A stretch of DNA of 64,000 nucleotides from Ranitomeya imitator. Its lineage: Eukaryota. The stretch lies in the NCBI RefSeq assembly GCF_032444005.1, contig NC_091291.1:25110001-25174000 (forward strand), written 5' to 3'. Shown in pieces: positions 1-64,000 of the stretch (position 1 is its first letter; the number at the start of each line of letters is the position of its first letter). The notes under the pieces were generated by a model that worked only from the letters and a program-made list of their open reading frames with translations, did no database searches and had not been told where the DNA came from. A program made the position numbers and the translations under genes.

Positions 1-689
1 AGAAAAACTGACTGAACAGCAATCTAATCTGAACTGGTGCATAACCAAAAAATATAATAATATAAACCGTAAATCATCAACAATCTTGAAGCCTAGTCAG
101 ATCCATGACCAAAATCACTATGATATCACAATGCATTTATGACTTCTAAGGCCTATTTGGTGCAGGAAGCCCTGGCACTGAATGAAGATGACAGAAGAGC
201 CAAAGACCATGGCTGGAGGACTGTACGGTAGGGTTGTAGAGACGAAACAAGTGAACGTTTTCTTTTTTTTTTCAGGCACTGTACAGTTCAAATTCATGAC
301 AATTCAATTCACCTTGCATAAAATATATTTGACATCAAATTTATATAAAGTATCCACTTTCTACTAATGCTACTGCATATGTCTAACGGTTCTAAGTACA
401 TGTCTTGCTACTTCGAGATAAGGCATGTTTTACTGGCTAAGCTACTCATGATAAGTATGTGATTATGCAGAAAACTGTAGTTATTTATGGCTATGTAAGT
501 ACAATTACTATTTCAACATTCTATATCATTTTTCATTAGGACAGAACAGAGTAAAATCAATGGAGTTAAAGATAGTGATTTCCTTATAGAAGCCCTCCTC
601 TTTCTCCTCTTCCTCCTTCTCCTCCTCCTCTTCATCCTTCTCCTCCTCATTTTCTTCCCATCAAATTTTTTTTCCTCCTATTATAGTGC

Positions 690-1068
690 AGTCATCATAT
701 TATACAGCACTGTGGACTTACAATTGCTTATTTTGCCTTTCTACCAAGTTAATTCTCTGCTATATGTAGTAGCAGGAAGTCTCTTTTCTCTGTATTTATC
801 ATTACCCTCTTCAACTCCTGACCCAGCTGCTCCCGCCTCACCATGACCCATGACTAATTCAGGGAAAAGAGACCTCCTGTTTCTACATAGAGCTTAGATG
901 GATTCAGCTCATCAGATTTTAATCACGTGATGTTACTGATCTAATAGAAAAGAGAAGAATTATCTGGGTAGAAAGGTAAAATCAGCAATTGTAAGTACAC
1001 AGTGCTATATAATATGATGACTGCAATATATGAAGAGGATAAAAACTTATTCATTAGAGTAGCTTTGA
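690..1068. mobile_element. TTAA-type non-autonomous DNA transposon (MITE) overlapping the stop codon of gene A
   Basis: Alignable over about 370 nt to the TTAA-flanked element at 28478-28906. The right end agagtagctttga is at 1056-1068. The left boundary is uncertain. Confidence 0.6.
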
Positions 1069-4000
1069 TTATGATGTAACTTATAACAGTTCACAAACTT
1101 CTTCTTTAGTTCTGAAACCCCAATGGCGCAGTCAAAGTTAAATTTGCAGGAATCAGAGTTCATACAACCTTTTACTGAATATTTTCCCTCTGTGTCACCT
1201 GGAGAGAAAAGAAAATAACAGACATCATTAGGTTATGATTTACTAGTGATTTTTAGTGAATATTATACATTACATTGCTTTATACATATTTTAAAAATAA
1301 ACATCACCTTACCTGGATCCTTCGTGTCTCCTCTAAACTCAAAACATTGGTCCATGGATCCAGTGCAATTCATCTCTTTCTCTGTTTTACATTCCTGAAA
1401 ACTGCCTTTACAGTAGGCAGTTGGACATTTTACACCATTTGGGGTTGGATCTTCTGCAGGAACTGGTGATAAAGATATAATGGTTGTTATCATTAAGCAC
1501 TTTCATTGAGTTATAACTTTAAGTGTTTTGTTTAGACACGAGCAAATAATTAGAAACGTGAATTTTCCAGCTTCAGCAAATTTTTCTCCAAAAGTTTTTT
1601 CTTCCACTACATTAAGAGGAAAAGACTCAAAAGTGAAAGTGTTGGTCCTCTAAAAAAAATGGGTTGAAATGATGGAAGAAGATAAGGAAAAGATCAATCT
1701 ACTAAATATCTGCTCTACAGCATTTCAAGAAGAAAAACCTATGAATGATGACATGGTCACTGATACCATGAATTCTCCATTAAATATTACCAGCTTATTC
1801 AAACACTACAGTGCAGACTGGACTAGGTTAACATCGTGGAAGTTCTAAATCTGGACCTTTCAAAGGTGTTTGGTAACCTGACACATAAAGGGATGGTACA
1901 TGAAGTGAGAACAATGGAAAAAGATGTGCAATTAGGTTAACAACTGTCTCAGTGACAGGAAACAAATGGTGATTATTCTAAGAACACACTGGCTGGATTA
2001 CAGTTAACCATTGGGTACTACATGGGTCAGTACTGAGCCCTCTTCTTCCTAAAGGCCCCGTCACACATAGCGACGCTTAAGCGATCCCGACAACGATACG
2101 ACCTGTCACGGATCGTTGCTGCGTCGCTATGTGGTCGCTGGTGAGATGTCACACAGTGCGATCTCCCCAACGACGCAGCAGCGATGCGGCGACCTGTAGC
2201 GACCTGTACAACGATGCTATTTCATGACGATTCTATGGGACGTCCTATCAACGAGGTCGTTGGTAAGGTGTCAAACACAGCGATGTGTGCTACCCAGCGG
2301 GACCTCAACGATCAAAAAACGGTCCAGGCCATTCCGACACGACCAGCGATCTCACAGCAGGGGCCTGGTCGCTGCTACGTGTCACACATAGCGAGATCGC
2401 TACTGAGGTCGCTGTTGCGTCACAAAACTTGTGACTCAGCAGCGATCTCGCTAGCGATCTCGCTGTGTGTGACGGGGGCTTAACACATTTATCAATGACC
2501 TTGTAGAGGGCATCAGAGTAGAAGTTCAAAATGTACAGATTATTCTAAACTCTGCAGGGTAATCAATGCAAAAGAGGATGATATAGCATTACGGAAGTAT
2601 TTGTAGAACTTAATGTCTTGGTAGTGTAAGATTGTAGTAGCATCGTACGCAGTGAAGAGGCAGTGACCCACAAAGTTCCAACACAAAAGCCTGTATAATG
2701 TGTTTCCTCACAGCATTAAAGTCCCATTCACACAAATGCATATAACTTCAGTGTATATTATCAGTGATCAGTTTACACCAGTTCATAGCGATACATATCA
2801 CATGGCTTTAGATTTGAGGTCCCTAAACAGGCCAGACTTCACTTGTCCAGTTTCCCTGGGCAACCGCACGCCATATTACAGTCTCCATACACACAGCCTC
2901 ATATGTCGCAGACACTACACACGCTAGCCTTCCTCTGACTAGTTCCCGTGGGTGTCTTGCATCACTGTATCACAGTCTCTTACAGTCTCTTTACTCACAC
3001 AGTTGTACACAGTCCAGGATATCCTCCAGATAGCAGCCGGGCACCATATCCACCTGTTTGCAATCGTTACACATGCTAGTCCTCTTTCTGGCACAGGATA
3101 TCCACCTCCGGGCACAGGACTGTCCACATCCAACTCCTTCGGGAACAGGACATCCACCTCCAGGCACAGGACTGTCCACATCCAACTCCTTTGGGTACAG
3201 GACATCAACCTCCGGGCCCAGGCCTGTCCACATCCAAGACCAGTACCATGGACGACTTGCATCACTGTATACGCTGCGGGTGCCAGGCTATTCAGCTGCC
3301 CTGGGTGCTGGCTCCACTGGCCTGTGCCTCCATGCACTCAGCCACTGCTCTGCAGCCCTCTGCTCTGCACACCACCACACACCAGACTGACACTGACGTG
3401 CACCTCACACACCTGACACACCCATACCTCTTACTGCAGGGCTTTTAACACACACAAACCTGTGGCCTTCAACCACATGGAAAACCCGGATTGGGAATCC
3501 GTGACTCCCATGCACACCTATGGACTTCATCCGTCTGCTTGCACATTCTGGGGAGCCACAGCCTCACAGTAGAGAAAATGTTTACTTAGGAAAATGTAAG
3601 GTGCACATGGGACAAGGAAACAAAATGTACGGTTAGGTGATAATTAGTAAATCATACATTAAGAATGTCACTTAGAAAGAATTGTGTGCATTGCATGTAG
3701 TGGTGGAAAAAAAATCGCACCATTAGTGACATGTGAATAATAACACAGCATGAGCAGCAATAAGGAAAAAGGTACTAGAGACACACTCTAGGGTAAATAT
3801 TTAAACGAACACAAGAGACAAGAGTGCAGGAAAATCTCATAAAAGTTTACATCTTTTATTAATATATAATTTAAAAATATGAAAAACATACATACAGAAA
3901 AAAAACAGAGTATTCCAACAAATGGTCCAGTACATACATAAAGTATAGAAAATGTATAAACTTGAAAAGACAAAAAGTTTAGAGCATGCAGTGACCACCC

Positions 4001-6518
4001 CTAGCCTAAGAGCTTAGTGCTATGACTATCCATAAAAGATCTGCTAAAACAATGAATGTAAGTAATATTTGCACTTAACTGGTGTCTCCAGATGGGGAGA
4101 GAGTAAATGTGTACTGGTCCAAAGGCCCCTTTGCGTGTTTCACCAGTAGCTTCATCAGAGGGTGTAGAGATGATCAGTTATATAGCTACTAGATGGAGGC
4201 CCGATTCTAATGCATCAGGTATTCTAGAATATGCATGTCCACGTAGTATATTGCACAGTCCACGTAGTATATTGCCCAGCCACATAGTATATTGCCCAGC
4301 CCACGTAGTATATTGCACAGTCCACGTAGTATTTTGCCCAACCACGTAGTATATTGCACAGTCCACGTAGTATATTGCCCAGCCACGTAGTATATTGCCC
4401 TGTTACGTAGTATATTGCCCAGCCACGTAGTATATTGCCCTGTTACGTAGTATACAGCACAGAGCCACGTAGTATATTGCCCAGTGAAGTAGTATACAGC
4501 ACAGAGCCACATAGTATATGTCCCAGTGACGTAGTATATTGTCCAGTCCACGTAGTATATTGCCCAGCGACGTAGTATATTGCCCAGCGACATAGTATAT
4601 TGCCCAGCGACATAGTATATTGCCCAGCCACGTAGTATATTGCCCTGTTACGTAGTATACAGCACAGAGCCACGTAGTATATTGCACAGCGACATAGTAT
4701 ACAGCACAGAGCCACATAGTATATTGCCCAGCCACGTATTGTATTGGCCAGTCATGTAGTATATTGCCTAGCCACGTATGTCACAGGTTAAAAAATAAAA
4801 AATAAACATATACTCACCCTCCGAAGGAGCCCTTGTAGTCATGTCACCTGTGTGCGGTGCACTCGGCAGCTTCCGGTCCCAGGGTTGGTAGCGCAGGACC
4901 CGTGATGACGTCGCGGTCACATGACCGTGACATCATGGCAGGTCCTTGTCGCATACCATCCTTGCCACCGGAACCTGCCGCTTGCATAGAGCGGTAACCG
5001 GAGCGTTGCGAGGAGCGGGAAAGGCGGCGGATGGTGAGTATATAATCATTTTTTATTTTTTTATTATTTTTAACATTAGATCCTTTTACTATTGACGCTG
5101 CATAGGCAGCATCAATAGTAAAAACTTGGTCACACAGGGTTAATAGCGGCGGTAATGGAGAGCCTTACCCGCGGCTTAACGCGGTCCGTTACTGCTGGCA
5201 TTAACCCTGTGTGAGCGGTGACTGCGGGGAGTATGGAGCGGGTGCCGGGCACTGACTGCAGGGGAGTAGGGAGGGACTAATCCGACTGTGGCCATCGCTG
5301 ATTGGTCGTGGCAGCCATGACAGGCAGCTGGCGAGACCAATCAGCGACTTGGATTCCATGACAGACAAAGGCCGCGACCAATGAATATCTGTGACAGAAA
5401 GACAGACAGACAGAAAGACGGAAGTGACCCTTAGACAATTATATAGCAGATGATTATCATCATTGTGTCACTTACGTTCATATCCATCAGTGTTGCATAA
5501 ATTTCCAGTACAACAATTCATATAAAATCGATATTTGACATTTTCCATTACTGCTGATCCCTTGGCTCCGCATAAAGTTTCATTGGCACAACCCTTCAAT
5601 ATTGAGTTATACACAGTTCCATCTGCAATGTGAATAAATATAAGGCTTAAAACTAAAACTGAAATAGTAAAACGGCAATTTGGAAACAGGACGCTTAGAC
5701 TTGTACTCACTGTTGTAAGCGTGTTGAGACCCAGTCATACATCGATCTCCGAGGCATTCAGTCTCAGTCTCATTACATGTTGTAGAGTTGCGAGAGAAGC
5801 AGGAATAACATTTATAAGAAAAGACTGGAAAATAAAGAGGACAATCCAGTGATGTTATATGGAGACAGTGAAAATGAGGCATTCTGGAGTAATGGTGACA
5901 TTTCTGGTTGTCATCCATTTAGAATCATGTTTTTCATCATCAATGCCAATTTGCCAACATTGCGACCTTGATGACACAGCAACTTGAATTCTTGATGCGT
6001 GTAAGTTTTAATAACAATTCCCTCAATTATAGTTTGCTGCCTTTTTTTCTTGACTATTAATCATTTTGAATTACTTTAGTATTTGTGTCATAAATTTGGA
6101 AACGTGCTTTAACCTCTACGTTTTTTTTTTTCCCTAAGGCAGTTAATTAGAGATTATTAAATTTCTTAGAATATAATTTAATTCTATTTGAACCGTAGAA
6201 AAATCTGTATTCTCCCAAATATATATATATTTTTTTTTCAATTTCTCTGCGTTGATTGTGTAAAATGGCAGCCAGATGAACCATAAAGGATAGGGCGAAA
6301 AGTTAGAAAATAAACTCTCTTTGGCTTGGAGTGAAAAAGGCAAAACAAAAGGTGTGATGGAGAAAAGAGAAAATAATAGGCGCTGAGTTTCGAGTAGGTC
6401 AGATGAATGGCGAGGCAAGTGCTAGCTTTTTCTTTTCTTGATCTGAAGTCTGAATAATAGTCTTACCTGAGCCGACAAGAGCAGAGGTCACGCAAACCAA
6501 AACGACCAGGTTCTTCAT
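1047..6518 (-). CDS. Gene A: secreted two-domain Ly6/uPAR (three-finger) protein, gamma-PLA2-inhibitor/PINLYP/SPF-like, 204 aa, 5 coding exons
   Basis: Exons 6518-6467, 5824-5711, 5622-5476, 1462-1313, 1198-1047 (52+114+147+150+152=615 nt), all GT-AG, all phase 1, no internal stop. Protein: MKNLVVLVCVTSALVGSVFSYKCYSCFSRNSTTCNETETECLGDRCMTGSQHAYNNGTVYNSILKGCANETLCGAKGSAVMENVKYRFYMNCCTGNLCNTDGYELPAEDPTPNGVKCPTAYCKGSFQECKTEKEMNCTGSMDQCFEFRGDTKDPGDTEGKYSVKGCMNSDSCKFNFDCAIGVSELKKKFVNCYKLHHNQSYSNE. Signal peptide, 10-Cys domain ending CCxxxLCN, second domain lacking that terminal pair, no GPI-type tail. Confidence 0.9.
2053..2480. mobile_element. PIF/Harbinger-type MITE (intron 3 of gene A)
   Basis: TIR AGGCCCCGTCACACA / TGTGTGACGGGGGCT, TAA target duplication at 2050-2052 and 2481-2483, internally palindromic. 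Confidence 0.85.
2633..3568. mobile_element. Probable solo LTR with internal ~50-nt tandem repeats
   Basis: TG...CA bounded segment with three imperfect repeats (ccacctccgggcacaggactgtccacatccaactcc) at 3040-3240. No TSD seen. Confidence 0.3.
4189..5450 (-). mobile_element. Non-autonomous Helitron (intron 3 of gene A) with ~20-nt minisatellite
   Basis: On the minus strand it begins TC after A, ends CTAG before T, and has a subterminal hairpin (cccgat...atcagg). There is no TSD. The minisatellite cacgtagtatattgcccagc spans about 4240-4770. Confidence 0.8.
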
Positions 6519-6583
6519 CGTGGATGATTGGGTGGCTTCTCGGTTTCCTTTCTGTTCGTCCTCTTGTCTGTACACCGAAATTC

Positions 6584-6702
6584 TATAAATATTCTTTGGG
6601 AAGGTAAAGAAACTATTGCGTCATGGAATGGATGAGATCTCTTCCATAACACTTTCCAAGTCTCAATAGTTAAATATTTATCATGGTATGACTATGACGT
6701 GA
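6584..6702 (-). promoter_or_regulatory. Gene A proximal promoter (TATA-like box plus conserved TGACGTGA motif)
   Basis: TATTTATA on the minus strand at 6591-6584, about 65 nt upstream of the ATG. TGACGTGA (+) at 6695-6702. Both are conserved in all four paralogs. Confidence 0.6.
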
Positions 6703-7736
6703 TGACCTATAGTGTGAGTCCATCAGAATATCTACAATTTTATCTTGCCAAATACAGTTGTGTCATGTTTGTTTTTTGGGTAATGTTTAATAATTATCTC
6801 AAAATAATATATTTACTTTCCCTCCAGAAATGTAATTGAATACATTTTGGTTGTGTACACGGGCTTCCTATTGTTTGTTTCTCCCGCAGGTCTCTTACAT
6901 TTCCAACACTGAAATCCTTTTCTAAATGCTACTAAGTAATCTTAACCTGATAATTTTTATAACATATCTTTTTAGATGTTGAAGCTGTCCGTTTATGGTT
7001 TAAAGCTCGAAATCCCTCGCATAGACATAGATGGAATATTCAATCTATACCAAAACATCAAACACCACAGTAGCCTTGTATGGATCAAATATATCAAGAT
7101 GGAAATACAATAAAATAAACTTTATTAAATACCTCAAACGGCTGGACAGATACAGATTGCAAAATATGACAAATGACGCAACAATTAAAAATCACAAGTT
7201 GTAGAGGAACACGGCCCATATTGTTCTTTAGTTTGATTATTTTTTTTAAATCTGGAAAATTAGAACTGTCTCTATTTATAAAAAAAAATAATAAAAATTG
7301 AAACGAAAAGAAAACTTTGAAAGCCTATATTTCAAAAAAGAGTATTGTCAAAAATTAGCAGTTGGTGGATATGTTTGTCTGCGTAAATTTCATGTTGTTT
7401 ATTCTTCTTCTATCAGTCAAAATATATTGAATTTCCAATACTGAAGGCAATTTCTATTTTCTTGTTTTAAAGGGAAATCTGCCTCTACGTTTTTGTCACC
7501 TAAACTGGGAGTGGCATAATGTGTCACGGGGTTGCTTGCTGTAGTTTTGATAAAATCAGTGTTTTGATAGCAGGGGATTATAACTAGAGGGCTAGTAAAA
7601 CTGCTTCCTATATGTCAATTAGCACACAATTGATTGGCCGCTTTCTGTTAACGCACAGCGAACACTGTCAATCAGAAGTGTGGGAGAAGTTGCACAGAGC
7701 TCAGCATTTGGAGAACCGGTAGATCTGCAGCATATA

Positions 7737-9367
7737 CAGTTAGGGCCAGAAATATTTGGACAGTGACACAATTTTCGCATGCCACCACATTGGATTTGAA
7801 ATGAAACCTCTACAACAGAATTCAAGTGCAGATTGTAACGTTTAATTTGAAGGGTTGAACAAAAATATCTGATAGAAAATGTAGGAATTGTACACATTTC
7901 TTTACAAACACTCCACATTTTAGGAGGTCAAAAGTAATTGGACAAATAAACATAACCCAAACAAAATATTTTTATTTTCAATATTTTGTTGCAAATCCTT
8001 TGGAGGCAATCACTGCCTTAAGTCTGGAACCCATGGACATCACCAAACGCTGGGTTTCCTCCTTCTTAATGCTTTGCCAGGCCTTTACAGCCGCAGCCTT
8101 CAGGTCTTGCTTGTTTGTGGGTCTTTCCGTCTTAAGTCTGGATTTGAGCAAGTGAAATGCATGCTCAATTGGGTTTAGATCTGGAGATTGACTTGGCCAT
8201 TGCAGAATGTTCCACTTTTTGGCACTCATGAACTCCTGGGTAGCTTTGGCTGTATGCTTGGGGTCATTGTCCATCTGTACTATGAAGCGCCGTCCAATCA
8301 ACTTTGCAGCATTTGGCTGAATCTGGGCTGAAAGTATATCCCGGTACACTTCAGAATTCATCCGGCTACTCTTGTCTGCTCTTATGTCATCAATAAACAC
8401 AAGTGACCCAGTGCCATTGAAAGCCATGCATGCCCATGCCATCACGTTGCCTCCACCATGTTTTACAGAGGATGTGGTGTGCCTTGGATCATGTGCCGTT
8501 CCCTTTCTTCTCCAAACTTTTTTCTTCCCATCATTCTGGTACAGGTTGATCTTTGTCTCATCTGTCCATAGAATACTTTTCCAGAACTGAGCTGGCTTCT
8601 TGAGGTGTTTTTCTGCAAATTTAACTATGGCCTGTCTATTTTTGGTATTGATGAATGGTTTGCATCTAGATGTGAACCCTTTGTATTTACTGTCATGGAG
8701 TTTTCTCTTTACTGTTGACTTAGAGACAGATACACCTACTTCACTGAGAGTGTTCTGGACTTCAGTTGATGTTGTGAATGGGTTCTTCTTCACCAAATTA
8801 AGTATGCGGCGATCATCCACCACTGTTGTCATCCGTGGACGCCCAGGCCTTTTTGAGTTCCCAAGCTCACCAGTCAATTCCTTTTTTCTCAGAATGTACC
8901 CAACTGTTGATTTTGCTACTCGAAGCATGTCTGCTATCTCTCTGATGGATTTTTTCTTTTTTTTCAGCCTCAGGATGTTCTGCTTCACCTCAATTGAGAG
9001 TTCCTCATGTTGTCTGCTCACAGCAACAGCTTCCAAATGCAAAACCACACACCTGGAATCCACCCCTGACCTTTTAACTACTTCATTGATTACAGGTTAA
9101 CGAGGGAGACGCCTTCAGAGTTAATTGCAGCCCTTAGAGTCCATTGTCCAATTACTTTTGGTCCCTTGAAAAAGAGGACGCTATGCATTACAGAGCTATG
9201 ATTCCTAAACCCTTTCTCCGATTTGGATGTGGAAACTATCATATTGCAGCTGGGAGTGTGCACTTTCAGCCCATATTATATATATAATTGTATTTCTGAA
9301 CATGTTTTTGTAAACAGCTAAAATAACAAAACTTGTGTCACTGTCCAAATATTTCTGGCCCTAACTG
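7737..9367 (-). mobile_element. Full-length Tc1 DNA transposon (1631 bp)
   Basis: Perfect 35-bp TIRs (cagttagggccagaaatatttggacagtgacacaa) and TA duplications at 7735-7736 and 9368-9369. Confidence 0.97.
7978..9008 (-). CDS. Tc1 DD34E transposase, open through the catalytic domain but with the native ATG out of frame
   Basis: Motifs ILWTDETK, QMDNDPKH, SPDLNPIE (D-34-E) and an N-terminal HTH. The ORF track start at 9063 is GTG. The ATG at 9008-9006 is one base out of frame. Confidence 0.85.
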
Positions 9368-9760
9368 TAGAACTGTAATTTTATCAAAACTGCAGCAGGC
9401 AGCCAAATTAGTGACTCATCACTGAAATCACGGTCTTTGCCATTACATCATGCTGCTCTTTGATGGGTAGCAAAAACTTGGAGACAGATTGTCTTTAAAT
9501 AATTTTATACTCTTGTTCTGATGATATTATATATCTATATGGGTTAAAGTATAATGGTTCTGAGACAGAGCTTCAAATCCCCGGCATAGGCGTAGGGATT
9601 AAAAAAAATTCTGTTCATTACTTGTAGAAGATTGAGCTATGAAATGATCTTGGCGCCTTAAACAACAGTCTTCTGGAAGCAGCTCCATTATTCATATTTT
9701 ATATTTACAAAATTGTTTTTGTGTGAACTTTAATTTGCTCCTAAATTATAGATGATAAGG

Positions 9761-12700
9761 TGTTAGGGGTCGAGTTCCCGCTTCTGCACAGGGGGAATCT
9801 CGAGCCACCTCCGCTGCGGTCTCCCATTCTTGTCCAGCCGCAGTGGAGTCTGCTCAGCAAGGACGTCGGTCCCAGCGTCTTGCTCATTCTCACTCTGTTC
9901 TGAGAGTTACTGCTGCTTCTCCAGTCTCTGCTATTAAAGTCTGTGCTGGTCAGCAGCGAGCGGACTTCTCTGGGACTAAGTCCTTGTCTGCACGTACTGA
10001 GCATGCCCAGCGTAAGGTCTCCCGTTGGAGATCGAGGGTCATGTGCTCAGGCTCTGCAGCACATTCCATTGGTCCTCTTGGCAGGTCCTAGAAGGGCAAA
10101 AGTGCTGTGGCCACTTCCTGTGCTGCTGCTATATAAACTGCGCATGACCGCACGGCCATGCGCTAGTATTGTCAAACAATTGCTAATGTGTGTATGTTGT
10201 GAGTGCAAGTCGTCCTTGGATACCCCTACCCTATAGTATGACTGTTCGCGGAAGGTGTATGGCTGCTACCTAGCGCCCGACTTATCCTACAGCACTAGTC
10301 ACACATTATAGCGTCCAGTTGCTGTGACCGCCAGTACGGCGCCGTGCACTTCCTCTGTGCTTTCCTTACCCAAGCCTGGGTGGTTAGTGGCGTTTGTCAG
10401 TGCGGCACTGCATGCTCTTCTGTTTCATTTCACACCCAGTTGCGGTGTTGCGCCAGCAAGGGTCTAATCGGACTTCAATCCCAGTTGAGGTTGAGTTCGC
10501 TGACTACTTGCTCGCGCTTTAGGTGCGGTACCGCGGTCTTGTGCCTTAACAGGATTGCTTCTTTCACGCTGGGTGAGGTTAACCCACTCGTGTATACTCT
10601 AGTGTACCGCCATATAGTCTGCTAATTGCTAGCAGCAGGTTTTCACCTGCACGGTGGACCCCGGACTGCGAACGCATCTATACCATCTGTCTTGGTGCGT
10701 TCCGCCAGTCCTAACAGAATACTAGCGCCAGGGTCTGGCTAGTAAATGGCGGAGGACCAGCGTTTACAGCGGTACATCCAGCAGCTGGAGGGAAGGTTGG
10801 CGGCTCTTGAGCGTTCAACCTCAGCTGTGGATGTTACTGCTGTCGCTGTTCAGGCTGCAAGTGTGGCTGCAGCTACCTTGTCCACTGCCGCTCCTGTACC
10901 GACGCTATCTCGCCTCCCGCTACCAGATAAATTTTCTGGTGACAGTAAGTCCTGTAAGGGTTTCGTGAGTCAGTGCTCAATACATCTCGAGCTTCTGGCC
11001 TCTCGTTTCCCTACAGAGCGGGCTAAGGTGGGCTTTATATTTTCCTTATTGTCGGACAGGGCGTTGCAGTGGGCTACGCCGCTGTGGGAGCGTGGCGATC
11101 ATGTGGTGCAGAGTGCTCCGTTATTCCTGAGCACTCTGAAACAGGTCTTTCTAGGACCTCGTGTCACCCATGACACGGCGCTCCAACTGTTGGCACTGAC
11201 TCAGGGCTCGTCCTTGGTCAGCCTTTTTGCCGTCCATTTCCGCACTCTGGCATCTGAGCTGGAGTGGTCGGATAAAGCCCTTATCCCTATATTTTGGAGG
11301 GGGCTGGCTGACCACGTTAAGGATGCTCTGGCCACTAGGGAGATTCCCGCCACACTGGAGGAGTTAATAGCAGTATCTACTCGCATTGACCTCCGTTTTC
11401 ACGAGCGGAGGTTAGAGCGAGCCCAGTGTAGGCAGAGGTTTCGGCTGGCTCCTACCTTCGCCAAACCTTTGGAATCTCCAGTCCAGGCTCCTGAGTTCCA
11501 GGAACCTAAGGTGGTGTCACGAGCGGGATCTAAGTCCCAGACCGCTCGTGCACTCCAGGGTTGCCATGTTTGCCAACAGTTAGGACATCTTGCCACCAGA
11601 TGTCATCAGCGGTCGAGGAAACGTCAGCGTCTAGTGGTAGTAGGTGGAGGTGCACTAGACACTGCGACGTTTGCCTCCAAATTGTCCTTTAAGGGGACAA
11701 TTACCTTTGGCTCATCCTCCCACTCGGTAGACCTCTGCGTGGATTCTGGGCGGAGGGCAATTTTATGTCTTCTGCCTTCGCCCAACGTCACGCAATACCC
11801 CTGGTTATGCTATCTCAACCAGTAACGGTACGAGTGGTGAATGGGTCGACACTCCCCGCACAGATAACACATCAGACCATCCCTGTTACTCTGTCCCTGT
11901 CGCCATCCCATCAGGAGATTATTTCTCTGCTCGTCATTTCTGAGGGTATTGATGAGGTCCTGTTGGGGATACCTTGGCTACGGTACCACTCTCCTCACAT
12001 CGAGTGGTCCTCAGGCAGAATTCTGGGATGTGGTGAATCATGTGGGGGTAGGTGTCACCGAGAGTGCGTTCAGGTTGCTACTACTGAGGTACCCGCAGAT
12101 CTATCCTCTCTCCCCAAGCAATATTGGTCTTACGCAGACGTGTTCTCCAAGAAGGCGGCGGAGACCCTTCCGCCCCATCGCCCCTATGACTGTCCTATCG
12201 ATCTCTTGCCTGGTGCGGAGCCTCTCCGGGGTCGAGTTTATACATTATCTCTCCCGGAGACGGAGGCCATGTCTCAGTACATTCAAGAGAATCTGGCAAG
12301 AGGGTTTATCAGGAAGTCAGTGTCACCTGCTGGGGCAGGGTTCTTCTTCGTGCAGAAGAAGAATGGGGAGCTACGTCCATGCATAGACTACAGGGGTCTT
12401 AACGCTATCACCGTTAAGAACAAGTATCCTTTGCCCTTGATATCTAAGCTCTTCGACAGGCTTCGGGGAGCAAGGGTATTTACTAAATTATATCTGCGGG
12501 GTGCTTACAACCTGATTCGCATCCGTGAGGGGGACGAATGGAAAACGGCGTTTAACACCAGAGATGGGCACTATGAGTATCTGGTGATGCCCTTCGGGCT
12601 CTGTAATGCCCCAGCCGTTTTTCAAGACTTTGTCAACGACATCTTCGGGGATATGCTTTCCACCTCAGTTGTAGTCTATCTGGATGATATTCTCATCTTT

Positions 12701-15700
12701 TCTCCAGATATTGACTCCCACCGGAGAGATGTTGGCAGAGTCTTCGACCTCCTACGGGCAAACTCTCTTTACGCTAAGTTGGAGAAGTGTATGTTTGAGC
12801 AGGAGTCTTTGCCGTTCCTGGGCTATATCATCTCCGCCCAGGGATTGGCTATGGATCCTGCCAAACTATAGGCTGTGATGGACTGGCAAGAGCCCCATTC
12901 TCTTAAAGCGGAGCAGCGCTTTATGGGGTTCATTAACTATTACCGCCAGTTCATTCCCCACTTCTCAACTCTGGTAGCTCCCTTGGTAGCCCTCACCAAG
13001 AAGGGAGCGAATCCTAAATTGTGGTCGGAAGAGGTCTCCAAGGCCTTCACTTCTATTAAATCCCACTTTGCTAGCGCTCCCATCTTACATCGTCCCGATG
13101 TGGATAAGCCATTCCTAATGGAGGTGGATGCCTCGTCCGTTGGTGCTGGAGCAGTCCTCTACCAGAAGGATGCTCAAGGTCGGAAGCATCCATGCTTCTT
13201 CTTCTCTAAGACTTTCTCGCCAGCGGAGAGAAACTACTGCATCGGGGATAGGGAGCTGCTAGCAATGAAGTTGGCCTTTTCAGAGTGGAGACATCTTCTG
13301 GAAGGTGCGCGGTTTCCCTTCCAAGTTTACACTGACCACAAAAATTTGGTCTACTTACAGACAGCCCAGTGGCTAAATTCTCGCCAAGCCAGATGGTCCT
13401 TGTTCTTTTCCCGGTTCCACTTTTCTCTTCATTTTCTCGCCGGGGAGAAGAATATTCGTGCTGATGCTCTCTCTCGCTCCCTTATGTCAACTGAAGAGGA
13501 GGAAGAGGAGCCTCGGCTTATTGTTCCCTCTGAGAGCCTGAGAACCGTAGCACCGGTTTCGCTTGAGTCTGTGCCTCCGGGCAAGACTTTTGTGCCCATT
13601 AATTTGCGACCGGAGGTTCTCTCTTGGGCTCATTCGTCCAGAGTGGGTGGACACTTTGGGACAAAGAGGACATCTGAGCTACTGGCGAGGACGTACTGGT
13701 GGCCGCATATGGTCCGGGATGTCAGGGATTATATTCTGGCGTGTGTCTCCTGCGCCAAAAATAAATCTCCGCGTCAAATGGCCTTTGCCAAATGGCTGGG
13801 TTGCTCTATCCCTTGCCGGTGGCAGATAGGCCCTGGGAGATGGTCGGGATGGACTTTGTCGTGGGTTTGCCCAAGTCTCGCGACTGTACCATCATTTGGG
13901 TCATCACCGATCATTTCTCGAAAATGGTGCATTTGGTGCCTCTACCACGGTTACCTTCTGCACGGGCCTTGGCTGCGTTGTTCATTAAGCACATCTTCCG
14001 CTTACATGGTATGCCTGACAAAATTGTCAGTGACCGGGGTCCCCAGTTTGCATCTCGGTTCTGGAGAGAGCTGTGTCGTCTTCTCAGTATTGAGTTGAAT
14101 CTCTCTTCCGCTTATCATCCCGAGACGAATGGGTTGGTAGAGAGGGCCAACCAGACCTTGGTCACATACCTGCGACATTTTGTTTCAGCCAGGCAGGATG
14201 ACTGGGCATCCTTGCTATCATGGGCAGAGTTTGTGCTGAACAACGCCGTAGCCAACTCCACTTAACAAACCCCATTCCTCCTCAACTATGGTCAGCATCC
14301 ACGGGTACCTGTGCCTATGCCCGTGTCTTCCGCAGACTCCAGGGTGGCAGACTGGGCTGTGGAGGCACGGGATATTTGGGACCGCACTCAGGATGCCATT
14401 CGGGCCTCTAAGGAGAGAATGAGGTCCTCCGCCGCTGCTCATCGGCGCCCCGCCCCGTCCTTTGCTCCTGGCGACTTGGTGTGGCTCTCCGCCCGTAACA
14501 TCAGGCTGCAAGTTGAGTCCACTAAATTTGCTCCTCGCTACTTGGGTCCCTTCAAGGTCCTCGAACAGGTTAATCCTGTGGTCTACCGTCTGGCCCTTCC
14601 TCCACGCCTTGGTATCTCCGACACCTTTCATGTGTCCCTCCTTAAGCCCGTATACATGTCTCGGTTTTCTGAGTCATCTGCCGGGACATCGGGTTCGTCT
14701 ACGGACGATTTCGAGGTGAACGCTATCTTGGGGGGCAAGGTGGTACGTGGCAAAAAAAAATTTTTGGTGGACTGGAAGGGTTACGGCCCTGAGGATAGGT
14801 CCTGGGAGCCTGCTGAGCACATTCGGGCTCCGCAGCTCATTGCTGCCTTCGAACGTAGCGAGGCCCAAGGAGGGGGGGGCCCTAGGGGGGGGGTAATGTT
14901 AGGGGTCGAGTTCCCGCTTCTGCACAGGGGGAATCTCGGGCCACCTCCGCTGCGGTCTCCCATTCTTGTCCAGCCGCAGTGGAGTCTGCTCAGCAAGGAC
15001 GTCGGTCCCAGCGTCTTGCTCATTCTCACTCTGTTCTGAGAGTTACTGCTGCTTCTCCAGTCTCTGCTATTAAAGTCTGTGCTGGTCAGCAGCGAGCGGA
15101 CTTCTCTGGGACTCAGTCCTTGTCTGCACGTACTGAGCATGCCCAGCGTAAGGTCTCCCGTTGGAGATCGAGGGTCATGTGCTCAGGCTCTGCAGCACAT
15201 TCCATTGGTCCTCTTGGCAGGTCCTAGAAGGGCAAAAGTGCTGTGGCTACTTCCTGTGCTGCTGCTATATAAACTGCGCATGACCGCACGGCCATGCGCT
15301 AGTATTGTCAAACAATTGCTAATGTGTGTATGTTGTGAGTGCAAGTCGTCCTTGGATACCCCTACCTTATAGTATGACTGTTCGCGGAAGGTGTATGGCT
15401 GCTACCTAGCGCCCGACTTATCCTACAGCACTAGTCACACATTATAGCGTCCAGTTGCTGTGACCGCCAGTACGGCGCCGTGCACTTCCTCTGTGCTTTC
15501 CTTACCCAAGCCTGGGTGGTTAGTGGCGTTCGTCAGTGCGGCACTGCATGCACTCTTGTGCCTTAATATTGCTCTTCTGTTTCATTTCACACCCAGTTGT
15601 GGTGTTGCACCAGCAAGGGTCTAATCGGACTTCAATCCCAGTTGGGGTTGAGTTCGCTGACTACTTGCTCGCGCTTTAGGTGCGGTACCGCGGTCCTGTG

Positions 15701-15873
15701 CCTTAACAGGATTGCTTCTTTCACGCTGGGTGAGGTTAACCCACGCGTGTATACTCTAGTGTACCGCCATATAGTCTGCTAATTGCTAGCAGCAGGTTTT
15801 CACCTGCAAGGTGGACCCCGGACTGCGAACGCATCTATACCATCTGTCTTGGTGCGTTCCGCCAGTCCTAACA
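9761..15873 (+). mobile_element. Full-length Ty3/gypsy chromovirus LTR retrotransposon #1 (defective pol)
   Basis: LTRs 9761-10716 and 14897-15873 (TG...CA; about 11 substitutions and one 21-bp indel). 5-bp TSD TAAGG at 9756-9760 and 15874-15878. Polypurine tract before the 3' LTR. Confidence 0.97.
10746..14900 (+). pseudogene. gag-pol of gypsy #1, disrupted
   Basis: Gag with CCHC knuckle (CHVCQQLGHLATRC), protease DSG, RT YLDD, RNase H DAS, integrase HHCC + DDE, chromodomain (FEVNAIL...VDWKGYGPEDRSWEP). Frameshifts near 11750 and 13790; stops at 12869-12871 and 14263-14265. Confidence 0.92.
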
Positions 15874-16555
15874 TAAGGTCATTTCATTTTTGAAAAAAAA
15901 ATGTATGGAAAAATGTCCAAATTATTCAGAGAATTCGGAAAAAAATTGCAGTTTTTTAATTTTGAAATGATCTACTACCCAAATAGAGAATTATACTTAC
16001 CTGTCCAGAGACGCGTCCTCCCGTCCCGCTGTCTCCCTGCTGCATCTGCTTCTGGAACTGCTGATTAACTTCCGGCAGTATTCACTGCACTCAGCAGTCT
16101 TCGGCTTTTTCCGTCACCGCATGAACACTGCCGGAATAAGCCGAAGACTGCCGAGTGCAGTGAATACCGGGTGAAGGTTATAAGCGGCTCCGTAAGCAGA
16201 TGCGGCCTGGAGACAACGGGACAGGAGGACGCGTCTCTGGACAGGTAACTATAATTATAATGTTTATTATTAATTTTCTGCTTTTTTTACCGCCCGAACT
16301 GGACCCGAACTGGAACATGGGTTTCCCATGGAAACCCGTGTTGAGGACCATGTGACCGAACACTATGTGTTCGGAATGGTTCCGAACTTTACAGTTTGGG
16401 TTCACCCATTCTTAGTCTTCATAAGTTCAGTTTGTATGTTCTTTCGATGTTAGCGTGAGTTTCCTCCAGGTTCTTCGGTTTCCTCTCACACTTCAAAAAC
16501 ATACTGATAGGGAATCTAGATTGTGAGCCCCAATTAGGACAGTGATTATAATGTA

Positions 16556-17228
16556 CTAGATTGTGGCCCGATTCTAACGCAACCAATCAGAGATGCAGGA
16601 TTTCCAGGACAGACAGACAGACAGACAGAAAGACAGACAGACAGACAGACGGAAAAACCCTTAGACAATTATATATATAGACTAGATTGTGGCCCGATTC
16701 TAACGCATCGGGTATTCTAGAATATGCATGTCCCCGTAGTATATGGACAATGATGATTCCAGAATTCGCGGCACACTGTGCCCGTCGCTGATTGGTCGAG
16801 GTAACCTTTATGACATCATCGTCGCCATGGCAACCATTATGACATCTACGTCGATACTGTGCCCGTCGCTGAATCAGAAACGTGAGATGTCTACGTCCTT
16901 TATGACATCATCGTCGCTGTGCCCGTTGCTGATTGGTCGAGGCCTGGCGGCCTCGACCAATCAGACGCGGGATTTCTACATCCTTTATGACATCATCGTC
17001 GCTGTGCCCGTTGCTGATTGGTCGAGGCCTAGCGACCTCGACCAATCAGAGACGCGGGATTTCTACGTCGATGCTTTGCCAGTCTCTGATTGGTCGAGGC
17101 CTGGCGGCCTCGACCAATCAGAGACGCGGGATTTCCAGGACAGACAGACAGACAGAAAGACAGACAGACAGACAGACAGAAAGACAGACAGACAGACAGA
17201 AAAACCCTTAGACAATTATATATATAGA
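16556..17228 (-). mobile_element. Two non-autonomous Helitrons in head-to-tail tandem (16556-16681 internally deleted; 16682-17228)
   Basis: Each has TC...CTAG termini on the minus strand. The junction reads CTAG-TC with no spacer. (GACA)n lies near the 5' ends. Confidence 0.8.
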
Positions 17229-18421
17229 TGTATAGCACTGTGGAACTAATGGCCCTATGTAAGCGAGCAAAATAACATAAATAAATAAATAACAAGTTTG
17301 CAATTTCCTAAAAAAAATTGAAAATAAACAGCACTGCGCAAAATTTAAAGAAAAATGTGGAAAATGTGCAGCAAAGAAAGATCACTTTTCAAAAAAGAAT
17401 TATTAATAGAAGAAATGATTGAATCTGCCAAGCTTTCAGTTTGCCAAGTTAAGCAAATTTTACAAGGAAATTTTTAGCTGTGTTAGAGTTATTCTGCGTG
17501 AATTGAAAGGTACTCATGGTTGAGTTTGCATGGAACAAATTGTATAAAAATCTATATTCTTCACAATTTTAATTTTTGTAAAATTTGAGCTTTACTCAAT
17601 TACACTCATTTGCTCATTTCTAGTTAATAATTTATTTTTCACCAGTTAACTAAATGCAAAGTTAACGAACAAAAGGAAAAATTTACATCACATAAATTAT
17701 GTGACCACTCTTTGACTTCAAGTAAGCTTCATATTTTTAGGTAAAGTTGTAAATTTTTGTTACCTTATAGAGCTTCCCATGGCTGGGTGTCCATTAGTCG
17801 TGGTCTTGGTTCCTCTCGGCCCTTGTTTACATAATTTTACGTAAGGTGAATTTTTATAACTAGTGGTTAGGACCCTTATGAATAGGGTCACCTTGATGTG
17901 GTAGGATGGCTTTAACGTTTTTTATCAACATTATGTTAAGTAAGTATCCGATGTTATTATCATACATTAATGCTTTTTATGTTTTTATTTACCGCTGGGT
18001 ATTTGCTCAGTTTGTTGTTATCTTCATTCTCATCTGTTTAATGGCCAGTGTGCACATGTACCTACTCGTTGCATGCATGCCAACTTAGATTCCAGTCCAT
18101 TTCTTTAGGTTTTTGTTTCAGGTTTTTGCACTCTTTTCTTATAATGGTGTGGCCTTCCCTTTTTGTCGAGCTGGATATTATATTTATATAGCTTCTCGTG
18201 GCTGTGTGTCCATCAGTCGGAGTCTAATTAGTGATAGGAAATTATTGGGTCTCGAAGAAGCTTGATCAGGTGCAGAATGGCAGTTTTCATTTCCAGAATA
18301 ACCTTCATAGCAGAGTCATAGTAAGTTGATAGTTAACTATGTCCGGTATACTTCATACGATATAGGCTCAATCTCTCTGTATCTTTTTTTTTTATATAAT
18401 TGTAGATTTAATTGTGAATAT

Positions 18422-18943
18422 TAGGGTTGTGCGACTTTTACTTTTATAGGATCGGGTCGGGTTTCAAGAAACCCGACTTTTTCAAAAGTCGGGTCGAGTG
18501 AAATCGGTCGATCCTATAAAAAAGTCGGGGTCGGGGTCGGCTGAAACATGAAACCCAATGCAGTGCATTGGGTTTCCAATGGTTCCCAGGGTTTGAAGGA
18601 GCGGAAACTCTCCTTCAGGCCCTGGGATCCATATTTAAGTGTAAAATAAAGAATTAAAATAAAAAATATTGCTATACTCACCCTCTGACGCGCCCTGGTA
18701 CTAACCGGCAGCCTTTCTTCCTTAGAATCAGCGCATGAATGACCTTAGATGACGTCGCGGCTTGTGATTCGTCGCGCGACCGCCCATGTGACCGCTCACG
18801 TGACCAATCACAAGCCGCGACGTCACCGAAGGTCCTTCAAGCGCTGATTCTTAGGAAGGAAGGCTGCAGGAAAGAAGCAGGGCGCGTCCGAGGGTGAATA
18901 TATTCCTGTTAGGTATATACTCACCCTCGGACGCGCCCTGCTA
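18422..18943. mobile_element. hAT-type MITE with most of its right arm deleted
   Basis: Left TIR TAGGGTTGTGCG; only CTA remains on the right. 8-bp TSD GTGAATAT at 18414-18421 and 18944-18951. Confidence 0.75.
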
Positions 18944-19409
18944 GTGAATATGTCTGAATCTAATTATATGAGAAACCATGTAACTGAGCTGCTGCTCTGA
19001 ATTGTAATTCCTTGTCCAGAGATTTTCTTTAGAGAAGCGTGGCAGATGCGATAAACTTAAAATTACAATGTGAGAGCGAGAGATTAGTGAGCATGCTCTG
19101 TGCAGAGCTAATGTAATCAGCATGCTCTGTGACACTGTTCAGGGAGAGTCTGGAGGGAGGAGTAACAGACATTTGTCCATCCCCTAAGGATCCAACTTTA
19201 TTATAGCGGTGATAGCTATAATTCTATCTTTGTTCTTTTATGATAATGAGATGACTGCTTAGAAGCAAGGTCTACACATTAGAAACAAGTAAACAAGTCA
19301 ACCTTTTAGAATATTTTTTTTTTTTAGAAAAAAAAACTGTGTTAGTAATTAAAACATAAAAATGAAAAATGGCTGACAATATATATTTCTTTAGCATCCA
19401 TTAAGTCAT

Positions 19410-19415
19410 TTTATT
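19410..19415 (-). terminator. Candidate polyadenylation signal of the orphan exon
   Basis: AATAAA on the minus strand in the same conserved tttattgaagtgttcagataa context. Confidence 0.45.
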
Positions 19416-19984
19416 GAAGTGTTCAGATAATCGCATCTTAACTGAAATCTTGAATGATCAGAAATGTCTCTTTTTACAATTTATAGCTCCCAGTGTGATA
19501 CACACGCTAAGTATTGCACTTCCCTCAAGCCCCCACACACATTAGTCTAACGTAGCACACACTCGCCAATATCCACGAGTTCGGCCAACATTCTACTGTG
19601 CATGGGCTAGCCAACTGATTGTCAGGGAAGATGTTGATTTGACATGTCAGATTATGCACTTTATTCTCTCTAGGATAAGCCATTGGTAGAGATGCTTTCC
19701 CATAGAAAACAGAGGAGCACTCATCTTGACCAGCGCTCCTGTGTATCGGACAGACGACCAAGATGGCTGTCGGCCAAATGATCCGCCATACATCCTCCAT
19801 CCAATGTACAATGACACCTTAACAATGTAGACTAAAACCATTGCTTTTTATTCATGACATGAGACTTTTCAAATGATTGCCCCAGCACCCAACTAAAAGC
19901 TAAGAATTCATTTATTTTCCCCAAAGCATTTTCCATTGTATCCTTCAATTTAATTTGTAACTAAGACTAAGCAGAGAAAGATCA

Positions 19985-21043
19985 TCTACTATATAATTGT
20001 CTATGGGTCACTTCCGTCTTTCTGTCCTTCTGTCTGTCTGTCAGTCACGGATATTCATTGGTCGCGGCCTCTGTCTGTCATGGAAATCCAAGTTGTTGAT
20101 TGGTCGCGGCAAAACAGCCACGACCAATCAGCGACGGGCACAGTCTGGAAGAAAATGGCCGCTCCATACTCCCCGCAGTCAGTGCCCGGCGCCCGCATAC
20201 TCCCCCCCACTCACCGCTCACACAGGGTTAATGCCGGTGGTAACGGACCGCGTTTTGCCACGGGTAACGCATTCCTTAACCGCTGCTATTAACCCTGTGT
20301 GATCAACTTTTTACTATTGATCCTGCGTATGCAGCATCAACAGTAAAAAGATCTAAAGTTAAAAATAATTTAAAAAAATTAAAAATCGTTATATACTCAC
20401 CGTCCGTCGGCCCATCGGATCCAGAACAGGCCTTTCCCGCTCCTCACGATGCTCCGGTGACCGCGCCATGCATTGCGATCTCACGAGATGATGACGTAGC
20501 GGTCTTGCGAGACCGCAATGCACTCTTGAGACCAGAGCGCACGAGGAGCATCAGTAACCTCTTCCTGAATCCAGGAGCCAATGGAGGGTGAATATATAAC
20601 TATTTTTTATTTTAATTATTTTTTTTAACAGGGACATGATGCCCACATTGCTATATACTACGTAGGCTGTGCAATATACTACATGGACTGTGCAATATAC
20701 TATGTGGGCTGTGCAATGTACTACGTGGGCTGAGCAATATACTCCATGGGCTGCGCAATATACCCTGTGGGTTGCGCAATAAACTACGTGGGCTGCACAA
20801 TATACTACGTGAGCTGTGCAATGTACTACGTGGGCCGCGCAATGTACTATGTGGGCTGTGCAATAAACTATGTGGGCTGTGCAATATACTACGTGGCTGT
20901 GCAATATACTATGTGGGCTGTGCCATATACTACATGACTGTGCTATATACTACGTGGGCTGTGCTATATACTACGTGGACTGTTACATACTATGCATACA
21001 TATTCTAGAATGCCCGATGCGTTAGAATCGGGCTACCATCTAG
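19985..21043 (+). mobile_element. Non-autonomous Helitron with minisatellite, in the 3' region of the orphan exon
   Basis: A|TC start, CTAG|T end, hairpin cccgatgcgttagaatcggg. Same family as 4189-5450, in opposite orientation. Confidence 0.8.
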
Positions 21044-21278
21044 TTACAAATAAGGGTGGCTGATTCATTTATTAACCCATTATCTACCAATGTCGTTTTT
21101 TTTGGGACGCCTAATCTTTAGCTTATAGCAACTAAGATTTTATATTTTTTATAATTAGGTCCAATTTTTTGTGTTGTGTTTGTAAAATGAATGTTTTCAA
21201 AATAGGAAATCATGTCATTGTCATTTTTAAATGAATATTGGGGCGCCCTTTTCTGAAAAATCCATACTTGTAAAAATT

Positions 21279-21451
21279 TTAATTTGGCCAGTAATGGGTT
21301 AATTCACTGAAGATTCCTGGATTCTGATGCATCATCTCACAGGTCAGGTACTCCCTTTTCAGTACCATAATTGCAACTGAGCTGTCAAAATTACATTTGC
21401 AGGCATCTTCATTATTACAACCTTTAACAGAATATTTCCCCACTTTATTAT
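21279..21451 (-). pseudogene. Orphan terminal (exon 5) copy of the Ly6/uPAR gene family; remnant of a fifth gene or alternative last exon of gene B
   Basis: Intact acceptor (tgttaacag|AT) and phase-1 open frame (D)NKVGKYSVKGCNNEDACKCNFDSSVAIMVLKREYLTCEMMHQNPGIFSELTHYWPN*. No exon 4 was found between 21452 and 26300. A family-type 3' UTR segment with AATAAA lies at 19410-19500. Confidence 0.75.
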
Positions 21452-21616
21452 CTGTTAACACAAAGCAACAAACATCATTCAGTAAAATATCCTTTGCATA
21501 CATTCAAATTTTAGATATGGTCAAATTCTTTTGATACAGCATTAATGTGACGCGAAAGGTTCCAGATTATGAAATATACAAAGAATATGTATACACATAA
21601 CAACGCAATAATGTAA

Positions 21617-21955
21617 GACTAGGTTCACATTGCGTTAGTGCAGTCCGTTCAACGCATACGTTAAACGGACTGCGCTAACGCAAGTGCCGACTTTGGCACA
21701 TCGCTAGCGCAGATAGAGCATCTGCTAGCTCTATCTGCGCTAGCGGTGACGGACTCGAAAACGCTGCAGCCCGCATCTCAGGGTCCATCACTCAGTGACA
21801 GCACTTCGCTAGCGCACGCCCAATGTGGGCGTGCGCTAGCGATGCGTCCAACATTGCAGTCTATGGCGGCGTTAACGGACTACGTTACACCGCATTATGC
21901 TGCGGTGTAACGTAGTCCGTTAAACGTACCGCCATAACGCAATTTGAACCCAGCG
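21617..21955. mobile_element. PIF/Harbinger-type MITE
   Basis: TAA TSD on both sides; imperfect 20-bp TIR (ggttcacattgcgtt). Confidence 0.7.
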
Positions 21956-22220
21956 TAATATATTTAACACAAGCCAAGGATGCAACCAGCACCTGCAATA
22001 ATCGTTTTCTTTTCTTGAACTCAGGTACACCAACCTACAAAATTAATTACATTTGTACAACTTTTATAGCCTCTAACCAATGGATTTTCCCATTAAATTA
22101 AAGCAACCTTACATCTTGGAAATGGAGAGAGACTGAAAAAGTTTATTGGAAGGTCACAAAACTTTTCATTAACAGGGATTTTAGTCATCAATCAATTATT
22201 GAGTTATAACTATTATCATT

Positions 22221-22602
22221 ATGTACAATAACAAATTGTATTGTGGTACCGTGTTAGCCAGAAAAATCGATGTGAATACTTTTCTGCCCAATGATGACAG
22301 AAGTATTCTACAATAGGAGTGATACCTTTATTGGCTAACCAGAAAATAATATGTTTGCAGCTTTCAGAGCACAGAGGCTCCTTCTTCAGGCAAGATTACA
22401 GATAGATTAATAAGAAAAAAGCACAATATGCTGTAGTATTCTTGAAAAATTGCGCTTTTTTCTTATTAATCAATTTGTAATTGGCCTGAAGAAGGAGCCT
22501 TTGTGCTTTGAAAGCTTGCATACATGTTATTTTCTGGTTAGCCAATAAATGTATCACTCCTAGAATACTTCTGTCATCATTGGGCAGAAAAGTATTCACA
22601 TC
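22221..22602. mobile_element. Penelope-type palindromic insertion carrying two inverted hammerhead-like motifs
   Basis: 13-bp TSD aactattatcatt (22208-22220, 22603-22615). Inverted arms about 22269-22428 / 22452-22602. CTGAAGA-A-stem-GAAAGCT cores at 22486-22517 (+) and 22389-22359 (-). Confidence 0.65.
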
Positions 22603-22871
22603 AACTATTATCATTGAGACACTTACTTTCATATAAAGAGACCAGGATGGACGAACACAGAACTTAATCACTTGTTAGAAAGGAGAAAAATGTACATCAT
22701 AGGAGATTGTGATTTTAGACATACACGGCAGTGCTATTGCCATGTATAGCACAAGCGCTCAGACAATCACAGGTTTAAGTTCCCGAAGGGGACTAACAAT
22801 TATATTTGCAACTAAAAAATAATTGTTTTAAAAAATTTATAAAAAAAAGGAAAAAAAATAAAAGTTCAAAT

Positions 22872-24269
22872 TATTATTATTATTATACATTTTTATAGCG
22901 CCATTTATTCCATGGCGCTTTACATGTGAATACGGGGCAAATATAAACAAATACATTAAACATGAGCAGATAACAAGGCACACGGGTATATAAGGAGGGA
23001 GGACCCTGCCCGCGAGGACTCACAGTCTGCAGGGGATGGGTGAGGATACACTAGGAGAGGGTAGGGCAGGTTGTGCGGCTTTTCAGTAGGTTCAGGATCA
23101 CTGCAGGTTGTAGGCTTGTCGGAAGAGGTGAGTCTTCAGGTTCTTTTTGAAGGTTTCTATGGTGGGCAAGAGTCTGATGTGTTGGGGTAGAGAGTTCCAG
23201 AGTATGGGGGAAGCACGGGAGAAGTCTTGGATGCGGGTGTGGGATGAAGAGATAAGAGGGGAGTAGAGAAGGAGATCTTGTGAGGATCGGAGGTTGCGTG
23301 TAGGTAAGTAACGGGAGACGAGGTCACAGATGTATGGAGGAGACAGGTTGTGGATGGCTTTGTACGTCATGGTTATGGTTTTGTACTGGAGTCTCTGCGT
23401 GATGGGGAGCCAGTGAAGGGCTTGACACAGGGGAGAGGCTGGGGAATAGCGGGGAGACAGGTAGATAAGTTGGGCAGAGCGTAGGATGGATTGCAGGGGT
23501 GCCAGAGTGTTAGAGGGGAGTCCAGAGAGTAGGAGGTTGCAGTAGTCGAGGCGGGAGATGATAAGGGCATGCACTAGCGTTTTTGCAGTGTTGCAGTCAA
23601 GGAAAGCACGGATCCGGGAAATATTTTTGAGTTTGAGACGGCAGGAGGAGGCAAGGGCTTGGATATGTGGCTTGAAAAAGAGGGCAGAGTCGAGGATCAC
23701 CCCGAGGCACCGGGCGTGTGGGACTGGGGAAAGTGAGCAGCCATTGACATTGATGGATATGTCTGGTGGAGGGGTAGAGTGAGATGGGGGAAAGATGATG
23801 AATTCTGTTTTGTCCATGTTCAGTTGTAGAAAGCGAGCAGAAAAGAAGGCCAAGATAGCAGACAGACAGTGCAGGATTTTGGTTAGTAAGGAAGTGAGGA
23901 TAGGTAGATCTGTGTGTCATCGGCGTAGAGATGATATTGTAAACCGTGGGATTCTATGAGCTGTCCCAGGCAGAAAGTGTAGATGGAGAAGAGTAGGGGT
24001 CCTAGAACAGAGCCTTGAGGAACACCGACTGACAAGGGGCGAAGTGAGGAGGTGGTGTGGGGGAGGGAGACACTGAATGTCCGGTCTGTCAGATATGACG
24101 AGATCCAGGAAAGGGCCAAGTCTGTGATGCCAAGAGATGAGAGGATTTGTAGCAGGAAGGAATGGTCCACAGTGTCAAAGGCAGAAGACAGGTCCAGGAG
24201 AAGGAGGACAGAGTAGTGTCGCTTGCTCCTGGCAGTTAGTAGTTCATTGGTCACTTTAGTTAGGGCAGT
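22872..24269 (-). mobile_element. 5'-truncated L2-clade LINE (RT and C-terminal ORF2, frameshifted)
   Basis: [39 protein letters not shown]. (TAA)n tail at the left end and a 7-bp TSD ttcaaat (22865-22871, 24270-24276). Inserted into a TTAA-type MITE. Confidence 0.9.
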
Positions 24270-25855
24270 TTCAAATCACCCACCTATTCCAAAATTAAAA
24301 ATAAAGAAATAAAAAAATACATATACTTGGTATCGCTGCGTTCAGAAAAGTCTGATCTATAAAAATATTTAAAAAGTTAACCCATTCTTTAAAAGTCATA
24401 ATGAGGGAAAAAAATATCAAGATGCCACAATTATGTATTTTTGGCAACTGCAACAATGCAATAAGAAAAGGTCAAAACATTGCATTCAACACTGAATCAA
24501 TAAAAATGTCAGCTCACGGGCGGAACAATGACAAAGTTTAAGCTCTCGGAAATAGGGGAGGAAAAAATGTCAATGCAAAAATGTAATATTGCCCCATCAA
24601 GAAGGGGTTAATGGAGCTTAGAAGTTCTGTTCATTAAACAGTGCCATCTCAACGCTTTACAAAAGTTCTTCTGAACTTCCGGAACTGGGGGCATGAACTT
24701 CTCACAGATGATCTAAAATAACAGGAGAAATCAGGGGCTAATGTCAATTTCATTGAAATCGCTTCTGATTGAGTACAAATGTGTTTATTCATCATCCTGC
24801 TTATAAATGCTGTTATAAAAAAATTCTAAAGGTGTGTGCCCACAGAGGTTTTTTTTTTAATTTATTTGAAAAATTGCTTAAAAATAATGGAAAGACTCTT
24901 CCTATGGATTTTGCTGGTCATCTGTTGAGTTTTTTTTAACATTTTTCTTCCACTTCAGATTTTGAATAACGACTGGTGGGAGAAAAGAATGTGCATGTCA
25001 GTGCTGTAAAGCGACTCCTGCTGGAAAATGCTGCAAACTATTAATTTTCCATTCAAAAGGCTGCAAAAACATACTTCAGGGAAAATAAATTCCTAAGAAA
25101 AAAACTTTTAAACCGATTCAGAAAACTCTTTAGAAAATAAAATCCTCTTCTAAAAAATTCCCCCAAAAAGCAGCGTTTCTTGAAAACCTATTGTTTTTTT
25201 TACCAGATTAATAAAAAATCTGTATGCACATAGCTTAAAAGTGTAGATTATACCAGCTGTGAGTTAGAGTGACTCTCAGCTCACTGACATATCAGATTAC
25301 AGCTGCTGAATTCAATTTAGAGTTAGAGAGAGCAGGAAAAAGGAGCAGTGTGAGAAAATATGCAGAGTGATTCACTGGAAGATCTCACCCCAGAGCTGTA
25401 TTCACAGCTACCCTGCTAAGCTATATTCACAGCTACCCTGCTAAGTACTGCTGTATAATGTCATCCAGTCCATCCATTCTGTCATCATTGGGGGGTGGAG
25501 ATGACATCATTGGAGGGTGAAGATATCATCATTTGTTGGGATAGAGATGTGCTGATCTCTTATCTTTTATCTCACCCCATTACTGAACTTCATGTCAAAT
25601 TGCTTCACACTGCTGAAGAATTTATTTTATGCGACTGCTTCTAATCATTTCCGAGAAATTGAATAAGTGAGTGCTGTTATGGGAGACCTTATAGCAGTCA
25701 GTCTCCACTCACTAGCTCAAAGACAACCAGAAAAAATTGGAGACCGAGCCTGAAAAGGAGAAAATTGGTAAAACGTACAGGATATAAGTCATATAATGGT
25801 CAGATGTGGTGTTATTCCTCATGTACACACAAGCAAGAAAGCCAATTATCTGAAA

Positions 25856-26217
25856 CTAGATTGTGGCCCGATTCTAACGCATCGGGTATTCTAGAATATG
25901 CATGTCCCTGTAGTATATGGACAATGATGATTCCAGAATTCGCGGCAGACTGTGCCCGTCGCTGATTGGTTGAGGCAACCATTATGACATCTACGTCGAT
26001 ACTGTGCCTGTCGCTGATTGGTCGAGGCGAATTTGCGTCAGACTGTGCCCGTCGCTGATTGGTCGAGGCAACCTTTATGACATCATTGTCGCCATGCTGT
26101 GCCCATCGCTGATTGGTCGAGGCCTGGCGGCCTCGACCAATCAGAGACGCGGGATTTCCAGGACAGACAGACAGACAGACAGACGGAAAAACCCTTAGAC
26201 AATTATATATATATAGA
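25856..26217 (-). mobile_element. Non-autonomous Helitron
   Basis: TC...CTAG termini and hairpin; same family as 16682-17228. Confidence 0.8.
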
Positions 26218-26333
26218 TAATAGATACCCTTTAAGAATGACAATTTTCCTTATCGCAGGTCCTTAAATACAGTATTATATCTTTGCCATGAAGTCAGACA
26301 GAGACAACACATCACTTAGTTACTTAGCGAGCT

Positions 26334-26339
26334 TTTATT
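26334..26339 (-). terminator. Candidate polyadenylation signal of gene B
   Basis: AATAAA on the minus strand about 390 nt after the stop, within a segment (tttattgaagtgttc) homologous among the paralog 3' ends. Confidence 0.5.
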
Positions 26340-26725
26340 GAAGTGTTCGGGTGATCATAAGTTAATTTAATTCTTTAAAAAAAAATCAGAAATTGCTGTT
26401 TTCTTTGCAGTAGTTTGATCAGTACATGCGTTAATAGTTTTCAGGTAGAGCCAAAAGCTGCAATTTATGGCTGCTGGAATACTACAACTCCCAGTACGAT
26501 AACAACATTACTTTACTTTGATTTGACTACTCAGAAATAAGCCTGAGCTTCCAACTGAAAAGACAAAAAAAAATAATATAGATGCCCCAATGGGCGGTGT
26601 TATACAATGCATCCTTCTATAGTATTTGTATATAAGATGAATCAGGTAAAGAGCGCTAGAATTGAAGTTGATCGATTTAATCGTAAAACGCATTCGCTGA
26701 AGATTCCGGGATTGTTCTGTAACTT

Positions 26726-29700
26726 CTAACACTTAAGGAACACCCTCTGTATTTCTTCCATCCCAACGTAGCTGTCAAAGTTGTAACGGCAGCTGTCAGA
26801 ATTAATGCAACCTTTAAAAGAATAGTCTTCCTCTGTCTTATCTGTAGACACAAAACCAACAGACATCATTAGGGAAAATATCTTATGCCCGTGTTCCACA
26901 TTCCGTGAACATAGTATCATTGTGACCGGAGTGGCACCCATTGCAAATAATCAAGTGTGCATAGGAGCGGTATACATTAATCGGTAGACTATTCAAGATT
27001 ATAGGAGAAGATGATTTTTTTTTTTATTATTTTTCATGTAATGGAGGAAAAAGATAATTTGGTTGAGAAAAAGAATGTGCAGATCTTTATGAAAAATTTA
27101 CTCACCCACATTCCTGATTTTTGCTCTATACTCCACACATCGGTTCATGGATCCAGTGCAGTTCATCTCCTTGTTAGTCTTACATTCCTCCAGAGTGCCG
27201 AGTCTGAAGCAAGATGGACATTTTACACCATTTGGGGTCGGATCCTCTTCGAAAACTAGAGAAACGCATTTAATTAGTATAGAAACTTGAATTCAGATCA
27301 CCCAGTTGCTCAATGCTCATCCACCTGGGGCTTAGGTGGCCGGCGATCATAGCAAGTGAGTAAATCTGCTACATAGAGGCGATCTAATCATCGCCTCTAT
27401 GAAGCAGAGCCAATTGACTTCTATCTCCCATGGAGACTATTGAAGCATGCCAAAAGTAAAAAGGAAATGTTTTTGAAAATATCAAAAAATCGAAAAGTTC
27501 AAATCACCCCCCCTTTTACCCCATTTAAAATAAAACAATAAAACTAAAATCAAGCGTACACATATTTAGTATTACCATGTTCTGAATCGCCTGATCTATC
27601 AATGATAAAAGGATTAACCGGATCGCTAAACTGCGTAGCGAGAAAAAAGTCAGAACGCCAGAATTAGGTTTTTTTGGTCGCCGAGACGTTGTATTAAAAT
27701 GCGATAATGGGCAAGCAAAAGATCGTATCTTCATTCAAGTGGTATCATTAAAAACATCAGATCGGCATGCAAAAAATAAGCTCTCACTCAACCCAAGGTC
27801 ACAAAAAATGGAGACGCCACGGGTATCATAATATGGCACCATTTTTTACAAAGTTTGGAATTTTTTTTCACCACTTAGATTAAAAAAGAACCTAGACATG
27901 TTTGGTGTCTATGAACTCGTAACGACCTGGAGAATCGTATTGGCAGGTCAGTTTTAGCATTTAGTGAACCTACCAAAAAAGACAAACAAAAAACAAGTGT
28001 GGGATTGCACTTTCCTTGCAATTTCACCGCACTTGGATTTTTTTTCCCGCTTTCTAGTACATGACATGGTAAAACTAATGATGTTGTTCTAAAGTACAAC
28101 TCGTCCCGCAAAAACCAAGCCCTATTGATGGAAAAATAAAAAAGTTATGGCTCTGGGAAGAAGGGGTGTGAAAAACAAAAACGCAAAACCGAAAAAGCTC
28201 TCGGGGTTTAGGGGTTAATGCTGTCTTATAACAATTATCATACTAACACTTACTTTCATATTCCTGATTGTTGCATAAATCTCCAGTGCAGCAATATACA
28301 TGAAATCGGAATTTCATCATTTCCACACTTCCTGTGCCTTTGGTTCCACACAAAGTTTCATTGGCACAGCCTTTATAAAATGACTTAAACAGCTTGTCAC
28401 CTACAAAGTAAATAAAAATACATCACCGAACCAGAGCTGAAATGTCAAACTGTATTTTTGGTGAAAAGAAGAATTAAAGAGCCACTGCCATCAAACTTAC
28501 TATCCTTGAAATATTTTGCAGTCACCGTGTTATACAGGACTGTGTACTTACAATTGCTCATTCTGCCTTTCTACTCAGTTAATTATTCTCTTTTCTCTGT
28601 TCTTTGTAGAAATAGGAAGTCTCTTTTCCTTGCATGAATCACTCCACTTTTCAACTTTTGACCCAGCTGATCCCTCTACCACTGCCAATGACTTCTGCAG
28701 TGATGGTGCATGCAGGAAAAAGAGACCTTCTGTTTCTACATAAAGCTTAGAAGGATTCAGCTAGTAAGTTGATGTCATAGACCTAATGGAAAAGAGAAGA
28801 ATTAGCTAAGAGAAAAAGAAAAATGAGCAATTGTTAGTACACATTGCTATGTAATATGATGATTGCACTATATCAAAAGTATAAAACCTTTGATAGGAGA
28901 GCTATTTTAAGTTGTACTCACCAAAGCAAAAGTATTGAGAGACGATCATACATCGATCTCCAAGGCATTCAGTCTCAGACACCTCACATTTTGTGGAGTT
29001 AGGGCACATGCACGAATTGCATTTATATGAAAAGACTAGACAAGAAAAAAAGGAGACAATCCAGTGATATTACGTGGAAACAATCAGAAAGAGGAATTCA
29101 TATTAACCCCTTCACCACCTCCGCCATAATAGAACTGCGGAGGTCGCTACCCTCCGTTTGACATGGGCTCCGGCGCTGAGCCCACATCTTTTCTGGCACA
29201 GAACAGCTATTTTGAACAGCTAACATGTGCCTGGAATTGCCGCGGGTGGAATCGCGATCCACCCGCGGCTATTACCTAGTTAAATGCCGCTGTCAAATTC
29301 AACAGCATTTAACGCACGCGTCCGACCATTGGGCCGGAAATCCTCCCACCAGTGACCCCTGTCGTATTATCGCGGGTCACCAGTGAGTTGGCATGACAAC
29401 CAGAGGTCTCCTGGAGACAGCAATTCTGCTACATACAGGTGATTTGATCATCGCCTGTATGTAGCAGAGGAGATTGAGTTATGGCAGCTTCTAGTCTCCC
29501 ATGGAGACTATTGAAGCATGCCAAAAGTAAAAAAGTAATGGTTTTAAAAATCTTAAGAAATTTAAAATATATAAAAGTTCAATGACAAAGAAGAGAAGGC
29601 AGCACTCACCGATCCTTAAAATGGTTTGTCCTTTATTCAGTCACATAATAAAACCTTTATGGCTCGGGGGGGGGGGTGGTGAAGATAGGAGTGTGAAGGC

Positions 29701-32700
29701 TCTAACGACAGCCGTTTCACACTGGTATAGCGCTTCTACGGGTCTGACCCGTAGAAGTCCTATACCAGTGCGAAACGGCCGTCGTCAGAGCCTGCACACT
29801 CCTATCTTCACCCTCCCCCCCGAGCCATGAAGGTCTTATTATGTGACTGAATAAAGGACAAACCATTTTAAGGATCGGTGAGTGCTGCCTTCTCTTCTTT
29901 GTCATATGGACTGCATTTCAATGTTTTTTCAGAGGAGCACCCGAGATCCGGGGGCTAAGCTTCAATGAGCATACTACGTGTTAGGTGCTTTGATCCAGTG
30001 AAGTCGGCGGTGCTCTCTACTATTTATCTTTTGACAGACACCAATATAAAAGTTTAAATCACCCCTCCTTCGCTCCACTCAAAATAAAACAATAAAAAAA
30101 TCAAGCCTACACATTTGGTATTGCTGCATTCAGAATCGCCCGATTTATCAAATAAAAAAAGGATTAACCTGATCGCTAGACGGCATGGCGAGAAAAAAAG
30201 TCAAACCGCCAGAATTACTTTTTTCGGTCACCGTGACATTGTATTAAAATGCAATAACAGGCAATCAAAAGAATGTATCTGCACCAAAGTGGTATCATTA
30301 AAAACGTCAGCTTGGCATGTAAAAGAATAAGCCCTCACCCAACCCGAGATCACGAAAAATGGAGATGCTACGGGTCTCGGAAAATGGCACAATTTTTTTT
30401 TAGCAAACTTCGGATTTTTTTTCACCACGTGTTTGGTGTTTGTGAACTCATAATGACCAGGAGAATCATAATGGCAGGTCAGTTTTAGCATTTAGTGAAC
30501 ATGGTAAAAACAAATTTAAAAAGTTGTGAAATTGTACTTTTTTTGCAATTTCACCACGCTTGGAATATTTTTCCCATTTTTGAGTACACGACATGGTAAA
30601 ACCAATGGTGTTGTTCAAAAGTACAACTTGTCCAGTAAAAAATATTGTCGTAAAAATGAAAAAGTTAAGGCTCTGGGAAGAAGGGGAACGAAAACCGGAA
30701 ATTAAAATCGTAAAAGGGCGGGGTCTTGAAGGGGTTAAATGGGGAATATTCTGGTTGTAATTAAAATCATGTTTTTCATAACCAACCAGACTCAGACATT
30801 GGTCATTGTCAACATAACTATCATGACTCCACATTGACTTTAAGTTTTCACTCATAATGGTCTTAATTAATTTTTCCATGGACATGGTGTAAAGTGCTTG
30901 GAAAAATCACAGAATATTATTAAAGTTACCCAAATGACTTTTGTTATTTTCACGCCAGCAAGAAGCATCTGTGCCAAAATTGATTATGCCCCCCATCAAA
31001 TTTAGTAAAGATGTCAGCATTCCTTTCTACTCCTTGACTAGGGTAGTCTTTCTGGCAAGGAAGCACACACAATATAGATTTTACACCAAATTCATTAATT
31101 GGCGTGTCTCTTAGTAAACAGAACCCTTAGGGTATGTTCACACTATGCGGTTTTTACCGCGGAACCGCCGCGATTTTGCCGCTTCGGGTCCGCAGCAGTT
31201 TTCCATGCAGGGTACAGTACAATGTTACCCTATGGAAAACAAAAACTGCTGTGCCCACATTGCGGAAAATCACGGGAAAAAACGCGCGGAATTGCTGCGG
31301 AAAAAAAGAAGGACCATGTCACTTCTTTGTGCAGAATCGCAGCGATTCTGCACCCATAGAAATGCATTGATCCGCTTACTTCCCGCATGGGGCTGTGCCC
31401 ACCATGCGGGAAGTAAGCAGATAATGTGCGGGTTATACCCGGGGTGGAGGAGAGGAGACTCTCCTCCAGGCCCCCGGAACCATATTTGAGTAAAAAAAAA
31501 AAGAATTAAAATAAAAAATAATGCTATACTCACCTCTGAAGTCTCACCGCTGCACGCGGCCGTCCGGTCTCAGGTTTGCTGTGCGACTAGGACCTGCGGT
31601 GATGTCGCGGTCACATGACCGTGACGTCACAAAGGTCCTGGTCGCACAGCATCTTTGGAACCGGACCGCCGCCTGCAGCGCCGAGGAGATCGGGACGTCA
31701 GAGGGTAAGTATATAATTATTTTATTATTTTTAACATTACTATTGATGCTGCATATTGCTGCATATGCAGCATCAATAGAAGGGGTAAAATCCCGCAGCA
31801 GAACCCGCAGGACAAACCGCGATAAATCTGCAGGGATAACCGCAGCGGGTTTGCCCTGCAGATTTATCAAATCCGCTGCGGGAGAACCCGCAGGACAGGA
31901 CGCAACGTGTGAATGTGGCCTTAATTAAGATTGGCTTGTGCAATGCAATCCTTAATCGGGCCCATAGACTTTAATCCAACACTGTAATAAACTTATGGAG
32001 CCAGATTAAAACTCATGTTTTTGCAGTCTATAAAGATCAGGTCAGTTCTCCATTTATCTGACACAAGTAGGAATCCCGAAGACAAGACATAAGAATTTAT
32101 TTATAGTAGTTTATTACTAGAGATGGGCAGACACCTTGATGTTCAGGTCCAGCGCGTTCGGACGAAAAGTTAAAAAAAGTTTTGGTTCGGGTACCAGAAT
32201 AGTACCAAGACACAAACCCAAATCCAGAACCAATTCACTTGAATGGGGGCCCCCAACATCCAGTGTTTGCCATGCTGTCATATGCTTGACAGTGTGGCAG
32301 ACACGGCTTCTGATCAGCGGTAGAATCATCACCGCTGGTCACGGTTCCCAAGCTGTCAAATCACAGCGAGAGCGCACAGATGTGATTGGAGGTATAAAAT
32401 TTACCTCCAGTCACTGGTGTCAGCTGATGGGTCTACTGCTCTCATCAGCCAACGCCTGCTCCCGATAATAACAGTGAAAGCAAGAGCGGCTGACAGGAGT
32501 ATTCATCAGCCGGCGCCTGCACTGTAAATAAGTGGCATGGGTTCCCCTGTACGTTTGATAACCAGCCTGGCAAAACTGACAGCTGGGGTGCTGCAACCCT
32601 CAGCTATCAGGTTCAAAAAGGCTGGTTATCAAAAATAGAGGGTGTCCCCTCTCCGATTTTTTTAAATTATTTAAATAAATATTTTAAAATAAAAAGCTTG

Positions 32701-33448
32701 GGGTTCCCTCCATTTTTAACAACCAGCCTTGCTAAAGGGGACAGCTGAGGCAGGTATTCTCAGGCTGTTAAGTGGCCATGGACATTGGCCCCCCAGCCTA
32801 GAAACAGCAGCCCGCAACCACCAAGAAGAGGCACATCAATTAAATGCACCAATTCTGGCGCTTTGCCCAGCTATTCCCACTTTCCCTGTAGCGGTGGCAA
32901 GTAAGGTTCATATTTGTGGGGTTGATGTCACCTTTGTATTGTCAGGTGACATCAAGCCCACAGATTAGTAGTGGAGAGGCATTTATGCAATCTATATGTA
33001 CTATACATATGCACATACTGTACATATAACAAATAAAATACACATAACCTTTAAAATTCATTGAAATGATCATTTGGTGTAAAATTTAAAATGTCATAAA
33101 ACATTAAACAAACAAACATATTTTTGGGGTATTTGTGTCACAAAAATATTGATAAATGACAGTAATTTATATGCATCTCCAAACAATTTATCTTGCCTAA
33201 AACAAGTCTTCATATTGCCGTGTCAGCTTAAAAAAATGAAACTTTGAAACTTTGAACTAAGGTCATCACATTTACCAGAAAAGATCAAGATCTACACGAC
33301 TTAGATTTTAATACTATTGAAAACCTGTCAAAAAATATGACAATGATGTACTGAAACGCCTTAATGTACTTTGTGTGTACGCTGCACTCGTCTTACCTGA
33401 GCCAACAAGAGCAGAGATCATGCAAAGGAAAGTGACCAGGTTCTTCAT
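26726..33448 (-). CDS. Gene B: secreted two-domain Ly6/uPAR protein (same family), 192 aa
   Basis: Exons 33448-33397, 29035-28922, 28400-28254, 27255-27106, 26841-26726 (579 nt), GT-AG, phase 1, open frame: MKNLVTFLCMISALVGSVFSYKCNSCMCPNSTKCEVSETECLGDRCMIVSQYFCFGDKLFKSFYKGCANETLCGTKGTGSVEMMKFRFHVYCCTGDLCNNQEYEIFEEDPTPNGVKCPSCFRLGTLEECKTNKEMNCTGSMNRCVEYRAKIRNVDKTEEDYSFKGCINSDSCRYNFDSYVGMEEIQRVFLKC. Confidence 0.9.
27330..28214. mobile_element. Partial TTAA-type (Kolobok-like) non-autonomous element in intron 3 of gene B
   Basis: Similar to 29107-30734; ends ggggttaa. The left end is missing. Confidence 0.55.
28478..28906. mobile_element. TTAA-flanked MITE in intron 2 of gene B
   Basis: TTAA at 28474-28477 and 28907-28910, imperfect TIRs, internal inverted repeats. 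Confidence 0.7.
29107..30734. mobile_element. TTAA-flanked (Kolobok-like) non-autonomous element in intron 1 of gene B
   Basis: TTAA|CCCCTTCA ... TGAAGGGG|TTAA termini; hosts the insertion at 29580-30043. Confidence 0.8.
29580..30043. mobile_element. Penelope-type palindromic insertion with back-to-back variant hammerhead-like motifs
   Basis: 11-bp TSD atataaaagtt (29569-29579, 30044-30054). Palindrome of about 325 nt at 29582-29905, centred on ctacgggtctgacccgtag. Confidence 0.65.
31130..31920. mobile_element. PIF/Harbinger-type MITE
   Basis: TTA TSD on both sides; imperfect TIR (gggtatgttcacac / gtgtgaatgtggcc). Confidence 0.65.
32118..33000. mobile_element. hAT-type non-autonomous element fragment
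   Basis: Begins TAGAGATGGGC (hAT-like TIR). No matching right end was found, so the end coordinate is approximate. Confidence 0.4.
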
Positions 33449-33512
33449 CGTGGATGATTGGTGGCTTTTCGGATTCTCTTCTGCTCGTCCTGTTGTCTGT
33501 GCACCGGGATCA

Positions 33513-33671
33513 TATAAATACTCTTTAGAAAGGTAAGAAAATGATCATATCATTGGATGGAGAAGATCTCTCCCATCACACCATGGCACTCAAGACTTTC
33601 AAAGTTTTCTTGGCAGGACTTTATTCTCCCAGTAAAGTTTAAGATTCTGGCTCAATGCAACTATGACGTGA
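33513..33671 (-). promoter_or_regulatory. Gene B proximal promoter
   Basis: TATTTATA (minus) at 33520-33513; TGACGTGA at 33664-33671. Confidence 0.6.
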
Positions 33672-34092
33672 TGGCTTATATTTTGTGGTGTTAAAGGTAT
33701 TTGTTGATTTAATCAATCCACAAAGACAATATTTAACTGTCTGAAAATATCTCAAGAACATATATTTATATTCCCTGAGGAATTTTGGGTGGATTCATGT
33801 TGTCGGTGTGCAGAAGATTCTTATTGTTTGCTTCTCTTCTCGGATGGCTTAAATAAATTTCCAATGCTACACAATAGTTAAATTCAACATTTGATTTATT
33901 AATAATATAAAGGTGCTTCTCACAAAATTAGAATATCATCAAAAAGTTAATTTATTTCAGTTCTTCAATACAAAAAGTGAAACTCCTATATTCTATAGAG
34001 TCATTACAGAGTGATCTGTTTCACGTGTTTATTTCTGTTAATGTTGATGATTATGGCTTACAGCCAATGAAAACCCAAAAGTCATTATCAAA

Positions 34093-34999
34093 TGCCGGGA
34101 TTCTCCCGCTGCATGGGGTAAATACTAAGCCTTGCCTGCATCTGCGGTCTCCCATCCAGCTTTGTCCTCTGCAGGTGCTGCTGAGCACAGACGTTGGTCC
34201 CAACGTCTTGCTGAGGCTCATGCTATTTGTCTGGTTACTGCTGGCTCTTCAGCCAAGCCTATAGTAACCAGCGGTAGTCAGCGATGAGCGAACACTCTGG
34301 AGAATAAGTCCAGAAATCACCCTACTGAGCATGCTCACGATGTGCCGATGTCTCATTGGTGGTCAGTTGTCAGCTGCTCTGATGATGTGGCAGCTCCGGA
34401 TTGGTCCACAGGCAAGGTCCGGTCCAATTGGACTTGAGCTTTACGTATAAAAGGCTCTCAGAGGCGCACGCCGGTGTGTTAGTATCAACCAAACCATTTT
34501 ACATGTGTGTATGAGACACTGGAACAGCGTGGTCTATGTCAGCATTTGATCAGGGTCGGCGGTAAGCTGTTAGGATTCCGGCACCTCTGGAGAGGAACTG
34601 GCTGTTGTTTTTTTTTGCTGGCTGTGTGACCACTCTTTGCTATTTATCCCATTTGCAGGTTTCGATTCCCTGTGAGGTTAACAGTGGTCGTGTTTAGCTT
34701 CAAACCTACTTTGTTACTGTGTGTGAATGATATAGCTCTACTGCAGAGAATCTTTTTCATCACTGAGTGTGAGTGACACAGCTCTATTGCAGAGCATCTA
34801 TTCTGTTTATGTGTGTGAGGGACACAGCTTTGTGTGCAGTTCTCTGAGTGACGTGTAACTTAGTGTGAGCTAGCAATCGCTCGCTGTGTGTTCCACCATT
34901 GTTCACATTAGCTGCAGTTTTACATCTCTGCACGGTGAATCCCAGGTTGTGACTGCACTCTTTATTAAATTTATTTACTGCAATCTGCCAACACTAACA
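34093..34999 (+). mobile_element. Solo LTR related to the gypsy #1 LTR family, nested in the Tc1 TIR
   Basis: TG...CA ends and a tataaaa box. The 3' end (cacggtgaatcccagg...ccaacactaaca) resembles the end of the 9761-10716 LTR. No clean TSD. Confidence 0.7.
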
Positions 35000-35106
35000 A
35001 TCTTTATCTCAGTAAATTAGAACACTTTATAACACCAGCTTGAAAAATTATTTTAAAATCAGAACTGTTGGCCTACTGAAATGTATGTTCAGTAAATGCT
35101 CTCAAT

Positions 35107-36061
35107 TAGGGTTGAGCGAAACGGGTCGGCCATTTTCAGAAGTCGCCGACTTTTGGCAAAGTCGGGTTTCATGAAACCCGACCCGACCCCTGTGTGGGGT
35201 CGGCCATGAGGTCGGCGATCTTCTGAATCTGGTATCGGAATTCCGATACCGAGATCCGATATGTTTGCAATATCGGAAATCGGTATCGGAATCCATATTT
35301 AAGTGTAAAATAAAGAATTAAAATAAAAAATATTGCTATACTTACCCTCTGACGCGCCCTGGTACTAACCGGCAGCCTTCCTTCCTTAGAATCAGCGCGT
35401 GAATCATCCTTAGAAGATGTCGCGGCTTGTGATTGGTAGCGCGACCGCCCATGTGACCGCTCACGCAACCAATCACAAGCCACGACATCACCGAAGGTCC
35501 TTCAAGCGCTGATTCTTAGGAAGGAAGGCTGCCGGAAAGAAGCAGGGCGCGTCCGAGGGTGAGTATATTCCTATTAGTTATATACTCACCCTCGGACGCG
35601 CCCTGCTTCTTTCCGGCAGCGTTCCTTCCTAAGAATCAGCGCTTGAAGGACCTTCGGTGACGTCGCGGCTTGTGATTGGTCGCGTGAGCGGTCACATGGG
35701 CGGTCGATCGACCAATCACAAGCCGCGACGTCATCTAAGGTCTTTCACGTGCTGATTCTAAGGAAGGAAGGCTGCCGGTTAGTACCAGGGCGCGTCAGAG
35801 GGTAAGTATAGCAATATTTTTTATTTTAATTCTTTATTTTACACTTTAATATGGATCCCAGGGCCTGAAGGAGAGTTTCCTCTCCTTCAGACCCTGGGAA
35901 CCATTAGAAACTCAATGCACTGCATTGGGTTTCGTGTTTCGGCCGACCCCGACCCCGACTTTTCTATACGATTGGCCGATTTCACTCGACCCGACTTTTG
36001 AGAAAGTCGGGTTTCGTGAAACCCGACCCGATCCTATAAAAGTAAAAGTCGCTCAACCCTA
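35107..36061. mobile_element. hAT-type palindromic MITE nested in the Tc1
   Basis: TIR TAGGGTTGAGCG / CGCTCAACCCTA, 8-bp TSD CTCTCAAT (35099-35106, 36062-36069), long internal hairpin centred near 35575. Confidence 0.92.
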
Positions 36062-38372
36062 CTCTCAATAATTGCTCAGGGTTGCTTTTGCATCAATTAC
36101 TGCATAAATGTGGTGTGGCATGGAGATGATCAGCCTATGGCACTGCTGAGGGGTTATGGAAGCCCAGGTTGCTTTGATAACAGCCTTCAGCTCGTCTGCA
36201 TTGTTGGGTCTGGTGTCTCATCTTCCTCTTGACAATACTCTATAGATTCTCTATGGGGTTAAGATCAGGCGAGTTTGCTGCCAATCAAGCACAGTGATAT
36301 TGTTGCTTTTAAACCAGGTATTGGTGCTTTTGGCAGTGTGGACAGGTGCCAAGTCCTGCTGGAGAATGAAATTTCCTTTTCCAAAAAACTTATTAGCAGA
36401 TTGAAGCATGAAGTGCTCTAAAATTTTCTGTTAGATGGCTGCGCTGACTTTGGTCTTCATAACACACAGTGGACCTACACCTGCAGATGACATGGCTCCC
36501 CAAACCACCACTGACTGTGGAGACTTCACACTAGACCTCCGGCAGCTTGAGTGGCTGACACAAGGAATGCGACACTTGTAGCCCACGTCCTGGATACGTC
36601 TGTGTGTGGTGGCTCTTGAAGCAATGACTCCAGCAGCAGTCCACTCTTCGTGAATCTTCCACAAATTTTTGAAAGGCCTTTTCTTAACAATCCTTTCCAG
36701 GCTGCGGTTATCCCGGCTGCTTGTGCATCTTTTTCTACCACACTTTTTCCTTTCACTCCACTTTCCATTAATATGCTTAGATACAACACTCTGTGAACAG
36801 CCAACTTCTTTAGCAATGACCTTTTGTGTCTTCCCCTCCTTGTGGAATGTGTCAATGACTGCCTTCTGGACATCTGTCAAATCATCAGTCTTCCCCATGA
36901 TTGTGGAGCCTACTGAAAGGGACCTTTTTTAATGCTTAGGAAGCCTTTGCATGTGTTTTTGTGTTTTTGTTAATTATTCTAATTTACTGAGATAATGACT
37001 TTTGGGTTTTCATTGGCTGCAAGACATAATCAACAACATTAACAGAAATAAACACGTGAAATAGATCACTGTGTTGTGAGAAGCACCTGCATCTTTGTTG
37101 GGTTTGGATCTTAATGTTTCTGATAAAACCCCCAACCTTGAAATAGAGTTAAAAAAAATTATGGCCAAATCTATGTGAAGCTATCTATTTATATAAGTAC
37201 CTTAAATTGTCTGTCATCCACTTCTGTCTGGACGTCCTCGAATCCCGCAATCCCCCGCGTCGCACCAGAAGTGATGGCCCTTGCGCAGTACCACCATCGG
37301 GTCATCACCAGAGCCCCCCTGCTGGGACTCCCCCACTGCAGGAATTCCACACCACAAGGACCCCTCCCCACTGCTGGGATCCAGGCCCCCACTGGGAACC
37401 CGACCACCGCTGGGATCCCAGCCTCTGCTGGAATCCAGACCACCGCTGGGATCCAGGCTGCCCCTGGGATCCAGACCACCGGGGCACCCTCCCAGCCGGG
37501 CAGCAGTAGGAAAATGATTCACTGCACAAGCGCAGTAAATCAGACCGCCATCTTTGTAGAGGCAGCTGGCACACGAGAAACAGAGAATACACAGGGAGCA
37601 GACAGCTCAAATGAGAGAACATATGATGAAAGAAGACAGCACAGGAAGAGGAGAGAGAGAGAAGACAAGGGGGAGAGCACATGTGGTAGACAGGTCAAAG
37701 AAGAGAGAACATGAGAGACAACACACAGGAAGGAGAGACAGTGCACAGGGCAGAGACAGGACTGGTCAGAGGAGAGAGCACAGAAAGGAGAACTCAGCAC
37801 ATGGTGGAAAGAGAGAGTGGATAGGTGGGTGAGCGCTTGGGGATGAGAGATTCTCAGTACTGCAAAGCCTCCATCTAGTATACATATAAACCTACAGTAT
37901 GATTTGCAAAAAAAACCCAACATTTTGAAATAATCACCAATTATGCTGAACCCGGCTGGAACTCCCACCAGGTCCCAGAGCAATGTAGAAGTTGAAGAAG
38001 CCAAGGCACAAAAAAGGCAGATTGTTGTTAAAAATATTGTTAATTATTCCTTGTCAATTAAAAAACAAAAACAGGAAGACACAGCAGGTAACGTTCAGTC
38101 ATAATTGCCCCTTATCAAACCAAATCTGTATGAATTTTCCTCTGGGATTGAAAAAGGCCAATTATGGCTGAAACGCTGCCTGCTGTGTCTTCATGTTCTT
38201 GTTTTTTAATTGACATGAAATAAAAAAACAAGTTTTGCTTACCAAAAATCTGTTGTTTTGGTGCTTCGGCTTTCCTGAAACTCTATAAAATGATAAAAAA
38301 AAATTAGCTTTCATCAAAACACCTCCTCAAAAAATAATAAATAATTAAAAAGAAAAATAAATAAATATTAGG

Positions 38373-39227
38373 CGTCGGGATTCTTCCTCTGCACAGGATT
38401 GATCCCAAAGCCTTATCTTCCTCTGCTGTCTCTCATTTAGCTTTGACAACAGTGGATGCTGCTCAGCAAAGATGAAGATATTGGTCTCGTCATCAGACTC
38501 GGGCTGTGCGCATTGTTACTGCTGCCTCTCCAGGTTCAGCTATGGTAACTAATAAGAGACAGCTGTCATTACTGAGACTAAGTCCAGGATTCATTCTACT
38601 GAGCATGCTTGTGAGGTGACGATCTCTCATTGGTGGTCTGTCATCAGCTGCTCAGGTCCTGTACTGGTTCCGGATTGGCCAGCGAGCAAGGTCTTGTCTG
38701 ATTGGCACAATCTATAAAAGGATCTTTGGCACGCCCGTCGGTGCGCTAAGATCATTTATGTTTTGTGAGTGTGTGGAACCTAACGGTAGTGTGGACTTGT
38801 TTGCGTGTGATCAGGGCTGGCGTATAGCCTTTAGAATTCTGGAACCTCCGGAGAGGAGTTTGATTGAATTCAGGGCAGATGTTAAGCCTTTAGAATTTCC
38901 ACACCTCCGGAGAGGAGTTTGTGTGCGTACACGCGCTGTGTTTGTGTCCACTACCTGTTCCCTTGCCCCAGTGAGGGTAGCATCATCCTGTGAAGTTAAC
39001 AGGGTTCGTGTTTAGCGCCATATCTGCTCTGTTACTGTGTGTGATTGACACATTCTTGTGTGCTATACACTGAGTGACATTTAACTCAGTGCGAGCTAAC
39101 TAGCGCTCGCTGTCTTGTTCCGCCATTGTTCATCCTAGCTGCAGTTTTCTATCTCTGCACGGTGGACCACGGGTTGCGATCGCACTTCATCTTAATTTAT
39201 ATTTAGTGCGATCCGCCAACCCTAACA
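38373..39227 (+). mobile_element. Solo LTR of the same gypsy-related group
   Basis: Starts (c)gtcgggattc, has a tataaaa box, ends cacggtggaccacggg...ccgccaaccctaaca. Confidence 0.7.
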
Positions 39228-39898
39228 TCCAGTACATTAGGTTGTGGTTTTCTGTTGATATTTTTACAATTTAGTTTATATATGCATTTGTTTTTGTCTG
39301 ATGGATATCTCATATTGTTATGGCACAAATTTGTGCCTTCGTTCATTAGTCATCACTCAATATTGGAGTATGTTTATTCCACTATTTTAATATAGACACT
39401 GGTTGGGGACTTTTTTCGAAAAGGTACAGGTCGGTTGGAAAGTGCTGGTTGAACAAAAACCTTATTTTATACCATCGAGGATTCTTCATTCCCACAATTG
39501 CAGCCCAGGTACCATGATATTTCCACTGAAGTGAACAATTTGCGTAACATCAGTTTAATCTTAGATATTTTGACCTTCCGTAAAATGACACAGGGACAGC
39601 ACATTGCCTAGTGAGCATTTACTGAAGTGTTCAGATAATCACATACCGTATTAAAATAAATCTTAGGAAATCATCAGAAATGTATTGGTTTTATTTCAGC
39701 ATTCGGAACAATTTATGGGTTTACAGGTTTTAGCTAGACTAATGTTATACAATTTATAGCTCCTGGGATACAAAAACTACCAGTATAACATATGTGAAGA
39801 TGTTGCACACTTCAAAAAGTAATGTTTTTTTTACATCTTAGTCTTTAATAAAGTCCCACAACTCCCGTATGCAAAGCCAAGAAATAATATGGAACATG

Positions 39899-42800
39899 TT
39901 ATACATTGTATAGTTCTATAACATTTGTGATTCCAAAAATAAAAAAAAAACAATAAATTGAATCTTTAATCATTAGATTATTCAATTTTATGAAAGGATC
40001 AGTACAGTTCAGGAGAATTCTTTTTTTTTCTGTAATCGCAATAGAGCCGCCAAAGATTGCTTTGCAGGCAGCACCAGTAATACAACCTTTAACAGAATAT
40101 TTCTTACTTGTGACACCTGTAGACACAAAAACAACATCAATCATTAGGAAAAAAATGTTGTACTAGCCATATTCTAATTACTTCATGCAGAAACATTTCT
40201 TTATTACACTATTATATGCTTTATTTTTTATTGTATCTGTACTGAGTAATAAAATGTCCGAAATACTTTGCTCACCAAAAACTATTGCTTCCGCCCTATA
40301 CTCAAAACATCTGTCCATGGCTCCAGTGCACTCCACCATGTGGTGACCCTTACATTCTTCCACAGTTTCCGTACAGTAGGCGGATGGACATAGTTTACCA
40401 TTTGGTGTTGGATCATCTGTAGGAACTGGAGAAATAAATACAATTGTTTGCATTAAATATTATCGTTTAGTTATGACTCAAGGTCAAGAAATTGTTAATA
40501 CCATTCTTTTATGTGGCCACTTCTTTATGATTTTGGTTCCAATTCTCTACCAAGTAAAAACAAATGAAGAATAATTGTCACGGATCCCTTCTCCATGGCG
40601 TCACTTATTCGTCACGTGCCTGCTCTCACACGTGAACTTGGGGTTGTGCCTGCAAGGGTTAATCTATCTCCCCACTCTCAGTCCCAGCATTCAACCTCTG
40701 TCCTGTGCTGTAATGGGAGCATAAATCACACACCAACCCAGGCCACACACCCGCTCATATGCGCTGCCACCAATCATCGAATACACAGGCGATGAGTCCT
40801 GGAACTAATAATACTAATAAAAATATGTCTATCACTCATAAGGCTCACACACCTTTTGACTATGGATTCCTTTAGAACATTCAAGGTTCAACTTGTTAAA
40901 GTTTTATACTTTAATAGCAAAAAGTTCAATGCTTACAATAAGAAAAAGGTATAAAAATACGATAATAAAAAGACATACAACTTATGCAAACAATGTCAAA
41001 ATAAATAGGAGAAAACTTACAGAAATCATCTAACTGGTAGTTTGCATACTGCTCCCTGAGGTGGGGGGGGGGATTTGGAAAACATCAGCTTCTCAGGCTG
41101 CCCTCACATGTGAACATATGTCGGAGCATATCCATATAAGAATATAATATATTTAACTGACCATGAAATTTGTCAGTAAAATCAAGGACTCTTAGGATGC
41201 ATGTGAAAAATTAGAACAATTAGAGTCACCCAATGATATAAATAATTCAAGATAATTTATTAACCAAAATAACAAAGATTACAATAATAAGTACTCATAT
41301 ACCGTAGATAAAAATAAGCAAGTACATCTAACAATAATAGATACAGCAGAAGGACAGAGGTAAAAAAAATCCCATAGAGACCCACTGATGTTAAGGTTCG
41401 ACCAAAGGGGTACAAGTTAATTGAACAGCCATGACGGCCCCCCGAAGAAGCCTACGCGAAACGCGCGTAGGGGATGCGTGTCCCTTGACTCACGGCGACC
41501 AAGATGGGTGAGAACTAATCTTATTGGCCATACTACTTGCTGCACTTTAGGAGCTGAGATATACACATCTACTTTGTGGCATGGCTGTTCAATTAATTTG
41601 TACCCTTTTGGTCGGACCTTAACATCAGTGGGTCTCTATGGGATTTTTTTACCTGTGTCCTTCTGCTGTATCTATTATTGTTAGATTTACTTGCTTATTT
41701 TTATCTATATGAGTACTTATTTTTGTAATCTTTGTTATTTTGGTTAATAAATTATCTTGAATTATTTATATCATTGGGTGACTCTAATTGTTCTAATTTT
41801 ATACAAGTAAAAACAAAGTATGAGCCAAACACACAAGCAGCACAAATCTTTCGACTCGACTATTCAATTTTTTTTTTTTGCTTTTGTTTTTGCTTTTTCT
41901 TCCCCTTCCTCCAAGAGCCATTGCTTTTTTTTCTTTCGTCAATAAAGCCATGTGAAGAATTGTTTTTTTTTCGAGGTGGCTTTTACTTTTTAATAACATC
42001 ATTAATTGTATCATGTGATGCACTAGAAAGTGGGAAAAAAAATTCCAAGTGAGTTGAAATGGCAAAAAAAGGGCAATTCCAACTTTATTTGCCTTGTTCA
42101 CTGTATGGTAAAACTGTCTTGGCAATATGATTCTCTAAGTCAATACAATTACCACATTTTTTTTTCATTTAAGTTGTAAAAAAAAGTTTAGAAATTTGTA
42201 AAGAAAAATAAATTCACTTCTATCACCATTTTTCGAGACCCGTAACATTTTAATTTTTCAGGATATGGGGCTGTGTGAGGGCTTATTTATTTTTTGCACC
42301 CTGAGCTGATATTTTTATTGATACCATTTTGGGGTAGATATGATTTTATTGCAATGTTGAGTTGGCCAAAAATGCACAATTCTGGTGTTTTTATGGTTTT
42401 TATACTAACACTGCTTACTAATCGGATTCATTTATTTTATATTTTGATAGATATTACTTTTCAAATGTAGCGATACCAAATATGTGTAGCTCTAACTTTT
42501 TTTTGTTTTATTTTTAATAGGGAAAAAGGGGGAAGGTCATCAACAGACAGCGGGATTAACCAGTCTAAGAGCCACGGCCAGAGCTCCGATCCACCAGCGG
42601 CTGTTAGAGGCACAAGATGGCTGGTTCAAAGGTGTGGGCTCCCAATGAAAGCCTGCATCAAATTCGGGGACACTACGTATGACGTACAAGTATGTCAAAG
42701 ATCGTGAAGGGGTTAAACTTGAGAGGTCTATCCGACAACAATAACTAGGTCGGTACAGCATTTAAGCCTATGAACAAGAATATTTGTCTTGTGGTATTGC

Positions 42801-43827
42801 TACAAGTCTCAGTCAGGTTACAGATCTCCTGACCCAACCAGCCTTGTCTCCTCCTAGGAATCTGTTGATTTGAGTCAGAAGACCGGTGGTCAAATAAATA
42901 TGGTGTCTATATTGTCCTGTAAATCACCACATTGACTGTGATCTACTCACTAGTTAAATATTACTCTACGATAAGCGACAATTTGTCACTCACGATAATA
43001 TCCATCAGTGTTGCACAAGTTTCCAGAGCAGCAATTTGCATAAAATCGATATATAACACGTTCATAGCGTACTGAACCCTGGAGACCACAAATAGATTCG
43101 TTGGCACAGCCTTTATAGATTGACTTCAAAAATGTTCCATCTATAAGAGAAGTAAATAGACATCATGAAACCTGAATTGAGGTGGTGATACTTTTGTTTA
43201 AAGGAAGAGTTGAGTTTTACTCACTCATGTAAATGTATTGGCAGACGTTCATACATCCGGCTGCGAGACATTCAATCTCAGACACATTACATGTGGTGGA
43301 GTTATAGGACACACCCGACATACATCTATTGGAAAACACTGGAAACAAGAGGTGACAATCTAATAATATTAAATAAAGACAGTCAAAAAGGGGGAATTCA
43401 AGTGAAAAGGTGAATATTTTAGTTGTTATGAGAACCATATTTTTCATATTTGTAGTCAACGAGACTCGAGATGAGCTTTAAGTCCCACTTGTACTTTATT
43501 GAAACTGACCCGTTTTTTTTTAGAAATATCTCTTATAGGGCATGCTTTTACTCCATAAAATTTCACAAGTGTACCATTTTTTACATAACGCACAATACGG
43601 TAACAACATCATGGCTCCGAAAAAATGTCTCAATTTGTATTTCACATTAGCAAATACTTGCTGAAAATGAAGTGGAAGCAATACATTAAAGTTGCCGACT
43701 ATGTGTATATGCTGGAACCTTTGGAGCTCGAAATTTCTGGGACTTCTAGTGTTGACGGACTTTCTCTATTCTTACCTGAGCCGACAAGAGCAGAGATCAC
43801 GCAAAGCAAAGCGACCAGGTTCTTCAT
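39899..43827 (-). CDS. Gene C: secreted two-domain Ly6/uPAR protein (same family), 226 aa with extended C-terminus
   Basis: Exons 43827-43776, 43338-43225, 43140-42994, 40425-40276, 40116-39899 (681 nt), GT-AG, phase 1, open frame. Starts MKNLVALLCVISALVGSVFSNRCMSGVSYNSTTCNVSEIECLAAGCMNVCQYIYM..., ends ...LLNCTDPFIKLNNLMIKDSIYCFFFIFGITNVIELYNV. Confidence 0.88.
40565..41803. mobile_element. Penelope-type insertion (inverted arms plus hammerhead-like motif) in intron 3 of gene C, with a nested LTR-like piece at 40576-41108
   Basis: 14-bp TSD caagtaaaaacaaa (40551-40564, 41804-41817). Gene D has the empty site near 60773. Inverted arms about 41208-41433 / 41580-41800. Confidence 0.75.
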
Positions 43828-43891
43828 CGTGGATGATTGGTGGCTTCTCGGATTCTCTTCTGCTCGTCCTGTTGACTGTACACCGGGATCA

Positions 43892-44039
43892 TATAAATGC
43901 TCTATAGAAAGATAAAGAAACTACAGTATTATGGGATAGATGGAGTCTATCCTATGGCACCATGGCACGCTATTATTTCCAAAGTAAATTATCCACTCGG
44001 CAAAGGTTAAAGTTCTGGCACAAAACAACAATGACGTGA
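43892..44039 (-). promoter_or_regulatory. Gene C proximal promoter
   Basis: CATTTATA (minus) at 43899-43892; TGACGTGA at 44032-44039. Confidence 0.6.
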
Positions 44040-44457
44040 TGACGAGGAGTCCAGAATATCTGTCAATTTGATCTTGCCAAAAAGAGAATGCCGCGTCTTG
44101 TTTGTTTTTTGGGCAACTTTTATTATCTTAAAATATCTCTAGGAAATGTATTTGAGTGGATTTATTTGGTTTGTGTGCACAATCTTCTTATTCTTGACTT
44201 CTCTTTCAGAACTAAATTTCCAGTAGTTAACAATATATTTCTTTTCTTATTCAAACGGCGCCAAAATCCTGTTTTTTGATTAATTCATAAAATAAAGTCT
44301 GGAGGAGAATACTGAACCTTGGGAGCTACTAGTTGTGAAAGTCTAGATAGAATAAAAAGTGGTACCAAGAGAATGTAGAACGAGTATTTTATTCTTGAAA
44401 GTTATTTAAAGGTAAAAAAAAACAGCAAAAAGTCATGAAATGGGAGGTAAAGAGGCC

Positions 44458-44500
44458 ATACGTCACGTTTCAAGGCTGGACCGGTGTCTTCATCAGGCGT
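44458..44500 (-). ncRNA. Decayed minimal type I hammerhead motif upstream of gene C
   Basis: CTGATGA-A...GAAA core is present, but stems I-III are disrupted and U16.1 is A. Paralogous to 63715-63757. Confidence 0.5.
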
Positions 44501-45187
44501 CATAATATTAATTCGTAGAATACTTATAAAGGGGTTGGAGCTGTTTTACTGATCCATAGCTTAGAAAGGGTTTATCTATTGTAGTGATTGTGAGATTGTT
44601 CCATTGTTATTTCATTTTTTGCATTATTTCAAACCCTTTTGTGTTGTGTTTATTTACAAAAATAATCAAAAACCTGCAGAAAATATGGACGATAACGTGC
44701 AGATTGTTAAATTTGAAAATTTCTGTTTCGCAAAAAGAATATTATACCTCTCAAATTGTTAGTTACAAAATGTTACCACCTTATCTTCTGTATTTTAGCA
44801 TTACTTTTTTTTTTCATTTAGTTTATTTTTAGGATAATTACACAAATAAAACGTTGATATTTTTCAAGACATTTTTTTCCATATGATGATGCCTGTAATG
44901 TGCTGTGAAATAAGATGGTCCCTTATAAGCAAACCATAATAAATAAACACAAAAGAATATTATAAAAATTATTTTTTTTAGGCAACAATCCAGTTCCGAT
45001 GTTATTTTTAGAAGGGTATAAAATATAAAACCATGCCACCACCTCAGAAAAAAATCACCGTAATTTAATAATTGCACTTGTTGTATTTAAAATATAATCT
45101 ATTTATTTTGTTAAACTTTTAGATTTTTCAAAATAAGTTAAGCAGTCTTATTATGTAACTATTGTTACACAAACTGCTCCTCGTGAC

Positions 45188-45790
45188 TAGTGATGAGCGA
45201 ATATACTCGTTACTCGAGTTTTGTCGAGCGCGCTCGGGGGTCCTCCGAGTAATTTTTAATGCTCGGAGATTTCGTTTTTCTTGCCGCAGATGAATGATTT
45301 ACATCTGTTAGGCTTCTTTCACACTAGCGTCGGAATCTCCCCGTCGCAATGAGTCGGGGAGAGATTCCGACGCTAGCGTTTAACGCTTTGCACAATGGGT
45401 GCAGCGGATGCATTTTTCCGGGGCATCCGCTGCCCCATTGTAAGGTGCGGGGAGGTGGGGGCGGAGTTCCGGCCGCGCATGCGCGGTCGGAAAAAGCGGT
45501 CTGTCGGGAGAAAAAAACGTTACATGTAGGGGTTTTTTTTCCCGACGGTCCGCCAAAGCACGACGCATTTGTCGCAAGACGGATGCGAAGTGTGCAAATC
45601 CGTCGCAAATGCGTCGCCAATAGAAGTCTATGGGGAAAAAACGCATCCTGCAAGCACTTTTGCAGGATGCGTTTTTTCTGCAAAACGACGCATTGTGACG
45701 GATTTACAAAAAACACTAGTGTGAAAGTACCCTTAGCCAGCATGAGTACATGTGGGGGTTGCCTGGTTGCTAGGGACGGTGTGCACAAGA
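45188..45790. mobile_element. hAT-type element fragment with a nested Harbinger MITE (45311-45732)
   Basis: Starts TAGTGATGAGCG. The nested element has a TTA TSD and TIR ggcttctttcacact / agtgtgaaagtaccc. Confidence 0.7.
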
Positions 45791-46277
45791 TTCTCATCAT
45801 TTGTGTCTGTTCTCGGACGGCTAAAATAAATTTCCAACACTAAATGCCATTTTAATTCAATGTCTGATTTATTCAAAATATATATTTGCAGGGTTTGGAT
45901 CTCAATGTTTCAGATAAAACCCTGGCACTAAAATAGAGATAAAAAAAATTGTGGACAAATCTGCGTAAAACTAAATAGATATACACCTATAAATGGTAAA
46001 AAAAAAAAAAAAAAAATAACATTTTGAAATAATCACCTTTTACCCTTTTTCTTATTATCATTTATAGAATAGAATGCAACAATAAAAAAAAAGCAATTGT
46101 CGCACCTTCGTCTATAAAATGATATGTTAAAAAAATTGCATTCATCCAAACGGCTCCTCGAAAAATAATAAATCAACAAAAATCAACATAAATGATAAAA
46201 AATATATGATTAAATAAATAATATTAAAAGAATAAATAATAAAAACAAAATGCGAAAATAAAAGCATAAATAATTAA

Positions 46278-47260
46278 CCCCTTCATGACCTTGAGATTTT
46301 TTGTTTTTCCGTGTTCGTTTTTCACTCCCCTCATTCCCAGAGCCATAACTTTTTTATTTTTCCGTCAATTTGGCCATGTGAGGGCTTATTTTTTGCGAGA
46401 CGAGTTGTACTTTTGAACGACATCATTGGTTTTAGCATGTCGTGTACTAGAAAACAAGAAAAAAATTCCAAGTGCGGTGAAATTGCAAAAAAAGTGCAGT
46501 CCTGCACTTGTTTTTTGTTTGGCTTTTTTGCTAGGTTCATTACATGCTAAAACTGACCAGACATTATGATTCTCCAGGTCATTACGAGTTCATAGACAGC
46601 TAACATGACTAGGTTATTTTTTACCTAAGTGGTGAAAAATTTTTCCAAACTTTGCTAATAAAAAAAAAAAAAAAAAAAAAATTTGCGCCATTTTCAGATA
46701 CCCGTAGCTTCTCCATTTTTCGTGATCTGAGGTTGGGTGAGGGCCTATTTTTTTGCGTGCCGAGATGACATTTTTAATTATAGTATTTTGGTGCAGATAC
46801 GTTCTTTTGATCGCCCATTATTGCATTTTACTGCAATGTTGCGGCAACCAAAAAAACGTAATTCTGGCGTTTCGAATTTTTTTCTCGCTACGCTGTTTAG
46901 CGATCAGGTTAATGCTTTTCTTTAATTGATAGATCGGGCGATTCTGAATGCGGCGATACGAAATATGTGTAGATTTGTTTTTTTTTATTGATTTATTTTG
47001 ATTGGGGCGAAAGGGAGGTGATTTAAACTTTTATATTTTTTATATTCTTTCCACATTTTTTTTTTACTTTTTTTTTAACTTTTGCCATGCTTCAATAGCC
47101 TCCATGGGAGGCGATTCTGCCCGCGCCTATTATGGGCACATGTCAGCTGTTCAAAACAGCTGACATGTCCCGGCTTTGATGCGGGCTCACCGCCGGAGCC
47201 CGCATCAAAGCGGGGCTTCTGACTTCGGACGGTACTATCCCGTCCGAGGTCAGAAAGGGG
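46278..47260. mobile_element. TTAA-flanked (Kolobok-like) non-autonomous element
   Basis: TTAA|CCCCTT ... AAGGGG|TTAA. The body is the reverse complement of the family at 29107-30734. Confidence 0.85.
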
Positions 47261-47862
47261 TTAAATAATAAAAAAAAAATGAAAAAAAAAATAATACCAA
47301 TGAAAGCTTCAACTTATCAGACAAAAAGCCAAGCTTTCACACTGCTCCATCCTCTGAAAAATGAAAAAAAAAAAAAAGTTTTGGATGTCTGAAAATAGAA
47401 ATAGAAAAACAATTTTTAAAAGTTATTTTATTATGCAAAAGTAGCAAAATATTTAATATATGTTTGTTATATATAAAAATGATCACCAACATAGTAAAAT
47501 ATTTAAAATAAAACAAACAAAAAGAAAAAGACCATGTAAAATTGTTGTCTCTCTTTTCCAAAGTTTCTCAACACAATTGAGTGCAATTACAAGAAAAATA
47601 ACAAGCTTTCATAAAGCTCATGAAATCTCGTTTTTAATGGTCTTACCATGTAATAAAAAAGACACGGACAGTAAATGATGTATACAAATTTTGTCCTGCA
47701 AGAGATGAAATCAGTAACACTGTGTGAGACTGTTCTTATACGCAAAGGGTTAGTTGCAATATGCAAATAGCAACTTGGACAATTGCCACATTTGTGGTTT
47801 CCCTTTGGATTATGCTTTCTTAACCAAAGCCTTTTTGGATTCCGGTCAGACGCCTCTCACGT

Positions 47863-47945
47863 AGCCAAATCAGATCTCACACTTTGCACTGACGAGGGGC
47901 TCTACCCCGAAACACAGTGTCATCAAATTGAGATCTGGTTTGGCT
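47863..47945 (+). ncRNA. Type I hammerhead ribozyme motif within a ~305-nt tandem unit (retrozyme-like)
   Basis: CUGACGA 47889-47895; stem II GGGG/CCCC with loop CUCUA; GAAA 47909-47912; stem III ACA/UGU; GUC cleavage triplet at 47919-47921. Long outer helix 47863-47879 / 47929-47945. A second partial copy lies 305 nt downstream (core 48194-48200, mutated and truncated). Confidence 0.8.
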
Positions 47946-48419
47946 CTTATCCTAAGTCTTGTGACGGCTCATTAAAGGGTTGACATTGACTGTTAGGATT
48001 GCTACTTCCGATAGGTGACACTAGAGTTCTAGCCCTCTTCCTTTGTGAAGAGACAATTTACATATTTCCCAGAGGAGCATTGCAGCTTTAAGTCTTCTCA
48101 TCTTGGCATGTTTCACTCTCCACAAGGAAAAACAATACTTCTTGGATCCCGGTCAGACGCCTCACACAGCCAAATCAGATCTCATGCTTTGCACTGTCGA
48201 GCGGGCAAAGTCTCCTGAATACCTTGAGTGCTGTTTCTTGGCTTTCTGGCATCACCACTTTGGTGGATTAAGCCGGTTGCAGCTTTTGGGAGATAGCCAG
48301 GAGGATTTGGGAAGGAGATCCTAGGACCTGTGGATGATGGTAGTCCGACTTCAATTCTCTGGGAATTGTGGATGATGGTAGTCCGATTTCAATTCTCTGG
48401 AAATGGTGATAGCTAGGTC

Positions 48420-49770
48420 AAAAAATGGATTCAGGATTAACATCGCTGAAGATAACAAGTTGCATTTTTCTCTGGGGATATTTGGACAGCATGGTGTTTT
48501 ATGACATCCTGAACATTCAGAAGTCTGATATAATATGCCTGCAGGAGATCGAGAGGCAAGGTAGGTATGGGCTGGTGCTATCTTCTATGGCTGCTTGCCA
48601 AGAATTTGTTTACTGCCCTGAAAAATAGAATTGCAAATCCTTTGCTGGGAGGTCTTACCTTTACTGTGCTGTCCTCTAAAGGTACCGTCACACTCAGCAA
48701 CTTTAGAACGATAACGATAGCGATCCGTGACGTTGCAGCGTCCTGGATAGCGATATCATTGTGTTTGACACGCAGCAGCGATCAGGATCCTGCTGTGACA
48801 TCGCTGGTCGGAGCTGAAAGTCTGGAACTTTATTTCGTCCCTGGATCACCCGCTGACATCGCTGGATCGGCGTGTGTGACGCCGATCCAGCGATGTGTTC
48901 ACTGGTAACCAGGGTAAACATCGGGTTACTAAGCGCAGGGCCGCGCTTAGTAACCCGATGTTTACCCTGGTTACCATTGTAAATGTAAAAAAAAAAACAC
49001 TACATACTTACATTCCGGTGTCTGTCGCGTCCCCCGGCGTCAGCTTCCCTGCTTTACAGCCGGCGCTTACACAGTGCAGGGAAGCTGATGCCGGGGACGT
49101 GACAGACACTGGAAAGTAAGTATGTAGTGTTTTTGTTTTTTTTTACTTTTACAATGGTAACCAGGGTAAACATCGGGTTACTAAGCGCGGCCCTGCGCTT
49201 AGTAACCCGATGTTTACCCTGGTTACCCGGGGACTTCGGCATCGTTGGTCGCTGGAGAGCGGTCTGTGTGACAGCTCTCCAGCGACCACACAACGACTAA
49301 ACAGCGACGCTGCAGCGATCGGCATCGTTGTCTATATCGCTGCAGCGTCGCTTAATGTGACGGTACCTTAAGGGGGATATCCCACTTGTAGATTTCATGC
49401 ACAACCCTTTTGTTTGCCTGGATGACATTATTTTATTTTAAAAGAGACATTGCATTCATGCTCAATACTCCCACAGGGTCCTGATTGGAGAAGTACAAAT
49501 TTTTTGTGAGATTTAATATGGATCCCCAAGGCCCAGGAGGCATCCATTACCCCTCTTTATTTTTCAATTGGGAAGAATAGTGTTTTGTTTTTTTTATGCC
49601 CCAATGTGCTGCAGGAGGTGTAAAAATTTTGTACATACATAGGATAGCTGCAGGGAGATGCCAACTTGTTGGAATTGCAATAGTTCTGGCCATATGGCAA
49701 AAGACTACACAAATCCTGTTATGTGTAATGCTTGTGGTGAGGAGGGCCATAAGTATCGGGACTGTAAGGC
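48420..49770 (+). pseudogene. Tx1/L1-clade non-LTR retrotransposon ORF1 remnant (triple CCHC knuckle), split by a MITE
   Basis: Degenerate frames give DILNIQKSDIICLQEI, FMHNPFVCLDDI and three knuckles CRRCKNFVHT*DSC, CWNCNSSGHMAKDY, CNACGEEGHKYRDC. Confidence 0.6.
48680..49368. mobile_element. PIF/Harbinger-type palindromic MITE
   Basis: TIR AGGTACCGTCAC / GTGACGGTACCT, TAA TSD (48677-48679, 49369-49371). Confidence 0.88.
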
Positions 49771-49792
49771 CAGGATCAGTCCCTAGAGTTAA

Positions 49793-50012
49793 GGGTGTGT
49801 TGGGGTGAGGTTTGTGGTTAGTGTTATGGTTAGGGTTGGGATTAGGGTTAGGGGTGTGCTGTAGTTAGGGTTGTGGTTAGGGTAAGGGGTGTGTTGTGTT
49901 TAGGGCTGGGATTAGGTTTGGGATTAGGGTTCCGAGTGTGTTGGGTTTAGGGTTGTGGTTAGGGTTCTGATTAGGGTTAGGGGTGTGTTGGGGTTAGAGT
50001 TATAATTGGGGG
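49793..50012 (+). repeat. Degenerate telomere-like (TTAGGG) tract
   Basis: Interspersed ttaggg / ttgtgg / ttggg units over about 220 nt. Confidence 0.75.
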
Positions 50013-50851
50013 GTTTCCACTGTTTAGGTACATCAGGGGGTCTCCAAAAGCGACATGGCTCCATCATTGATTCATCTGATCTTTAAATTGATCTATGACA
50101 TTTCCAGGTGATATCAGAGGCATATATGTGGAAGGAATACCACCTGTGAAAGGTGAGTATACAATCGTATCTGAAGTAATATATGAGTCTTAGTGGTCAG
50201 TTAGACTCAATAGGAATACTGCATCACAATGAATTTGTTTTTTTATTATCCATATTGGTACTAAACCCTAACGGACCTAGGGAACTAGGAATTTCTCCTT
50301 CATGGCATGGTTGCGTAATATCTGTATTAGCATTGGCATATGCTTTACATAGATGTATTTTTCTAATAGTTTTGAATAAATCAATTTTGAAATCTGTTTC
50401 ATCAAACTTTTCAGGTAAGCAAAAATTAAGACCAATAGCAAAGTCAAATGATCTTTTGTTAATACTCGATCAGACAAATTAACCACTTCATTACCGATTA
50501 ATGTGTTATTCACGTTTTTTTCTGGTTCCCACGGTTCTTCATCTCCTGATGTGCCTACTAAAAGGTGTATTCACAAAAGTGTTCAAATTACTATTGTTTG
50601 GTGTTGAATATTACTCTGCGACACTTGAGTGTGAGTCATTAATCCAACCATCAAGGTTAGATTTTCTTTTTCTTTGTAATTTTTGAGTGTGGTTTCTTTT
50701 AGTGTTTAACTGATGCCACTTTGTTGGTTTTCTGCCACTAATTGGTGGAAATGTGAACATTCCTGTTGGGTCTACATCTGCTGCGTTGGCTGTAGTGGAA
50801 GACCTGTTACTCCCCATTATACTAATTCTACTCTAGTGAAAATGTTGCCAC

Positions 50852-51489
50852 TAGGGTTGAGCGACCTTTACTTTTATAGGATCGGGTCGGGTTTCACGAA
50901 ACCCGACTTTTGAAAAAGTCGGGTCGAGTGAAATCGGCCGATCCTATAAAAAAGTCGGGGTCGGGGTCGGACGAAACCCGAAACCCAATGCAGTGCATAA
51001 TAGGAATATACTCACCCTCGGACGCGCCCTGCTTCTTTCCGGCAGCCTTCCTTCCTAAGAATCAGCCCTTCCAGGACCTTCGGTGACGTCGCGGGTGACG
51101 TCGCGGCTTGTGATTGGCCGCGCGAGCGGTCACATGGGCGGCCGCGCGGCCAATCACAAGCCGTGACGTCAACGCGACGTCACTGCAGGGTCCTGGAAGG
51201 CTGATTCTAAGGAAGGAAGGTTCCCGGTTAGTACCAGGGCGCGACAGAGGGTAAGTATTGCGATATTTTTTATTTTAATTCTTTATTTTACACTTAAATC
51301 TGAATTCCGATACCAATTCCCGATATCTTAAACATATCGGGAATCGGTATCGGAATTCCGATTCTAGATTCAAAAGATCGCCGACTTCATGGCCGACCCC
51401 ACACTGGGGTCGGGTCGGGTTTCATGAAACCCGACCTTGCCAAAAGTCGGCGACTTTTGAAAAATTTCGACCCGTTTCGCTCAACCCTA
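50852..51489. mobile_element. hAT-type MITE (same family as 35107-36061)
   Basis: TIR TAGGGTTGAGCG / CGCTCAACCCTA, 8-bp TSD GTTGCCAC. Confidence 0.92.
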
Positions 51490-51779
51490 GTTGCCACTTG
51501 TCTGCCCCTAATTATTTTAAATGTGAACACTCCTGGTTGGGTCTCCTTCATGCGTGTTGCCTGTAGCAGTAGGCTTCAGAGATTGGCAGGCCTCCACTTC
51601 CTTTGAGTCAGCTGCCCGTGTTACTATCCATTTTTCTGACAATATTAGTCTACAAAATTTATATGATATTTGAGTCACCTGAGTGTGGCTGAGTATGAAA
51701 GCAGGTTGAGCTGTGTTACATGTGGTATTAGGGCTACCAGCACAGGAGGCATACACTGATCCCTCACCCACCTCATCTT

Positions 51780-52455
51780 ACTAACATAACATAGTAACAT
51801 AGTTAGTAAGGCTGAAAAAAGACATTTGTCCATCCAGATAATAATATAATAATTTTTATTTATATAGCGCCAACATATTCCGCAGCGCTTTACAAATTAT
51901 AGAGGGGACTATATTCCATCATAATAAATCCCCAGATCTACGCCCTTCTACAGAACCTAATAATTGTATGATACAATATTGTTCTGCTCCAGGAAGACAT
52001 CCAGGCCTCTCTTGAACCCCTCGACTGAGTTCGCCATCACCACCGGCAAGCAATTCCAGATTCTCACCGCCCTAAGGCCAGAGTCACACATGCGAGAAAC
52101 ACGTCCGTGTCTCGCATGTGAACAGCAAGCTCTGGCGCCGACACTGTGGAGCGGAGAGTGCGGCCGCATAGGAACACATGGAGCCGCACGCTCCGCTCCC
52201 AAGTGCCGGCGCCAGAGCTTGGATTTCACATGCGAGACACGGACTTCTTTCTCGCATGTGTGATCCTGGCCTAACAGTAAAGAATCCTCTTCTATGTTGG
52301 TGGAAAAGCCTTCTATCCTCCAGACGCAAAGAATGCCCCCTTGTGCCCGTCACCTTCCTTGGTATAAACAGATCCTCAGCGAGATATTTGTATTGTCCCC
52401 TTATATACTTATACATGGTTATTAGATCGCCCCTCAGTCGTCTTTTTTCTAGATT
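51780..52455 (-). mobile_element. CR1 LINE 3' fragment with a nested Harbinger MITE (52076-52271, TAA TSD)
   Basis: ORF2 C-terminus LEKRRLRGDLITMYKY...RGHSLRL...RGFFTVR; (TATGTTAC)-type tail near 51785-51805. Confidence 0.85.
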
Positions 52456-52574
52456 ACTGTGACATTCAATTGAAAGCTGTAAATGCTGTCCCAGACCACG
52501 ATACCTCATGCCTGGCTGATGCTGCAGTGCCATGCTGCAATTTGTACTGTGGGTGAATTGAGGTTACTGTCTGC

Positions 52575-55500
52575 TGTTGTGAATTCTGTTATCGAACTCC
52601 CTCCTGTGGTCATGAATGGTACTTCGGCGAGTTCTGTCCATGGACTCCCTCTGGTGGCTGTCAGTGGTGCTGCTGCTTCTGAGGTTCCTTCCACAGGTGA
52701 CGGAGTTTATTCGTTGGCTGGCTGCTCTATTTAACTCCACTCAGATCGTTACTCCATGCCAGCTGTCAATGTTCTTGTACTGGTTCAGTTCGCTCTTGGA
52801 TCTTTCTGGTGACCTGTCTACTCCAGCAGAAGCTAAGTCCCTGCTAGTTATTATTTGTTCATTGTTTTCTGGTCCAGCTTGCTACCATGATTTTGTTTTG
52901 CTAGCTGGAAGCTCTGGGATGCAGAGTGGCACCTCCGCACCGTGAGTCGGTGCGGAGGTCTTTTTGCACACTCTGCGTGATCTTTTTGTAGTTTTTTCTG
53001 CTGACCGCAAAGATACCTTTCCTATCATCAGTCTGTTTAGTAAGTTTGGCCTCTCTTTGCTGAAACCTGTTTCATTTCTGTGTTTGTGACTTTCATCTTT
53101 ACTCACAGTCAATATATGTGGGGGGCTGCCTTTTCCTTTGGGGAATTTCTCTGAGGCAAGGTAGGCTTTATTTTCTATTTCTAGGGCTAGTTAGCTCTTA
53201 GGCTGTGAAGAGGCATCTAGGCCGTGTTAGGTACGCTCCACGGCTATTTCTAGTTGTGTGATAGGATTAGGGGTTGCGGTCAGCAGAGTTCCCACTTCCC
53301 AGAGCTTGTCTTGTGTGAGTTTAACCATCTGGTCGTTCCTGGTGCTCCTAACCACCAGGTCCATAACAGTACAGCTGGCCCAAAGTATTAATGCATCTCA
53401 ATAGAGGGATAAGAGAAGTTCTGGGACCATTTTTATTTCTTTGCAGTGTGTTTTGTCTTTCTTTTCCCCTTAACCTTTGGGTGGTTCAGGACACAAGTGT
53501 AGATATGGACATTCAAGGTCTGTCCTCTTGTGTAGATCATCTCACTGCAAGGGTACAAAACATTCAAGATTTTGTGGTTCAGAATCCGATGTTAGAGCCT
53601 AGAATTCCAATTCCTGATTTGTTTTCTGGGGATAGATCTAAGTTCCTGAATTTCAAAAATAATTGTAAATTATTTCTAGCTTTGAAACCCCGCTCCTCTG
53701 GTGACCCCGTTCAACAAGTAAAAATCATTATTTCTTTGTTGCGTGGTGACCCTCAAGACTGGGCATTTTCCCTTGCGCCAGGAGATCCTGCATTGCGTGA
53801 TGTAGATGCGTTTTTTCTGGCGCTTGGATTGCTTTATGATGAACCTAATTCAGTGGATCAGGCAGGGAAAATCTTGCTGGCTTTGTGTCAGGGTCAGGAT
53901 GAAGCGGAGGTGTACTGTCAGAAGTTTAGAAAGTGGTCTGTGCTTACTCAGTGGAATGAGTATGCCCTGGCGGCAATTTTCAGAAAGGGTCTTTCTGAAG
54001 CCCTTAAGGATGTCATGGTGGGATTTCCCACGCCTGCTGGTCTGAATGAGTCTATGTCCTTGGCCATTCAGATCGATCGGCGCTTGCGTGAGCGCAAAGC
54101 TGTGCACCATTTGGCGGTATTCTCTGAGCATAGGCCTGAGCCTATGCAGTGTGATAGGACTTTGACCAGAGTTGAACGGCAAGAACACAGACGTCGGAAT
54201 GGGCTGTGTTTTTACTGTGGTGATTCCACTCATGCTATCTCCGATTGTCCTAAGCGCACTAAGCGGTTTGCTAGGTTTGCCACCATTGGTACGGTACAGT
54301 CTAAATTTCTTTTGTCCGTTACTCTGATTTGCTCTTTGTCATCCTATTCTGTTATGGCATTTGTGGATTCAGGCGCTGCCCTGAATTTGATGGACTTGGA
54401 GTTTGCCAGGCGCTGTGGTTTTTTCTTGGAGCCCTTGCAGCATCCTATTCCATTGAGAGGAATTGATGCTACGCCTTTGGCCAAGAATAAGCCTCAGTAC
54501 TTGACTCAATTGACCATGTGCATGGCTCCTGCATATCAGGAGGATATTCGCTTTTTGGGGTTGCATAATCTGCATGATGTGGTCGTTTTGGGGTTGCCAT
54601 GGCTACAGGTCCATAATCCAGTTTTGGATTGGAAATCTAGGTCTGTGTCCGGCTGGGGTTGTCAGGGGGTACATGGTGATGTTCCATTGCTGTCAATTTC
54701 GTCTTCCACTCCTTCTGAAGTCCCTGAGTTTTTGTCAAATTACAGGGATGTATTTGAAGAGCCCAAATCCGGTGCCCTACCTCCTCATAGGGATTGCGAT
54801 TGTGCTATTAATTTGATTCCTGGTAGTAAGTTTCCTAAGGGCCGACTGTTTAATTTATCTGTGCCAGAGCACGCCGCTATGCGGAGTTATATAAAGGAAT
54901 CCTTGGAGAAAGGTCATATTCGCCCGTCGTCATCACCGTTGGGAGCAAGGTTCTTTTTTGTGGCCAAGAAGGATGGCTCTTTTAGACCTTGTATTGATTA
55001 CCGCCTTCTTAATAAGATCACAGTCAAATTTCAGTACCCTTTGCCGATGCTGTCTGATTTGTTTGCTCGGATTAAGGGGGCTAGTTGGTTCACCAAGATA
55101 GATCTTCGAGGGGCGTATAATCTTATGCAAATTAAACAGGGCAATGAATGGAAAACAGCATTTAGTACGCCCGAGGGCCATTTTGAGTACCTGGTTATGC
55201 CATTCGGCCTTTCTAATGCTCCATCTGTGTTTCAGTCCTTTATGCATGACATCTTCCGAGAGTACCTGGATAGATTCATGATTGTATATTTGGATGATAT
55301 TTCGGTCTTTTCGGATGATTGGGAGTCTCATGTGAAGCAGGTCAGAATGGTGTTCCAGGTCCTTCGTGCGAATTCCTTGTTTGTGAAGGGGTCAAAATGT
55401 CTCTTTGGAGTTCAGAAGGTTTCATTTTTGGGTTTCATTTTTTCACCTTCTACTATCGAGATGGACCCTGTTAAAGTTCAGGCCATTTATGATTGGACTC

Positions 55501-58355
55501 AGCCGACATCTGTGAAGAGCCTGCAGAAGTTCCTGGGCTTTCTAATTTTTACCGTCACTTCATCGCTAATTTTTCTAGTGTTGCTAAACCGGTGACTGAT
55601 TTGACCAAGAAAGGTGCTGATGTGGTCAATTGGTCCTCTGCGGCTGTAGAGGCTTTTCAGGAGTTGAAGCGTCGTTTTTGTTCTGCCCCTGTGTTGTGCC
55701 AGCCAGATGTTTCACTTCCATTTCAGGTCGAGGTTGATGCTTCTGAGATTGGAGCAGGGGCTGTTTTGTCGCAAAGAAGTTCTGATTGCTCGGTGATGAA
55801 ACCATGTGCCTTCTTTTCTAGAAAATTTTCGCCTGCTGAGCGCAATTATGATGTTGGCAATTGAGAGTTGTTGGCCATGAAGTGGGCATTCGAGGAGTGG
55901 CGACATTGGCTTGAAGGAGCCAAGCATCGCGTGGTAGTCTTGACGGATCACAAGAATTCGACTTATCTCGAGTCTGCCAAACGGTTGAATCCTAGACAGG
56001 CTCGATGGTCGCTGTTTTTCTCCCGTTTCGATTTTGTGGTTTTGTACCTTCCGGGCTCTAAGAATGTGAAGGCTGATGCCCTGTCAAGGAGTTTTGTGCC
56101 TGACTCTCCGGATGTTCCTGAGGCGGCGGGTATTCTCAAACAGGGGGTAATTTTGTCTGCCATCTCCCCTGATTTGCGGCATGTGCTGCAGAAATTTCAG
56201 GCTGATAGACCTGACCGTTGTCCAGCAGAGAAACTATTTGTCCCTGATAGATGGACTAGTAGAGTTATCTCTGAGGTTCGTTGTTCGGTGTTAGTGGGTC
56301 ATCCGGGAATCTTTGGTACCAGAGATTTGGTGGCTAGATCCTTTTGGTGGCCTTCTTTGTCACGGGATGTGCGTTCTTTTGTGCAGTCCTGTGGGACTTG
56401 TGCTCGGGCTAAGCCCTGCTGTTCTCGTGCCAGTGGGTTGCTTTTGCCCTTGCCGTTCCCGAAGAGGCCCTGGACGCATATTTCCATGGATTTTATTTCA
56501 GATCTCCCTGTCTCTCAAAGGATGTCTGTCATTTGGGTGGTTTGTGATCGCTTCTCTAAGATGGTCCATTTGGTACCCTTGTCTAAATTGCCTTCCTCCT
56601 CTGATTTGGTGCCATTGTTTTTCCAGCATGTGGTTCGTTTGCACCGCATTCCGGAGAACATCGTCTCGGACAGAGGTTCCCAGTTCGTTTCGAGGTTTTG
56701 GCAGTCCTTTTGTGCTAAGATGGGCATTGATTTGTCTTTTTCTTCGGCTTTCCATCCTCAGACAAATGGCCAAACCGAACGAACTAATCAGACTTTGGAA
56801 ACATATCTGAGATGCTTTGTTTCTGCTGATCAGGATGATTGGGTGTCCTTCTTGCCTTTGGCTGAGTTCGCCCTTAATAATCGGGCCAGCTCGGCTACTT
56901 TGGTTTCGCCCTTTTTCTGTAATTCTGGTTTCCATCCTCGTTTCTCTTCAGGGCAGGTTGAGTCTTCGGACTGTCCTGGTGTGGATACTGTGGTGGACAG
57001 GTTGCAGCAGATTTGGACTCATGTGGTGGACAATTTGACATTGTCCCAGGAGAAGGCTCAATGTTTCGCTAACCGCCGGTGCTGTGTTGGTCCCCGACTT
57101 CATGTTGGGGATTTGGTTTGGTTGTCGTCTCGTCATGTTCCTATGAAGGTTTCCTCTCCTAAGTTTAAGCCTCGTTTCATTGGTCCGTATAAGATTTCTG
57201 AAGTTCTCAATCCTGTGTCATTTCGTTTGGCCCTTCCAGCTTCTTTTGCCATCCATAATGTGTTCCATAGGTCGTTGTTGCGGAGATACGTGGCGCCTAT
57301 GGTTCCCTCCGTTGATCCTCCTGCCCCGGTGTTGGTCGAGGGGGAGTTGGAGTATGTGGTGAAGATTTTGGATTCTCGTATTTCGAGACGGAAGCTCCAG
57401 TACCTGGTCAAGTGGAAGGGTTATGGTCAGGAAGATAATTCCTGGGTTTTTGCCTCTGATGTTCATGCTGCCGATCTAGTTCGTGCCTTTCATTTGGCTC
57501 GTCCTGATCGGCCTGGGGGCTCTGGTGAGGGTTCGGTGACCCCTCCTCAAGGGGGGGGTACTGTTGTGAATTCTGTTATCGAACTCCCTCCTGTGGTCAT
57601 GAATGGTACTTCGGCGAGTTCTGTCCATGGACTCCCACTGGTGGCAGTGAGTGGTGCTGCTGCTTCTGAGGTTCCTTCCACAGGTGACAGAGTTTATTCG
57701 TTGGCTGGCTGCTCTATTTAACTCCACTCAGATCGTTACTCCATGCCAGCTGTCAATGTTCTTGTACTGGTTCAGTTCGCTCTTGGATCTTTCTTGTGAC
57801 CTGTCTACTCCAGCAGAAGCTAAGTCCCTGCTAGTTATTATTTGTTCATTGTTTTCTGGTCCAGCTTGCTATCATGATTTTGTTTTGCTAGCTGGAAGCT
57901 CTGGGATGCAGAGTGGCACCTCCGCACCGTGAGTCTTTGCGGAGGTCTTTTTGCACACTCTGCGTGGTCTTTTTGTAGTTTTTTGTGCTGACCGCAAAGA
58001 TACCTTTCCTATCCTCAGTCTGTTTAGTAAGTCGGGCCTCTCTTTGCTGAAACCTGTTTCATTTCTGTGTTTGTGACTTTCATCTTTACTCACAGTCAAT
58101 ATATGTGGGGGGCTGCCTTTTCCTTTGGGGAATTTCTCTGAGGCAAGGTAGGCTTTATTTTCTATTTCTAGGGCTAGTTAGCTCTTAGGCTGTGAAGAGG
58201 CGTCTAGGCCATGTTAGGTACGCTCCACGGCTATTTCTAGTTGTGTGATAGGATTAGGGGTTGCGGTCAGCAGAGTTCCCACTTCCCAGAGCTTGTCTTG
58301 TGTGAGTTTAACCATCAGGTCGTTCCTGGTGCTCCTAACCACCAGGTCCATAACA
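52575..58355 (+). mobile_element. Full-length Ty3/gypsy chromovirus LTR retrotransposon #2
   Basis: 794-bp LTRs at 52575-53368 and 57562-58355 (TG...CA, about 16 substitutions), polypurine tract, flanking direct repeat gtctgc. Confidence 0.97.
53391..57560 (+). pseudogene. gag-pol of gypsy #2, disrupted by one frameshift and one stop
   Basis: CCHC (CFYCGDSTHAISDC), protease DSG, RT YLDD, RNase H, integrase, chromodomain (YLVKWKGYGQEDNSW). Frameshift near 55540; TGA at 55862-55864 where NRELL is expected (CGA to TGA). Confidence 0.92.
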
Positions 58356-58599
58356 GTCTGCCCCTCATTTGATGTGTTTTGGCAGCTTTTGGGAACATTT
58401 GAAGGTGTTGTGCATGCGTTTGTTTTTACCTCCCATTGACTCCAATGACGGTTGGCTATATTCGGCAAATATTCGATGAATAAGTCAGCAAATAATTCAA
58501 AATCGGCAAGCATTATCTGTAGAGGAATATGTATGAGGCACTGACCAATCACATACCTAATGGCGACAATCGTATAGAGCGCTTACCCAGAAGTCATGT

Positions 58600-59165
58600 A
58601 CTAAGCTTCAGGAAACATAGTCACACCATCTGAGACACATGATCAAATAGCACTTCAGATATTTGTAGACAGCTATTAAGTCTCCTCTCAGCCTTCTTTC
58701 TTACAAGCTAAACATTCACAGATCCATTAACTGTTCCTCGTAGGACATACTTTGCAGTCCGCTCACCTTCCTGGTAGCTCTTCTCTGAATTTTTTCCTGT
58801 TTTTCGATGTCTTTTTTATAATGTGGTGTCCAGAACTATACACAGCATTCCAGATGAGGCCTGACCAAGGAGGAGTAGAGGGTAATAATTACTACATGTG
58901 ATCTAAACTCTATGCTTCTCTTACTACATCATAGAGCTGAGTTTGCCTTTTTTGCTGCTGCATCACACTGTGGACTCATGTGCAGTATTTGATCTATTAT
59001 GATACCCAAGTCTTTTTCACACTTGCTGCTGCTTAGTTCTATTCCTCCCATTCTGTAGATGCAATTGTCATTTTTCTTTACATAGATGCAGAATCTTGCA
59101 TTTCTCCCTGCTAAATATCATTCTATTAGTCACTGCCCGATCAAGAGTAGCTTTTAATCTGTGTG
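58600..59165 (-). mobile_element. CR1 LINE ORF2 fragment
   Basis: RMIFSREKCKILHL motif; the downstream sequence resembles the CR1 C-terminus (aggctgagaggagacttaatagc). Confidence 0.7.
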
Positions 59166-60158
59166 GCTGTGGTATCAAGAAGCTTAAATGGAACAGTTGT
59201 AGAGGAGTTTTCTTGGAGATAGCTGCCTTGCGCAATTGCCCAGTATGCCTGCCCTCTAACACCATCCCGAATGGCAGCAATATTAGCAACAGTAATTGGC
59301 AGTGTATATATCTACATGACATAAGAATCAACTTCTATCCACCATCTCTGCAGTTTCCTTCCAGCATAAGTCCTGAGGTATGGTTGGGTCAGAAGCGCAC
59401 AATAGATCAATACCGCAACAGAAATAACTCACTTGGGGGGTTGTATAGAGACACAACACATATAGGTGTCTTAGAATCTGCAGTGGTAACCCCATGGCTA
59501 GAGGATAAATTCTCCAAAATGGTAATTCCCTTCAATAGAAATATCACAGTACTTGGCTGTGCTTACAAGAATGAAGAATCCTTTGTGGTGAAAAATAAAG
59601 CTTTTATTCAACCAATGCATTTTGACAATGGATGAGGACCTTTTTCAGAAAGACACAAGTTGGTTGGAAATGCTTTAGTTGAACAAAAATCTTATTTTAT
59701 ATCTTCGGAGCTCCTTCATTCCCGCTATCGCAGCACAGGATCCATAATATTTACACTAAAGGAAACAATTTGCGAAACATCACTGTAATCTTACATATTT
59801 TCGATTTCTATAAAATTACACAGAGAGACAGCACATTGCATAGTGAGCATTTAGTGAAGTGTTCAGATAATAATCACATAAATAAATAAATCTTAAGAAC
59901 TCATCAGAACTGTGTTGGGGTATTTTCAGTATTCTGAGCAGTTTATGGGTTTACAGATTTTAGCTAGACCAGTGTTATACAATTTAGAGCTCCTGGGATA
60001 CTACAACTACCAGCATAGCAGACGTGAAGAACGTTACACTTTCCTAAAAATAATGCTTTATTAACATCTAAGTCTTATGCAAAGCCAAGAAACAATCTGG
60101 AACACGTCATACATTGTTTCCTTCTATAACATTTGTGATTCAAAAGATCAAAAGAAAA

Positions 60159-63092
60159 TCAATAAATTGAAGGTTTATTCATTAGCTCAATCAATTTTAC
60201 GGAAGGAACATTACAGTTCAGGAGGGTTCTTTTTTTTTCTGTAATTGCGATACAGCTGTCAAAATTTACTTTGCAGGCAGCACCAGTAATACAACCTTTA
60301 ACAGATAATTTCTTACTTGTTCCACCTGAAGACACAAAACCAACATAAATCATTAGGAAAAAAATGTTGCTCTAGCAATATTCTAATTTCTTCATGCAGA
60401 AAGTTTTTTTAATACGCTATTATATGATTTATTTTTTATTGTTTCTGCATTGAGTAATAAAATGTCGTCATCCTTTAAGAAACATTTTGCTCACCAAAAA
60501 TTATCACTTCCGCCCTATACTCAAAACATCTGTCCATGTCTCCAGTGCACTCCACCATGTGGTGACCCTTACATTCTTCCACAGTGTCCGTACAGTAGGC
60601 GGAAGGACATAGTTTACCATTTGGTGTTGGATCATCTTTAGGAACTGGAGAAATAAATACAATTGTTTGCATTAAATATTATCATTTAGATATGACTCAC
60701 GGTCCAAAAAATATGTTCATATTATTCAATTATGCTGCTACTATTTTTGTTGTTTTGGCTCCAGTCTTCTACCATGTAAAAACAAAGTATGAGCCAATCA
60801 ACAAGCACAATTCTTTCTTTCCATGTCCTTCTTAAACCCTTCTCGACTTCAAAATTTTTCATTTTCATTTTTTTCCTTCTCTTTTTCCAAAAGACATAGT
60901 AGTTTTTTTTTATCAATATAGTCATATGAAAGCTTGTTTTTTGTTAGATGAGTTGTACTTTTGAATGACATCATTCATTTTACCATGTGACGCATATAAT
61001 ATGATTCACAGGTCAATACAATTGCACAAATAACAAACAGGTATAGATTTGTATTTAAGACGTAAAAAAAAAAAACTTTGCAAATTTGTAAAAAAAAATA
61101 TTTTCACAATTTTTCGAGAACCGTCTCGTTTGTGGGGTTGTGTGAGAGCTTATTTATTTTTAGCAGCCTGATAACATTTTGAGATAGATCTGATTTGCTC
61201 TTTTTTCATTTTATTGCAATGTTGCAGTGGTAAAAAAAACATAATTCTGCCCTTTTTATTTTATTTTTTCTGCTAACGCTATTTACCAATCTGGAAGGGT
61301 GATCATCAACAGACTTCCAGTTATCATGACAGCCTATCTGCCCACCCTCCCAAAAAAATGTTATGATTGTGCCAATGGGAGCTTGGAATGATGCACCACA
61401 AGACGGTGTCTGTTAAATGCCCTTGTCAGAAAATGACAGTAGGATTTAACATGCTAACAGGTACGGCTGGAGCTCTGATCCATCCACGTCTGTTAGAGGC
61501 ACATGATGGCTGATTAAATCAACCATCATGTTAGAGGAAAGATACGAGCTCGCCATGCGAGCTGACATCAAAGGCAGAGACTCAACATATGACATACAAT
61601 TAAGTCAAAGAACGTGAAAAGGTTAAACTTGAGAGGTCTAACCTACAAGAATAACGAGGTCTGTACAGCATTTCAATCTCCAAACAAGAATGTTCCCATA
61701 CCAGATAAATGGAAGAAGACTTGAAACAAAGTTTCTTGGAAGACTGCAAAACTTTTTTGTTAAAAAACTTAATTCAGACGTGAGGTGGGCATACTTCTTG
61801 TTTTTGCGTTAATGCTACAAGTCTCAGCCAGATGACAAATCTCCTGAACCAACCAGCCTTGTCTCCACCTAGGAATCAGATGTTTTGGGTCACAAGACCA
61901 GTGGTCAAATAGATATGGTCTCTATATTGCCCTGTAAATTAGCACATTGACTGGGATTTGCTCATTAGTCAAATATTACCCTACGATAAGCGACAACTTG
62001 ACACTTACGATCATATCCATCAGTGTTGCACAAGTCTCCAGTGCAGCAATTCACATAAAATCGATATTTAACACGTTCAAGGAATCCTGAACCCTGAAGA
62101 CCACAAATAGATTCGTTGGCACAGCCTTTATATATCGACTTAAAATAATGTCCATCTATTAGAGAAGTAAATAGACATGATGAAACCTGAATTGAGGTGG
62201 TGATACTTTTGTTTAAAGGAAGAGTTGAGTTTTTCTCACCGATGTAAAAGTATTGGCAGACGGTCATACATCCAGCTGCGAGACATTCAATCTCAGACAC
62301 ATTACATGTGGTGGAGTTATAGGACACACCCGACATACATCTATGGGAAAACACTGGAAACAAGAGGTGACAATCCAATAATATTAAATTGAAACAATAA
62401 AAAAGGGGAATTCAAGTGAAAAGGGGAATATTTTAGTTGAGAACCATATTTTTCATATTTGTAGTCAACGAGACTCGAGATGAGCTTTAAGTCTCACTTG
62501 TACTTTATTGAAACTGACCCTTTCTTTTTTTTTAGAAATATCTCTTATAGGGCATGGTTTTACTCCAAAAAATTTCACAAGTGTATCATTTTTTTACATA
62601 ACCCACAATAAGGTAACAATATAATGTCTCAGGAAAATATCTTGATGCAAAACTTTAATTGGACACTTAACTGAGCGAAAAGTTTCAAGCAAGTCAAGTT
62701 AGCTTTCGAGTTACATTATGGTAGTGACTGATGTAAGAAGCTGTTACCTCTATAAAACCATCTTGAAAGATGTGAATCTATATGGTCACATCAGTAGGCA
62801 AAGGAGAAGTGAATCCTGTATTATTTGGGGGGCCCATTTTTTAATAGTCTAATTTTTCCAAGAATTGTTTCCATATCTGGCTATGGCTTGATGTCACCAC
62901 ATTAGCCAGAATGATTCAGAATTTGTATTTCACATTAGCAAATACTTGCTGAAAATGAAGGAGAAACAATGCATTAAAGTTGCCGACACTTCTCGGTGAA
63001 CTATGTGTATATGCTGTCAACGGACTTTCTCTAGTCTTACCTGAGCCGACAAGAGCAGAGATCACGCAAAGCAAAGCGACCAGGTTCTTCAT
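60159..63092 (-). CDS. Gene D: secreted two-domain Ly6/uPAR protein (same family; closest paralog of C), 209 aa
   Basis: Exons 63092-63041, 62353-62240, 62155-62009, 60644-60495, 60325-60159 (630 nt), GT-AG, phase 1, open frame. Ends ...KGCITGAACKVNFDSCIAITEKKRTLLNCNVPSVKLIELMNKPSIY. Confidence 0.9.
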
Positions 63093-63156
63093 GGTGGATG
63101 ACTGGTGGCTTCTCGGATTCTCTTCTGCTCGTCCTGTTGTCTGTACACCGGGATCA

Positions 63157-63304
63157 TATAAATGCTCTACGGAAAGGTAAAGAAACTACTGTGCTATGGG
63201 ATAGATGGAGTCTATCCTATGGCACCATGGCACGCCATTATTTGCAAAGAAAATTCTCCTCTCGGCAAATGTTAAAGTTCTGGCACAAAACAACAATGAC
63301 GTGA
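63157..63304 (-). promoter_or_regulatory. Gene D proximal promoter
   Basis: CATTTATA (minus) at 63164-63157; TGACGTGA at 63297-63304. Confidence 0.6.
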
Positions 63305-63714
63305 TGATGATGAGTCCAGAATATCTGTCAATTTGATCTTGCCAAAAAGAGAATGCCGTGTCTTGTTTGTTCTTGTGCAACTTTTATTATCTTAAAATAT
63401 CCCAAGGAAATGTATTTGGGTGAATTTATTTGGTTTGTGTGCACAAGCTTCTTATTCTTGACTTTCAGAAATAAATTTCCAATAATGAACAATATTTTTC
63501 TTTTTTTATTCAAACAGCTCCAAAATCCTGGTCTGATTAATTAAGAAAATAAATTCTGGAGGAAATTACTGAGCCTTGGGCACTATAGGTTGTGAAAGTT
63601 TATGGAATGAAAAGTGGCACCAAGAGGATGTAGAATAAGTATATTATTTTTAAAAAGTTACTCAAAGGTTACAAAAAAAAAAAAAATAGGCATGAAATGG
63701 GAAGTAAAGAGGCC

Positions 63715-63757
63715 ATACAACATGTTTCGATGCCGGACCGGCGTCTTCATCAGGTAT
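63715..63757 (-). ncRNA. Canonical minimal type I hammerhead ribozyme motif about 620 nt upstream of the gene D ATG
   Basis: AUAC-CUGAUGA-A-GACGCCG(GUC)CGGCAUC-GAAA-CAUG-UU-GUAU. Stem I 4 bp, stem II 6 bp with one mismatch, palindromic ACAUGU stem III, GUU cleavage triplet. Confidence 0.75.
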
Positions 63758-64000
63758 CATCAGATTAATTGTTATACTTTTAATCAGATTCTAGCTGTTT
63801 TTCTGATACATAGCTTAGATTGGGTTTATCTACTGTAGTGATTGTGATATTGTTCCATTGCTCTTTTATTTTTTTTATTATTTAAAGTCCTTTTGTGCTG
63901 TGTTTATTCGCAAAAAAAAAATACAAATCTGCAGAAAATATGGACGATAAAATGCAGGTTGTTAAATTTGAAAGTGTCTGTCTCTGAAAGGGAAAATTAT

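Follow-up and report, generated by a model that had tools for sequence, protein, structure and literature searches.

The closest described counterparts of the locus analyzed here are the sodefrin precursor-like factors (SPFs) of the anuran beta clade, such as SPF C of Plectrohyla sagorum and the SPFs found in glands on the fingers and arms of dendrobatids. Like the proteins of this study, they are secreted, about 190-210 amino acids long and built of two three-finger domains, the first ending in a CCxxxLCN motif that is missing in the second; NST and CANET motifs, multigene tandem clusters and fast sequence change are likewise shared. The Plectrohyla SPFs, which belong to the beta clade and have a 10+8 cysteine pattern, are top-expressed in the lip glands of males (PMC8613984); in dendrobatids, the glands on the finger and arm of males show up-regulated SPFs (PMC12617036), and anuran 2D-TFP genes are grouped on one chromosome (PMC11659521). 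The beta-clade SPFs are known from glands, whereas the genes described below are known from sequence and RNA-like contigs. The two-domain three-finger plan, a similar size and a signal peptide are also found in snake and turtle PLI-gamma, and consecutive Ly6/uPAR (LU) domains occur in uPAR, TEX101, C4.4A and CD177, most of them receptors with a GPI anchor in which two to four or more such domains follow one another.

The stretch of DNA under study, referred to as the window, comprises 64,000 nucleotides of the forward strand of Ranitomeya imitator (NCBI RefSeq GCF_032444005.1, NC_091291.1, positions 25,110,001-25,174,000), and lies on an assembly contig of 150,774,214 bp. An initial annotation of this sequence had placed four intact genes between 1047 and 63092; both outer coordinates were right, and each gene is read from the minus strand, with exons 1 to 5 as follows.

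6467-6518, 5711-5824, 5476-5622, 1313-1462, 1047-1198 (stop included), minus strand: gene A, 204 amino acids, obtained by exon scan
33397-33448, 28922-29035, 28254-28400, 27106-27255, 26726-26841, minus strand: gene B, 192 amino acids, ending ...FLKC*
43776-43827, 43225-43338, 42994-43140, 40276-40425, 39899-40116, minus strand: gene C, 226 amino acids
63041-63092, 62240-62353, 62009-62155, 60495-60644, 60159-60325, minus strand: gene D, 209 amino acids

The identical exon sizes, phase-1 introns and open frames that had been reported for these genes were all reproduced: exons 1-4 measure 52, 114, 147 and 150 nucleotides in each gene, the last exon measures 152, 116, 218 and 167 nucleotides in A, B, C and D, respectively, and every intron is of the GT-AG type. 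The models are not products of chance, because B is 100% identical to P0025 (on the same contig; RefSeq automatic name 'protein RoBo-1-like'), A matches P0017, a truncated annotation of older date, at 99.4% identity, and the junctions 62353>63041 and 60644>62009 are present in RNA-like contigs aligned to D. The array of four, on the other hand, is in fact part of a set of seven (Z, A, B, C, D, E and F), all intact and on one strand, plus exon fragments, the lower count having arisen because the window edge cuts the array. It occupies ~123 kb (contig C10, about 25.09-25.21 Mb) and continues beyond both ends of the window, genes A-D forming the middle of the array. Of the flanking genes, F corresponds exactly to P0002, automatically named 'PINLYP-like' by NCBI, and the product of Z bears the UniRef name 'Sodefrin-like factor'.

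The genes had also been described as intact despite heavy invasion by transposable elements; the load is real, and the transposase and both Ty3/Gypsy elements listed here are intergenic, with repeats also found inside long introns (intron 3 of A and intron 1 of B).

7978-9063, minus strand: Tc1/mariner-type transposase open reading frame between A and B (Pfam HTH_Tnp_Tc3_2 5.6e-19, DDE_3 1.7e-17)
about 9761-15869, plus strand: Ty3/Gypsy LTR retrotransposon between A and B (LTR pairs D4 and D6, 98-99% identical; Gag, RVT_1, RNase H and integrase zinc-finger domains)
about 52574-57860, plus strand: second Ty3/Gypsy element, between C and D (LTR pair D5, 98% identical; RVT_1, rve, Chromo, i.e., a chromodomain integrase, and SH3_Tf2-1 domains)

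The products are predicted to be ~20-kDa secreted, N-glycosylated proteins of two three-finger domains. As the initial annotation had it, a putative signal peptide (MKNLV...GSVFS) is present, and the C-termini read as short or hydrophilic, with no GPI-type tail; they differ in this respect from turtle P0102, which has a hydrophobic C-terminal tail. Conserved NST and CANET motifs serve as the predicted glycosylation sites. Domain 1 ends in CC(T/S)G(N/D)LCN in all four window genes, and contains 10 cysteines in A, C and D and 12 in B, while the second domain indeed lacks the terminal CCxxxxCN pair and contains 9 cysteines in A, 8 in B, 8 in C (plus one in its tail, described below) and 9 in D. 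The published SPF pattern is 10+8 (PMC8613984, PMC11659521), against 10+9 in A and D, 12+8 in B and 10+8 (+1 in the tail) in C, and the counts of the window genes overlap with those published for the gamma (10-12/8) and sigma (11/9) classes. Gene A retains the canonical arrangement. Cys26, canonically the second cysteine of finger 1, has been lost from Z, C, D, E and F, five of the seven genes, and Cys50 has been gained in them, the replacement being located four residues past Cys5. Together with the odd ninth cysteine in domain 2 of most copies, this swap suggests a rewired first-finger disulfide, and the products may possibly form disulfide-linked dimers.

Membership in the Ly6/uPAR three-finger superfamily was evident from Pfam UPAR_LY6 (PF00021), which matched A and B with 30.8 bits in two stretches each (gathering cutoff 24.8), the D/F-type proteins scoring 16.8-23.7 bits, i.e., below the cutoff, and from a profile match to uPAR with an E-value of 2e-11. 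Within this superfamily, the initial annotation had left the choice between SPFs and PLA2 inhibitors, and had called for a phylogeny with both. Such a maximum-likelihood tree, built with turtle PLI-gamma and SPF C, upheld the former and spoke against the latter. All seven genes fell into a dendrobatoid-only clade (support 98/93), nested in a hyloid clade (98/95) beside that of SPF C (98/90) and within a clade of anuran sequences (98/90) that also includes this named Plectrohyla protein, and a 100/99 branch separated turtle PLI-gamma from all amphibian sequences; PLI-gamma was represented in the tree by turtle sequences, and the link to SPFs is carried by one named protein, from a hylid, together with published trees. 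In the profile search, the match to 'sodefrin precursor-like factor C [Plectrohyla sagorum]' had an E-value of 1.6e-60, compared to 3.6e-6 for the best PLI-gamma, and there were no mammalian sequences among the best 30 representatives examined by name. SPF C is only 41-49% identical to the window proteins. By these sequence relationships, the window genes are assigned to the anuran beta-type SPF lineage, and the initial annotation had been right about the two-domain three-finger architecture and had named SPFs as one of the candidate families.

Structural comparison brought out a broader likeness, and with it an argument for a different function. The AlphaFold2 model of B is all-beta (pLDDT 92, pTM 0.81), and its best whole-length Foldseek matches were RoBo-1 (TM 0.68) and human PINLYP (0.67), followed by snake PLI-gamma subunits (0.56-0.66); the architecture is thus common to PINLYP and snake PLI-gamma, as had been claimed. 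With PINLYP and RoBo-1 the identity is 17-20% (18% for PINLYP), a likeness of fold that does not imply orthology. PDB matches were uPAR, TEX101, C4.4A and CD177 (E 4e-6 to 9e-4, probability 1.0), but at a TM of only 0.36-0.50, with different inter-domain packing. The proteins could accordingly be regarded as inhibitors of the PLI-gamma/PINLYP type, secreted to the blood or skin, where they would neutralise PLA2 or other toxins of predators, of prey or of the frog's own chemical defence; the host is indeed a chemically defended frog, and relatives bear automatic NCBI names of the form 'phospholipase A2 inhibitor ...-like'. These names, however, derive from Swiss-Prot best matches, with no SPF entry among the best 30. 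The PLI-gamma signature PF02988 (PLA2_inh) gave no match at E<=10 in A, B or F, while the turtle control P0102 scored 43.6 bits (cutoff 22); it occurred in every turtle match and in no frog match. Turtle PLI-gamma also stands across the 100/99 branch, PLI-gamma identity is only 17-24%, and no literature was found that ties such proteins to toxin handling in poison frogs. The neutralisation of toxins or venoms offered by the initial annotation received no support here, and we consider an inhibitor role improbable, an SPF-type signalling ligand being the likelier function.

The D/E/F/C subgroup is transcribed and correctly spliced at exons 1-2 and 3-4. RNA-like contigs reached an exon depth of 100-450 in this subgroup, compared to ~3 in intron 1, and they were joined precisely where the models place the exon 1/2 and 3/4 borders, with introns bounded by GT..AG; thus, spliced transcripts, whose absence would have counted against the array, do exist. 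Contigs from three runs matched exon 3 of D exactly over 62019-62139, and those from one run matched exon 5 and the adjoining 3' flank over 60100-60298, 11-25 sites within these positions separating D from E, F and C. Since most joints aligned to D carry E-, F- or C-type variants, the junctions of D itself are not individually proven, and the splicing evidence applies to the D/E/F/C subgroup as a group; no RNA evidence was found for A, B or C themselves.

Transcripts occur in several unrelated RNA-like run sets, which would fit broad expression and hence a role of the secreted three-finger proteins other than as pheromones or inhibitors, for example in innate defence of skin or mucosa, in interactions of gametes or the oviduct, or in signalling during development or regeneration. 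A function is known for few amphibian 2D-TFPs, some of which are expressed in embryos, eye and regenerating tissue (PMC11659521), and Hyloxalus has 93 2D-TFP transcripts without gland bias (PMC12617036); TEX101 and C4.4A are moreover among the structural neighbours. Nonetheless, the nearest named relative is a male-gland SPF, tandem turnover and fast evolution typify reproductive and signalling ligands, and there is no positive pointer to any single alternative, which makes such a role rather unlikely.

The history of the array was apparent from a conserved block, termed repeat family D1, and from one isolated exon.

63015-63314, with copies at 33371-33670 and 43750-44049, minus strand: exon 1 and 5'-flank conserved block (93% identical in C and D, 68% when compared with B)
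21279-21451, minus strand: orphan exon-5-like piece with a good acceptor (…TTAACAG) and a frame open via KGC…LTC to a stop

Genes C, D, E and F are homologous across the whole unit, including introns and ~1.2 kb of upstream flank, and the duplication was therefore segmental and not retro-duplication; in other words, whole gene units were duplicated together with promoter flank and introns. In the tree, the nearest sequences to A were Anomaloglossus P0013, P0016 and P0018 and the neighbour Z, B had an Anomaloglossus ortholog (P0029, support 100/95), and the sister of C was R. variabilis P0003 (100/99). Three subfamilies (A/Z, B and C-F) are thus older than the split between Dendrobatidae and Aromobatidae, and C-F are younger duplicates, in the order C, D, then E/F. 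The lineage-specific expansion proposed initially holds at the level of Dendrobatoidea, given the dendrobatoid-only clade, but not as a recent burst, the subfamilies being shared with Anomaloglossus; no one-to-one tetrapod orthologs of each copy were found. Seven paralogs are present here, versus dozens in Anomaloglossus.

Several features of the array would agree with partial decay, in which C, the orphan exon and the fragments of exons 4 and 5 lying a short way beyond the window are non-functional leftovers of birth and death, and the other copies look intact merely through youth. The orphan piece has no exons 1-4 alongside and shares ~70% nucleotide identity with the true exon 5 region of B (26692-26888), the database model of B taking that near exon instead. 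Gene C, 92.9% identical to P0003 (210 amino acids, ending ...SIY), has lost the ancestral stop codon (TGA>TGT), adding a C-terminal extension of 17 amino acids; the same stop is still used by the paralog D and by the R. variabilis ortholog P0003. Pairwise dN/dS of the mature protein was 0.4-0.94, the highest value being that of C-D, and about 1.1 in exon 5 for C-D and A-Z; for such ratios near 1, relaxed constraint could be an equally good explanation. E and F, finally, differ by only about 1%. Against decay, each of the seven genes retains an open frame, its full set of splice sites and every core cysteine, transcripts are abundant relative to the intron signal, and Anomaloglossus orthologs exist for A, B and the C-F group, which have therefore been intact since before the family split. 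Partial decay is thus judged slightly less credible still than an inhibitor role.

Overall, the cluster is another case of a known gene-cluster type, as tandem SPF clusters in frogs have already been published. The reading that we find moderately probable is that of a seven-gene array of secreted beta-type SPF-lineage ligands, most likely serving reproductive chemical signalling. Among the observations that count against it are the small size of the array (7), the stop loss of C, the dN/dS ratios near 1, and the lack of known finger swelling in Ranitomeya; a swollen finger, the site of pheromone glands in related frogs, is known in no Ranitomeya species, the genus having been outside the histological sampling (PMC8819055). 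Since the cysteine-swapped subfamily is kept and transcribed in a genus without known male finger swelling, it may have been redeployed beyond courtship, for recognition cues in phytotelmata or for binding of toxins or alkaloids, which we consider the most doubtful of all the proposals; candidate phytotelmata cues are water-borne, for parent-tadpole or conspecific recognition. In the favored scenario of reproductive signalling, the signal peptide would export the proteins, and outside the cell they would act as ligands stabilised by disulfides, engaging a receptor or a partner protein through the variable loops of their fingers. The most probable setting would be protein chemical signalling in reproduction, comparable to that by the SPFs of other frogs and salamanders, and birth-and-death duplication combined with fast amino-acid change would diversify the signal.

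The window was scanned in six frames for Cys-rich open stretches, and every candidate exon lay on the minus strand. A search for open, phase-1 segments of 114, 147 and 150 nt bounded by AG...GT retrieved exactly one exon set per gene, while a search for first exons (ATG, 52 nt, GT, hydrophobic peptide) retrieved four MKNLV... peptides; the fifth exons were placed by tblastn with the last-exon peptides. The following two-domain three-finger protein (2D-TFP) genes were assembled:

1047-6518, minus strand: gene A, 204 aa
26726-33448, minus strand: gene B, 192 aa
39899-43827, minus strand: gene C, 226 aa
60159-63092, minus strand: gene D, 209 aa

All four have exon sizes of 52/114/147/150 nt plus a variable last exon, with phase-1 introns and canonical GT-AG junctions throughout, and the outer limits in the initial annotation, 1047 and 63092, are indeed the ends of models A and D. 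The gene B model is 100% identical to the database protein P0025, the gene A model is 99.4% identical to P0017, and annotated proteins of relatives have lengths and ends equal to those of the window models; thus, the models are independently validated. A far exon 5 (21279-21451) was considered as the end of gene B and ruled out, since the near exon (26726-26841) yields the P0025-identical protein; an apparent frameshift upstream of this near exon is only conserved intron sequence ahead of the acceptor. When the four proteins were compared with the window by tblastn, no further exons were found except this orphan exon-5-like piece (21279-21451, minus strand), which has an intact acceptor and an open frame, lies about 5.3 kb downstream of the last exon of B, and is either a partial-duplication relic or an unused alternative 3' exon. 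At the coding end of gene C (39944-39952), TAT TGT is read in place of the TAT TGA of its paralog D, and P0003, the R. variabilis ortholog, stops at this position. The stop-loss adds 17 moderately hydrophobic residues (CFFFIFGITNVIELYNV); an assembly error, incipient decay and a genuine allele are all candidate explanations.

Exon mapping was then extended into 200 kb of flanking sequence, from which it became clear that the earlier count of four genes was an effect of the window edges, the array consisting of seven intact genes plus relics. The additional elements on the contig (C10, NC_091291.1) are:

C10:25,083,299-25,083,350: extra MKNLV exon-1-like piece
C10:25,085,417-25,085,939: weaker A/Z-like exon 4 and 5 pieces without exons 1-3 (L005), left of the window
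C10:25,090,483-25,096,868, same strand as A-D: gene Z, 205 aa, same exon sizes
C10:25,104,389-25,105,941: A/Z-like exon 4 and 5 fragment without exons 1-3 (L007), just left of the window
C10:25,187,375-25,194,405, same strand as A-D: gene E, 209 aa, same exon sizes
C10:25,206,965-25,213,185, same strand as A-D: gene F, 209 aa, same exon sizes, encoding the database protein P0002

Two candidate first exons are seen in gene Z, at C10:25,095,051 and 25,096,817. The fragments and spare first exons left of the window are debris of birth-and-death duplication, the mode by which the array evolves. Homology among genes C, D, E and F, at 82-93%, extends through the introns and into about 1.2 kb of 5' flank, which indicates that segmental tandem duplication gave rise to these copies. 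A profile search of the whole 5.96-Gb assembly confined family matches to C10:25.09-25.21 Mb, and no other locus in the genome matched either the family profile or P0084, although more divergent 2D-TFP genes may escape such searches.

Every array protein begins with the signal peptide MKNLVxLxCxxSALVGSVFS, carries 3-6 N-glycosylation sequons, has a mature mass of 20-23 kDa, and ends without a hydrophobic GPI-type tail. Domain 1 has 10 Cys (12 in B, which has two extra) and ends in CCxGxLCN; domain 2 has 8-9 Cys and lacks this ending. The Cys pattern is canonical in gene A; in Z, C, D, E and F, Cys26 is absent and a new Cys50, for which Cys34 is the candidate disulfide partner, is present, while a ninth domain-2 Cys in A, Z, D, E and F leaves an odd Cys total. 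UPAR_LY6 was the only Pfam family detected, its score exceeding the cutoff in A and B but not in proteins of the D/F type. A single-sequence search of the PDB with the protein P0007 gave no match, and only a profile search reached uPAR (E 2e-11, both domains aligned). An AlphaFold2 model of the gene B product, built with 66 relatives as input, was all-beta with pLDDT 92 and pTM 0.81, and in Foldseek comparison against the PDB it matched the multi-LU-domain proteins CD177, uPAR, TEX101 and C4.4A. Against Swiss-Prot models, whole-length fold matches were obtained with rat RoBo-1 (TM 0.68), human PINLYP (TM 0.67) and snake PLA2 inhibitor gamma (PLI-gamma) subunits (TM 0.56-0.66), at just 17-24% sequence identity. 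The architectural comparison with PINLYP and snake PLI-gamma made in the initial annotation is therefore correct.

The same annotation had left the choice between a PLA2/toxin-inhibitor cluster and a cluster of sodefrin precursor-like factors (SPF), the amphibian courtship pheromone family. Sequence searches recovered about 100 relatives, mostly from dendrobatoids and all from frogs, save one distant turtle PLI-gamma. A 'sodefrin precursor-like factor C [Plectrohyla sagorum]' was matched at E 1.6e-60, whereas the best true PLI-gamma, a turtle protein with the PLI-gamma signature PF02988, reached merely 3.6e-6; the UniRef 'Sodefrin-like factor' proved to be an old model of the neighboring gene Z. 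A direct Pfam scan that included a positive control did not find PF02988 in the products of A, B and F, and in a broader profile search the domain was carried by all turtle PLI-gamma matches and by 0 frog proteins. An exhaustive profile search collected 1243 representatives, in which, by name look-ups, the nearer clades were frogs, including Ascaphus and Discoglossus, followed by newts, caecilians and finally reptiles. Twenty look-ups of distant representatives, in frogs, newts, caecilians and reptiles, returned solely automatic 'PLA2 inhibitor-like' names and no curated salamander SPF, so that alpha/beta assignment rests on the literature.

Besides an overview tree, a careful maximum-likelihood (ML) tree of 61 sequences was built under LG+C20+F+G4. 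In the latter, all seven array genes fall in a dendrobatoid-only clade (support 98/93), nested in a hyloid clade (98/95) that adjoins the Plectrohyla SPF C clade (98/90); the hyloid and SPF C groups lie together within an anuran clade (98/90), and the turtle PLI-gamma is separated by a 100/99 branch. In published trees, the Plectrohyla sequences belong to the amphibian beta-SPF clade (PMC8613984), as do, according to PMC12617036 (citing Abondano Almeida 2024), those SPFs whose expression is raised in the finger glands of dendrobatids. Based on the tree, the absence of PF02988 and these published placements, the array genes are filed as SPF-lineage 2D-TFPs and not as PLI-gamma; of the two original options, the evidence favors the SPF one.

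The tree also dates the duplications. Gene B pairs with the Anomaloglossus protein P0029 (100/95), the C-F group has a single Anomaloglossus ortholog, P0004 (100/100), and three Anomaloglossus genes cluster with A (83/70), relationships which indicate three subfamilies older than the Dendrobatidae-Aromobatidae split. Within Ranitomeya, C pairs with R. variabilis P0003 and Z with R. variabilis P0012 (both 100/99). Genes C, D, and then E/F arose after that split. E and F differ at about 1% of non-synonymous and 2.6% of synonymous sites; pairwise dN/dS of the mature proteins is 0.35-0.94, with exon 5 of the pairs C-D and A-Z at about 1.1, and the signal-peptide exon is near-invariant inside the C-F group. 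No one-to-one orthologs were seen beyond Dendrobatoidea, and the lineage-specific expansion proposed initially holds at that level. In Dendrobates tinctorius, the ortholog P0001 is encoded twice on one contig, which suggests an independent recent tandem event like that of E/F in R. imitator. P0004 has neighbors of the size typical for the family (192 and 202 aa), and a faint UPAR_LY6 match is present in one of them. Among database matches, about 85 distinct 90%-identity family clusters, some of them isoforms, come from one 197-Mb chromosome of Anomaloglossus baeobatrachus; it is in Anomaloglossus that the finger glands of males are of the most elaborate types (PMC8819055).

Transcription was examined by placing four RNA-like runs on the gene D stretch (60100-63150). 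RNA-like runs contain about 0.2-0.3 of the words of this stretch, roughly the exon fraction; in the four runs, depth was 100-450 over exons versus about 3 over intron 1. The exon 1/2 joint (62353>63041, four runs) and the exon 3/4 joint (60644>62009, two runs) lie exactly as predicted, and both have CT..AC ends, which read GT..AG on the minus strand. In the four runs on this stretch, exons 4 and 5 were never seen joined. At a third joint, 11 substituted letters encode QFVYV at the end of exon 2, as in paralogs E and F, and these contigs thus derive from the neighbor genes. Since many contigs placed on D come from E, F or C, with variants also at 60604, 62345 and 63084, the junction evidence holds at subgroup level. 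Nonetheless, D-exact contigs cover exon 3 (62019-62139, zero differences, three runs) and exon 5 with 3' flank (60100-60298, one run), stretches where 11-25 sites distinguish D from E, F and C. Spliced transcripts are thus present: transcription with the predicted splicing holds for the D/E/F/C subgroup, and D itself is among the transcribed genes.

The setting is indeed rich in transposable elements, as initially described. The intergenic elements are:

between genes: Tc1-type transposase ORF
9761-15869, plus strand: Ty3/Gypsy element, 98-99% identical LTRs, long open gag/pol frames
52574-57860, plus strand: Ty3/Gypsy element, 98-99% identical LTRs, long open gag/pol, chromodomain integrase

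Judging from their LTR identity and open frames, both Ty3/Gypsy elements are probably young insertions. Short tandem-like repeat arrays at 4400-4800 (gene A intron 3) and 20550-21050 (beside the orphan exon) give YTT/YYV-rich strings when translated in several frames; about 152 kb into the extended region there is a large array related to them. At gathering thresholds, no Rfam family was found in the whole window.

Overall, the genes encode secreted-type, disulfide-rich, two-LU-domain proteins of the SPF lineage. By analogy with SPFs elsewhere, we infer that the products would act as extracellular ligands for chemical signaling. Several points count against a simple role in courtship: finger swelling is not known from any Ranitomeya species, and the genus was not part of the histological sampling (PMC8819055); the array is small, with 7 genes against dozens of Anomaloglossus paralogs; and the majority of amphibian 2D-TFPs are functionally uncharacterized (PMC11659521). 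In several frogs, 2D-TFP/SPF genes have been shown to form tandem clusters on one chromosome (PMC11659521), the expression of SPFs in glands of dendrobatids has been published (PMC12617036), and public annotation already includes two or more of the seven genes, B and F among them, under automatic names; the array, being another tandem, fast-evolving cluster of this kind, adds no new principle. What it offers is a set of exact, checked models of a compact SPF-type array in R. imitator, a model poison frog for mimicry and parental care, with three subfamilies common to this species and Aromobatidae, and an SPF assignment that corrects the misleading automatic names 'RoBo-1-like' and 'PLA2 inhibitor-like'. 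SPF repertoire size may track gland evolution, for which the small copy number of R. imitator versus the large one of Anomaloglossus provides a usable contrast.
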